This document shows, one piece after another, positions 1 through 32,293 of a stretch of 32,293 nt of DNA. Within the stretch, counting starts at the first letter, position 1. Every line of letters begins with the position of its first letter. The translations under genes were made by a program, and so were the position numbers. This stretch comes from an uncultured Neomegalonema sp. GTDB lineage: Bacteria; Pseudomonadota; Alphaproteobacteria; Rhodobacterales; Rhodobacteraceae. The notes below the pieces were generated by a model. The model ran no database searches, was not told the origin of the DNA, and was given only the letters and a program-made list of their open reading frames with translations. The DNA lies in contig CAZBIG010000001.1 of assembly GCA_964491865.1 (NCBI GenBank), forward strand, positions 1 through 32,293, read 5' to 3'.

Positions 1-1
1 C

Positions 2-1945
2 GAGGCCGCGGCGCAGGCTTTCGAGACAGAGACCCGGACGACGGTCGTCGAGGCCCGCGACGCGTCGCTTGACCCCGTGCCCGGCGCGGCCGCGCCCCCG
101 CCGCCGCGCGCCGCCTGGCTCGACCGGATCGCGCGGGCCGCCGACGGCGTCCGCGCCCAGGGCGCCGCGCTTCGGGCCTGGTGCGAATGGCGCCGACTGC
201 GCGCCGACGCGCTGGCGCTCGACCTCGCCCCCGTGATCGACGCGATCGAACTCGGCCGGATCGAACCAGGGGCCGCAACCGAGGCCTTCCAGCGCGCCTT
301 CGCGGTCTGGTGGGCCGCCCGCGTCATCGACGCCGAGCCCGCGCTCCGCGGCTTTGCGCCCAGCACCGCTCAGGTGGCCGCCGAAGAACTCGGCGAGACG
401 GCGGCGCGGATCCGCGAGCGCCGGCGCGCGGCGATCCGCGCGCGCAGCCTCGAACGGCGCCCGACGGCCGAGGCGCTCGGCGCGGATCAGGAAATGAGCG
501 TTCTCGCCGCCGAGATCGAAAGGAAAAGAGGCGGGCGCACCCTGCGCGAGCTTCTATCGGCGATCCCGGAGTTGCTGCCCCGCCTGACGCCCTGCGTCAT
601 GATGAGCCCGATGTCCGTCGCCCAGCATCTCGATGTCGCGAAGAACGTCTTCGACGTGGTGATCTTCGACGAGGCCTCGCAGATCACCACCGCCGACGCG
701 ATCGGCGCGATCGCCCGCGGCCGCCAGACCATCATTGTCGGCGACCCCAAGCAGCTGCCGCCAACCAGCTTCTTCGAGCGCCAAGGATCCGAGCAGGAGG
801 GCGACGCCGAGGAGGCCGACGTCGAAGAGGACCAGGAATCGATCCTGGACGAGTGCGTCGCGCGTCAACTTCCGGTCCTGCGGCTCGACTGGCACTATCG
901 CAGCCGCGACGAGAGCCTGATCGCCTTTTCGAACCGCCTCTATTACGGCGGCGGCCTCGTGACCTTTCCGTCGACGCGTCCCGAGGCGCGGCGCGTGGCG
1001 CTGCGCCGCTGCCCGGGCGTTTACGAGCGGGGCGGATCCCGCACCAACCCGATCGAGGCGGCGGCCGTGGTCGAGGCGCTGTTCGATCGGCTGAAGGCCG
1101 ACCTCGAGACCGGGGCGACGACCAGCTACGGCGTCATCACCTTCAACGCGGAACAGCAGCGCGCGATCGAAGATCTGATCGAGACGCGGCTCCGCGACGA
1201 GCCCGGTCTTGACGCGGCCTTCTCGGACGACGCCGAGGAACCGGTGATCGTGAAGAACCTGGAAAGCATCCAGGGCGACGAACGCGACGTGATCTTCTTC
1301 TCGGTCGCTTACGGGCCCGACAAAGACGGCCTGCTGACGATGAACTTCGGGCCGCTCAACAAGACGGGCGGCGAGCGACGGCTGAACGTCGCGGTCAGCC
1401 GGGCGCGGGCCGAACTGGTCGCCTTCGCCTCGATCGGCGCGGGCGACATCGACCTCAATCGCACCGACGCGGCCGGCGTCGCGGATTTGCGGCGCTTCCT
1501 CGACTATGCGGACCGCGGGGTCGCGGCCCTGCCGAAAGGGCCCGAGGGCGTCGCTCCAGGCCCCTGCGCGTTCGCCGAGACGGTCGCTCGGGCGCTTCGG
1601 GCGCGACGCTGGACCGTCGATCTCGACCTCGGCTTGTCCGCGGCGCGCGTCGATCTCGCGGTGCGAGACCCTCGCGACCCCGCCGTCTATCTGGCCGCCG
1701 TGCAGCTCGACGGCCCGAACTGGGCCGCCACGCCCACGGCGCTCGACCGCGAGGCGACCCGGAAAACGGCGCTCGAAGCTCTCGGCTGGCGCGTCCGCCG
1801 CGAACACCTGCTCGACTGGCGTCGCGACCCCGCCGGCGCGGCGGATCGGCTGGACAACGCCCTGCGCGGCTTCACCGGCGCTCGGGCGTCGGCGGCCGAG
1901 ACCGTCGGCCCGGCGCAGCTCTGCATGACCTGGAAAACATCTTAA
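2..1945 (+). CDS. C-terminal portion (5'-truncated by window edge) of a large SF1B Upf1/DNA2-like helicase with a C-terminal DUF559/Vsr-like (PD-(D/E)xK-fold) region
   Basis: The frame is open from position 2, so the track's GTG at 77 is probably internal. Helicase motifs are in order: FDVVIFDEASQ (motif II), IIVGDPKQLPPT (motif III), LDWHYRSRDESLIAFSN, GVITFNAEQQ, LESIQGDERDVIFFSV (motif V), RRLNVAVSRAR (motif VI). The Walker A motif is not in the window, consistent with truncation. The C-terminal tail has RVDLAVRD...VQLDG...LEALGWRV, resembling the endonuclease-like tail of DUF4011/DUF3320-type helicases. Stop is TAA at 1943..1945. Confidence 0.85.
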   Translation, partial: EAAAQAFETETRTTVVEARDASLDPVPGAAAPPPPRAAWLDRIARAADGVRAQGAALRAWCEWRRLRADALALDLAPVIDAIELGRIEPGAATEAFQRAFAVWWAARVIDAEPALRGFAPSTAQVAAEELGETAARIRERRRAAIRARSLERRPTAEALGADQEMSVLAAEIERKRGGRTLRELLSAIPELLPRLTPCVMMSPMSVAQHLDVAKNVFDVVIFDEASQITTADAIGAIARGRQTIIVGDPKQLPPTSFFERQGSEQEGDAEEADVEEDQESILDECVARQLPVLRLDWHYRSRDESLIAFSNRLYYGGGLVTFPSTRPEARRVALRRCPGVYERGGSRTNPIEAAAVVEALFDRLKADLETGATTSYGVITFNAEQQRAIEDLIETRLRDEPGLDAAFSDDAEEPVIVKNLESIQGDERDVIFFSVAYGPDKDGLLTMNFGPLNKTGGERRLNVAVSRARAELVAFASIGAGDIDLNRTDAAGVADLRRFLDYADRGVAALPKGPEGVAPGPCAFAETVARALRARRWTVDLDLGLSAARVDLAVRDPRDPAVYLAAVQLDGPNWAATPTALDREATRKTALEALGWRVRREHLLDWRRDPAGAADRLDNALRGFTGARASAAETVGPAQLCMTWKTS

Positions 1946-1955
1946 GCGCGGCGGC

Positions 1956-1987
1956 GCGCGGGAGCGGCCGACACGCCGCTCCCGCGC
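1956..1987. terminator. GC-rich hairpin between convergent genes (candidate bidirectional terminator)
   Basis: Perfect 13-bp stem GCGCGGGAGCGGC (1956..1968) pairs with GCCGCTCCCGCGC (1975..1987) around the 6-nt loop CGACAC. It starts 11 nt after the helicase stop. No T-tract follows on either strand, so this is not a canonical intrinsic terminator. Confidence 0.45.
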
Positions 1988-2021
1988 CATCTGCTCGATG
2001 TCGCGGCGACGTGGTCCCCCA

Positions 2022-2045
2022 CCCGTCGGATGAGCGGGCGACGGG
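2022..2045. terminator. Second, weaker hairpin downstream of gph
   Basis: 7-bp stem CCCGTCG (2022..2028) pairs with CGACGGG (2039..2045) around a 10-nt loop, about 34 nt beyond the gph stop on the minus strand. No U-tract. Confidence 0.25.
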
Positions 2046-2078
2046 GCTTAGATCAGGGCGCTCTTTGGGGGCTGCGGA

Positions 2079-2735
2079 TTAGCGCAGGTCCAGATGCGCG
2101 GCGAGATCCGCAAAGGCGTCGAACCGGAACGCCGCTTCGAAAGCTTCGGGCGGCTTTTTGCGGTAGCCGCCCGTGAACAGCGCGAAGGGCGCGCCGAGCG
2201 CCTGGGCCGTGCGTTCGTCGATTTCGCTGTCGCCGACATAGAGGCCGGCTTCGGCCGCCGCGCCCAAGGTCTCGAAACACAACCGGAGCGGGGCCGGATC
2301 GGGCTTGCGCGCCGCCAGCCGGTCGCCGCCGACCACCAGGCGGAAGCGGGACCGGAGACCGAGACGGTCGAGCACGGCCTCGGCGGCGGCCTCGGGCTTA
2401 TTGGTGCAGACCGCGAGCGGCGCGCCCGCCGCGTCGAGCGCCGCCAAAAGCGGCTCGACCCCGGGATAGGGCCGGGTGCGGCGGGTCGGATCCTCGCCAT
2501 AGGCTTCGAGGAACCGCGCGAGCGCGTCCGCGGCGAGCGTCGACGATCCCCCGCCGGTCGCCTCCAGGCAGCGCTCGATCAGCTTCGGCGCGCCCTCCCC
2601 GACGAACGACACGATGCGCTCGAGCGAGAGCGCCGGCCGCCCGAGCGCCGCCAAGGCGCGGTTGGCCGCGGCCTGCAGGTCGGGCGCGCTGTCGACCAGC
2701 GTGCCGTCGAGATCGAACACGATCGCGCGAACCAT
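2079..2735 (-). CDS. gph: Phosphoglycolate phosphatase (HAD superfamily)
   Basis: The track ORF 2079..2933 contains MVRAIVFDLDGTLVDSAPDL (HAD motif I, DxDGT) starting at its 67th residue. That ATG is at 2735..2733 and has GGGAG about 10 nt upstream. The 66 residues before it are Arg/Ala-rich and unlike HAD proteins. The rest matches Gph-type proteins (VCTNKPE, GGD...KPDP, YVGDSEID). The resulting length is 218 aa. Confidence 0.85.
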   Translation of the reverse strand: MVRAIVFDLDGTLVDSAPDLQAAANRALAALGRPALSLERIVSFVGEGAPKLIERCLEATGGGSSTLAADALARFLEAYGEDPTRRTRPYPGVEPLLAALDAAGAPLAVCTNKPEAAAEAVLDRLGLRSRFRLVVGGDRLAARKPDPAPLRLCFETLGAAAEAGLYVGDSEIDERTAQALGAPFALFTGGYRKKPPEAFEAAFRFDAFADLAAHLDLR

Positions 2736-2850
2736 GGCGGCTTGCTCCCTCGAACCACCGCGCCGACGCGTTGAACAACCGCGCCGGCGCGTCAATGCGC
2801 CCTCGGCCGGCGCGCGCCCGCTTCCCCCCTCCGCGGGGCCCGCCCGTCGA

Positions 2851-3771
2851 TCAGCCCTCGGCCGGCGCGAAGCGGAACGCTCCGTCCTTGCGCTCGACGC
2901 GGCCGATCCCGCCTGCGGGCAGATGGAAGCCAATGAAGCGGGCTTGCGACGCGCTCAGGCTCTCGAGCAACGCGACGCGGGTTCGGGCGCCGAGCGCCGG
3001 GTCTTGATCCGAGCCCGACGGCCAGTCGGGCCGCGCGAAGGCGATATGCGGATTGCCGATCGCATCCCCGACGATCATCACGCTCTGCGAACCCGACCGG
3101 ACGTCGAAGGCCATATGCCCAGGCGTGTGGCCGGCGGTCAGGCGGGCCGAAACGCCCGGCAGCACCTCGGCGCCGTCGTCGAACAGGGTGATCCGGTCGG
3201 CGAGCAGATCGAGCCGCCGCTTCGCCCCGGCGGCGAAGCTCGCCCGCGCGTCGCCGATCCGGTCGACCGTGTTCGGATCCATCCAGTAATCGAACTCGAC
3301 GCGCCCCATCATATGCTCGGCCTCGGCGAACAACGGCTCGTCGAAATCGTCGAGAACGCCCCACAGATGGTCGGGATGCCCATGGGTGAACACCAGATGG
3401 GTGACGTCTTCGGGCGCGACGCCGACTGCGTCGAGCGCTTCGAGCACCCGCCCGGCGCTCGCCTGGAAGCCGGGCCCGGCCCCGGCGTCGAACAGCGCCA
3501 CGCGGTCGCCGTCGCGCAGCAGGGTGAGATTGCAGGGCGGCGTCAGCTCGCCCTCGGGGCTCACCTCGAACGGCTTCAGCGCCTCGGCGAGGGCCGCCTG
3601 ATCCATCGGGCCGAACAGAAACTGAGCGGGCAGGGTCAGGCTCCCGTCGCTGACGCTGGTCAGTTCGATCGCGCCGATCTGCAGCGTCTCGCGGCTCCAG
3701 GCGGTGTGCGGCGCCAGCAGCGCGCCGCCCAGGGCCGCGGCCCCGAGCGTGAAACGGCGACGATCGATCAT
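2851..3771 (-). CDS. Tat-signal MBL-fold metallo-hydrolase (lactonase-like)
   Basis: N-terminus MIDRRRFTLGAAALGGALLAPHTAWS has a twin-arginine motif, a hydrophobic region and an AxS-like cleavage site. Metallo-beta-lactamase motif THGHPDH (HxHxDH) and a later GHTPGH are present. AAGGAG lies just upstream of the ATG at 3771. Confidence 0.8.
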   Translation of the reverse strand: MIDRRRFTLGAAALGGALLAPHTAWSRETLQIGAIELTSVSDGSLTLPAQFLFGPMDQAALAEALKPFEVSPEGELTPPCNLTLLRDGDRVALFDAGAGPGFQASAGRVLEALDAVGVAPEDVTHLVFTHGHPDHLWGVLDDFDEPLFAEAEHMMGRVEFDYWMDPNTVDRIGDARASFAAGAKRRLDLLADRITLFDDGAEVLPGVSARLTAGHTPGHMAFDVRSGSQSVMIVGDAIGNPHIAFARPDWPSGSDQDPALGARTRVALLESLSASQARFIGFHLPAGGIGRVERKDGAFRFAPAEG

Positions 3772-3819
3772 CGGGATCTCCTTCGACTGCGGGGCGCCGC
3801 GGACGGGCGCCGGAACGAC

Positions 3820-4530
3820 TTACCGCCCGTCGCCGCGCGCAGCTTCGGCCGCGGCGCGAAGGGCGCTGATGTTGTCGGCGTAGGCGCTCGGCGCCGCCGC
3901 CGAGCCGCCGCGGAAGACGGCCGACCCGGCGACCAGCACGTCCGCCCCGACGGCGGCGACCATGGGCGCCGTTTCGGGGGTCACGCCGCCGTCGATTTCA
4001 AGGTGGATCGGACGGTCGCCGATCATTGCGCGCAGCGCGCGCGCCTTTTCCACCTGCGCGTTGATGAAGGACTGTCCGCCGAAGCCCGGGTTCACCGTCA
4101 TCACGCACACCAAGTCGAGCTTATCGAGCACATGCTCGAGCGCCGCGACCGGCGTCGCCGGATTGAGCGCCGCGCCCGCCTTCGCCCCGAGATCGCGGAT
4201 GCGCTGAAGCGAGCGATCGAGATGGGGTCCCGCTTCGGCATGCACGGTCACGATGTCCGCGCCCGCCTGGACGAACGCCTCAAGATAGGGGTCGGCCGGC
4301 GCGATCATCAAATGGACGTCCATCACGCCCTGGATATGAGGCCGGATCGCCGCGCAGGTCTGCGGACCGAAGGTGATGTTCGGCACGAAATGCCCGTCCA
4401 TGACGTCCACATGGACCCAGTCGGCGCCCGACGCTTCGACAGCCCGACACTCGGCCCCGAAGTTCGCGAAGTCCGCCGCGAGGATAGACGGGGCGATCTT
4501 GATCGATCGGTCGAACACGGGCGCGCTCAT
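3820..4530 (-). CDS. rpe: Ribulose-phosphate 3-epimerase
   Basis: KIAPSILAADFANFG...WVHVDVMDGHFVPNITFG...DVHLM...MTVNPGFGGQSF...EIDGG is the canonical Rpe TIM-barrel signature. Length is 236 aa. Confidence 0.93.
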   Translation of the reverse strand: MSAPVFDRSIKIAPSILAADFANFGAECRAVEASGADWVHVDVMDGHFVPNITFGPQTCAAIRPHIQGVMDVHLMIAPADPYLEAFVQAGADIVTVHAEAGPHLDRSLQRIRDLGAKAGAALNPATPVAALEHVLDKLDLVCVMTVNPGFGGQSFINAQVEKARALRAMIGDRPIHLEIDGGVTPETAPMVAAVGADVLVAGSAVFRGGSAAAPSAYADNISALRAAAEAARGDGR

Positions 4531-4650
4531 GGCGTAAAGGGCTTTCTGTGGCGCGCGCTAAAGGGCGCTGGCGAGGCGACGCCTCGCCTTGTGCGGAGAC
4601 CGACGGCCCCTTGTCAATCGCGCCGCCTGCTGCCGCCTGGCGCCGCCAGA

Positions 4651-4666
4651 TGTGCGGCAGCGCACA
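4651..4666. promoter_or_regulatory. TGTG-N8-CACA palindrome (weak CRP/FNR-like site or small hairpin)
   Basis: TGTGCGGCAGCGCACA has a perfect 6-bp inverted repeat, TGTGCG/CGCACA. It lies 121 bp upstream of the rpe ATG. Confidence 0.25.
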
Positions 4667-5080
4667 GCGGGTCTGCGGCCCGCCCGGATCGCGCCGCGCC
4701 GATCATTACGGACGACGCCGCGAATAGGTTGCAATACTCCCGGCTGTCGACCGCCCCCTTTGACAAACCGACAGAGTCGCCGCTCTCTCCAAATGCCCAA
4801 AGCGATCTCTAAATGTTTCGCACCCTCTGCAAAGCCACTTTGATTTTCAAGATCGAACATGGCTTGAGCATTCTTGAATTTTTCATTTCTACTATTTTTG
4901 TACGCTTCTCGATTTCGTACGCATTTACAAGAGTTTTTGCATCAAATCATACTTTAATCAATCTATTTTCCCGAACAAATTGGCGCAGAAATGCAAAAAC
5001 TTGAAATATCTTATTCGGTTGAACGCAAAAAAGCAATTCAACTGATCTCAAAGCCGTTTTTTTTGGCGCCTTATACATAC

Positions 5081-5096
5081 TGTGATCTAGATCACA
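5081..5096. promoter_or_regulatory. Perfect CRP-consensus palindrome TGTGATCTAGATCACA (CRP/FNR-family operator candidate)
   Basis: This 16-bp perfect palindrome, TGTGA-N6-TCACA, is identical to the symmetric consensus core of E. coli CRP sites. It sits at the 3' edge of the AT-rich island, 247 bp upstream of the giant-gene ATG. A -10-like TACAAC at 5113..5118 would put the site centre near -37 to -42 (class II-like geometry, speculative). Confidence 0.55.
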
Positions 5097-5332
5097 GCTC
5101 GTCTCGAGCATTTACAACTGCGAGAGACGGACGGTAAATCGGGAATTGGCAAGGAGTCGGTTGAGAATTCGACAGAGAGCGGGGCGCGGCCGCCTGAAAC
5201 TTCGGGGCGGCGGCGGGCTGATCGCCCGCGCGGCGCGGGACACGCCGCTTTCGGATCGCCTCAACGCCGACGACGACGAATAAGCGCGCTCGACCGGGGA
5301 CCTGCCCCGACAGCTCGAACGCCGCGGGTCTT

Positions 5333-5336
5333 GGAG
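5333..5336 (+). promoter_or_regulatory. Shine-Dalgarno (GGAG) of the giant gene
   Basis: GGAG is followed by the 6-nt spacer TTGACG and then ATG at 5343. Confidence 0.6.
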
Positions 5337-5342
5337 TTGACG

Positions 5343-8300
5343 ATGACCGATGATCGTTGGGTTGACGAGCGGTGGGACGATACCGAAGCGAGCGACGGGC
5401 GGGACGCCCGCGCGCCGGCCGCGCCGCCGCAGGCGATCGCCGCGCCGACGGATCCCGACGCCGAGGCCTCGCTTCACTTCGAGCAGATCGAACCGCGGGT
5501 CTTGCTGTCGGCGGATCCGATCACCGCGAGCACCGACGCCGCGGAAATCATCGTTCAGACCGAACAGCTTGAAGATTACGACGGCGACGGAACCGCGGAC
5601 TCGGCGCTGACCGTGCGCGACGGCGACGGGCTGCTGGTGAAGTCCTGGAACCTCGCGACCTTCGGGGGCGACGATGTCGGCGCCACCCTCGAAATCGACG
5701 GCGCCGCCCCGGACGCCGGCGTTTCGCAGACCCTGACGATCCTGCACAGCGACGAGCTTGCGCGCTATGTCGACGAAATTCGCATCGACGGGGTCGAACC
5801 CGGCGCGCCGGCGTCGGACCGCTCGGCGATCGACACGATCGTGTTCGACAGCGCCAACGAAAACTACGATCTGGGCATCGACGCGGACCTCGATCTGCTG
5901 ACCGGCCGTCTGGCGGTGCAAGGCCTGCTGGTGGCGTTCGACGGCGGCGTCCGCATCGAAACGCCGGACGTCCTGCGGTCGGTCGATGTCAGCGTGATCG
6001 CGGACCGGGTCGAAACCGACCCCGCCGGCGGCGCGTTCAGCGTCGCCGAGGCGCTCGTCGGCGGTTCCGCTGCGATTTCGGGCGCGGTCGGCCTGTCCAG
6101 CGGCGAGACGCTGATCGACTTCCTGCTGCCGACCAGCGTTCAAGAACTGACCTTCTGGGGATCTTTCGGCGCCGACCAGCTCGAGATCGGCGGGGCGGCG
6201 GCCGCGGTGTGGGCCGTCGAGGGCGAGGTGGCGGACACCGGCCTGTTCGGCGCGGTCGAGGGTCGATCGTCGCCGCGGCTGGCCTTCCAAGGGATGGACG
6301 CGTTCGTGGGCTCGGCGGGCGACGACACGCTGCTCGGCTACGATGTCGGCGGCGCGGGCCTGTGGACCGTCGAGGACGAGGGCGTCTTCACCGCGTATGA
6401 CGCCTCGTTCTCGGGCTTCGAGCGCTTCGAGGCCGCGGGCTCGGGCGACACGATCTACTTTAAGGAGAACGGTTGGCTGAGCGCCGGCTTCGACGGCGGG
6501 TCGGACGCGACGCTGATCCTCGAGAGCGCGATCGACGCGCTTTCGGTCGCTCTCGACGCGACCGGCGAGGGCGTGATGACGCGCGGCGGTCAGACCGTCG
6601 CCGTGTCCGGCGTGACGCTCGTTGAGCGGCAGGACGAGAACAACGTCACGATTTTGTTCAACGACACGGACAACAACGTGACGCTCTCGTACGGCTATTT
6701 CGACGAGACCGACCTTGAGGACGCGCGCGACGCGAAAAAACAACCGTTTACGGGGGGCGCCGGTTATTATTGGCGTGTAAGCGAACAGGGCAAGGACGAC
6801 CGCTTCTTCAAAACGCCGCAGAACACGATCCGCTTCGATCTCGGGGCCGGGGCCGACCGTCTGGTGGTCGAGTCGACCGACACGTCGTTCAGCGGCAATC
6901 TCATCATCAACGGCGGCGCGGACTCCACCGTTCCGATCTTCTCGGCGACGAACTTTACGGATCCGTTCAACTGGGAGTACGAAGGCGACGAAGTCGTCTT
7001 CAAATCGGACGTCTTCACCGGCGGCGGCGACATCAAGGTCCGGGCCGAGGAAATCTTCGTCCGCTCCGGGGTGGCGCTCGACACGCGCCGCGGCGTTCAA
7101 AGCAACGGCGCGTTCCGGTCAACCGGCGACTCCGGCAAAATCGACCTCTTCGGCGAGAAAATCAAACTCCGCACGAACAGCGCGCTGTTGGCTGGCGCGA
7201 CCGGCGCGTTCAGCGCCGGCGACGTGCTGCTCGAAGTCGAGGAGGAGACCAAGCGCTATTTCTTGTCGCCGATCTCGCTGGCGGAGCGGGTTGTCGAAAT
7301 CGACGTCGCTCAGGGGGCTCGGGTCGAGGGCGCCAATGTCCGCATGATCGCGCGGGCGACCGACCTCGGCAGCGCGAAACACGCGCAAACCAAAGATCGA
7401 GACGCCGACCAGCCCCGCTTCTTCAGCGGCGTCTACGACGACTTCCAAGTGATGTTCCAACAGTTCCCGATCGCCTTCCTGAACCCGACCGGGATGAACG
7501 CCAGCGTCGGGATCCGCCAGGCGGACGCTTTCGTGACGGTCGACGGGGCCAGCATCGTGGCGTCGGACAGCGTGAAGCTGCGGACGAAAACCGATGTGAG
7601 CGCGAACGTCCAGGCGTTGGTCTACGATTCCTACCTGAACCAGCAAGCCGAGGCAGGCCGGACGGCCGGAGACTCCAAGACCAAGGGCATGACGCCCGAA
7701 GTCGCCGTCGCCTGGTCGCAAGTCTTCACCGAGAGCAAGGCCGTCGTGAAGGGGGGGTCAACGATCGTCGCCGGCGGCGACGTCGACATCATCGCCCAAG
7801 GGGCCGCGAGTTCGACGACTCTCGCCCGCATGTCCACGAACTTGCTGAGCAACAGCTTTTACAAAAAGAACCCGCAAGACTTCTCGGCCGCGGCGAACGC
7901 GGACAACAAAACGGGTTATAACGGCTCTCTGTCGGACAAGCATCGATCTTTCGCCTTCACCACAGCTTGGGTTGAAGCCGATCTGACGGCGCAATTGCGC
8001 GACACCAGCTCGATCGTCGCCGGCGGGGCGGTGAACGTTCTGTCGACGGGCTCGGCCAAGGCCAAGGGCGAGACCTCGATGAGCCTGTACCTGAACGTTT
8101 CAGGCGGCGCGGGCACTGTGTTCACGATCGACAAGTCGAAATCGCGGGCGATCGTCGAAGGCGACATCACCGCCGGGGGCAAGTTGCAGTCCGGCAGCAC
8201 CTTCGACGCGGCGGACCCGTATACGATACACTTCGACACGCATCTCGATTCCTATGTGATCGAGATGAAAGATCACGGCTTCGAAACCGGCGACCAAATT

Positions 8301-11300
8301 ACTTACCAGATCGGAGACAGTGAAAACCCAGCCTTGGCGTCGGAAATTCCGGGTCTGACGGACGGCGAAGAATATTTTGTCCTCAAAGAGAGCGACGACA
8401 TCTTCCGCCTCAGCCCGATCGCGCCGATCCAAATGGACGTCGGCGCGGCGTCCTCGACCAGCACGCACGATCTGCGGCGATATGAGACGACGACCTTTAT
8501 GATCGACGTGGTGTCCGACAACACCATCGACATCGGCGACCATGGTTTCGACGACGGCGATCGCGTCTATTACACCCATGAGGGGCGGGCTGGCAGCGAC
8601 CTGGGCCTCGCCACCGACGGGACCTGGCACCGCGTCGTCGCTGTGAACGAGAGCGCCTTTAAGCTGATCGAAGAAAGCACCTATGCGGCGCTCGTCGAAA
8701 ATGGCGCATGGCTGTTCGACGACTCGAACCTCGAAAACATCAATGACGACGACTTTGTCGAGATCAAGGAGGGCATTGGCGGCCTCCACCGTTTCTACAC
8801 CGCGGGCCAAGCTCTGAGTTCGGCGCAAGGTCAGCAATTGAAGCTTGTCGACCACGGGTTCGAGACGGGCGACGTCGTCAGCTACACCTTCGCCGGAGCG
8901 CCCGGCTCGGAGCTGAGATATCTTGAGGACGGCGCGGAGCGGACGCTGTCGCACCATGGCGACGCCTTCGATACGGAGGTCCAGCAATATGTCGTCGTGG
9001 TCGAGGACGTGTCCGATACGGATGGGGACGCGAGCGACTATTTCCGCCTGGTGAAGATCGAAGACTGGCCGACGGTGTACGAAGACCCGGGGCTGGTCGA
9101 CGCGTTCGCGCTCGACTTCAGCCCCACCACCGAAGGCGGCGAGCATCGCTTTTTCGCCGAGCGAAACCTGGCGGTCGAGGCGCGCGCTTTCCGCATCGCC
9201 GAGATTTCGTTGAGCGACGCGGCCGACAACGCGAACACCTTTTACATTCCGGAGCACGGCTTTCAGACCGGCGACTTGGTGACCTACGGCCCGCTCGAGG
9301 AGTTGAACGGTTCGGGCTCGCCGCGGTGGATTCTCGGCCCCACCCTCGACCTCGAATACTACGTGCATGTGCCCGACCCGGTGAACGACCCCGATCGGCT
9401 CCGCCTGATCGAGGTGACCTCGATCGAAGACCCGACTGATTTGGCCTCCTTCGACAGGGCGGACGCGGTCGAATTGACCGTCGCGGACGGCGTCGACCTG
9501 CTCAACGAGCATTTTCTTCACGGCGCCCGCCATGTCGCCAGCTTCAATCCGGAACTCGTCAAGGGCGGCGATGCGCGCAATCCCGACAGCGGCTCGATCG
9601 ACCCGACGCGCGACGCGCTTTACTTCGCCGACGGCCACGGATTGGCGACCGGCGACCTTGTCACCTATGTGACCGACCAGTCGGTGACCAACCCGGTCAC
9701 CTTCCCCCATGTCGCGCATCACCTGTCGTTCGATCCCCGTCAATCGATCGCGCACGGCATCGAACAAGCGACCTACGAACTCGACGTCTTCATCAATGAC
9801 GACCATCTGATCGATATCGACGGCGGGCTCGAGAACGGCGATTTCGTGATCTACGAAGCGCGCGACAATGAGCTCGGCTCGCTGGTCGACGGCGCGCGCT
9901 ACCGCGTCCTGTTCAATCACTTGGACGGCGACGGCGCGCCTGATCCGTCGCGCTTCGTGCTGATCGCCGAAGAGAACTGGGACGACGCCTTTGTCGCCGA
10001 CGTCGCCGCCGCCAACGACGTCATCGAGCGTTTCGGCAGCGCGAACGCCGATAATCACAGCTTCACCCGCTATTTGTTCGACGACGACATCGATGGCGAG
10101 GCGGTCGGCGTCGTCTATATGTGGGGCAACAGCTTCCAAGACGGCGACCTCGTCACCTATCGCGCCGATCCGGCGACCGGCCCGATTGACGGCCTGACGG
10201 ACGGCGAGACCTATCGGGTGATCTTCCGCTCGTATACGGACGCCGGGCGGCTCGACCCCGACCGGTTCTCGCTGGTCGAACAGTCCGAATGGAACCGGGT
10301 CGGCTGGGAATTCGGCCAACCCAAAAACCGCCTGAGCGCGGTCGAATTCGGCCCCGCGTCCGGAAACCACGCCTTTGTCGGCACAGGCGATCTGCGATCG
10401 ATCCACGATAACGCGCTCGGCATCCAATACGGCGAGGAACTGGGCCTCAAAACCGGTCAAAAAGTTCAATACTGGTCCGGGACGTATTTAGAGACGGCGC
10501 TTGGCGACGCGGACGGCGTCACTTTCGCAAGCGACGACACGCTGTTTTTCGAGGGTCACGATCTCGTCGACGGCGACCTGGTGCGGTATCACCATGGCGG
10601 CGAAGCAGAAGACGCGATCTCCGGGCTGCAAATCGACCAAGACATCTATCGCGTCATTAACGCCACCGAAGACAGTTTTCAGCTGGTCCTCGACACCGAC
10701 TATCAGGCCGCGCTCGCCGCGGGCGACGAGGTGTCGTCGCTTGCGCCGATCGACACGCTCGGGAACGACGGCGAGCTCGACCTGCCGAACGACCATCTGT
10801 TCATGAAAGTCGTCGACACCAGCATCGACGGGCTCGTCGACCAGCAATATTATTACGTCATCGTCGACTCCGAAAACCCGGGCCTGCTGCGGTTGGCGGA
10901 GACCCGAGACGACGCGCTCGCCGGCGTGGCGATCGAGATCGTCGGCCATGATCCGCTGTCGGCGGTGCTCGGGGCGGCGGAGTCCCTGCACGAATTGAAG
11001 CTGGTCGTCGAAAACGAAGACGATTTTGATCTCGGATATTTCGAGCGGAAGCTGATCGACTTCGAGACCCCGACGGGTGAAGCCGCTGATTACGAGATTT
11101 CAGGCCTCACCCTCGGCGAGAAGTACACCGTCGTCGTGATCGACGATCATTGGATCCGCTTGCTGACCGAGGACGAGCTGCTGGGCGCGGACGCTGCGAG
11201 CGGCATCCTCATCGAGGGCCGCGGCGCGGGCGACGCCCACCGCTTCACGCTCGACGGCCTCCGAGACGGTGTTCAAGTCGAGGCGGATCTCGAGACCAAG

Positions 11301-14300
11301 CACATTGCAAAGTCTAAGCAGGAAGTCGGCATTTCGTTCAACTGGGCGAAATGGAAGGACTTTTTCAAGTTCGGGGATGTTTTTGCGTCCATCTTCTTCA
11401 TGGGCAGCGCGTACGGCACTAGTCAGTTTTACAAGCCGGACCCAAAACAACAGGAAAACCTCCAGAAACAGTACGAGAAAGAGACGGTGAAGTTCGCGGT
11501 CTCGACCGGCGTCACGCTGGTGGAGCAGACGGTCGAGGCTCTGGTCGGCGCCAATGCGCCGGAGGGGGAGACGACGGACATCGTCAGCGGCGACGCCGTT
11601 ATCATTCGCGCAACGTCGAAGCAGAGCTCGAACCACAACGTCCAGTCGACCCTTGAAAAGTCGAAAGGCAAAGGCGGCGATTTGTTCGCGGTGGCGTTCG
11701 GCTTTGCGATGATCGAAAACACCGGACGGGCCGTGGTCGGCGATCAAGGCCGCATCGACGCGGCGGGCGACGTGACGGTGACCGGCAAGGCGCTCAACCC
11801 GTTCAACGTGCCGATCGAGTATCTGTTCTTAGGTTGGCAAGACCATTGGGCGTCGAGCGGTTTCAGCGCCCTGTCGGACCGTCTTGACGGCAATGGCGGT
11901 CTGGGAACCATTTTCCTCAATAACTGGGTCACCTCATTCGCCAAAGGCGAGAACACGGATGACCGATCGGGAAGCGCGTCGACCTATGCGCTCGCGGTCG
12001 CGACGAACCTCTATTACAATGACGCTATTGCGAAGGTTTCGTCGGGCGCGCGGATCAATCGGGACATCGACCGCCTGACCGCGCTCGGGGCCGCGGCGAA
12101 ATCCGACCGGAGCGTCGAAGTCCGCTCGGTGATCACAGAAAAATTCGCCTTCGCCACCGGGGTCGCCAAGACCAGCTATGATATCGGCCTGGCGGCGAAG
12201 TTCTTCGCCAAAAAAAGCGCGTCCGATGTGCTCAAAGGCGCATTCCGGTTTCGCGGCGCCGGCGCCCAGCGCGCAATCGGCGCCGCCATCCATGTCGAAG
12301 TCAGCAAAAACAACTCCCATGCGACCATCGAGGCCGGCGCCGAGATTACGACGGGAACGGCTGGCGACCTAAAGGTGATCGCCGACGAAGAAATCTTCCG
12401 CCTCGCGCTGGCAACCGCCGGCGGCCGTGCGCACGAGGGTTTCAGAGACAAGGCGGACCGCGGGACCCTTTCGGCCGCGGGCACCGTGACCTGGTACGAC
12501 TTGGCGAGCCAAGTCTACGCCGGGATCGTCACCAATGACGAAGCCGGCGTCGTCGTCGAAGGCGGCGACGTTCTGGTCAAGGCTGATTCCGACGTCGAAA
12601 GCGTCGCGATATCGGGCATTGAGATCAGCGGAGACCGGAACACGGTCGGCATCTCGTTTACTTCAAGCTATTCCAAGCGTGACGTCGCCGCATTCATCGG
12701 GGCGCGGTACGATAAATATGACGACAATCCGGCAGAGAACTCGGTCGACGGCCAAGCTCGATTCGATGTGGGCGACGTTCGGGTTCAATCGGACAGCGAC
12801 GGCTTTATCGTCAGCGGGTCCACCGCCGGCACGCGCTCCATGGATCATTCGCATTACGATTTTGAGCAGCTGGCAGGTGATCCGGAGCGGAATGAAGCGC
12901 TCAGTACAGTGTCCGCGGCACAAACCACAGCGCCAGGACGCCGCCCGAGCTATGCGCCGTCAACCCAAGCGGACGGACTCAGCGCTGTTGCTGGCGGCGT
13001 GACGTCTTCCGGCTCGATCTCTCTCGTGTACCTGGGCGACGACACCTTCGCCTATATCTCCGATCGTGGTCAGTGGTCTGTCGACGATGTCGACGTCTCA
13101 GCCAAGGCGGGGACCTCGGTCGCGACCGCGACGGGCGCCGCCGCGCGGACGAAGAAGCCTAAATACACCCTAGAAGCGCCTGCGCGCACAAGCGGGTCCA
13201 CCACGATCGGCGGGGCGGTGTCGATCAATGTGGTCGAGACTGCGACCCACGCCTTCGTGCGCGACGTCGATCTCGAGCAGCGCAACGCTGACGACGCCCC
13301 GGTCGTCACGGTCAAGGCGAGGCGGACCGGCGACATAAATTCGTTCTCGGCCGCTCTCGCCTTTGACAGCGTGAGGTACGAGGAAATCGCAGAGGTTGAG
13401 CTCATTCCGGACAACTCGAGGTCGTTCGCCGCGGCGAATTCAATGAGTTTTGTCAAGGACGAGGTCAACGCGCAGATCGTCAACGCGTCGCTCAGCGGCG
13501 AGGGGACCGCGGCGGCGGGCGATCTCACGGTGATCGCCGCGCATGAAGGCGATGTGCTCGGGGTCGGCGGCGGCGCCAGCTACGGCACGGGGGCCGGCGC
13601 GGGCGGCTCGCTGGCGCTCAATTTCGTGTCGGCGAGCGCAAACGCGAAAATCGAAAACTCGGACATCGCCGTCGACGGCGACGTGTCGGTATTGGCCCGC
13701 AGCGACGTCGATGTGCACGCAGTCGCGATCAGTTCCGGCGTGGTCGGGAAAGTGGCCGACGGTCAAACCAACACCCGCACGAGCGCCTTCGGCTCGACCG
13801 TCGCGGTGAACTGGGTCGACTCGGACGCGGCGCTGTTGGACGACGAAGTCGACGGGCGCGCAAACCTGCCCGATATCAACGCCACGATCGCCAACAGCCG
13901 CATCGTGGCGGGCGGCGACGTGATCGTCGAAGCGCAAGACGACTCGAGAATCGCCTCTCTGGCCGGCGCGATGGCGATCGGCGGCACCAGTTTCGGCTGG
14001 GGCTCGGCCATCTCGATCAATGTGATCAGCACCGAGGTGGACGCGAAGATCGAGGGCGACAGCCATGTCGCAACGCTGAACGGCGACGTGACGCTGCTCG
14101 CGCATTCGACGACCGACGAGCTGCCGCGCGTCCCGTTGCCGAGTTTGAAGGTCACCTTCAGCTTCTCGACCATCTCGGGCCAGAGGTTCGTGCCCTATCC
14201 CTCTGGCGGCGGGGTCAGCGGCGGCAAATCGCCGTTTAACGACGGCGCCGACTCGAAAATCATGACGCTGGGCGTCAGCGGGGCCGGCGGCCAGGGCGTG

Positions 14301-17300
14301 ACAATCGGCCGGTCCCAGAGCGTCAACGTGATCACGTCGAAAGTGCGCGCGACGGTCGGCGACGGCGTCACGATCGAGAGCGGCGACGATGTCGAGGTCT
14401 TGGCGTCGGACGAAGCGGTGATCCGCTCGATGAACGGCGCGATCTCGGTGAACCTGAGCGCCGTCGCCTGGCGCGGCGCCGGCTACAGCGCGGCGATGAC
14501 CAGCAACGTGATCGACGCCGCCACCACCGCGCGGGTCGAGGACGCGACGATCCTGGCGGCGGGATCCGTTCGAGTGCGCGCCGATCAGGCGGCCCAGTCC
14601 CACGCCATCGCGTTCGGCGCCAGCGGCGGAACGGCCGGGGCCTCGATCGGCGGCTCGTCGCTCGGCGGATCGGTCGCCCTCGCGACGGTTTTGAACACGG
14701 TCATCGCGCATGTCGGCGAAGGCGCCAGCGTCGTCGCGGCGGAAGACGTCCATGTGAAGGCGGTGAACCGCGGCGTCGGCACCGCCGGCGCCGGCGCGCT
14801 GTCGGCGTTCGCCGGCGCGGCCGGCGGCAGCACCGCGGCGTCGGTCGGCAATCTCACGATCATCAACAAGACGTTCGCCCGCGTCGACGGCGACGCCCGC
14901 ATTTTCGCCGGCGCGGCGGGCGACGGGTTCGACGACCTCGACGGGCGCACCCGGCACGGCGTCGCTGTCGAAGCCAAGTCGCGCTATGTGTTTACGGTCG
15001 TCTCCGCGAGCGGGGCCGTGTTGATCGGCGCCTCGGGGGCCGCCTTTGGCGGCGCGGCCAACGCGAACGTCGTCGAGGACCGCACGAAAGCCTATGTGAC
15101 CGAAAGGTCCGGGGCGGGGGCGCCGACGATCCGGTCGCTGGGCGACGTCGCGATCAACGCGCGCAGCGAATTCGAGATCACCTCGGCCGCCGCCGGCGCG
15201 GGCCTGTCCATCGGGCGCGGGGCCGGCGCGGGCGTGGAAGTGACGATCGCGTCGCGGCAGACCGCCGCCTATGTGGCGAGCGGCGGGGTGATCGACGCCG
15301 GCGGCGACGTGGTCGTGACCGCCGAGGCCGATGATCAGCTCATGCTTCTGGGCCTCGCCTACGGCGGATCGCTCGGCAGGGCCGGCGCGGTCGCGTTCGC
15401 CCTCGACGTGGGCGCGCTCGCTCTCGAGACGACGGCGAAGATCGGGGCCGACGCGCGCGTGACGGCGATCGGCAACGTGGCGGTGACCGCGCTTTCGGAC
15501 GTGGAGCTCGACCACGCGGCCGGCTCTTTGGCGGTCGGGATCGACGCCGTTCCGGGCATCAGCCCCGCCACCGTCTCGGCCAGCGGCGCGGCGACCGTGG
15601 TCGACAAGACCACGCGGGCGGTGATCGCCGAAGGCGCGCAGGTGTCCGCCCTCGCCCAAACCGACGCGATCGAGGTGATTACGGGGCGGATCACGCAAGG
15701 CGAGGCCTATGACCGCACGGCCTCGCGCGAGATCCAGGTCGACGTCGATCCGACCGCCGATCTCGCGGCGGACGGCGTCACGATCAATTCCGCGAGCCAC
15801 GGCTTCCTGACCGGCGACGAAGTGCTCTACGTCGCGAGCGCGCGCGACATGGGCGACCTCGTCTCGGGCCGCAGCTATGTCGTCGTCAACGCCGACGCGG
15901 ACAGTTTCCAACTGGCCGAGAGCGCCGACGGCCCCGCCCTGTCTCTGACCGACGGGACGCTGCTGGGCCGGAACGACATCCAGACCTTCTCGACCGTGAT
16001 CGAGGTGGCGGCGCCGGAGCTGTCGGAAGACAGCGAAGTCCCGCTCGAGGCGGCGCATCGCGGCGATTACGTCGCGGAAACGGCGCTGCGGCGGGGCGTG
16101 ATCGTCGCCGCCGCGTCGATCGACGATCTGGAGATCTACGCCACGACCGGGGCTATGGCGATTTCGAGCGCCTCGGTCGCGATGACGGGCTCGGTCTCGA
16201 CCCACAGCATCGACACCGAAGCGGTGATCCGCCAAGGGGCGCGCGTCAACGACCCGACCGCCTTCGCGCGAAGCGTGGCGCCCGCCGACGTGACGGGCGG
16301 CGCGATCGACGCCTGGGGCCACGGCTTGGCGACCGGCGACCGCGTTGTCTATGCGGGCGCGAGCGTCGCCGACCTTGTCGACGGCGGCGTTTACGCCGTC
16401 ATCGCCCTCGACGCGAACCGCTTCGCCCTGGCCGCGATCGACGCGCCGGAGACGCCGATCGCGCTCAGCGCCCCGTCGACGGCCTTCACGCTGACGCGCG
16501 CCGATCTGCCGGACGCGCACAGCCGCCAAGGCGTCTATGTCGACGCCGGCCGCGGGCATCAGATCACCGTTGTCGGGGCCGGCGTCTCGGCCTCGAAACT
16601 TGCGGCGGCCGGCACGGCGGCGCTGAGCCTGCCGATGTTGGCGGGCGAGACCTACGCCGCGATCGAGGGCGGCTCGGGGGCCGTCGACACTGTGGTGCGG
16701 GCGGCGGGCGACGTCGAGGTGGCGGCCTTCGCCGCCAGCGTGACCGTCGGCTTCGCGGTCGGCGGCGCCGGCTCGGTCGGGATGCCGGCGCTCGCCGGCG
16801 CGGCGACGGCGGCGACCATCGACACCGACACGATCGCTCAGATCGCGGGCCAGGCGCGCGTGACCGCGGGCGGCAACGTCGCGGTCTTGGCGCAGGACGA
16901 CACTCAGGTCTACAGCGTCGCCGGCGCCGGCGCTTTCAGCTACGGCGCGAGCGCCGGGTCCGGCGCCATTTCGACGGTCATCATCCAGAAAGACACCAAA
17001 GCGTCGATCGAAGGCGCGTTCGTCGACGCCATGGGCGCGGGGCCCAGCACGGTCGGCGGCGTGACCGACGGCGGCTATGACGAGACCGGCGCGCCGGGCG
17101 CCGTCGACGGCGTCCGCGGCGTCGTGGTCGACGCCTCAAGCCGCGAGATCATCGAAGCGATCGCCGTCGGCACGGCGGCCGCGGGGGCCGGCTTCACCCT
17201 TTCGGGCTCGGTGGTTCACGTGTTCGCCGACAGCGACACGGCCGCCTTCGTGCGCGACGCGCAAATCAACCAGAACACGGGCCCCGGCGCGCACGCCGAG

Positions 17301-20300
17301 CAGTCGGTGCTCGTGGGCGCGCGCAACATGCTCGACGCGACCGCGGGCGCAGGCGGGTTGAGCGTGCAAATGGCGGGGGTCGCCGTCGGCGCGGCCTTTG
17401 GCGTGGTCACATTCCGCAACGACACCACGGCTTTCATCGGCCATGAGGGCCTGGCCGGCGACACCTCGGAAGTGCGCGCCGCCGACACGGTCGCGGTGCG
17501 CGCGGTCGGCGATCAAAAGCTCAACAACGTCGTCGCCGCCGGGGCGATCTCGCCGTTGTTCATCGGCGCCGCCGGGGCCTTCGCGGTCGTCAGCGTCGGC
17601 CAGGACGCCCAGAAAGACTGGAGCGACGGCCAGGGCAATGTCGGCTCGCTGTCCGAAGCGCAGGCGACCACCTCCTCGGAGAACTCGGGCGACGTGGTCG
17701 GCGAGTCGGACGAAGCGCTCGGCAATTTCTCGGGCGGCTATGAGGCGACCGCGCCCGAAGGGCTCGCCCTCGACGCCGGCGCGGTCGAAACCGCGGATAT
17801 CGGCCTTGTGCCCGGCGCGACCTATGTCGTGATCGCCGCGGACGGCGACGTCTTCCAGATCTCCGACGCCGAGGGCGGCGCGCCGATCACGATCGACATC
17901 GACGCGATGACGGCGGAGGAGCGGTATCTGTTCACAACCGCCGAGGGCGCGCGGTTGAGCTTCACGGCCGACGACACGGCGATCGACGCCAGCGGCCAGG
18001 TCGACGGCGGGCTGTTCTTCATCGCGGACTCGGCGCTTCAGGTCGGCGATCAACTGACCTTCGAGGCGCCCGGGCGGGTCTATCTGACCGAGGAGAACGG
18101 CCAGCGCGCCGGGTCCGGTTGGTCGACGGGCGCGCTGGTGGTCTATGACAGCGGCGCGTCGGCGGCGTTGTCGGGGCTGGTCGACGGCGCGGCCTATTAC
18201 GTCATCGCCGACGAAGAGCTCGAGGGCGGCGTCCGGCTGGCGGACAGCTATGAGAACGCGCTGGCCGGGATCGGCGTCTCGATTTCGGCCGGAGAAGGCG
18301 ACGGCCATCGCCTGATCCGCGCCTTGCCGACCTTCGATCCGGCCGGTCCTCGGGTCGACGAGGCGACCGGCGCGATCGACCTGGAATATGATTTCGGCCT
18401 GTCGACGGGCGATCTCATCCGGTACAGCGCGTCGGACGGCGAAGCGCTTGGCGGGCTCGTCTCGGGCCGCGCCTATTTCGCCGTGGTGGACGCCGAGGAT
18501 CCGACGAAGATCCGGCTGGCGGGGTCGCGAGACGACGCCTTCGCGGGCGCGCACATCGCCTTCACGGTGGGCGACGCGTCGGGCGCGGCGCACACGCTGA
18601 CGCCGATCGGCGACACCGGCGGCGGGATCAACTCGGGCGCGGCGCTGAGCATGGACGGGTTGGGCCGCCAGAGCGCGGCGCCGTCGCTCGAGGCGTTGGT
18701 TTTGTCGACGCCGAAGACCAGCGGCGTGACCGCCATGATCTGGAGCGACGTCGTCATCGACGCCGCCGATCTCGAGGTGACGGCGACCCTCGACAGCGAT
18801 CTCGACGTGACCGCGACCGGCGTGGGGATGGGCGGGGCGCAGCCGGCCGGCGGCGTCGGGGTCGGGATCGGGATCTCGACCGTGGTGGTCAACAACGACG
18901 TGACCGCCGAGGTGGTCGCCGGCTCGGGCGCGCTCGACGGGCGCACCACCCGCTTGAACGGGGCCGGGGCGCTCGACGTGACGGCGGATTATCGCGGCTC
19001 GGTGGACGCGGTCGCGGTGTCGGGGGCCGGCGCGTTCGTCGCCGCGGCGGGCTCGGCGGTGGTGATCCAGGACAGCAGCGACGTCAAAGCCCTGCTCGGA
19101 ACCGGCGCGCAGGACGCGTCCCAGGGCGTGGCGGTCACGGGCTTCGACGCGGTGACGGTCGCGGCCGACGGGCGGCTGCGGGCCGGGACGTTCGCGTCCC
19201 ACTTGATGCGGGCCGGCGGCGGTCTGGGCGCGAGCGTGGTCGATGTGCGGACCTCGGGCGACGTCATCGCGGCGGTCGGCCCGCACGGCCGGATCGGAAC
19301 GCCCGGCGATACGATCGGCGATCTGACGGTCTCGGCCACGCGCGCGATGTCGAACGATCAGGTCGACGCGCTCGACGACGTCTTCGACCGCGACGCGAGT
19401 TCGATGGCGCTCGGGGGCTCGGCGGCTCTTATCGGGGCCGTCGGCATGGCGGCCACGGCGATCGACCGCGGCGACGCCGTCGCCGAGATCCGCGAGAACG
19501 CGCGCGTCGACGCGACGGGCGTGCTGACCGTCGCCGCCGACGCGTCCGCGCATGTCCGGGCGACCGCGGCCGCGCTGCAGTTCGGGCTGAAGCACGCCGC
19601 CGGCGTGGTGGTCACGCGCGCCGAAAGCCGCGGCGACGCCCGCGCGCGGATCCTGGGTCAAGACGGCGCGCCGGCCGAAACCGACGCCCCGGCGATCCGC
19701 GCCGGCGGCGTGTCGGTGACGGCGCAGGCGGATAATCGCGCCAAAAGCTCGGGGAGCTCTCTGGCGATCGGCGCCACGATCGCCGCCTATAACCAGTCGG
19801 ACGCGGTGGTTTCCGGCGACGTGACGGCGCTGATCGGGGACCACGCGCATGTGGTCGCGGCGGCGGGCGGCGTGCTGGTCGGCGCGACCGGGCGCCTGCA
19901 CGGCGAGGCGGTGATCAGCGGCGCGACCGTCTCTTACGGCTCGGTCGCCGCGGGCCAGGCCCGAACCGACGTGTCCGGCGGCGACGTCGCGGCGGCGATC
20001 GGGGCCGGCGCGATCGTCCGCGCCGCCGCCGGGGTGGGCGTACAGGCCCGGTTCGAGGCGGCCGAGGACGGCCGCGCGGCCTACGCGGAAACGCTGGCCG
20101 GATCGGGCGACCTGGTCGGGCTGAACCTGCATTGGGCCGAGGCGCGATCCGACGTCGACTCGACCGCTCGGGTCGGGGCCGGCGCGATCATCGACGGCGG
20201 GGCCGGCGCGGTGGGGATCAGCGCGGTCTCGCATCGCAACACCGCCGAAGCCCGCGGCGACTCGGTGGCGCTCGCGGCGCTTGCGGTCGGCCAAATCGCG

Positions 20301-23300
20301 ACAAACAGCGAGGCGCGCGGCGAGGCCCGGGCCGAGATCGCCTCCGGCTCTTCGGCCGGCGACGGCGTCGTGATCCGCGGCGCCGGCCTGTCGATCACCG
20401 CCGACCAGGCCGCGAGCGCCGACACCACCAACAAAAAGGCCGCGGGCGGGGTGGTCGGGACCGTCCATGTCGCGCCGGCCACGGCCGACGCCATCGTGGA
20501 CGCGACCGCTCTGATCGGAGACCATGCGCAAATCGCGGTGGACGGCGATCTGACGCTCGCCTCGGACGCCAAAGCCGAGGCCGACGCGCGGATCTTCGCC
20601 GCCGCCGCCTCGCTTGGCGCCAACATCACCGTCTCGGACGGCGAGGTCGAGGTTCGACCGACGGTCAAGACCCGGATCGGCGCCTACGCCGATCTGGCGG
20701 CGGACGCGGTGACGATCACGGCGACCGCCAACGACTTCGACAAAACGCCGTTCGACGACCGCATCTCGACCGTCGACATCGCGGCGAACCGTCTGACCGT
20801 GAACGGCGACGCGGCGGGCCACGGGCTGGTCGACGGGCAACTGGTGCTCTACGACGCGGGCGGCGCGGCGGGGCTCGCCTCGGGCGATCCGGCCGCGAAC
20901 GATCTGGACGATCCGGCCAACGCGCATCTGCATCTCGACGAGACCCGGGCCAACACCGCGCTCGAAAGCGGGCGCCTGTACCGCGCGCTGGTCGACAGCG
21001 CGACCACCTTCCAATTCGGCGAAGAGTTCGCCGGGGTCGACATCGACGACGCCACCGACACGATCACCTTCGTCGACGACGCCGGCGTCCCGCGCGCCCA
21101 CAGCTTCCGCGACGGCGACGTGGTGCGCTACTACGCGGTCGACGGCGTCGCGGCGCCCGGGCTCGAGGACAGCGCCGACGGCGAAAGCGCGGCGTATGAA
21201 GTGATCGTGGTGTCCGCCACGCAGATCCAGTTGCGCCCGGCGTTCGACGCGCCGTTCGCGGCGTCGCACGGGTTCGACCCCTCGAAGGTCTACGACGCGG
21301 AGACGGGAGAGTTGGTCGAGGCCGAGACCGAAGCCGAGAGGTCCGTGCGCGACAGCGTGATCACGCTTGACGGGCACGGCTTCCGCGACGGCCAGGCGGT
21401 GGTCTACACCGCGCCCGAAGCCTCGGCGTTCACCGGCGGCGGCGTCGACGCGGTCACCGACAGCGAGGGCGCGTTGGTCTACGACGCCGACGGCGCGCAA
21501 GTCTATGGGGACGACGACACCCTCTATCTTGGTCAGAACGACTACCAAGACGGCGAAGAAGTCGTCTATCTCGGCGTCTCGGGCGTCGAATTCCAGACCC
21601 GCGACGTCGACCTCGACGCCTCGTCGACCCGCATCACGGCGATCAACCACGGGTTCTCGACCGGTCAGACGGTCCAATACGTCGCCGCCGAGCACGACGC
21701 GGGCGACGAGGTCTCGGTCCGCACGACGACCGAGCGCTTCTACACTATCGGCGACGTCGAACACGTCCTCGACGGCGCGACGGTCTCGGAAGCCAAGTCG
21801 AAGGCGCTCGGGGGCCTGGCGCTCGACGGCGAGTACATGGTGATCGTCCATGACGCGAACACCATCTCGCTGCAGCAGGTCGCCACGGCCCCGGACGGAA
21901 CGCCGCTGGTCGACGTCAACGCCGCGCTCTCACTGTCCGCGCCGGCCTTCGACGGGGCGGTCACCCATTACCTGACCCCGACCACGATCGCGGTCGAGGC
22001 CGAAGACGGCGGGACGACCTTCCAGCCGACCGAGACGATCGACGGGCTGGACAGCGGCCGGCGCTACGTCGTCAAGCACTTCGACGCGACCGGAACGCGG
22101 GTCCAGCTGTTCGAGCGCACGATCGACACGCGCTTCGAGACCGATCCGGAGATCGTCGAGGACACCGGCGAGCGCCATGTCTACGACAGCGTCGGCGACG
22201 TGACGGTCGCGTTCGGCGAATCGGCCGGCGCGCTCGGCGCGAGCGCGCCCCACATCTTCGATCTGGCCGGCCACGGCTTCGCCGAGGGCGAGGTGGTGCG
22301 CTATTCGGCGGCGACCGCGGCGATCACCGGCCTGGTCGAGGGCGCCGACTATGTGGTCAGCCTCAGCCATCCGGACGGACGCGCGCTTGACGGGGCGAAC
22401 CAGTTCGTCCTGCTCGACGGGCCGGGGGGCGCGCTGGTCGAAGCGACGGCGCTGGCCGCAGGCGGCGGCGACGCGCACAGCTTCGAAAGCGTGCGCCAGC
22501 TCGAGGCGGTGATCTACGAAGCGCGCAGCGTGACCCGTGAGATCGCCGAGACGCCGTCGGTCGATTTCGCCGCGGGCCCGATCGCGCTGTCGGCGGCCGC
22601 GGAAGACCGCCAATCCGGCGCCGTCCATAGTCTGAAGCGGCCCGGCGCGCGGGCGATCGACGGGCTGATCAGCGGCGTGACCTACTACGCCGACGTGCTC
22701 GACGCCGATCGTCTGCGCTTGGCGACGACCGCCCAAGACGCCGCCGCCGACCGCTTCATCACGCTGGACGCGACCGGCGTCTCGGGCCTGCACGGCCTCG
22801 GCGCGATCCGGGTCGACCTCGCGCGCGACGACGCCGGCGCGACCCACCGTCTGGCGATCGACTTCAGCGAAACGCCGAGCGGGGCGGACGCGCACCGTCT
22901 GTTGTCTTCGAGCGGCCTGCCGCTCAACCTGCGCGCGACCGCCTCGGGCGACGGCCAAAGCTCGGTGTCCTTCACCACCGGAAGCGGCGCGCTGGTCGGC
23001 GACGTTTCAGTGAACCAAGGCGATCTGCGCCAGGTCGTGACGTCCGAGATCGACATCTTCGCCTCGGAAATCGCGGCGCGCGGCGACGTGACGGTCGGCT
23101 CGCGCGCGAAGACCGACGCCTTGGCCGACGGCGACGCGCTGTCGACGGCCTTGATCGCGACCGTCGGTTCGAACCATGTCGAGGCGGATGTCGACACCAT
23201 CAGCCGGGTCGTGATCGGCGGCGTCGACCCGACCCGGTCGGACGCCGGCGCGATCGGCACGCGCATCGCCTCGGCCGGCGACGTGACCATCACCACCGAC

Positions 23301-26300
23301 GCCGACACCGAAGCCTACGTCGCGACCGAGCGCGCGGCCGGCGGGCTGATCGGGGTCAACGTCGCGGGCGGCCGGCTGACGGTCGGCTACGCCAGCGACA
23401 TCGTTTTGGGCGCGGGCGAGATCGCGGCGCCGGGCGATTTGACGGTGGCCGCGCGCGCCTCGACCGAAGGCCGCGCCACCACGCGCTCCGACACCGGCGG
23501 CTTGGTTCCGGTCGCGACCGCCTATGCGACCGTGAAGATCGAGGGCGGCGGCGCGAACGGCGCGCGGCTCGACATCGCGCGCGACGGCGCCATGCGCCTG
23601 AGCGGCGGCAAGGTGGCGCTGGCGGCCGAAACCCGCGAGCTGACCGCGAAGGCCAAGGCGCGCGCGGGCTCTTACGGCGTTATCGGCGGCGTGCGGGCGG
23701 AAGCCGACGTCGAGGCCGATGTCGAAAACACGGTTCGGCTGCGCTCGGGCGCCGAGGTTCAGGCCGACTCGGGGCTCGACATCACGGCGGCGTCCGACAA
23801 GGTCGCGACCAAAGCCGACGCCAACGCGACCTTGACAACCTTCATCATCTCGGCGGACGCGTTGGCCGACAACAGCACGCGGGTCGACGCCTTGGTGCAA
23901 GCCGACGACGGCGCGGCGACCATCGTGGCCCCGGGGGCCGACGCGGACGCGCTGACGGTCCGCGCGGACCGGGGCGAGGTGAACGCCGACGCCGACGCCA
24001 ACCGGCGCGTGCCGACGATCAAGATCAAAATCAAGACGCCCTGGAAGACCTATAAGATCCGGATCGAACTGGCGGGCGGCAAGCGGGACAACGATACGAA
24101 GAAAAGCGGCGAAGAACAAATCGTCTGGAACGCCGACATCGCGGCGGCTCGGGGCGAAGCGCCGATCCTTTTGATCAACGAAAACCGCGAAATCGAACAG
24201 CTGAGCGGGTTTGTCGTCAATCAGGTGAGCGGGCGCGGCGCGACGCGGCTCGACGAGGGCGCGGCGTTCGAGGCGGGCGCGGACATTCAGGTCGAGCGCG
24301 TCTCGACCGGGTCGGAGAGCCGGGTGGTCTTCGAGGCCGAGACCATTTCGGGCTCGGGCGGCGAGGCGTCTTTGTCGCCGACGCTGGGGAGCGTCTACAT
24401 CGTCAATCGCTCGGACCTGGATCTGATCGTCGAAACGCTCGACCTGGCCGACGACGACCCCGAGCTGACGATCGAGGCCGTCGGCGACTCGTCGCTGTCG
24501 TTCGCCGCGACGACGCGCGAGGTGCTGTCGACCGATCTGCTTATCCAGAACACCCACGCCGGCGCGGATCTGACGCTGGCCGGGACCATCGACAACGGCG
24601 TCGGGGCGACGCGGCTGATCACGGCCGGCGGGGCGATCCTGTCGAGCGGCTCGGGCCAGCGGCTCGAGACCAACACCCTGACCGTCGAGACCGGCGGCGC
24701 GGCGGGCGACGTCGGCGACGCGAGCGCCCGGCTGTCGATCGATCTGGTCTCGTCGGCGGACCGCGAGGCGGCGATCGACATTCAGGCCTCGGGCGCGATC
24801 TTCCTCGATCTCGGCGTGATCGCGCGCAAAGCCGGCGCCGCCGGCCCGATCGCGTTCGACGCGACGCGGATTTGGGCGGCCGGCGACGCGGCCGACCTGC
24901 GCCTGCGCACCGCGATCCACCAGCAGCCGGGAACCGCGAGCGGCCGGATCACCGGCGTCAACGTCGCCGCCCCGGGCCAACTCCAGGCGCCGACGGCCGC
25001 GCGCGGCGGCGGCGGCGACACGGCGGTGGCGCTCGACCTGTCCTTCGGCGCGCAGAGCGGCCTCGGCCTGCGCTCGAGCGGGATCGTGTCGATCGAGCGC
25101 GCGGACGCGGCGCTCGGAACCGACCCCGCGATCGACATCGACGCCGTCGTCAGCGCGCCGGCCCAGAGCGGCGCGGTCTATGTCGTGACCGACGGCGACG
25201 TCGCGCTCAGCGCCTTCGCCAGCGCCTTGCCGGTCGGCCAGGTGGTGTCGACCTTCGGCGACGTGACCTTGACCGCGGACGCGATCACCGACGCCGAAAG
25301 CGACGGGGCGGCGATCGAGCCCGGCGCCTGGTTCGACGGCGCGTACGGGCCGGCCGACGTCGTCGGCGGGGCGATCTCCCTCTTCGCCGGCGCCGGCGGC
25401 GTCGGCGCGGCGGCCCAGCATCTGGAGATCGACGCGGGCTATTCGGGCGCGGGGGCCGCGAGCGCGACCGCCGCGGGCTCGGTCTATCTCGCCGACACCT
25501 CCGGCGACTTCCTGGTCGCCTCGATCCGCGCCGAGGGCGCGACCCCCGAGACGGCGCGCGTGGTTCTGAACGCGCTTGACGGGTCGCTGCTCGGGCTGGG
25601 CGGCGAGGGCCCCTCGGTGACCGCGCATGCGATCGACTTGCGGGCCGCCGGCGCGGTCGGCTCGGCGACCGAGGCTTTCCTGGTCGACGCCGGCGTGCTC
25701 GCGGGCGGGACGCCGTCGGACGGGCAGGTCGGCGCCGAGGGCGTCGACGGCGTCCACCTCGCCGACAGCGACGGCGCCTTGCGCGTGCTGCAGGCGGTGT
25801 CGAGCGGCGGCGACGTGCGGCTGGTCACCCGCGATCTGGCCGCCGCCGAAGGCCAGGACGAAGACGTCGTGCTCCTCGGGTCGGGCGACAGCCACGCCGT
25901 GGAAGGCGGCGCGACGCGGATCGACGGCGGCCGGATCGAAGCGGCCGGCGCGGTCGTGGTGCGGGCCGGGGACGACGTGGTCTCCGAGGCCGGGACGCTG
26001 ATCTCGGCCGGGCAGACCGTCGAGATCTACGGCGACGACGGGGACGCCGACGCCGGCTACGGCGCGCGCATCCTGTTGTCGGGGACCCTGCGCGCCGGGG
26101 CGGCCGCTTCGGGCGTGAAGTCCGTCGACCAGGCGGTTTCGGTGTTCGGCGGCGCCGACGCCGACCGGATCACCCTGTTCGAGACCACGCTCGAGGCTCA
26201 GACCAACGTCTACGGCTCGGCCAGCGCGATCGCCTCGACGACGGCCGACGGCCGCGACCGGTTAGAAGCCGTGCGGCTGCGCACGATCACGACCGAAAGC

Positions 26301-29300
26301 CGGTTGGCGGACGGCGCGACCCGCGTCGACCGGCTGCGTCTCGACGGCCAGTCGGGCGGCGACGACTACCGGGTCTACACCGCGGGCAGCCTCGCCGACG
26401 CGCCGCAAGACTACACGGTCGACGTGCTCGACAGCGGGCGCGCGGATGACGGGGCCGACACGTTGAGCGTGTTCGGCGCGAGCGACGCGGCCAGCGGCGC
26501 GGACCCCAACATCGCGACGACCCGCGGGGAAGCGGACGGGTCGGCCGGCGCGGGCGACGACGTCTTCCTGCTGCGGGCGGCGACCGCGCTGCCGGGCGAA
26601 GACCTCGACGGGGCGCGGATCGGCTATGTCGCGCTGCTGCACGGCTCGTTGACCGACACGCGGGCGGGGACCGACGCGTCCGGCCAAGCGATGGACGATC
26701 GCGGCCAGCCGATCCAGCGCCCGAGCGAGACGGCGCGGATCAACTACACCAGCGCGGTGAACGGCCGCCTGTCGGTTTTGGGTCTGGGCGGCGACGACTA
26801 TTTCGCCAGCGACGACACGGTCGCCGCCACGACGCTCGACGGCGGCGCCGGCGCGGACGTGTTCCAGATCGGACAGCTCTACGCCTCGGCGCGGGACGCG
26901 GTCGCGGGCCTCGCCCCGTGGGACGCGTTCGCGACCACCGAAGTGAACATCGGCGTGGGGGTCGACGACGTCCAAACGGCGTATCTGAGCGCGGGCGCCT
27001 CGGCCCCGCTGTTGGCCAGCGGCGGCGACGGGAACGACGTGTTCTCGGTCTACGCCAACCAGGGCGTCACGCGGCTCGAGGGCGATGCGGGCGACGACGC
27101 GTTCAGCATCCGCGCCTTCGCGCTGACCAGCTCGGGCGAGATCACCCAGGAGATGACCGAGGTCGACGGCGGCGAGGGCGACGACCAGATCAGCTATCAC
27201 CTGAACGCGCGGGTCTCGATCGAGGGCGGCGAGGGCTTCGACAGCCTGATCGTGATCGGCACCGAGGCCGACGACAATTTCGTGGTGACGGCGGACGGCG
27301 TCTACGGGGCGGGTCTGTCGGTCGAAATGTCGGGCACCGAAGAGATTCGCGAAATCGACGGTCTCGAGGGCGACGACACCTTCTTCGTTCTTGGCACGGC
27401 CTTCGGCTCGGCGACGCGGGTGATCGGCGGCCTCGGCTCCGACACCTTCAATGTGGGGTCGAACGTCACGGAAGAAATCATTTCGCAAAGCATGACCGGG
27501 GTCGGCCGCTCGATCGGGCACGCGACGCGATCGGACGACGCGGCCTGGTCGACCCTGCCGGTCGACGGGGTCGACGTGACCGTGGCCGCCGCCGGCCGGC
27601 AGGGCTTGGTGTCGATCGAAGCCAGCGACGGGGCCACCGTGGTCGACGAAGCGGCGGCCGACGGCGCGCAGTGGGACAGCGTGTCGGTCCGGCTGACCGC
27701 GCGCCCGACCGAAACGGTGTATGTGACGATCTCGGCGGGGCGTTCCTCGCAATCGGAAGCCGACCGCGGGGCGGAAAGCCTGCTTCTGTCGACAACCGAT
27801 CCGCGCAGTCTCGGCGACCCGGCGGCCGGCTTCTTCGACACGGTCCTGGTCGACGGCGTCGCCGAGACCCGGCCGAACCACGACGTCGTGCTGGTTTTCA
27901 CGCCCGAAGACTATGACGCCGCCCAGACGGTCTACGTGACCGCCGGGGACGACGCCGCCAGCGAGGGCGTCAAAGACGCGGCGCTGTTCGCGACGACGCA
28001 GAGCGCCGACGCCGCCTTCGACGGCGCGCCGGTCGATCTCGAGCTCGTGACGATCCTGGACGACGACCGCGCCGAGATCGTGATCGAAGAGTTGGACGCG
28101 TCGGGCGAGAGCGACGGGGAAACCCTGGTCCTCGAGGGCCGCAACGCGCTCGAGGCGGTGACCGACCAGTACCGCCTCAGGCTCGGGGCGCCGCTCGCGG
28201 CGGGCGAGATCGTGACCGTGACGATCGCCTACGACGATGCGCGCCTGTCGCTGTCGGACGCCGACGGGCGCTTGGTCGAGAACGGCGACGGCACCGCCAC
28301 GCTGCGCTTCGAGCAAGGCGTCGCGGGCCGCGACGCCCATGACGCGGCGCTGGTGACCGTGGCCGCGATCGACGACGACGCGGCGCAGGGCGCGTCGTCG
28401 TCGGGGCTGATCCACACCTTTACGACCTCGCGGACGAGCGGGGCGTACTTCCTCAACCAAATGGTCGTCGACCCGCAGACCGGCGCGGCGACGCCGACGC
28501 AGAAACGGCTGGGCGTCGCGCTCCACGACAACGACGCGCCCCAGGTGCTGGCGCGCGAGACCGACGGCGGCCTCGTCGTCGTCGCGGACGGCCTCGACGC
28601 CGCGGGCCGGGCCCTCGGCGACGGCCGGACCGACAGCTACACGCTGCGCTTGAGCGCGCCCCCCGCCGAAACGGTCCGCCTCACATTCTCGGCGGACGGC
28701 GCGACGTCGATCGACCTGGCCGCCAGCAACGCGGCGGCGCGCGCCGCCGGCTTCGCGGGCGACCGCTTCGGCTACGTCGCGATCGGCGCGGCGGGGGCCG
28801 GGCTCAGCGTCGGCGACTTCGCGCTGACCGACGACGGCGCGGCGGCCCCGGCGCTCACCCGGCTCGACGGCGGATCGTTCCTGACCGACGGCTTCGAGGT
28901 GGGGCGGCGCGTCGCGCTGACCGACGCCGACGGCGCGCGCCTCGGCGCGTTGAAGATCCAGTCGATCAGCGCGGACGGCGCGCGGATCGTCTTCACCGAC
29001 GAGATCGACCTTTCGAGGCGGACCGCCGGCGCGACCACGACGCTGATCGGGGCGACCCTGACGCGGCTCGCGGTCGAAACGGCCTTTACGCCGACCGCCG
29101 CCGAGGCGTCGGACAGCGACGCGGCGGACGCCTGGTGGCGCCCGGTCGAGGTCGTCGTCGCGGCGGATCCGTATTTCGAAGAGCCCGAAGAGCAGACCGC
29201 GACGCGGCGCTTCGCGCCGACCGCGCACTCGACCTCGGGCGTCCAGGGCCCGCTCGAGATCGTGGGCGGGTTCGAGACCCAGCGCACGCTGGTCAACGCG

Positions 29301-32293
29301 GTGATCCTGTCGGGCGAAGCGAACGCGGGGCTCGCGGTGGTCGAGGTCGACGGCGGCGACGAGACCAGCGTCGACGTGCTGAACGTGTACGACGACGGGA
29401 GCACGGCCGACCGCGCCGGCGTTCTGACCGCCACCACGCTCAGCGGGCTCGGCATGGGCGGCGATTTCACGCTGTCCGACCCGGCTCAGGGGGCCGTCCG
29501 CACCATCCCGGGCGGGATCACCTTCGGCGCGGCCGACGATCCGGAGACCGACGCCGACGAGACTCGCACCACCATCGAGGTGCTGAACCTGTTCCTCGGC
29601 CAGGGCAACGACCAGCTGACCGTCGAAGGCGCGCTGAAGAACGCCGACGGCGCTTTCGGCGCCTTGACGGTCCTGCACGGCGGCGGCGGCTCGGACCGGT
29701 TCACGGTGACGGGCGGCGGCGGGGTCGACGCGCCGCTGGTGATCTTCGGCGACACCAGCCAGGACGGTTCGTGGTACACGGGCGCGCCCGGCCAGGCTGA
29801 TCGGATCACGGTCGCAGGAGCCGACGGCGCGCCGCGTCGCGCGCCGTCGGGCGCCGCCGCGGGCGCCGCCGGCGCCGCCGAGATAGACGCCCGCGCCCAG
29901 TTAGCCGCCGAAGCCGCGGCGGGCCGCGCCCCAGCGGACGGCCGGTCGGTGTACGCCGGGGCGGGCGACGACACGGTCTTCGGATCGTTCGCGGCGGACC
30001 AAATCGCCGGCGGCTCGGGCGACGACGTCATCATCGGCGACGGCGACGGATCAGGCGACCGGGCCGCGCTCGGCGGCGACGACCACATCTACGGCGACGG
30101 CGGCTTCAATCTCGACCTGTTCGGGCGCGCGCTCAGCGTGGCCGACATGGACGCCGAGGCGGCGACGGCGGGCGACGCCCTGACGGCGGGGGCCGACCGG
30201 ATCGACGCCGGGGCCGGCGCCGACATCGTCCATGCGGACTACGGCGTCGTCGACCTGGCGCAGGCGGGCGACCGCGACGCCGACCGGCTGCGGCTGCTCG
30301 GGACGGGCGACGTCGTCCGCGTCGAAAGCGTCGGACTGGACCGGCCGGGCGGGAACGACACGGTGCTCGGCGGCGCCGGGGACGACTGGGTTTTGGCCGG
30401 GGCGGGAAGCGACACGGTCGAGACCGGCGACGGCGACGACATTGCGATCGGCGGTCACGGGCGCCTGGTCTGGGCGGCGCGCGAGACGATCGCCGAGACG
30501 ATCGGCGCGGCCAGCGGCGCCGATCAGCTGCGCCTGGGCGGCGGCGACGACTGGGCGCTCGGCGGCGCCGGGGCCGACCGGATCGACGCCGGCGCCGGCG
30601 ACGACGTCGCGATCGGCGACGGCGGCCGGATCTTCGGGATCGCGGGCGCCGCCTCGGCCGAGGCCGTCGGCGCGGCCGGGGCCGACGACACGCTGCTGGG
30701 CGGGGACGGCGCGGACCGGCTGATCGGCGGCGCCGGGGCCGACCGGATCGACGCCGGCGCCGGCGCGGACGTCGCGCTCGGCGATCTCGGCCGGATCGAT
30801 CAGAGCGGCGGCCGGACGATCGCCGGCACGCTCGACGCCGCGCTGGCCGGCGCGCTGGCGTCGATCGGCGCCGCCGCCACCGTGATCGGCGGCGACGGCG
30901 CCGATTGGCTGATCGGCGGCGTCGCGGGCGACAGCATCGACGGCGGGGCCGGAGCCGACATCGCGATCGGCGACTTCGGCTTGATCGACGGCGAGCTCGG
31001 CGGCGCCGGCCGTCTCGAGGCGGTCGCGCGCGCCGATGTCGACGCGGGCGGCGACGACACGATCGCCGCGGGGCTCGGCGACGATCTGGCCTTCGGCGGC
31101 TCTGGGGCCGATCAGCTGATCGGGTCGGACGGGGCCGACGCGCTGATCGGCGACGACGGCGCCGCGATGTTCGCCCGATACGGCGCAAGCCAAGTCTCGG
31201 CGCGGTTCTCGAGCTTCGAAGGCGCGTTCGGCGGCGACGACCGCATCGACGGCGGGGCCGGCGACGATCTGGCGATCGGCGGCGCGGGCGCGGACCGGAT
31301 CGACGGGCGGGACGGCGACGACCGGCTGCTCGGCGACGCGGCGACGGCGCGGTTCGATCGGAACGGCGACCTCGCCGTCGAGACCGAGGCCGCGCCGGGT
31401 CAGGCCGGGGCCGATACCGTATATGGCGGGGACGGCGACGATCTGGCCGTCGGCGGCGACGGGGGCGACAGCCTGTCGGGCGGCGCCGGCGACAACGCGC
31501 TCGTCGGCGACGGCGCCATGGCGGCGTTCGAGCGCGGGCTGGGCTGGACCGCGATCATCGCGACCGAGACCGGCGCGGGCGGAGACGACCGCTTGTCGGC
31601 GTCCGATGGCGCGGACGTGCTGATCGGCGGGGTCGGCGCCGACATGCTCGACGCGGGCGGCGGCGACAATTTCTTGATCGGCGACGTCGGCCAACTCGAG
31701 CAGACCGCGGGCGCGACCCGTCTTTCGGGCGGCGACAGCGCCGACGGGCGCGACGGCGCCGACACGCTGGTGGCCGGATCGGGCGCCGACGCGATGATCG
31801 GCGGCGGCGGCGGCGACCGGATCGACGGCGGACGCGGCGACAACGTCGTTCTCGGCGACCAAGGGCGGCTCGACCTGTCCGACGGGCGTCTGATGATGGC
31901 GGCGACCAGCGCCTCCGCGGCCGGCGGGGCCGACACGGTCAACGGCGGCGCCGGCCGCGACATCGTGCTCGGCGGCGAGGGATCGGACATGGTGATCGCC
32001 GGCGACGATCGCGGCGGCGTCGAGGCGCGCGACGTGCTGATCGGCGACGGCGGCTATGTCGAAGCCGACGCGTCCGGCGCGGCGCGCCGCGCCGAAGCGG
32101 TCGCGGGCGGCGGCGCCGGCGACGACATGCTGGTGGCGGGCGACGGCGGCGGTCTGCTGATCGGCGGGGCCGGCGCGGACACTCTGGCCGGCGGGGCCGG
32201 CGCCGACACCTTGGTCGGCGACTTCGCCACCGCCCGGCGCGACGCGTCGGGCGGCGCCGAGATCGTCAGCGAGGACGCCAAACGCATCGCGCC
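5343..32293 (+). CDS. Giant (>=8,983 codons, 3'-truncated by window) repetitive LEPR-XLL/RTX-type secreted adhesin-like protein
   Basis: ATG at 5343 follows a GGAG Shine-Dalgarno; the in-frame upstream stop is TGA at 5043..5045. I translated 5343..13860 continuously and many later stretches in this frame (codon starts divisible by 3) and met no stop. The track lists no closed + ORF in this frame. All long minus-strand ORFs over the span are in the codon-in-register antisense frame, the typical shadow of a GC3-rich gene. The product is Asp/Gly/Ala/Val-rich with recognisable N-terminal LEPR-type motif, beta-solenoid-like repeats and RTX-like repeats. I met no Cys codon in the ~2,800 codons translated continuously. 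Confidence 0.93.
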   Translation, partial: MTDDRWVDERWDDTEASDGRDARAPAAPPQAIAAPTDPDAEASLHFEQIEPRVLLSADPITASTDAAEIIVQTEQLEDYDGDGTADSALTVRDGDGLLVKSWNLATFGGDDVGATLEIDGAAPDAGVSQTLTILHSDELARYVDEIRIDGVEPGAPASDRSAIDTIVFDSANENYDLGIDADLDLLTGRLAVQGLLVAFDGGVRIETPDVLRSVDVSVIADRVETDPAGGAFSVAEALVGGSAAISGAVGLSSGETLIDFLLPTSVQELTFWGSFGADQLEIGGAAAAVWAVEGEVADTGLFGAVEGRSSPRLAFQGMDAFVGSAGDDTLLGYDVGGAGLWTVEDEGVFTAYDASFSGFERFEAAGSGDTIYFKENGWLSAGFDGGSDATLILESAIDALSVALDATGEGVMTRGGQTVAVSGVTLVERQDENNVTILFNDTDNNVTLSYGYFDETDLEDARDAKKQPFTGGAGYYWRVSEQGKDDRFFKTPQNTIRFDLGAGADRLVVESTDTSFSGNLIINGGADSTVPIFSATNFTDPFNWEYEGDEVVFKSDVFTGGGDIKVRAEEIFVRSGVALDTRRGVQSNGAFRSTGDSGKIDLFGEKIKLRTNSALLAGATGAFSAGDVLLEVEEETKRYFLSPISLAERVVEIDVAQGARVEGANVRMIARATDLGSAKHAQTKDRDADQPRFFSGVYDDFQVMFQQFPIAFLNPTGMNASVGIRQADAFVTVDGASIVASDSVKLRTKTDVSANVQALVYDSYLNQQAEAGRTAGDSKTKGMTPEVAVAWSQVFTESKAVVKGGSTIVAGGDVDIIAQGAASSTTLARMSTNLLSNSFYKKNPQDFSAAANADNKTGYNGSLSDKHRSFAFTTAWVEADLTAQLRDTSSIVAGGAVNVLSTGSAKAKGETSMSLYLNVSGGAGTVFTIDKSKSRAIVEGDITAGGKLQSGSTFDAADPYTIHFDTHLDSYVIEMKDHGFETGDQITYQIGDSENPALASEIPGLTDGEEYFVLKESDDIFRLSPIAPIQMDVGAASSTSTHDLRRYETTTFMIDVVSDNTIDIGDHGFDDGDRVYYTHEGRAGSDLGLATDGTWHRVVAVNESAFKLIEESTYAALVENGAWLFDDSNLENINDDDFVEIKEGIGGLHRFYTAGQALSSAQGQQLKLVDHGFETGDVVSYTFAGAPGSELRYLEDGAERTLSHHGDAFDTEVQQYVVVVEDVSDTDGDASDYFRLVKIEDWPTVYEDPGLVDAFALDFSPTTEGGEHRFFAERNLAVEARAFRIAEISLSDAADNANTFYIPEHGFQTGDLVTYGPLEELNGSGSPRWILGPTLDLEYYVHVPDPVNDPDRLRLIEVTSIEDPTDLASFDRADAVELTVADGVDLLNEHFLHGARHVASFNPELVKGGDARNPDSGSIDPTRDALYFADGHGLATGDLVTYVTDQSVTNPVTFPHVAHHLSFDPRQSIAHGIEQATYELDVFINDDHLIDIDGGLENGDFVIYEARDNELGSLVDGARYRVLFNHLDGDGAPDPSRFVLIAEENWDDAFVADVAAANDVIERFGSANADNHSFTRYLFDDDIDGEAVGVVYMWGNSFQDGDLVTYRADPATGPIDGLTDGETYRVIFRSYTDAGRLDPDRFSLVEQSEWNRVGWEFGQPKNRLSAVEFGPASGNHAFVGTGDLRSIHDNALGIQYGEELGLKTGQKVQYWSGTYLETALGDADGVTFASDDTLFFEGHDLVDGDLVRYHHGGEAEDAISGLQIDQDIYRVINATEDSFQLVLDTDYQAALAAGDEVSSLAPIDTLGNDGELDLPNDHLFMKVVDTSIDGLVDQQYYYVIVDSENPGLLRLAETRDDALAGVAIEIVGHDPLSAVLGAAESLHELKLVVENEDDFDLGYFERKLIDFETPTGEAADYEISGLTLGEKYTVVVIDDHWIRLLTEDELLGADAASGILIEGRGAGDAHRFTLDGLRDGVQVEADLETKHIAKSKQEVGISFNWAKWKDFFKFGDVFASIFFMGSAYGTSQFYKPDPKQQENLQKQYEKETVKFAVSTGVTLVEQTVEALVGANAPEGETTDIVSGDAVIIRATSKQSSNHNVQSTLEKSKGKGGDLFAVAFGFAMIENTGRAVVGDQGRIDAAGDVTVTGKALNPFNVPIEYLFLGWQDHWASSGFSALSDRLDGNGGLGTIFLNNWVTSFAKGENTDDRSGSASTYALAVATNLYYNDAIAKVSSGARINRDIDRLTALGAAAKSDRSVEVRSVITEKFAFATGVAKTSYDIGLAAKFFAKKSASDVLKGAFRFRGAGAQRAIGAAIHVEVSKNNSHATIEAGAEITTGTAGDLKVIADEEIFRLALATAGGRAHEGFRDKADRGTLSAAGTVTWYDLASQVYAGIVTNDEAGVVVEGGDVLVKADSDVESVAISGIEISGDRNTVGISFTSSYSKRDVAAFIGARYDKYDDNPAENSVDGQARFDVGDVRVQSDSDGFIVSGSTAGTRSMDHSHYDFEQLAGDPERNEALSTVSAAQTTAPGRRPSYAPSTQADGLSAVAGGVTSSGSISLVYLGDDTFAYISDRGQWSVDDVDVSAKAGTSVATATGAAARTKKPKYTLEAPARTSGSTTIGGAVSINVVETATHAFVRDVDLEQRNADDAPVVTVKARRTGDINSFSAALAFDSVRYEEIAEVELIPDNSRSFAAANSMSFVKDEVNAQIVNASLSGEGTAAAGDLTVIAAHEGDVLGVGGGASYGTGAGAGGSLALNFVSASANAKIENSDIAVDGDVSVLARSDVDVHAVAISSGVVGKVADGQTNTRTSAFGSTVAVNWVDSDAALLDDEVDGRANLPDINATIANSRIVAGGDVIVEAQDDSRIASLAGAMAIGGTSFGWGSAISINVISTEVDAKIEGDSHVATLNGDVTLLAHSTTDELPRVPLPSLKVTFSFSTISGQRFVPYPSGGGVSGGKSPFNDGADSKIMTLGVSGAGGQGVTIGRSQSVNVITSKVRATVGDGVTIESGDDVEVLASDEAVIRSMNGAISVNLSAVAWRGAGYSAAMTSNVIDAATTARVEDATILAAGSVRVRADQAAQSHAIAFGASGGTAGASIGGSSLGGSVALATVLNTVIAHVGEGASVVAAEDVHVKAVNRGVGTAGAGALSAFAGAAGGSTAASVGNLTIINKTFARVDGDARIFAGAAGDGFDDLDGRTRHGVAVEAKSRYVFTVVSASGAVLIGASGAAFGGAANANVVEDRTKAYVTERSGAGAPTIRSLGDVAINARSEFEITSAAAGAGLSIGRGAGAGVEVTIASRQTAAYVASGGVIDAGGDVVVTAEADDQLMLLGLAYGGSLGRAGAVAFALDVGALALETTAKIGADARVTAIGNVAVTALSDVELDHAAGSLAVGIDAVPGISPATVSASGAATVVDKTTRAVIAEGAQVSALAQTDAIEVITGRITQGEAYDRTASREIQVDVDPTADLAADGVTINSASHGFLTGDEVLYVASARDMGDLVSGRSYVVVNADADSFQLAESADGPALSLTDGTLLGRNDIQTFSTVIEVAAPELSEDSEVPLEAAHRGDYVAETALRRGVIVAAASIDDLEIYATTGAMAISSASVAMTGSVSTHSIDTEAVIRQGARVNDPTAFARSVAPADVTGGAIDAWGHGLATGDRVVYAGASVADLVDGGVYAVIALDANRFALAAIDAPETPIALSAPSTAFTLTRADLPDAHSRQGVYVDAGRGHQITVVGAGVSASKLAAAGTAALSLPMLAGETYAAIEGGSGAVDTVVRAAGDVEVAAFAASVTVGFAVGGAGSVGMPALAGAATAATIDTDTIAQIAGQARVTAGGNVAVLAQDDTQVYSVAGAGAFSYGASAGSGAISTVIIQKDTKASIEGAFVDAMGAGPSTVGGVTDGGYDETGAPGAVDGVRGVVVDASSREIIEAIAVGTAAAGAGFTLSGSVVHVFADSDTAAFVRDAQINQNTGPGAHAEQSVLVGARNMLDATAGAGGLSVQMAGVAVGAAFGVVTFRNDTTAFIGHEGLAGDTSEVRAADTVAVRAVGDQKLNNVVAAGAISPLFIGAAGAFAVVSVGQDAQKDWSDGQGNVGSLSEAQATTSSENSGDVVGESDEALGNFSGGYEATAPEGLALDAGAVETADIGLVPGATYVVIAADGDVFQISDAEGGAPITIDIDAMTAEERYLFTTAEGARLSFTADDTAIDASGQVDGGLFFIADSALQVGDQLTFEAPGRVYLTEENGQRAGSGWSTGALVVYDSGASAALSGLVDGAAYYVIADEELEGGVRLADSYENALAGIGVSISAGEGDGHRLIRALPTFDPAGPRVDEATGAIDLEYDFGLSTGDLIRYSASDGEALGGLVSGRAYFAVVDAEDPTKIRLAGSRDDAFAGAHIAFTVGDASGAAHTLTPIGDTGGGINSGAALSMDGLGRQSAAPSLEALVLSTPKTSGVTAMIWSDVVIDAADLEVTATLDSDLDVTATGVGMGGAQPAGGVGVGIGISTVVVNNDVTAEVVAGSGALDGRTTRLNGAGALDVTADYRGSVDAVAVSGAGAFVAAAGSAVVIQDSSDVKALLGTGAQDASQGVAVTGFDAVTVAADGRLRAGTFASHLMRAGGGLGASVVDVRTSGDVIAAVGPHGRIGTPGDTIGDLTVSATRAMSNDQVDALDDVFDRDASSMALGGSAALIGAVGMAATAIDRGDAVAEIRENARVDATGVLTVAADASAHVRATAAALQFGLKHAAGVVVTRAESRGDARARILGQDGAPAETDAPAIRAGGVSVTAQADNRAKSSGSSLAIGATIAAYNQSDAVVSGDVTALIGDHAHVVAAAGGVLVGATGRLHGEAVISGATVSYGSVAAGQARTDVSGGDVAAAIGAGAIVRAAAGVGVQARFEAAEDGRAAYAETLAGSGDLVGLNLHWAEARSDVDSTARVGAGAIIDGGAGAVGISAVSHRNTAEARGDSVALAALAVGQIATNSEARGEARAEIASGSSAGDGVVIRGAGLSITADQAASADTTNKKAAGGVVGTVHVAPATADAIVDATALIGDHAQIAVDGDLTLASDAKAEADARIFAAAASLGANITVSDGEVEVRPTVKTRIGAYADLAADAVTITATANDFDKTPFDDRISTVDIAANRLTVNGDAAGHGLVDGQLVLYDAGGAAGLASGDPAANDLDDPANAHLHLDETRANTALESGRLYRALVDSATTFQFGEEFAGVDIDDATDTITFVDDAGVPRAHSFRDGDVVRYYAVDGVAAPGLEDSADGESAAYEVIVVSATQIQLRPAFDAPFAASHGFDPSKVYDAETGELVEAETEAERSVRDSVITLDGHGFRDGQAVVYTAPEASAFTGGGVDAVTDSEGALVYDADGAQVYGDDDTLYLGQNDYQDGEEVVYLGVSGVEFQTRDVDLDASSTRITAINHGFSTGQTVQYVAAEHDAGDEVSVRTTTERFYTIGDVEHVLDGATVSEAKSKALGGLALDGEYMVIVHDANTISLQQVATAPDGTPLVDVNAALSLSAPAFDGAVTHYLTPTTIAVEAEDGGTTFQPTETIDGLDSGRRYVVKHFDATGTRVQLFERTIDTRFETDPEIVEDTGERHVYDSVGDVTVAFGESAGALGASAPHIFDLAGHGFAEGEVVRYSAATAAITGLVEGADYVVSLSHPDGRALDGANQFVLLDGPGGALVEATALAAGGGDAHSFESVRQLEAVIYEARSVTREIAETPSVDFAAGPIALSAAAEDRQSGAVHSLKRPGARAIDGLISGVTYYADVLDADRLRLATTAQDAAADRFITLDATGVSGLHGLGAIRVDLARDDAGATHRLAIDFSETPSGADAHRLLSSSGLPLNLRATASGDGQSSVSFTTGSGALVGDVSVNQGDLRQVVTSEIDIFASEIAARGDVTVGSRAKTDALADGDALSTALIATVGSNHVEADVDTISRVVIGGVDPTRSDAGAIGTRIASAGDVTITTDADTEAYVATERAAGGLIGVNVAGGRLTVGYASDIVLGAGEIAAPGDLTVAARASTEGRATTRSDTGGLVPVATAYATVKIEGGGANGARLDIARDGAMRLSGGKVALAAETRELTAKAKARAGSYGVIGGVRAEADVEADVENTVRLRSGAEVQADSGLDITAASDKVATKADANATLTTFIISADALADNSTRVDALVQADDGAATIVAPGADADALTVRADRGEVNADADANRRVPTIKIKIKTPWKTYKIRIELAGGKRDNDTKKSGEEQIVWNADIAAARGEAPILLINENREIEQLSGFVVNQVSGRGATRLDEGAAFEAGADIQVERVSTGSESRVVFEAETISGSGGEASLSPTLGSVYIVNRSDLDLIVETLDLADDDPELTIEAVGDSSLSFAATTREVLSTDLLIQNTHAGADLTLAGTIDNGVGATRLITAGGAILSSGSGQRLETNTLTVETGGAAGDVGDASARLSIDLVSSADREAAIDIQASGAIFLDLGVIARKAGAAGPIAFDATRIWAAGDAADLRLRTAIHQQPGTASGRITGVNVAAPGQLQAPTAARGGGGDTAVALDLSFGAQSGLGLRSSGIVSIERADAALGTDPAIDIDAVVSAPAQSGAVYVVTDGDVALSAFASALPVGQVVSTFGDVTLTADAITDAESDGAAIEPGAWFDGAYGPADVVGGAISLFAGAGGVGAAAQHLEIDAGYSGAGAASATAAGSVYLADTSGDFLVASIRAEGATPETARVVLNALDGSLLGLGGEGPSVTAHAIDLRAAGAVGSATEAFLVDAGVLAGGTPSDGQVGAEGVDGVHLADSDGALRVLQAVSSGGDVRLVTRDLAAAEGQDEDVVLLGSGDSHAVEGGATRIDGGRIEAAGAVVVRAGDDVVSEAGTLISAGQTVEIYGDDGDADAGYGARILLSGTLRAGAAASGVKSVDQAVSVFGGADADRITLFETTLEAQTNVYGSASAIASTTADGRDRLEAVRLRTITTESRLADGATRVDRLRLDGQSGGDDYRVYTAGSLADAPQDYTVDVLDSGRADDGADTLSVFGASDAASGADPNIATTRGEADGSAGAGDDVFLLRAATALPGEDLDGARIGYVALLHGSLTDTRAGTDASGQAMDDRGQPIQRPSETARINYTSAVNGRLSVLGLGGDDYFASDDTVAATTLDGGAGADVFQIGQLYASARDAVAGLAPWDAFATTEVNIGVGVDDVQTAYLSAGASAPLLASGGDGNDVFSVYANQGVTRLEGDAGDDAFSIRAFALTSSGEITQEMTEVDGGEGDDQISYHLNARVSIEGGEGFDSLIVIGTEADDNFVVTADGVYGAGLSVEMSGTEEIREIDGLEGDDTFFVLGTAFGSATRVIGGLGSDTFNVGSNVTEEIISQSMTGVGRSIGHATRSDDAAWSTLPVDGVDVTVAAAGRQGLVSIEASDGATVVDEAAADGAQWDSVSVRLTARPTETVYVTISAGRSSQSEADRGAESLLLSTTDPRSLGDPAAGFFDTVLVDGVAETRPNHDVVLVFTPEDYDAAQTVYVTAGDDAASEGVKDAALFATTQSADAAFDGAPVDLELVTILDDDRAEIVIEELDASGESDGETLVLEGRNALEAVTDQYRLRLGAPLAAGEIVTVTIAYDDARLSLSDADGRLVENGDGTATLRFEQGVAGRDAHDAALVTVAAIDDDAAQGASSSGLIHTFTTSRTSGAYFLNQMVVDPQTGAATPTQKRLGVALHDNDAPQVLARETDGGLVVVADGLDAAGRALGDGRTDSYTLRLSAPPAETVRLTFSADGATSIDLAASNAAARAAGFAGDRFGYVAIGAAGAGLSVGDFALTDDGAAAPALTRLDGGSFLTDGFEVGRRVALTDADGARLGALKIQSISADGARIVFTDEIDLSRRTAGATTTLIGATLTRLAVETAFTPTAAEASDSDAADAWWRPVEVVVAADPYFEEPEEQTATRRFAPTAHSTSGVQGPLEIVGGFETQRTLVNAVILSGEANAGLAVVEVDGGDETSVDVLNVYDDGSTADRAGVLTATTLSGLGMGGDFTLSDPAQGAVRTIPGGITFGAADDPETDADETRTTIEVLNLFLGQGNDQLTVEGALKNADGAFGALTVLHGGGGSDRFTVTGGGGVDAPLVIFGDTSQDGSWYTGAPGQADRITVAGADGAPRRAPSGAAAGAAGAAEIDARAQLAAEAAAGRAPADGRSVYAGAGDDTVFGSFAADQIAGGSGDDVIIGDGDGSGDRAALGGDDHIYGDGGFNLDLFGRALSVADMDAEAATAGDALTAGADRIDAGAGADIVHADYGVVDLAQAGDRDADRLRLLGTGDVVRVESVGLDRPGGNDTVLGGAGDDWVLAGAGSDTVETGDGDDIAIGGHGRLVWAARETIAETIGAASGADQLRLGGGDDWALGGAGADRIDAGAGDDVAIGDGGRIFGIAGAASAEAVGAAGADDTLLGGDGADRLIGGAGADRIDAGAGADVALGDLGRIDQSGGRTIAGTLDAALAGALASIGAAATVIGGDGADWLIGGVAGDSIDGGAGADIAIGDFGLIDGELGGAGRLEAVARADVDAGGDDTIAAGLGDDLAFGGSGADQLIGSDGADALIGDDGAAMFARYGASQVSARFSSFEGAFGGDDRIDGGAGDDLAIGGAGADRIDGRDGDDRLLGDAATARFDRNGDLAVETEAAPGQAGADTVYGGDGDDLAVGGDGGDSLSGGAGDNALVGDGAMAAFERGLGWTAIIATETGAGGDDRLSASDGADVLIGGVGADMLDAGGGDNFLIGDVGQLEQTAGATRLSGGDSADGRDGADTLVAGSGADAMIGGGGGDRIDGGRGDNVVLGDQGRLDLSDGRLMMAATSASAAGGADTVNGGAGRDIVLGGEGSDMVIAGDDRGGVEARDVLIGDGGYVEADASGAARRAEAVAGGGAGDDMLVAGDGGGLLIGGAGADTLAGGAGADTLVGDFATARRDASGGAEIVSEDAKRIA
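5472..5519 (+). other. LEPR-XLL-type N-terminal motif
   Basis: The translation is LHFEQIEPRVLLSADP (residues ~44-59). The L-E-P-R-x-L-L-S-A-D signature is known (from memory) as the LEPR-XLL N-terminal domain of very large repetitive secreted proteins. Confidence 0.7.
6990..8200 (+). repeat. Solenoid-like repeat block 1 (GDx-x-V-x-A type); boundaries approximate
   Basis: Recurrent motifs are GGGDIKVRAEE, SAGDVLLEVEE, AGGDVDIIAQG and AGGAVNVLSTG, separated by Ala/Ser/Thr-rich strands. Confidence 0.5.
8271..11260 (+). repeat. HG[FL]xTGD repeat cluster 1 (about 10 units); boundaries approximate
   Basis: Cores verified by hand: DHGFETGD 8271..8294, DHGFDDGD 8538..8561, DHGFETGD 8850..8873, EHGFQTGD 9252..9275, GHGLATGD 9633..9656. 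Degenerate units are GLENGDFVIY, SFQDGDLVTY, LGLKTGQKVQY and HDLVDGDLVRY. Each core is followed by xVxY, then GLxDGxxYxV, then FxL(A/V). Confidence 0.75.
11281..11500 (+). other. Lys/aromatic-rich, lower-GC junction segment
   Basis: The translation is EADLETKHIAKSKQEVGISFNWAKWKDFFKFGDVFASIFFMGSAYGTSQFYKPDPKQQENLQKQYEKETVKF. Its composition is very different from the acidic repeats on either side. Confidence 0.5.
11500..15700 (+). repeat. Solenoid-like repeat block 2 (~53-aa period); boundaries approximate
   Basis: Example: AGDLTVIAAHEGDVLGVGGGASYGTGAGAGGSLALNFVSASANAKIENSDIAVDGDVSVLARSDVDVHAVAISSG. The G-D core at 13518 recurs at 13677, which is 159 nt or 53 aa. Confidence 0.65.
15760..16500 (+). 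repeat. HG[FL]xTGD repeat cluster 2 (2 units)
   Basis: First unit: SHGFLTGD at 15795..15818 (INSASHGFLTGDEVLYVASARDMGDLVSGRSYVVVNADADSFQLAES). Second unit: GHGLATGD at 16317..16340 (GHGLATGDRVVYAGASVADLVDGGVYAVIALDANRFALAA). Confidence 0.8.
16560..17700 (+). repeat. Solenoid-like repeat block 3
   Basis: AAGDVEVAAFAASVTVGFAVGGAGS is followed by TAGGNVAVLAQDDTQVYSVAGAGAFSYGASAGSGAISTV. The core spacing from 16707 to 16872 is 165 nt, or 55 aa. Confidence 0.65.
17790..18600 (+). repeat. HG[FL]xTGD-type repeat cluster 3 (about 3 degenerate units)
   Basis: GLVPGATYVVIAADGDVFQISD occurs at 17802 onward. DFGLSTGD lies at 18390..18413 and is followed by LIRY...GLVSGRAYFAVVDAEDPTKIRLAGS. The cluster also contains SALQVGDQLTF and GLVDGAAYYVIAD. 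Confidence 0.65.
18700..20700 (+). repeat. Solenoid-like repeat block 4
   Basis: Verified by hand for 18720..18960: DLEVTATLDSDLDVTATGVGMGGAQPAGGVGVGIGISTVVVNNDVTAEVVAGSG. Similar units follow (GDLTVSAT, GVLTVAADAS, AGGVSVTAQAD, DGDLTLASDA), but those were read less rigorously. Confidence 0.6.
20740..22900 (+). repeat. HG[FL]xTGD repeat cluster 4 (about 7-8 units)
   Basis: Cores verified: GHGLVDGQ 20817..20840, AHSFRDGD 21096..21119, GHGFRDGQ 21372..21395, NHGFSTGQ 21645..21668, GHGFAEGE 22269..22292. Confidence 0.75.
22950..23990 (+). repeat. Solenoid-like repeat block 5
   Basis: ARGDVTVGSRA (~23085), SAGDVTITTDA (~23277) and PGDLTVAARA (~23433) give core spacings of about 52-64 aa. Confidence 0.55.
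24000..24130 (+). other. Lys-rich alternating-pattern junction segment
   Basis: Verified translation: NRRVPTIKIKIKTPWKTYKIRIELAGGKRDNDTKKSGEEQIVW. It is locally lower in GC. Confidence 0.5.
24200..26250 (+). repeat. Second solenoid-like repeat class (~86-aa spacing)
   Basis: GGAISLFAGAGGVGAAAQHLEIDAG...GSVYLADTSGDFLVASIRA is followed by AHAIDLRAAGAVGSATEAFLVDAG...GVHLADSDGALRVLQAVSSGGDVRLV. The A-I core at 25371 recurs at 25629, which is 258 nt or 86 aa. The style resembles FhaB/large-exoprotein beta-helices. Confidence 0.5.
26780..27460 (+). repeat. GGxGxDxF calcium-binding-like units
   Basis: Verified units: LGGDDYFAS, DGGAGADVFQIG, GGDGNDVFSVY, GDAGDDAFSIR, DGGEGDDQISY, GGEGFDSLIVIGTEADDNFVVTADGV, GLEGDDTFFVLG, GGLGSDTFNVG. 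Confidence 0.6.
27540..28700 (+). other. Two to three Calx-beta/cadherin-like beta-sandwich modules
   Basis: Module 1 is verified: WDSVSVRLTARPTETVYVTISAG...VVLVFTPEDYDAAQTVYVTAGDDAASEG...LELVTILDDD. Later modules read YRLRLGAPLAAGEIVTVTIAY...VTVAAIDDDAAQG...VALHDNDAP and SYTLRLSAPPAETVRLTFSADG. The pattern (xYxLxLxxxPxxxVxV ... QTVxVxAxDD ... DDD/DND) is typical of such adhesin modules. The family assignment is not verified. Confidence 0.45.
29955..32293 (+). repeat. RTX-like (GGxGxD) calcium-binding repeat region with ~55-aa super-repeat, open at window end
   Basis: Verified start: AGAGDDTVFGSFAADQIAGGSGDDVIIGDGDGSGDRAALGGDDHIYGDGG. Units of the form GGxGxDxLxGGxGxDxIDxGxGxDxxxGDxGxI plus a ~20-aa linker then continue to the last codon of the window. 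A 42-bp perfect direct repeat occurs at 30559..30600 and 30724..30765. Confidence 0.8.

Follow-up and report, generated by a model that had tools for sequence, protein, structure and literature searches.

Does a plus-strand reading frame that occupies most of the 32,293-nucleotide stretch of DNA analyzed here (the window) represent one gene, and if so, what protein does it encode and by which route could such a protein leave the cell? A preliminary description of this DNA proposed a single giant gene, overlaid by artefactual antisense open reading frames (ORFs). In this work, we follow that proposal from the reading frame to the architecture of the product, its relatives, and its possible export.

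One gene that continues beyond the window

Full translation of the plus strand from the ATG at 5343 to 32291 gives 8,983 codons and no stop, with the frame still open at base 32293; the uninterrupted giant gene of the preliminary description is thereby confirmed. Base composition predicts about 181 stops over 5343–32291, and the chance of finding none is about 3e-79. The ATG is preceded, as claimed, by a GGAG ribosome-binding site at a spacing of 6 nt, and apart from this ATG, the frame offers two start codons after its last stop, TTG 5331 and TTG 5337. That last stop is TAG 5088–5090 and not TGA 5043–5045, as had been stated, which leaves the start unaffected. The codon statistics agree with those of neighboring genes in this frame alone: the GC contents of the three codon positions are 0.70/0.51/0.89, compared with 0.72–0.77/0.49–0.53/0.86–0.89 in the four upstream genes, and the codon-usage log-odds trained on neighboring genes reach +0.55 bits per codon, vs. 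at most 0.05 in the other five frames. Curated families and colinear homologues together span most of the visible protein length.

The stretch from 5343 to 32293 belongs to a single intact, real gene, of which it covers the initial ~9,000 codons before the window edge cuts it. The stop codon of the gene is probably located between a few hundred and ~1,500 codons past the window end, and the full protein would measure roughly 9,000–10,000 residues. Exact-match searches with three proteins encoded upstream of the gene, and with 44-nt DNA stretches in collections of genomes and metagenomes, gave no match. The product had been ranked among the largest bacterial gene products; it does belong to the upper tail of sizes, but it is not near the record, since proteins of more than 30,000 aa have been described (bioRxiv 10.1101/2023.11.21.568195).

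It is barely conceivable that the frame represents, instead of a single functional gene, an assembly chimera, a repeat collapse, or a decaying pseudogene, with some antisense ORFs being real. The sequence is indeed repetitive, and fragmentation of related genes is frequent in public assemblies (300–900-aa database matches on long contigs, and one ENA contig with a relative split into ~10 called genes), but 26.9 kb without any stop, unbroken single alignments to independent genomes that extend over up to 4,382 columns, and the codon statistics of the antisense ORFs given below all speak against it. Repeat collapse in particular is rejected, because the internal repeats are 26–41% identical at the protein level and never exceed 84% identity at the DNA level.

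As the preliminary description had recognized, the antisense ORFs are artefacts, the shadows cast by a gene with high GC3. The in-register antisense frame contains exactly 19 stops in the span, which correspond to 4 TTA, 2 CTA, and 13 TCA codons of the sense frame; the other two minus frames contain 183 and 237. It is the scarcity of these three sense codons that keeps the antisense frame open, and the 19 of them account for its openness fully. The antisense ORFs show an inverted GC pattern (about 0.9/0.5/0.7) and score no higher than 0.05 bits per codon in codon usage; on account of these wrong codon statistics, they are rejected as real genes. The statement that every long minus-strand ORF lies in register is valid for the eleven that were listed, but four others of at least 200 aa (starting at 22685, 28772, 29486, and 30133) do not. 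Additionally, five plus-strand ORFs of at least 200 aa are off-frame.

It had also been supposed that the ORF list lacks the giant frame because it reports only ORFs that end in a stop. This is correct, as the list, by its own description, leaves out ORFs that run past either end of the sequence; the omission is therefore a design property and not biology, and it was given too much weight. For annotation, the consequence is that a naive ORF list turns one 27-kb gene into ~19 spurious ORFs of at least 200 aa. In gene calls from public metagenomes, relatives of the LEPR-XLL family, to which the product belongs (see below), are often broken up into 300–900-aa "hypothetical proteins", so that the family is under-counted.

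Architecture of the giant protein

Judged by its sequence, the giant protein is a cysteine-free, acidic, repetitive member of the LEPR-XLL class. No cysteine occurs in the 8,983 visible residues, and acidic residues prevail (D+E 15% vs. K+R 6.4%). The first 70 residues contain neither a hydrophobic segment nor a signal peptide, the maximal 19-residue hydropathy being 0.68. The LEPR-XLL motif is located at residue 49 in a chain of no fewer than 8,983 residues and is recognized by the N-terminal, 24-position NCBIfam model NF012209 (LEPR-8K) over the full model length (30.9 bits vs. a cut-off of 17, E 1.3e-7). The features are collected in Table 1.

Table 1. Features of the giant gene and of the encoded protein (window coordinates; residues counted from the ATG)
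Feature	Position	Strand	Basis
GGAG ribosome-binding site	5333..5336	+	read directly from sequence
Giant protein CDS, partial (8,983 codons, cut by window end)	5343..32293	+	translation, codon statistics, colinear homologues
LEPR-XLL motif region (IEPRVLLSADP), residues 44–67, after a 48-residue acidic non-hydrophobic leader	5472..5543	+	NF012209
Conserved N-terminal beta-rich module, residues ~240–960	6060..8222	+	HMMER hits, AF2 model
HGF cluster 1, 11 copies, residues 970–1952	8250..11198	+	motif scan, iterated self-HMM; conserved in relatives
Beta-solenoid-type filament repeats, block I, residues 2055–3437	11505..15653	+	NF012206, self-HMM map, Methylosinus colinearity
Pair of HGF modules, residues 3478–3707	15774..16463	+	motif scan/self-HMM
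Filament repeats, block II, residues 3760–3899; best LktA_tand_53 match	16620..17039	+	NF012206, self-HMM
Three HGF modules, residues 4144–4403	17772..18551	+	motif scan/self-HMM
Filament repeats, block III, residues 4511–5075	18873..20567	+	three weak self-HMM matches (E 3.8e-2, 1.2e-7, 1.1e-3)
Seven to eight HGF modules, residues 5153–5804	20799..22754	+	motif scan/self-HMM
Family's most conserved module, irregular DGGxGxD repeats, residues 6970–7480	26250..27782	+	BLASTP, GTDB loci, AF2
RTX calcium-binding nonapeptide region, residues ~8100–8983, open at window end	29640..32291	+	PF00353, motifs, DNA repeats

Two kinds of repeats alternate along the chain. The filament repeats match the NCBIfam model LktA_tand_53 (NF012206) in 10 stretches with 178.1 bits vs. 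a cut-off of 50, and a self-HMM finds 24 repeat matches. The HGF module is an unnamed unit of ~57 residues with the pattern "HGFxTGDxVxY ... GLxDGxxYxV ... FxL", present in ~20 copies. RTX is the only Pfam domain found across the 8,983 residues (PF00353, 115.4 bits vs. a cut-off of 23, 9 stretches); after residue 8000, there are 25 GGxGxD-like motifs, and the region is built of 55–63-residue super-repeats, visible in the DNA as a repeat spacing of 165–189 nt.

Two parts of the protein were modeled with AF2. The model of residues 480–1200, which reaches past the N-terminal beta-rich module into the first HGF modules, shows long beta strands up to residue ~960 (mean pLDDT 68). The model of residues 6970–7480 (pLDDT 72, pTM 0.77) has a strand every 9–10 residues, and on this basis the module is predicted to be beta-roll-like. 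Foldseek returned no match at E <= 0.001 for either model, and a sequence search with residues 1–8086 matched no PDB chain.

Relatives and their distribution

The relatives of the giant protein are distant (25–40% identity over the aligned parts) yet colinear. The best one is an ORF from a Hyphomicrobiaceae metagenome-assembled genome (MAG), which is 38.8% identical over residues 3734–7923 in the single alignment of 4,382 columns. Residues 5482–8672 align to a Hyphomicrobiales MAG, residues 6970–8981, including the RTX region, to positions 8156–10170 of the Pontibrevibacter protein, and residues 604–4033 to the Methylosinus protein, which is colinear with filament block I over 1659–3636. Among the best full-length matches in 1.84 billion cluster representatives, no relative of the first 1,200 residues exceeds ~33% identity, and a word-index homology search with residues 1–1500 gave 0 matches. 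An exhaustive HMMER search gave 70 hits of 27–33% identity, which cover query residues ~240–1200.

The module at residues 6970–7480 is 34–40% identical to those of four plasmid-borne relatives in pairwise BLASTP and 44–46% identical in a trimmed MAFFT alignment. This one module leads to 255 loci in GTDB species-representative genomes, spread over Proteobacteria, cyanobacteria, Planctomycetes, Actinobacteria, and Chloroflexi. The preliminary description thus overstated the significance of the gene, as NCBI already names relatives of 8,847–12,918 aa. Large and genuine as the gene is, its protein type is widespread, already named in databases, and not a new kind; the window adds a divergent LEPR-XLL member to it. 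One ENA relative (P0071/L090) is frameshifted, and no cassette of the type described in the following section was seen there.

A putative export cassette downstream of the related genes

Genes for HlyD-GAF, M50-PqqD, and SecA-like proteins lie directly downstream of the giant gene, without an ABC transporter, in all five plasmid relatives examined (Methylosinus, Pseudosulfitobacter, Pontibrevibacter, Alisedimentitalea, and Ensifer). A short membrane-fusion protein (MFP) is encoded in four of them, none being annotated in Alisedimentitalea, and TolC is annotated in the Methylosinus cassette. The relatives' SecA-like ATPase is a separate protein of ~660 residues without the SecA wing/scaffold domain. 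With the cassette defined from these relatives as DUF3467 / HlyD-GAF / PqqD-M50 / SecA-like / short MFP, its genes were found in 36 of the 53 GTDB loci in which at least 1 kb is visible past the stop. The 17 loci with no cassette are mostly from non-Proteobacteria and include three Proteobacteria (Methylomicrobium, a betaproteobacterium, and Marinobacterium). No NCBIfam model is dedicated to any cassette protein, and the full-text literature searched, of partial coverage, contains no report of such a SecA-like/HlyD cassette.

In the window, which ends inside the giant gene, tblastn with the cassette proteins gave no match, and the 5.3 kb upstream of the gene contain no secretion-system gene (including ABC transporter, HlyD, and TolC). 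The window stops before the gene end, and hence the export idea rests on the relatives, whose cassette suggests a dedicated export route for the giant protein.

Proposed mechanism and alternative readings

In our judgment, the likely explanation of the locus as a whole is an intact LEPR-XLL giant that would leave the cell by a non-Sec, non-Tat route, probably through a cassette-encoded exporter, and would be folded into a fibre by calcium. The order of parts is a leader ending in IEPRVLLSADP, alternating blocks of filament repeats and HGFxTGD modules, the putative beta-roll-like module, and an RTX repeat region of no fewer than 880 residues. Such a chain would exit the cell unfolded, extracellular calcium would then drive its folding into a long fibre, and the folded fibre may act as a surface or matrix adhesin. 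By analogy with the relatives, export is probably accomplished by a tripartite machine dedicated to this protein, the genes of which would follow immediately downstream. Its parts would be the wingless SecA-like ATPase, two membrane-fusion proteins, and a PqqD-like/M50 intramembrane protease fused to an HlyD-like region, with TolC as annotated in the one relative, while the LEPR-XLL leader would serve as the recognition signal. Points that weigh against this explanation are the acidic character of the leader, which is basic in the relatives, the 17 related loci with no cassette, the two Foldseek searches with no significant match, and the RTX block, which also suits the type I reading considered below.

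A more specific proposal, which we advance tentatively, is that the giant gene encodes the substrate of an undescribed proteobacterial envelope-spanning exporter, in which a wingless SecA paralogue would be the motor, the M50 protease with its PqqD-like (leader-binding) part and its fused HlyD-like region would recognize (and perhaps cleave) the LEPR-XLL leader, and the conduit would be formed by TolC and two membrane-fusion proteins. If true, the system would resemble a type I tripartite exporter, but with its signal at the N-terminus and a Sec-type motor in place of the ABC transporter. For secretion, the SecA/M50/HlyD linkage yields a specific hypothesis, open to testing, for the exit of a 1-MDa protein that lacks a signal peptide.

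It is rather unlikely that the protein is instead a classical type I substrate, i.e., an RTX adhesin comparable to LapA, SiiE, and MpIBP, exported C-terminus first via an ABC transporter/HlyD/TolC system encoded elsewhere, with the LEPR-XLL motif having another role, such as cell-surface retention. The RTX block at the C-terminal end of the visible protein is the feature by which substrates of ABC-dependent type I secretion are classically recognized, and the acidic composition and the lack of both cysteine and a signal peptide would suit such a substrate. Moreover, a Vibrio LEPR-XLL protein of ~8,000 aa with C-terminal RTX/serralysin domains was interpreted as a secreted RTX protein (PMC10868602). 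However, relatives with a colinear RTX region (Pontibrevibacter) adjoin the SecA-like/M50/HlyD cassette and not an ABC transporter, the C-termini are not conserved among relatives while the N-terminal LEPR-XLL motif is kept, and the giant protein has neither a LapG-type retention module nor tandem near-identical Ig-like repeats.

A pore-forming RTX cytotoxin, as opposed to a structural fibre or adhesin, is very improbable. A cytotoxin function was speculated for the Vibrio protein (PMC10868602), and there is a weak, sub-threshold match to an RTX hemolysin model (NF033943, 77.6 bits vs. a cut-off of 1000), but the hemolysin-model matches are confined to the nonapeptide repeats. Over 90% of the visible protein consists of solenoid or small-module repeats, and a hydrophobic pore-forming domain is absent from the 8,983 residues, in which two marginal Ala/Gly-rich stretches are all that appears; neither an acylation region nor an RtxC-type gene occurs within the window.

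Several other assignments were considered. A two-partner secretion exoprotein (FhaB-like) was rejected, as no TPS domain is found in Pfam/NCBIfam at E <= 0.01 and the N-terminus is not hydrophobic. An NRPS/PKS megasynthase was rejected, as there is no condensation, adenylation, ketosynthase, or carrier domain. The lack of a Sec signal peptide makes an autotransporter unlikely; the region of a C-terminal barrel lies outside the window. A transmembrane giant of the Omnitrophota type was likewise rejected, the visible protein having no convincing transmembrane helices and no internal SecA domain.

Comparison with known systems

The closest known proteins are the LEPR-XLL giants, represented by WP_205793450.1 of Pontibrevibacter nitratireducens (10,603 aa), WP_114295156.1 of Pseudosulfitobacter sp. 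DSM 107133 (12,918 aa), and WP_161915219.1 of Methylosinus sp. C49 (8,847 aa). They share with the protein described here a length of 8–13 thousand residues and the same order of filament repeats, HGF modules, beta-roll-like module, and RTX region; eight relatives carry, as here, an (L/M/I)EPRxLLSAD motif at residues 1–70. The leader before the motif is acidic here, whereas it is basic in the relatives, and the C-terminal ends vary among the members (LamG in Methylosinus, a hydrophobic tail in Pontibrevibacter). To our knowledge, no LEPR-XLL giant has been studied experimentally.

The type I RTX adhesins LapA (Pseudomonas), SiiE (Salmonella), and MpIBP (Marinomonas) are similarly giant, acidic, cysteine-poor, and repetitive, without a signal peptide and with C-terminal RTX repeats, and both groups presumably form calcium-dependent extracellular fibres. 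These adhesins are characterized by many near-identical Ig-like repeats, an N-terminal retention module, and adjoining ABC/MFP/TolC genes. In contrast, the giant protein consists of a diverged solenoid with HGF modules behind an LEPR-XLL N-terminus, and its relatives adjoin the SecA-like/M50/HlyD cassette without an ABC transporter.

The RTX blocks of Bordetella CyaA (PDB 6sus, 7usl, and 9p0c) are the best Foldseek matches of the module at residues 6970–7480, with a probability of 0.6–0.9, a TM-score to target of 0.42–0.51, and E-values not reaching 0.001. The strand period of 9–10 residues is common to both, but the module described here is irregular, with its DGGxGxD motifs spaced 30–60 residues apart.

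Giant proteins of Omnitrophota and Actinobacteria carry a SecA DEAD and preprotein-binding module without scaffold/wing, for which self-export was proposed (West-Roberts et al., 10.1101/2023.11.21.568195). The cassette linkage ties in with this independent proposal of SecA-like export of giant proteins in Omnitrophota, as a wingless SecA-like module accompanies a giant protein in both cases. In those giants, however, the SecA-like domains are built in and accompanied by many transmembrane helices, neither of which occurs in the visible protein, whereas the SecA-like module of the LEPR-XLL relatives is a separate protein, encoded in the downstream cassette together with HlyD-type adaptors.

An uninterrupted gene of more than 26.9 kb

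Translation from the ATG at 5343 to the end of the window gives 8,983 codons and no stop, as the preliminary description had claimed. About 181 stops are expected from base composition, and the chance of finding none is about 3e-79. The frame had been described as opening after the TGA at 5043-5045; this codon is present, but a later in-frame stop, TAG 5088-5090, is the last one, and from there the frame is open to the final base of the window. Between that TAG and position 5500, the only in-frame starts are TTG 5331, TTG 5337, and ATG 5343, the last preceded by the GGAG already noted. The gene is absent from the ORF track because the mechanical list leaves out ORFs running off an end.

Codon-position GC in this frame (GC1/2/3 of 0.70/0.51/0.89) resembles that of the four upstream genes (0.72-0.77/0.49-0.53/0.86-0.89), while the long antisense ORFs have the mirrored pattern, about 0.9/0.5/0.7. 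When codon usage is scored as log-odds with the four neighbouring genes as training set, the giant-gene frame reaches +0.55 bits per codon, against at most 0.05 in each of the other five frames. The mechanical list holds 19 other ORFs of at least 200 aa over the span. The eleven minus-strand ORFs previously described as in register with the gene are so; four shorter ones, starting at 22685, 28772, 29486, and 30133, lie out of register. Stops in the in-register antisense frame number 19, exactly the sense-frame count of TTA, CTA, and TCA codons (4 + 2 + 13), and the other two minus frames have 183 and 237. Repeat collapse during assembly is unlikely since the internal repeats are old (26-41% identical as protein and at most 84% as DNA), and colinear alignments with relatives argue against a chimeric assembly. 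The finding is real and was correctly read.

Anatomy of the giant protein

The visible protein lacks cysteine entirely and is acidic (15% Asp+Glu against 6.4% Lys+Arg), with 29% Ala+Gly. No hydrophobic N-terminus was found (maximum 19-residue hydropathy of 0.68 within the first 70 residues), and beyond it a hydropathy scan gave only two marginal Ala/Gly-rich stretches. Pfam detects RTX repeats only (115 bits, cut-off 23), in nine stretches near the visible C-terminal end; NCBIfam and a self-built HMM resolve further parts (Table). An unnamed module of approximately 57 residues, present in about 20 copies, occupies the stretches between the filament-repeat blocks; it has the pattern HGFxTGDxVxY, followed by GLxDGxxYxV and then FxL.

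For residues 6970-7480, AF2 predicts short strands that recur every 9-10 residues (pLDDT 72, pTM 0.77); the top Foldseek matches of this model are CyaA RTX blocks, none of them significant. Residues 480-1200 are modelled as all-beta with very long strands (pLDDT 68), and no significant PDB match was obtained.

Table. Features of the window, of the giant protein (residues from ATG 5343), and of the cassettes of relatives
Feature	Position	Strand	Basis or remark
Large helicase-like protein, C-terminal third	77-1945	+	runs off window start
Phosphoglycolate phosphatase	2079-2735	-	TIGR01449, 222 bits, cut-off 180
MBL-fold hydrolase, AidB-lactonase-related	2851-3771	-	below cut-off; twin-arginine-like N-terminus
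Ribulose-phosphate 3-epimerase	3820-4530	-	TIGR01163, 271 bits, cut-off 212.6
Sigma-70-like promoter match (one)	4924-4953
16-bp perfect palindrome TGTGATCTAGATCACA	5081-5096		identical to CRP-type consensus TGTGA-N6-TCACA
GGAG	5333-5336	+	6 nt ahead of ATG 5343
LEPR-XLL domain	residues 44-67		NCBIfam, 30.9 bits, cut-off 17
LktA_tand_53 filament repeats	10 stretches		NCBIfam, 178 bits, cut-off 50
Filament-type repeats	residues 790-900, 2055-3440, 3760-3900, 4510-5075, few later sites		self-built HMM
HGFxTGDxVxY module clusters	residues 970-1952, 3478-3707, 4144-4403, 5153-5804
Most conserved module of the family	residues 6970-7480		irregular DGGxGxD units
RTX nonapeptides	residue ~8100 to visible end		55-63-residue super-repeats
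Cassette, Methylosinus	L002 9891-18567
Cassette, Pseudosulfitobacter	L005 681-8478
Cassette, Pontibrevibacter	L006 1225-9046
Cassette, locus L007	25796-31744
Cassette, Ensifer	L008 33800-41630
Cassette, further related loci	many of L012-L089

Upstream region and neighbouring genes

The 812-nt intergenic region 4531-5342 probably serves as the giant gene's regulatory region. It includes a strongly AT-rich stretch, especially at about 4800-5120, and GC falls to 0.61 in 4001-5000 of a window with approximately 70% GC. The CRP-type palindrome lies about 250 nt upstream of the ATG. The window has no other match to the consensus even when one mismatch is tolerated; under that relaxed rule, 11 of 100 shuffles contained one or more matches. 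It may be a candidate site for a cAMP/CRP-family regulator controlling the giant gene.

The three minus-strand neighbours (2079-4530) are ordinary housekeeping genes, with no secretion genes among them. The helicase-like protein matches positions 1124-1715 of the 1903 in the anti-phage ProA model NF058533 (E 1e-237, 792 bits), falling below the cut-off only owing to its truncation at the window start; this match places a defence gene upstream of the giant gene, at a distance of approximately 3.4 kb. It also matches Hhe.

Relatives and the end of the gene

With residues 1-1,200 as a query, only 70 proteins among 1.84 billion cluster representatives matched at E <= 0.001. Most are fragments, identity in the longer matches is about 26-33%, and several carry LEPRxLL close to the N-terminus. 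Five relatives lie on plasmids: annotated proteins of Methylosinus sp. C49 (8,847 aa), Alisedimentitalea scapharcae (8,148 aa), Pseudosulfitobacter sp. DSM 107133 (12,918 aa), and Pontibrevibacter nitratireducens (10,603 aa), the last two as 'LEPR-XLL domain-containing protein', and an unannotated ORF of about 9,000 codons in Ensifer adhaerens. The closest relative, from a Hyphomicrobiaceae MAG, aligns without interruption over window residues 3734-7923 (38.8% identity), followed by a Hyphomicrobiales MAG (34% over residues 5482-8672). Along with the 70% GC, these matches suggest that the source is a Hyphomicrobiales-like alphaproteobacterium. Scanning species-representative genomes with the conserved module yielded 255 loci. 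Of the 80 that were kept, 74 have an ORF that continues beyond 10 kb upstream of the module, which makes these genes giant as well.

Public gene calls often break relatives into pieces, so protein databases count too few members of the family. All 57 database matches to the conserved module are shorter than 900 aa, although many come from contigs 25 kb to 3.5 Mb long, and in one ENA contig (ERZ25039459 contig_135814) a single relative is split into about ten called genes in three frames. A plasmid of the Gram-positive actinobacterium Rhodococcus antarcticus (L009, CDS 3420-23663 and 26795-33364) encodes a 6,747-aa 'hypothetical protein' that covers 71% of a tblastn query of window residues 6001-8100 at 33.5% identity; its Pro/Arg/Ser-rich annotated C-terminal tail suggests that the record is frameshifted.

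Window residue 8981 aligns with residue 10,170 of 10,603 in Pontibrevibacter, and in the Hyphomicrobiales MAG the protein goes on for 250 residues past the position aligned to window residue 8672. Where the stop can be seen in related loci (59 of them), it lies 362 to 3,332 residues (median 2,306) past the conserved module; the window already shows 1,503 residues beyond its own copy. From these alignments and distances, the full protein is probably 9,300 to 10,500 residues long.

The C-terminal tails of relatives are of at least two types. One ends in a hydrophobic stretch and then basic residues (Pontibrevibacter, ...GGVALVAAGVTVASQRRERTKR, C-terminus of L006 9043-40854; Hyphomicrobiales MAG, ...GGVLIGAVACTRGRVQGERR..., ORF end of L011), and the other an amphipathic ...GLL(K/S)RL(G/V)SLF... 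end (Pseudosulfitobacter and Ensifer). The Methylosinus protein ends in LamG domains.

A putative export cassette downstream of related genes

In all five plasmid relatives, a conserved cassette lies immediately 3' of the giant gene on the same strand. Its genes encode an HlyD-type adaptor of about 620 aa carrying a GAF domain, a protein of about 713 aa (N-terminal PqqD-like domain, daptide/M50-related HExxH intramembrane protease region, and HlyD-like tail), and a SecA paralogue (about 660 aa) that has the DEAD, preprotein-binding, and P-loop domains but lacks the wing/scaffold domain, usually together with a small DUF3467 protein and sometimes with SapC. Four of these relatives, all but Alisedimentitalea, also have a short adaptor (annotated or detected), and TolC is present in Methylosinus. 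Cassette genes follow the giant gene in 36 of the 53 GTDB loci with at least 1 kb visible downstream; the other 17 are mostly cyanobacteria, Planctomycetes, Actinobacteria, and Chloroflexi.

Pfam finds SecA_DEAD (E about 1e-97), SecA_PP_bind, and P-loop_SecA in the Pseudosulfitobacter and Pontibrevibacter SecA-like proteins, and NCBIfam finds SecA in the latter; the cassette proteins have no dedicated NCBIfam model. RefSeq mis-annotates the SecA-like gene as 'prepilin peptidase' in Pseudosulfitobacter (L005 1514-3538) and Methylosinus (L002 12173-14089, by position only) and as 'DEAD/DEAH box helicase' in Pontibrevibacter (L006 2785-4770). Cassette proteins searched against the window gave no match; the window ends inside the giant gene. 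The cassette, located outside the window and known from relatives, is the most interesting lead.

Proposed function and comparison with known systems

By likeness to RTX adhesins, we infer that the giant protein is exported across the envelope in an unfolded state and would then fold outside as a long fibre. The lack of cysteine and of a Sec/Tat signal, the acidity, and the calcium-binding beta-roll/solenoid repeats fit such a path. The favoured route, judged from relatives, would use LEPR-XLL as an N-terminal signal, the SecA-like protein as a motor, and the adaptors with TolC as a conduit, since the N-terminal motif is conserved among relatives and their C-termini are not. The main rival is classical type I secretion. 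The chemistry of LapA/SiiE-type RTX adhesins is like that of the giant protein; their repeat type and N-terminal module differ, as do, judging from relatives, the transporter genes, and no ABC transporter occurs in the cassettes downstream of related giant genes.

The defining models place the protein in the LEPR-XLL class, of which it is a new, divergent member. Annotation pipelines know this class, which is widespread yet unstudied; in the literature searched only two papers mention it, one of them noting a Vibrio protein of about 8,000 aa that carries LEPR-XLL at its N-terminus and RTX domains at its C-terminus (PMC10868602). The size, previously described as among the largest, is notable but not exceptional, as relatives reach 12,918 aa and proteins of more than 30,000 aa have been reported (bioRxiv 10.1101/2023.11.21.568195). 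In that work, West-Roberts et al. described giant proteins of Omnitrophota and actinobacteria that contain SecA-like domains without the wing, and suggested that these proteins export themselves. The cassette of the relatives would be a stand-alone version of this idea, with HlyD-type adaptors and TolC added.

Follow-up and report, generated by a model that had tools for sequence, protein, structure and literature searches.

The window, the whole stretch of 32,293 nucleotides of DNA that was analysed, encodes a giant, probably secreted filament protein in which about 20 copies of a small β-barrel repeat were confirmed. The module is shown here to be homologous to modules in the gp7 and tail-fibre giants of cyanophages, in giant flagellins and in LEPR-XLL/RTX giants from several phyla. 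It has no name in any curated database, is a distant relative of the phage endosialidase β-barrel and represents an uncurated variation on a known fold.

Host protein and repeat clusters

The host protein of the repeat is encoded by one giant ORF (5343..32291, + strand, as are all features below), which exceeds 8,983 aa and reaches the 3′ edge of the window without a stop codon. Frame 3 is open as a single ORF from 5091 to the window end at 32291, and the likely start is the ATG at 5343, with GGAG just upstream. The ORF encodes no Cys, 15% Asp plus Glu and a net charge of about −777. An LEPR-XLL N-terminal motif (…LHFEQIEPRVLLSADP…) lies at 5472..5543 and was identified in the NCBIfam scan of the giant ORF by NF012209 LEPR-8K (E 9.6e-8; 31.3 bits, cutoff 17). 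A region of β-helix-type filament repeats (11538..15518) separates clusters 1 and 2 of the barrel repeat and is recognized by NCBIfam NF012206 LktA_tand_53 in 13 stretches (E 8.4e-46, 154 bits against a cutoff of 50). Shorter filament-repeat patches were mapped with a local iterated HMM to 7728–8051, 16644–16919, 19680–19748 and 23250–23471; the barrel clusters alternate with these LktA_tand_53-type segments, which are presumed to be β-helical. Finally, RTX calcium-binding nonapeptide repeats occupy 29958..32291 and run on past the window end. They are matched by Pfam PF00353 HemolysinCabind (E 8.6e-51, 11 stretches) and by NCBIfam RTX models, and the DNA repeat families D1 and D2 mark the same region. 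The combination of an LEPR-XLL N-terminus with C-terminal RTX repeats suggests a type-1-secreted surface fibre or adhesin, an export route that we infer from the architecture because the window stops short of the C-terminal secretion signal and of any T1SS genes. The genes upstream of the giant ORF are housekeeping genes, and the host genome is probably alphaproteobacterial.

The 12 repeat cores listed in an earlier note on this DNA were all confirmed; their positions are divisible by 3 and fall in one reading frame of one ORF. A strict expression, H[GS][FL]x(1-2)G[DEQ]x[VIL]x[YF], gave 12 matches in the protein compared with 0 in 200 shuffles. With a looser expression the core His lies one codon past the coordinates given earlier, at 8274, 8541, 8853, 9255, 9636, 15801, 16320, 20820, 21375, 21648 and 22272. 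At 18390 the core is degenerate and reads 'DFGLSTGDLIRY'; the degenerate copy 'AHSFRDGD' reported at 21096 is also present, and the clean unit quoted as an example corresponds to aa 3565–3620 of the frame. An iterated HMM built from the window only returned 24 matches, equivalent to about 20 units, with 13–64 bits, while the top score in 200 shuffles was 5.8 bits. This bears out the earlier count of some 20 repetitions in four clusters, with the qualification that several of the 'units' are halves split by inserts. Units within the giant protein are only 25–40% identical, and their surface positions are variable.

Cluster 1 (8247..11252) contains about 9–11 units, corresponding to matches 1–10 of the window HMM and matches 1–11 of a family full-unit HMM. 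Complete cores lie at 8247–8423, 8514–8678, 9228–9419, 9798–9974, 10104–10286 and 10530–10697; N-half or insert-split units at 8829–9059 and 9612–9701; and C-half units at 10806–10907 and 11067–11252. Cluster 2 (15771..16529) consists of two clean units, 15771–16007 and 16296–16529, with some 75 aa of filament-type sequence between them. They score 61.7 and 51.7 bits with the window HMM, and 53.1 and 43.5 bits over profile positions 3–85 with the family full-unit HMM. Cluster 3 (17769..18614) has a C-half at 17769–17954, followed by two full units at 18102–18359 and 18369–18614, to which the family full-unit HMM assigns 47.5 and 59.0 bits. Cluster 4 (20808..22811), delimited by both HMMs, holds about 6–7 units, several of which are split by long inserts; its pieces lie at 20808–20918, 21090–21242, 21348–21458, 21510–21611, 21621–21923, 21999–22121, 22245–22505 and 22635–22811.

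Unit length, predicted fold and conserved positions

A unit of about 55 aa, with a 52-aa core, had been proposed, and this is too short: the full-unit profile and the spacing give about 85–90 aa. Full units measure about 80–90 aa and end in a G..H.F strand within the tail 'A..G..I.L...G.G..H.F'. The start-to-start spacing has its mode at 70–100 aa among 150 family members, and several window units cover positions 3–85 of the full-unit profile.

The AlphaFold2 model of a single unit from cluster 2 is a small β-barrel of four strands with a pLDDT of 93.6. In the tandem model (8247–8840, pLDDT 78.9), the strand order is identical in both units. The first strand, 'D-T-I-x-L', leads into the HG[FL]xTGDxVxY hairpin, which is followed by the 'IGGLxDGxxYYV' strand and then by 'xxFxLA'; the tail is the source of a fifth strand. 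The suggestion of a compact β fold thus holds in that the models are all-β and repeated, but the unit is neither a hairpin nor a classical SH3 domain. As modelled, the fold is a small β-barrel that appears to be of the endosialidase-barrel/E1-FCCH type.

Regarding the conserved positions, G15, Y20, G30, L31, Y37 and L49 each exceed 85% conservation. Also conserved are two His (82% and 70%), an Asp/Gln and two Tyr. Since the conserved residues are mostly Gly, aliphatic or aromatic, we infer that they define the fold and do not form a shared binding site.

The predicted structures resemble the E1 FCCH barrel (PF16190; Uba1 3cmm and 7k5j; 2v31, 2lzj) in fold; this barrel appears to belong to the same small-barrel fold class and has an HGFxxGDxVxF-like motif. 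Foldseek aligned the tandem model with Uba1 chains over about 107 columns at a probability of 0.95–0.98 and an RMSD of about 4 Å, with an E of only 0.08–0.2, and a single unit with Uba6 at a TMq of 0.59 and a weak E of 2.5. At the sequence level, PF16190 (cutoff 29.5 bits) matched neither the window nor its units. The family flagellins P0012, P0042 and P0046 reach 31–43 bits on this model when weak stretches are summed, and among them only P0012 has a single stretch above the cutoff. The E1 FCCH barrel differs in being part of a eukaryotic, cytosolic enzyme and in being present as a single copy, and a functional parallel with the repeat is not expected.

Relatives in phages, flagellins and giant adhesins

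A search with the family profile recovered 3,351 protein clusters at E<=1e-3, 285 of them at E<=1e-30. The giant members include flagellins and the LEPR-XLL and RTX giants of Planctomycetota, Cyanobacteria and Proteobacteria, and among the phage members are the P-HM1 tail fibre and S-SM2 gp7 of cyanophages as well as tail fibres of Leptospira phages. A likeness to phage tail-fibre-like proteins, offered tentatively in the earlier note, proved correct on three counts. First, PHROG 2885 ("baseplate wedge subunit") matched clusters 1, 2 and 4 with E of 2.3e-14, 1.9e-8 and 9.5e-10; these matches are local, to repeat positions within a 4,179-position profile, and PHROG 2885 is a whole-protein cluster and not a definition of the repeat. 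Second, Foldseek against BFVD gave TM scores of 0.75–0.83 and RMSD values of 1.1–1.6 Å. Third, the window-only HMM scored 35–55 bits per unit on the P-HM1 tail fibre and S-SM2 gp7.

The molecular context of the unit differs between these systems. In the T4-like cyanophage giants (S-SM2 gp7, 4,156 aa; P-HM1 tail fibre PHM1_097, 3,676 aa) the unit is truly homologous and, as in the window protein, occurs singly or in small groups along a giant fibrous protein. However, the cyanophage giants are part of the virion, their units are flanked by other domains and are fewer (3–6 per protein), and they lack LEPR-XLL and RTX segments. The giant flagellins (for example P0005, 1,280 aa, and P0012, 961 aa) carry 6–12 of the same units between Pfam Flagellin_N and Flagellin_C in a regular tandem with a period of 80–95 aa, where the unit is presumably exposed on the surface of the extracellular filament. 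They differ from the window protein in having flagellin D0/D1 helices at both ends and flagellar export, and in lacking filament-repeat and RTX segments. The window protein resembles type 1 RTX adhesins and LEPR-XLL/LktA_tand_53 giants in its LEPR-XLL motif, filament repeats, RTX repeats, absence of Cys and acidic character, and other members of the repeat family are likewise annotated as LEPR-XLL proteins. Compared with RTX adhesins that have arrays of Ig-like extenders, the bead or extender here is a barrel and not an Ig-like domain.

'Hypothetical' is the only annotation of thousands of very large surface proteins of bacteria and phages, and many of the family members tested have no Pfam family at all. 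Defining a domain of about 85–90 aa would annotate a sizeable share of such sequence, and LEPR-XLL/RTX giants, giant flagellins and the gp7 and tail-fibre proteins of cyanophages would be connected through a single building block. The small, Cys-free and confidently modelled unit would also give a handle on whether fibres need it for glycan binding or as a mere spacer. The result is one of domain discovery and annotation, and paradigms are unchanged by it.

Proposed role and alternatives

We lean modestly towards a role of the module as a self-folding, surface-exposed structural building block or extender of extracellular fibres. The barrel would act mainly as a robust, surface-exposed bead. 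After export in the unfolded state, the barrels may fold one by one outside the cell and would then lengthen, articulate or decorate the fibre, by analogy with the Ig-like extenders of other RTX adhesins and with the outer domains on flagellar filaments. Two conserved His and the Asp/Gln are not obviously needed for a purely structural role.

These same residues, together with the two conserved Tyr, could instead belong to lectin-like glycan-binding modules, in which many weak tandem sites would let the protein adhere multivalently to polysaccharide surfaces, for example those of capsules, EPS, algae or the envelopes of host or prey cells. We consider this the main alternative, though a rather unlikely one. 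The endoNF barrel, the nearest characterized relative, has been reported to bind sialic acid; this precedent favours a binding role, given the remote homology of the repeat to the endosialidase β-barrel. The module is also found in the receptor-recognition parts of phages (tail fibres and baseplate), and Foldseek matches Klebsiella phage capsule depolymerases. However, the E1 FCCH barrel, which has no role involving glycans, conserves the HG[FL]xxGDxVx[FY] hairpin as well, and the hairpin thus points to a fold signature and not to a binding site. The high variability of the unit surface argues in the same direction, and the window and family scans detected no carbohydrate-binding Pfam family. 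A broader form of the lectin-like proposal, which we regard as speculative and improbable on balance, is that the uncurated 'HGF-TGD' barrel acts as a multivalent polysaccharide binder and has been exchanged horizontally, as an extracellular module, among three fibre systems that are unrelated to each other: the tail fibres and baseplates of phages, flagellar filaments, and giant adhesins secreted by type 1 systems. If so, bacteria would decorate their flagella and adhesins with the cell-surface recognition module of phages.

It is improbable that the units are simply divergent PF12195 End_beta_barrel domains and hence members of a family already described, although by sequence the repeat is distantly related to this phage endosialidase barrel. 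The family profile aligns with the endosialidase-barrel alignment in hhalign at 93.8% (E 1.8e-7, 44 columns), the window-only profile reaches 81.5% over 19 columns, and 12 of the 73 family units match PF12195 at E<=0.1. PDB searches of the repeat gave weak matches only, among them a profile match to the endosialidase 4hiz_A at E 0.036. The repeat and the endosialidase barrel (phi92 endoN92, PDB 4hiz, approximately residues 201–250; K1F endoNF) have in common the hairpin HG[LF]xxGDxVx[FY] and the two strands that follow it, and the endosialidases, like some members of the repeat family, are phage host-recognition proteins. However, no unit or protein attains the gathering cutoff of 35 bits, the best whole protein in the family scoring 21.1 bits and the best single unit reaching E 8e-5. 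PF12195 matched none of the window segments, nor any of 12 window units when each was scanned on its own at E<=10. The alignment is limited to the 44-column core, whereas the window and family units have the extra conserved 'A..G..I.L...G.G..H.F' tail and the 'IGGLxDGxxYYV' strand and are used in tandem arrays and clusters. In addition, the endosialidase barrel occurs once per protein, set into a sialidase β-propeller, whereas Pfam and NCBIfam scans detected no sialidase or propeller family anywhere in the giant ORF. The view that the repeat belongs to no named family stands at threshold, as no Pfam or NCBIfam model reaches its cutoff for it; 'family not recognised' holds for a curated name but overlooks the significant PHROG 2885 match and the sub-threshold links to PF12195 and PF16190.

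A further proposal, to which we assign little weight, is that the units serve as ratchets or folding elements that depend on metal: their His and Asp residues would bind Ca2+ or a transition metal, so that folding would occur only outside the cell and would help to draw the giant chain through the secretion channel, in the manner of RTX blocks. The extreme acidity of the host protein, its RTX repeats, its lack of Cys, and the two conserved His and the conserved Asp in each unit are consistent with this. However, the module is also present in flagellins, which use flagellar type III export, and in phage virion proteins, for which assembly takes place in the cytoplasm, so folding gated by extracellular metal would not be a general property; AlphaFold2 also folds the unit confidently without ligands. 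Lastly, we give practically no credence to the motif recurrence being an artefact of composition or low complexity in an Ala/Gly/Asp-rich ORF of biased composition and high GC content (62–77% across the giant gene), which was rejected on the shuffle controls, the confident fold and the thousands of homologues in low-GC organisms and phages.

The repeat and the predicted fold of its unit

The HG[FL]xTGDxVxY repeat of the giant open reading frame (ORF) is real and widespread. The earlier note had picked out 12 cores by eye, quoted one clean and one degenerate copy, and expected about 20 copies or more. All 12 cores lie in frame 3, where a motif regular expression places each histidine one codon downstream of its noted position; the degenerate copy at 21096 is present, and the clean copy corresponds to amino acids 3565–3620 of the frame. 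A repeat profile, built and iterated on the window sequence alone, gives 24 matches of 13–64 bits, representing about 20 units, which bears out the estimated copy number. These matches form four clusters at nucleotides 8247–11252, 15771–16529, 17769–18614 and 20808–22811. The best profile score among 200 residue shuffles of the protein is 5.8 bits, and a strict regular expression matches the real protein 12 times and the shuffles never, which rules out a chance or low-complexity artefact. The DNA repeat analysis of the window found no near-identical repeats among the units, so recent duplication at the DNA level and assembly collapse are also ruled out. Since the units share only short DNA stretches over the motif codons, with 62–80% identity (DNA repeat families D8 and D14), they are copies of old origin that have diverged, rather than a product of misassembly.

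The length of 52–55 amino acids first given for the unit covers only part of it, the core, and the full unit is longer. From the start of one unit to the start of the next, the distance in 150 family members has a mode of 70–100 amino acids. The window units run on into a conserved tail, A..G..I.L...G.G..H.F, and align over positions 3–85 of a 91-position profile built mainly from sequences outside the window. The consensus and its percentage conservation were calculated from 1,317 units, and comprise five parts: D/N-T-I(77%)-x-L/F-x-x-H(82%)-G-F/L-x-T-G(92%)-D/Q-x-V(75%)-x-Y(92%); G-G-G-x-x-I-G-G(87%)-L(96%)-x-D-G-x-T-Y(95%)-Y-V; D-x-x-T-I/F-x-L(94%)-A; D/N-A(83%)-x-A-G-x-x-I-D-L; and G-x-G(80%)-x-x-H(70%)-x-L/F. 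Copies vary strongly from one another. The strongly conserved positions are for the most part glycine, aliphatic or aromatic, and the only well-conserved polar residues are two histidines and a few Asp or Gln positions; we take the conserved positions to be largely fold-defining.

AlphaFold2 predicts four strands for a single window unit with a mean pLDDT of 93.6, using an alignment of the 12 window units. The model of a two-unit tandem (8247–8840; alignment of 35 tandem sequences) has a pLDDT of 78.9 and adds a fifth strand, located in the G..H.F tail. Both tandem units share an identical strand order, and thus the predicted fold is consistent across copies. The unit is predicted to be an autonomous small barrel. 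Of the compact β-hairpin or SH3-like fold suggested initially, the repeated compact β-fold is retained in the models, but the fold type is replaced by the small barrel. Identity of the unit with SH3, Ig-like, Calx-beta or VCBS domains was rejected, as there is no supporting Pfam match.

Relatives in phages and bacteria and comparison with named families

The first reading also mentioned a vague likeness to phage tail-fibre-like proteins, and this holds at several levels. The window units match PHROG 2885, a cyanophage family annotated 'baseplate wedge subunit', at E 2.3e-14. A Foldseek search of BFVD with the unit model finds many phage proteins (TM 0.75–0.83, rmsd 1.1–1.6 Å, 25–39% identity), including the 'baseplate wedge initiator' from Synechococcus phages and a Leptospira phage tail fibre. 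In the phage collection, a canonical fragment of the family matches the tail fibres of P-HM1, P-HM2 and MED4-213, gp7 of S-SM2 and S-T4, the tail fibres of LE3 and LE4, and a Pelagibacter phage tail protein; a tblastn search of the same collection with cluster 1 gave no match. With the HMM built from the window only, PHM1_097 of P-HM1 (3,676 aa) contains three units of 35–55 bits each, and gp7 of S-SM2 (4,156 aa) contains six, the best of which scores in the same range.

A search of 1.84 billion representative proteins with the profile of 12 window units found 3,351 at E<=1e-3, 1,401 at E<=1e-10 and 285 at E<=1e-30. The top 150 relatives are mostly giants of 1,000–8,000 aa with 5–25 units; by a regular-expression census, 20 of these 150 carry the LEPR motif and 21 carry at least five RTX motifs. 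For relatives that carry a name in their source, this reads 'hypothetical protein', 'LEPR-XLL domain-containing protein', 'DUF4347 domain-containing protein' or flagellin; the taxa given there are Pirellulales, Planctomycetia, Phycisphaerae, Cyanobacteria, Methylococcaceae and Syntrophales. Flagellins account for at least four of the top relatives inspected. In two of them (P0005 and P0012) the Pfam families Flagellin_N and Flagellin_C occupy the ends and 7–12 units fill the centre; the other two (P0042 and P0046) are N-terminally truncated and show six units followed by Flagellin_C. Essentially no Pfam families were found in eight mid-sized relatives. Word-indexed protein searches with cluster 1, the N-terminal 968 aa and a 73-unit alignment gave no matches; because the index-free representative search finds thousands of relatives, these nulls reflect limits of the search, and the word index seems to miss giant proteins with many repeats. 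A metagenome scan yielded no more than remote RTX relatives, and a genome scan gave a single match, a distant Actinomycetota MAG locus (CAVYLH010000003.1) that also carries barrel units. Across its giant barrel-unit region (2–20877), three overlapping frames are open one after another (2–10378, 10086–13739 and 12916–20877), a pattern that points to frameshifts, assembly errors or neighbouring giant genes.

The earlier note assigned the repeat to no named Pfam family; likewise, no Pfam or NCBIfam model reaches threshold over it, and as far as the libraries searched show, it is unnamed. The nearest family is the endosialidase β-barrel (PF12195), which 12 of 73 single units match below threshold, with a best E of 8e-5. 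The best PDB match of the 73-unit profile is to residues 201–250 of the phi92 endosialidase (4hiz) at E 0.036; neither cluster 1 nor the window-unit profile has a significant match in PDB sequence searches. Compared by hhalign with an alignment of seven endosialidase-type barrels, the family profile gives 93.8% probability over 44 columns, and the window-only profile gives 81.5% over a 19-column hairpin. The second candidate, the E1 FCCH family (PF16190), is matched below threshold by 5 of 73 single units, and the repeat-rich flagellins score 31–43 bits against it as sums of weak stretches. Foldseek with the tandem model retrieves Uba1 chains with a probability of 0.95–0.98 but an E of about 0.1, as well as the depolymerase of Klebsiella phage P560 (E 0.035); a single unit searched against the PDB has no match with E below 0.9. 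In our reading, the repeat is a distinct, uncurated family that belongs with the endosialidase barrel in one small-barrel superfamily, and falls outside both PF12195 and PF16190 by the criteria of those Pfam families. It probably shares the small-barrel fold with FCCH. The repeat represents a novel form of an established fold class, not a new type of system.

Endosialidase-barrel-like segments were also observed in the 'major capsid protein' gene of the Prochlorococcus phage P-SSP3 (HQ332137.1, 24157–24585; TITVTLTAHGISVGDKVVFDAT…YTVATV…FTIT) and in a hypothetical protein (1,593 aa) from Vibrio phage YC. On account of these two segments, this type of small barrel occurs in phage structural proteins more widely than the Pfam name suggests.

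Possible roles of the barrels

Fibres of three kinds, extracellular or belonging to virions, carry the unit. In the giant protein, the barrels are probably beads that fold by themselves and serve to lengthen, articulate or decorate a filamentous shaft, and they would fold one after another following export. The main rival explanation is that they are putative lectin-like units for multivalent glycan binding. The endoNF barrel, a distant relative of the repeat barrel, is reported to carry a sialic-acid site, and both the phage receptor-recognition setting of the module and its conserved His, Asp and Tyr residues likewise suggest such a role. A role in metal-gated folding is less probable, given that flagellins and phage proteins assembled in the cytoplasm contain the module too.

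The giant ORF and its neighbours

Frame 3 is open from 5091 to the window end as a single very long ORF on the plus strand, with a likely start at ATG 5343 preceded by GGAG six bases before. Since it continues beyond the 3′ end of the window, the protein exceeds 8,983 residues, a lower bound. Its secretion signal and any genes for a transporter would be located beyond the window. A LEPR-XLL motif (NF012209) lies at residues 44–67. The LktA_tand_53 repeat of NCBIfam (NF012206, 'tandem repeat-containing filamentous protein') matches 13 stretches at E 8e-46, and a local profile maps patches of this filament repeat to 7728–8051, 11538–15518, 16644–16919, 19680–19748 and 23250–23471, where they alternate with and surround the four barrel clusters. 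RTX families of NCBIfam occupy the C-terminal end of the ORF, in which HemolysinCabind is the sole Pfam family found (E 9e-51). The protein has no cysteine, 15% Asp plus Glu and a net charge of about −777, and a Cys-free, acidic composition is typical of type-1-secreted RTX proteins.

Several further elements were observed in the ORF. The RTX region (29918–32293) shows a higher-order DNA repeat with a period of 165–189 nt (families D2 and D5; 60–77% identity), which corresponds to blocks of ~55–63 aa with several nonapeptides each. More repeats lie 3′ of the barrel clusters at ~26940–27400 and ~27500–28500. One is a series of GG/EGxGDDxF motifs ~30–60 aa apart (…GGDGNDVFSV…EGDAGDDAFSI…GGEGDDQISY…LEGDDTFFVLG…), and the other consists of segments that appear Calx-beta-like by eye (…TVYVTISAG…, …AAQTVYVTAGDD…); neither stretch has a Pfam match at E<=0.01. 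A short and strongly basic patch, RRVPTIKIKIKTPWKTYKIRIELAGGKRDNDTKK, at ~24000–24110 (aa ~6304–6340 of the frame) has no family match and stands inside an otherwise very acidic protein. Over 5343–13442, the first 8 kb of the ORF including cluster 1, GC3 is 0.73–0.87 and GC1+2 is 0.50–0.61; over 13443–32291 the values are 0.88–0.95 and 0.56–0.70. The cluster 1 units contain more D/E and aromatic residues and less A/G. This shift within a single ORF might point to a mosaic or recombinant origin of its 5′ third. On the minus strand, very long ORFs lie antisense to the giant gene in a single frame over 13440–31862, the longest with 1,571 aa (17136–21851); they look like a by-product of GC3 >0.9 rather than genes.

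Upstream, three housekeeping genes lie on the minus strand, encoding a HAD hydrolase (2079–2933), an MBL-fold hydrolase (2851–3771; 77% DNA identity to a Rhodobacter sp. CZR27 plasmid gene) and a ribulose-phosphate 3-epimerase (3820–4530). The Rhodobacter match and a second short one, to a Rhizobium plasmid, have 77–84% identity at the DNA level and point to an alphaproteobacterial origin. Because these genes occupy the minus strand, a plus-strand ORF at 2614–4812 (732 aa, no Pfam match) is spurious. A helicase–nuclease gene cut by the window start (2–1945, plus strand) encodes AAA_11, AAA_12 and a C-terminal REase_MTES_1575 domain; 127 nt of it share 84% identity with a 'DUF3320 domain-containing protein' gene of a Rhizobium rhizogenes plasmid.

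Follow-up and report, generated by a model that had tools for sequence, protein, structure and literature searches.

The window analysed here, a 32,293-nt stretch of DNA from an uncultured Neomegalonema sp., probably covers a single gene from its start through at least 8,983 codons. The gene would encode a giant secreted protein of the surface or extracellular filament kind, and this level of confidence applies to the explanation below as a whole. The backbone of this protein is built of LktA-type repeat units, and compact phage-like domains, which we call HG modules, appear to be inserted into it.

The giant reading frame and its termini

The single long open frame in the window covers positions 5091-32291 and runs past the window end. 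Its likely start is ATG 5343, with GGAG 7 nt to the 5′ side. Counted from this codon and still open, the frame attains the size of LEPR-XLL giants (~8,000 aa); its GC3 is 0.79-0.96. The upstream genes (rpe, an MBL hydrolase and a HAD hydrolase) are of the housekeeping type, none of them for secretion. The following features were delineated:

5343..32291, + strand: giant ORF, likely start ATG 5343, at least 8,983 codons, 3′ end beyond the window
5472..5543, + strand: LEPR-XLL N-terminal domain ('LHFEQIEPRVLLSAD...'), residues 44-67 from ATG 5343 (NCBIfam NF012209)
7491..8156, + strand: backbone block 1, ~3 units (internal profiles, E 1e-6 to 1e-21; NF012206 weak, 20 bits; homolog-only profile, 3.5e-4)
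8259..11162, + strand: HG cluster 1, ~10 modules 62-146 aa apart (HG profile, E 1e-7 to 1e-21; phrog_2885, 2.8e-14)
11484..15704, + strand: backbone block 2, ~19 units (NF012206, internal and homolog-only profiles)
15783..16025, + strand: HG module 2a, single (HG profile, 1.3e-17)
16074..16253 (aa 3662-3721), + strand: lone backbone unit between HG modules 2a and 2b (internal profiles, 1e-9; homolog-only profile, 2.8e-5)
16257..16514, + strand: HG module 2b, interrupting a conserved 'INQ...QSVxVxAG' turn and absent from aligned homologs
16530..17678, + strand: backbone block 3, ~6 units (NF012206, 46 bits; homolog-only profile, 1.5e-15 to 4.7e-13)
17802..18512, + strand: HG cluster 3, 3 modules (HG profile)
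18723..20732, + strand: backbone block 4, divergent, ~8-10 units (internal profiles; homolog-only profile, 6 matches down to 4e-11)
20808..22721, + strand: HG cluster 4, ~6-7 modules, several with long internal loops (HG profile; phrog_2885, 4e-8)
22980..23828, + strand: backbone block 5, ~4 units (internal profiles S1 and S3 only, E 1e-6 to 1e-12)
23829..29954, + strand: middle C-terminal region, ~2,040 aa, no family assignment
29955..32291, + strand: RTX-type calcium-binding repeat region, continuing past the window (PF00353 HemolysinCabind)

The LEPR-XLL match scored 31.4 bits (E 9.1e-8, cutoff 17). At the other end, PF00353 gave 126.7 bits in 11 stretches, and autocorrelation of the RTX region peaked at lags of 9 and 55-58 aa (z 7-8.6), the 9-aa period reaching a z of up to 8.5. 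Such an RTX end would direct export through a type I secretion system; a hint on secretion also comes from a distant relative (31% identity), where a TolC-like OEP gene lies two genes downstream. The NCBIfam RTX_toxin model matched the repeat region only (88 bits; cutoff 1000), and no pore-forming or acylation region was detected. Pfam and NCBIfam searches of the middle C-terminal region returned zero matches, and its relatives are only distant and metagenomic (28-49% identity).

The two-partner-secretion features of LktA itself are missing from the window protein, as judged by an N-terminal Pfam search and by the upstream genes. Over the N-terminal 2,416 aa Pfam found no TPS or Haemagg_act domain, and none of the upstream genes in the window encodes a POTRA-bearing LktB/TpsB partner, the downstream region lying outside it.

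LktA-type backbone repeats

Profiles built from within the window detected 31-37 Gly/Ala-rich backbone units in five blocks; by these profiles alone, block 3 extends over 16530-17609 and block 4 over 18723-20675. The curated NCBIfam model NF012206 (LktA_tand_53) scored 170.1 bits in 12 stretches over aa 2301-4800 (cutoff 50). The 3′ half of block 2 (13491-15704) consists of canonical LktA_tand_53 repeats, while its 5′ half diverges more: NF012206 gave 164.7 bits in 10 stretches on 13491-15710 (aa 2801-3540) and 38 bits on 11391-13490. Blocks 3 (46 bits) and 1 (20 bits) taken alone fall below the 50-bit cutoff, and block 4 had no match to this model. Thus, the link to the 53-residue repeat of Fusobacterium LktA, put forward in the original prediction, is right at the level of the repeat, and the search with a filamentous-adhesin repeat model proposed there exceeded its cutoff over aa 2301-4800.

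The spacing of the units is less regular than the 53-55-aa period first described. The repeat core is 53-55 aa: in the profile consensus, 54 positions separate one GDV from the next, and the two pairs originally measured are 53 and 55 aa apart. Anchor-to-anchor distances, however, vary from 53 to 83 aa and are mostly 56-64, 59-64 aa being usual, with steps of ~100-128 aa where a backbone unit is degenerate; ungapped autocorrelation likewise has its maximum at 62-64 aa, not at 53-55.

As a control, the sequence was shuffled within 60-aa windows and scored with the repeat profiles. Shuffled versions gave 0.05-0.1 matches per protein, compared with 22-37 in the real sequence. Since these controls are nearly empty, the repeats cannot be ascribed to chance or composition. 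A leave-one-out profile trained on block 2 only recovered blocks 1, 3, 4 and 5 and hit nothing in the HG clusters or termini. All blocks except block 5 were also recognised by NF012206 or by a profile of database homologs only. Block 5, missed by both, is the weakest-supported one (9e-3 with the profile from block 2 alone). Of the five predicted solenoid blocks, the first four are therefore borne out by independent profiles, and the fifth weakly, by internal ones. The solenoid or rod geometry itself found no support: the model of a block/cluster junction is of low confidence (pLDDT 53.7), and a fold search with it yielded no meaningful structural neighbours.

HG modules and their insertion into the backbone

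Between the blocks, window-internal profiles placed 22 HG-module matches in four clusters (aa 1057-2024, 3565-3780, 4238-4474 and 5240-5877), the extent of cluster 2 by these profiles being 15783-16430. The expected cluster sizes of ~1000, 250, 270 and 720 aa agree with those found, and the blocks and clusters lie near the coordinates first proposed, apart from block 1, which is supported from ~7491 rather than from 6990. The alternation is not strict as had been claimed, because the lone backbone unit at 16074-16253 separates modules 2a and 2b and so splits cluster 2.

The HG module is a compact all-beta domain of ~85 aa with the signature 'HGFxTGDxVxY ... GLxDGxxYYVI ... FxLA'. An AF2 model of one module from cluster 3 (aa 4420-4510) reached a pLDDT of 89.6 and a pTM of 0.81. 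Modules are 33-35% identical to each other, both within and between clusters. No match to the module was found in Pfam, NCBIfam or PDB, and the same holds for a sequence search with cluster 1. A structure search of PDB with the module model gave nothing at E<=0.001, the best neighbour being the P22 coat I-domain (E 0.49). A FeoA or SH3-like small barrel (PF04023) was considered as an identity for the module and rejected: the window protein has no match, and on P0008, a protein with 27 copies, FeoA reached only a summed 61.9 bits, with no stretch significant by itself.

Phage proteins were a more productive source of relatives. Twelve of 17 modules matched phrog_2885 ('baseplate wedge subunit'; best E 7.4e-11) and six of 17 matched phrog_38233 (best E 9.2e-11). 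Foldseek comparison of the module model with BFVD returned 9 matches at E<=1e-3, all but one of them with TM 0.64-0.79 and rmsd 1.9-4.3 Å; for models of baseplate-wedge, tail-fibre and tail-spike proteins the values are TM 0.70-0.80 and rmsd 2-3 Å, with predicted structures on both sides. Judging by profiles and modelled fold, the HG module is homologous to repeated modules of these three kinds of phage protein.

We then compared aa 3460-4190 with six homologs. The backbone is collinear across this region, including the lone unit at 16074..16253, and block 3 is 34-38% identical to homolog backbones. P0001 and P0002 have an HG module at the 2a site, where P0003, P0005 and P0007 have a short loop instead; with P0158, P0161, P0160 and P0169, six homologs in total carry a module there. 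Module 2b falls in a gap in all six aligned homologs. In a search, the matches of six homologs jump query positions 264-349, which correspond to this module, while the coordinates of these homologs are contiguous. Module 2b thus appears to be an insertion specific to this lineage. More generally, 36 of 85 members of the backbone family carry HG modules, and relatives have the same backbone on both sides of a site with or without a module. Given this collinearity with relatives that lack them, HG modules read as domain insertions in the backbone, which fits the data better than the independent alternating blocks, or beads, of the original prediction.

The layout is widespread and not unusual for its class. 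At least 8,397 protein clusters contain the HG module; among the 150 best HG-carrying matches, 101 also have LktA-type units and 47 a LEPR-like N-terminus. In other proteins, backbone units flank 92 of 226 HG clusters on both sides, and 22 of these 92 are single modules. More than 70 other proteins show this interleaving, P0009 and P0052 (713 and 177 bits with NF012206) being examples. From these comparisons the layout appears real yet common, recurring in most HG-bearing giant proteins of the databases, many of them uncharacterised. Among homologs that bear a name, the nearest is a 'leukotoxin LktA family filamentous adhesin'. Family matches and the recurrence of the layout together would place the window protein in the annotated, though uncharacterised, class that NCBI labels 'LEPR-XLL domain-containing' or 'LktA family filamentous'.

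Putative function and known systems

The most likely function, by analogy, is that of a filamentous adhesin that leaves the cell by type I secretion and displays phage-like binding modules. In this proposal, LktA-type repeats would form an elongated beta-rich fibre, and HG modules would be displayed on it or between its segments, serving as exposed binding modules (their place in the host-contact proteins of phages suggests this) or as spacers. The protein would then be an adhesin or a filament of the matrix, not a toxin.

The binding role of HG modules is putative, based on their likeness to phage host-contact proteins, and an unlikely but serious alternative is that HG arrays are a passive extender or hinge that binds nothing and, in the manner of tandem Ig-like domains in classical RTX adhesins, spaces and articulates rigid rods. 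The clusters of ~10 and ~7 modules form linear chains of ~970 and ~640 residues, which simple loops leaving a fibre at a single point cannot account for. Divergence of the modules is strong, as in spacers selected for fold alone, and Pfam reveals no other candidate for extender domains in the protein. However, single modules at conserved backbone turns contribute little length and so are hard to explain as spacers; phage homologs of the module belong to proteins that contact the host; and the motif residues HG, TGD, GL-DG and YYVI are kept constant through thousands of proteins. We therefore keep the binding-module reading as the preferred one.

It is quite improbable that the protein is a secreted cytotoxin similar to F. 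necrophorum leukotoxin LktA or to RTX toxins. It does have RTX repeats as well as the LktA_tand_53 repeat of a known leukotoxin, and a pore-forming cytotoxin role has been speculated for a Vibrio LEPR-XLL/RTX protein of ~8,000 aa (PMC10868602). Yet the pore-forming/acylation region of RTX toxins was not detected, as noted above, and the NCBI name for the family is that of a filamentous adhesin. Most of the homologs, moreover, are from environmental metagenomes or free-living taxa (such as Thauera, Chloroflexi, Planctomycetia, Mesorhizobium and Bradyrhizobium), for which a leukocyte toxin makes little sense.

Hardly credible is an artefact of low complexity, approximate boundaries or chimeric assembly of two giant genes, which for the alternation itself is already largely refuted: although the blocks are Ala-, Gly- and Val-rich, a word-indexed search with HG cluster 1 found no homolog and, within block 2 near nt 14000, GC3 rises from 0.79-0.85 to 0.90-0.96, the shuffled controls and independent profiles argue against it, as do the other proteins with the same interleaving; the frame stays open through the GC3 shift, and three of four HG clusters and four of five blocks are counted as wholly 3′ of it, making the alternation independent of that junction.

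The adhesin-like filament proposed here can be compared with several known systems. Fusobacterium necrophorum LktA, a leukotoxin, is the sole class member with experimental data; its gene, 8.8-9.7 kb long, belongs to the lktBAC operon, where POTRA-domain LktB is thought to export LktA (PMC11350119). The window protein resembles LktA and other NF012206 proteins in the ~53-residue repeat (170 bits vs 50) and in being a very large protein of the secreted type. It is about three times the length of LktA, shows no TPS/haemagglutination-activity domain by Pfam and differs in its LEPR-XLL N-terminus, RTX C-terminus and HG-interrupted backbone.

With LEPR-XLL giants (NF012209, 'LEPR-8K') it has in common the N-terminal motif, a length of ~8-9 thousand residues and C-terminal RTX repeats, in a class that rests on a short N-terminal motif only and whose interiors vary. 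The Vibrio member, ~8,000 aa with RTX, was reported with a serralysin domain (PMC10868602). No such domain was detected in the window part of our protein, whose C-terminus lies outside the window.

A third comparison, by general description, is with the type I-secreted giant RTX adhesins. LapA, MpIBP and FrhA have C-terminal RTX nonapeptides and a tandem Ig-like extender, which presumably extends ligand-binding parts outward from the cell. Giant size, C-terminal RTX repeats and a long repetitive extender are shared, but here the extender would be an LktA-type backbone with inserted HG modules instead of Ig-like domains: no Ig-like (BIg), cadherin or VCBS family was found by Pfam at E<=0.01 over the whole window protein. 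The contrast with Ig-domain RTX adhesins drawn in the original prediction agrees with this, Pfam recognising only the C-terminal RTX repeats.

Finally, the HG module is alike in sequence and predicted fold to phage modules (phrog_2885, phrog_38233 and phrog_32294; cyanophage baseplate wedge initiators and fibres in BFVD). In phages, as in the window protein, these modules are repeated inside very large peripheral structural proteins; the difference is that here their carrier would be a bacterial secreted filament and not a virion component.

Repeat blocks and HG clusters of the giant protein

The giant protein is encoded on the + strand by one very long open frame, nt 5091-32291, that continues beyond the 3′ edge of the window. 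Its earliest plausible start, ATG 5343, lies 7 bases 3′ of a GGAG, giving a gene of at least 8,983 codons up to the window end; amino acid positions are counted here from nt 5091 (aa = (nt-5091)/3+1). GC3 of the frame is 0.79-0.96, which fits a real gene at the genome GC of about 72%.

To describe the internal repeats, we grew profiles from single seeds, iterated on the giant protein itself, using an HG seed and three different seeds from the LktA-type backbone. Starting from the HG seed, the profile settled on a core of 48 positions, IDLAGHGFETGDLVTY...GGLVDGEEYRVIV..D..FRL, with 22 significant matches in four clusters (aa 1057-2024, 3565-3780, 4238-4474 and 5240-5877), in agreement with the cluster sizes of the original prediction. 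Each of the three backbone seeds converged on 31-37 units in five blocks. A profile seeded with a single unit (U1) was overfitted and gave no extension.

Backbone repeat units located by the iterated backbone profiles
nt 7491-8156, + strand: backbone block 1
nt 11484-15704, + strand: backbone block 2
nt 16530-17609, + strand: backbone block 3
nt 18723-20675, + strand: backbone block 4
nt 22980-23828, + strand: backbone block 5
nt 16074-16253 (aa 3662-3721), + strand: lone extra backbone unit

When the giant protein was shuffled within 60-aa windows, only 0.05-0.1 matches per protein were obtained, compared to 22-37 in the real sequence. A profile made from block 2 alone detected blocks 1 and 3 (E about 1e-9); blocks 4 and 5 matched weakly (8e-4 and 9e-3), and the N-terminus, the HG clusters and the sequence beyond block 5 gave no match. 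Another profile, trained on 1,310 units from database homologs without the window sequence, recovered blocks 1 (weakly), 2, 3 and 4 together with the isolated unit; block 5 was not recovered by it. Based on these three controls we conclude that the alternation of blocks and HG clusters is real and is an artefact neither of boundaries nor of composition. Block 5 is a divergent and less certain member. The alternation had been predicted to be strict; it does exist, but the isolated unit lies between the two HG modules of cluster 2, giving the actual order S - H(about 10) - S - H1 - s1 - H1 - S - H3 - S - H(about 7) - S, where S is a block, s1 the lone unit and H stands for HG modules.

The backbone profile consensus has 54 positions between successive ‘GDVxVxA’. 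With a conserved column of the profile (the ‘T.A.I’ turn) as anchor in each of the 37 units, spacings were 53-83 aa; steps of about 100-128 aa probably conceal a degenerate unit. The period of ~53-55 aa proposed earlier matches the core length and the two pairs of units it relied on (53 and 55 aa apart), but the typical spacing is longer, mostly 56-64 aa, and the consensus unit of the homolog-only profile is about 59-60 aa. Ungapped BLOSUM autocorrelation gave a weak signal, at lag 62-64 in backbone blocks and at lag 104 in HG cluster 1, because indels between units blur the lags. Pairwise self-BLAST of 100-aa tiles returned almost no matches outside the RTX region, so the repeats are seen only at the profile level.

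Family assignment, termini and gene neighbourhood

The link to LktA repeats proposed earlier turned out to be right. In an HMM search with a filamentous repeat model, NCBIfam NF012206 (‘LktA_tand_53, tandem repeat-containing filamentous protein’) matched aa 2301-4800 in 12 stretches with 170 bits against a cutoff of 50. Applied piecewise, the model gave 165 bits for the 3′ and 38 for the 5′ half of block 2, 46 for block 3 and 20 for block 1, with no match on blocks 4 and 5. The N-terminus is a LEPR-XLL domain (NF012209, 31 bits, cutoff 17), and the C-terminal part within the window consists of RTX repeats (PF00353, 127 bits). Pfam found no Ig-like, cadherin, VCBS or TPS domains over the giant protein, and sequence searches with the backbone and the HG clusters against Pfam, NCBIfam and PDB returned nothing besides LktA_tand_53, LEPR-XLL and RTX. 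In a scan of GTDB representative genomes the best identity to the giant protein was 36-38%.

Several further features of the gene were observed. Codon usage shifts within block 2, where the NF012206 score also rises from 38 to 165 bits: GC3 is 0.79-0.85 in 5091-14090 and 0.90-0.96 in 14091-32291, with GC1 and GC2 also lower in the first ~9 kb. This shift may reflect a recombination mosaic; an assembly join is less likely. Directly 3′ of block 5 there is a short lysine-rich segment, PTIKIKIKTPWKTYKIRIELAGGKRDNDTKK (24012-24104), while the rest of the protein is strongly acidic. The region from the last backbone block to the RTX repeats (23829-29954, ~2,040 residues) has no family match in Pfam or NCBIfam; its distant relatives, at 28-49% identity, come from marine and other metagenomes, and one relative has a Peptidase_M10 (serralysin-like) domain at its end. 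In the RTX region (29700-32291) a period of 55-58 aa (z 7-8.6) is superimposed on the 9-aa nonapeptide period, indicating that the nonapeptides are arranged in larger repeating units.

Upstream, the giant gene is neighboured by housekeeping genes, the last three of the following list, whose GC3 is 0.85-0.88.

Genes upstream of the giant gene
2-1945, + strand: superfamily-1 helicase (AAA_11/AAA_12) fused to a REase_MTES_1575 nuclease domain, gene 5′-truncated
2079-2933, - strand: HAD-family hydrolase
2851-3771, - strand: metallo-beta-lactamase-fold (MBL) hydrolase
3820-4530, - strand: ribulose-phosphate 3-epimerase (rpe)

The rpe gene and the giant gene diverge from an intergenic gap of ~800 nt, inside which the stretch 4800-5100 is markedly AT-rich (GC about 0.36 vs about 72% for the window) and presumably serves as promoter or regulatory region. 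A 732-aa ORF at 2614-4812 (+) was considered as a candidate partner gene and rejected as a probable shadow ORF: its GC content is higher at the first codon position (GC1 0.82) than at the third (GC3 0.74), and the opposite strand is occupied by real genes. A Pfam search with it gave no match.

HG modules in backbone homologs, phages and databases

Homologs of the backbone are few in a word-indexed search (7 proteins at first, 83 with a profile), and nearly all of them are unnamed. Where a name was given, it read ‘leukotoxin LktA family filamentous adhesin’ for a Thauera MAG, ‘LEPR-XLL domain-containing protein’ for Mesorhizobium, or ‘beta strand repeat-containing protein’; homologs from Bradyrhizobium were also present. 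Several family members (database proteins P0183-P0193) bear a type V ESPR signal peptide extension (PF13018) in place of LEPR-XLL, and thus the LktA-type backbone appears to be paired with different export signals across lineages.

In an alignment of aa 3460-4190 to the corresponding parts of six homologs (P0001-P0005 and P0007), the backbone was collinear throughout. At the site of module 2a, the first of cluster 2, an HG module is present in P0001 and P0002, a short loop in P0003, P0005 and P0007, and an unrelated insert in P0004. Module 2b (aa about 3723-3808), which breaks the conserved turn ‘INQ....QSVxVxAG’, is missing in all six; in a separate check with six homologs the match spanned query positions 28-263 and 349-436, with contiguous target coordinates. 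Given the collinear backbone, the variable 2a site and the skipping of 2b, HG modules are domains inserted into a conserved backbone. HG modules occur in 36 of 85 backbone-family members. Among 80 genomic loci sharing the RTX-like C-terminal region, only three (L007, L038 and L059) have them in the 10 kb upstream; the C-terminal RTX part and the HG/backbone core thus combine independently.

An AlphaFold2 model of one module (aa 4420-4510, 17-sequence module alignment) reached pLDDT 89.6 and pTM 0.81, with six strands and one short helix. Compared with solved structures in the PDB it had no significant neighbour, the best being the P22 coat I-domain (E 0.49, TM 0.41). Compared with predicted viral structures, it matched baseplate-wedge subunits/initiators, tail fibres and tail spikes (TM 0.70-0.80, rmsd about 2-3 Å), mostly from cyanophages and uncultured Caudovirales. 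At the sequence level, phrog_2885 ‘baseplate wedge subunit’ is matched by 12 of 17 modules (best E 7.4e-11) and by cluster 1 as a whole (E 2.8e-14), and phrog_38233 ‘tail fiber protein’ by 6 of 17 modules. Pfam and NCBIfam models leave the module uncovered even in a protein with 27 canonical copies; a FeoA identity was discarded, the FeoA signal on that protein being only summed and non-significant. Local tandem amplification was not supported: module identity is 35% within clusters and 33% between them (P = 0.08), and self-BLAST of the giant protein revealed no recent module duplication. The HG arrays are old.

A word-indexed search with HG cluster 1 returned nothing, and relatives emerged with an exhaustive profile search: at E<=1e-3 the module was present in 8,397 cluster representatives, and at E<=1e-30 in 655. 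The set includes many proteins of 3,000-8,000 aa with up to 27 copies. Among the best 150 HG proteins, LktA-type units are present in 101, a LEPR-XLL-like N-terminus in 47 and at least three alternating blocks in 73; backbone units flank 92 of 226 HG clusters on both sides. Two interleaved proteins scored 713 and 177 bits against the curated LktA_tand_53 model. The interleaved architecture is a recurring design and no oddity of the window. One database protein, P0008 (2,987 aa), is made up of some 27 near-perfect HG modules, and the helical segments at its N- and C-terminus resemble flagellin termini by eye, so it could be a giant flagellin-like protein with the HG array as variable region; Pfam reported no flagellin domains in it at E<=0.01.

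Proposed function and relation to known systems

We regard the domain order of the giant protein and the insertion relationship as established. RTX repeats at the C-terminal end are a hallmark of type I-secreted proteins, and in a relative with 31% identity, a TolC-like OEP gene follows two genes downstream. The LktA-type repeats would build an elongated beta-rich fibre; a low-confidence model of a block/module junction (aa 3460-3900, 8-sequence alignment, pLDDT 53.7 overall) contains long paired strands of about 20 residues in the backbone (pLDDT 60-84). Single HG modules would bulge from turns of the fibre, and long HG arrays would form beaded segments between fibre stretches.

By analogy, a binding role of the HG modules is most likely, because the homologous phage modules sit in proteins that contact the host. 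The main alternative is that they act as spacers. That the giant protein is an LktA-like toxin is less likely, since its homologs are environmentally distributed and the RTX-toxin pore region is absent. Developing the binding role further, we tentatively propose that HG modules form a widespread family, with neither a Pfam-A/NCBIfam model nor a solved structure, occurring both in giant filament proteins of bacteria and in the baseplate-wedge, tail-fibre and tail-spike proteins with which phages contact the host, and that the module is a portable unit for binding receptors or glycans, which can be spliced into turns of LktA-type fibres either alone or in arrays. We consider this proposal in its entirety possible rather than probable. 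If true, giant LEPR-XLL/LktA proteins would serve as modular scaffolds for display and would exchange their binding repertoire with phages.

The genes for giant LEPR-XLL, LktA-type and RTX proteins rank among the largest in bacteria, and experimental knowledge of these proteins is near nil. Our analysis provides a concrete anatomy of one of them, a conserved repeat backbone with inserted modules tied to phage baseplate and tail-fibre proteins. The HG domain, with about 85 residues and a confident predicted fold, is missed by Pfam/NCBIfam despite its presence in at least 8,397 protein clusters, and a curated model would label thousands of currently blank annotation regions. It is a tractable target for structure determination and binding assays, and such studies could explain to what the giant proteins and their phage counterparts attach; its significance would increase if it proved to be an undescribed binding domain common to phages and giant bacterial adhesins.

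Compared with known systems, the giant protein shares the LktA_tand_53 repeat with the LktA family, while two-partner secretion is a feature of LktA itself and is not found here; the structure and mode of action of LktA have been described as unknown (PMC11350119). It carries the motif of the LEPR-XLL class; the only literature found on this class briefly notes a Vibrio protein, about 8,000 aa long, that combines LEPR-XLL with RTX/serralysin domains (PMC10868602). Like classical RTX adhesins it has RTX repeats, but it lacks their Ig-like extender. The giant protein is another member of a large, annotated and experimentally uncharacterised class, and what is new and most useful is the HG module, a phage-related domain with neither a Pfam-A or NCBIfam model nor a solved structure, which has a confident predicted fold and is inserted into LktA-type backbones.
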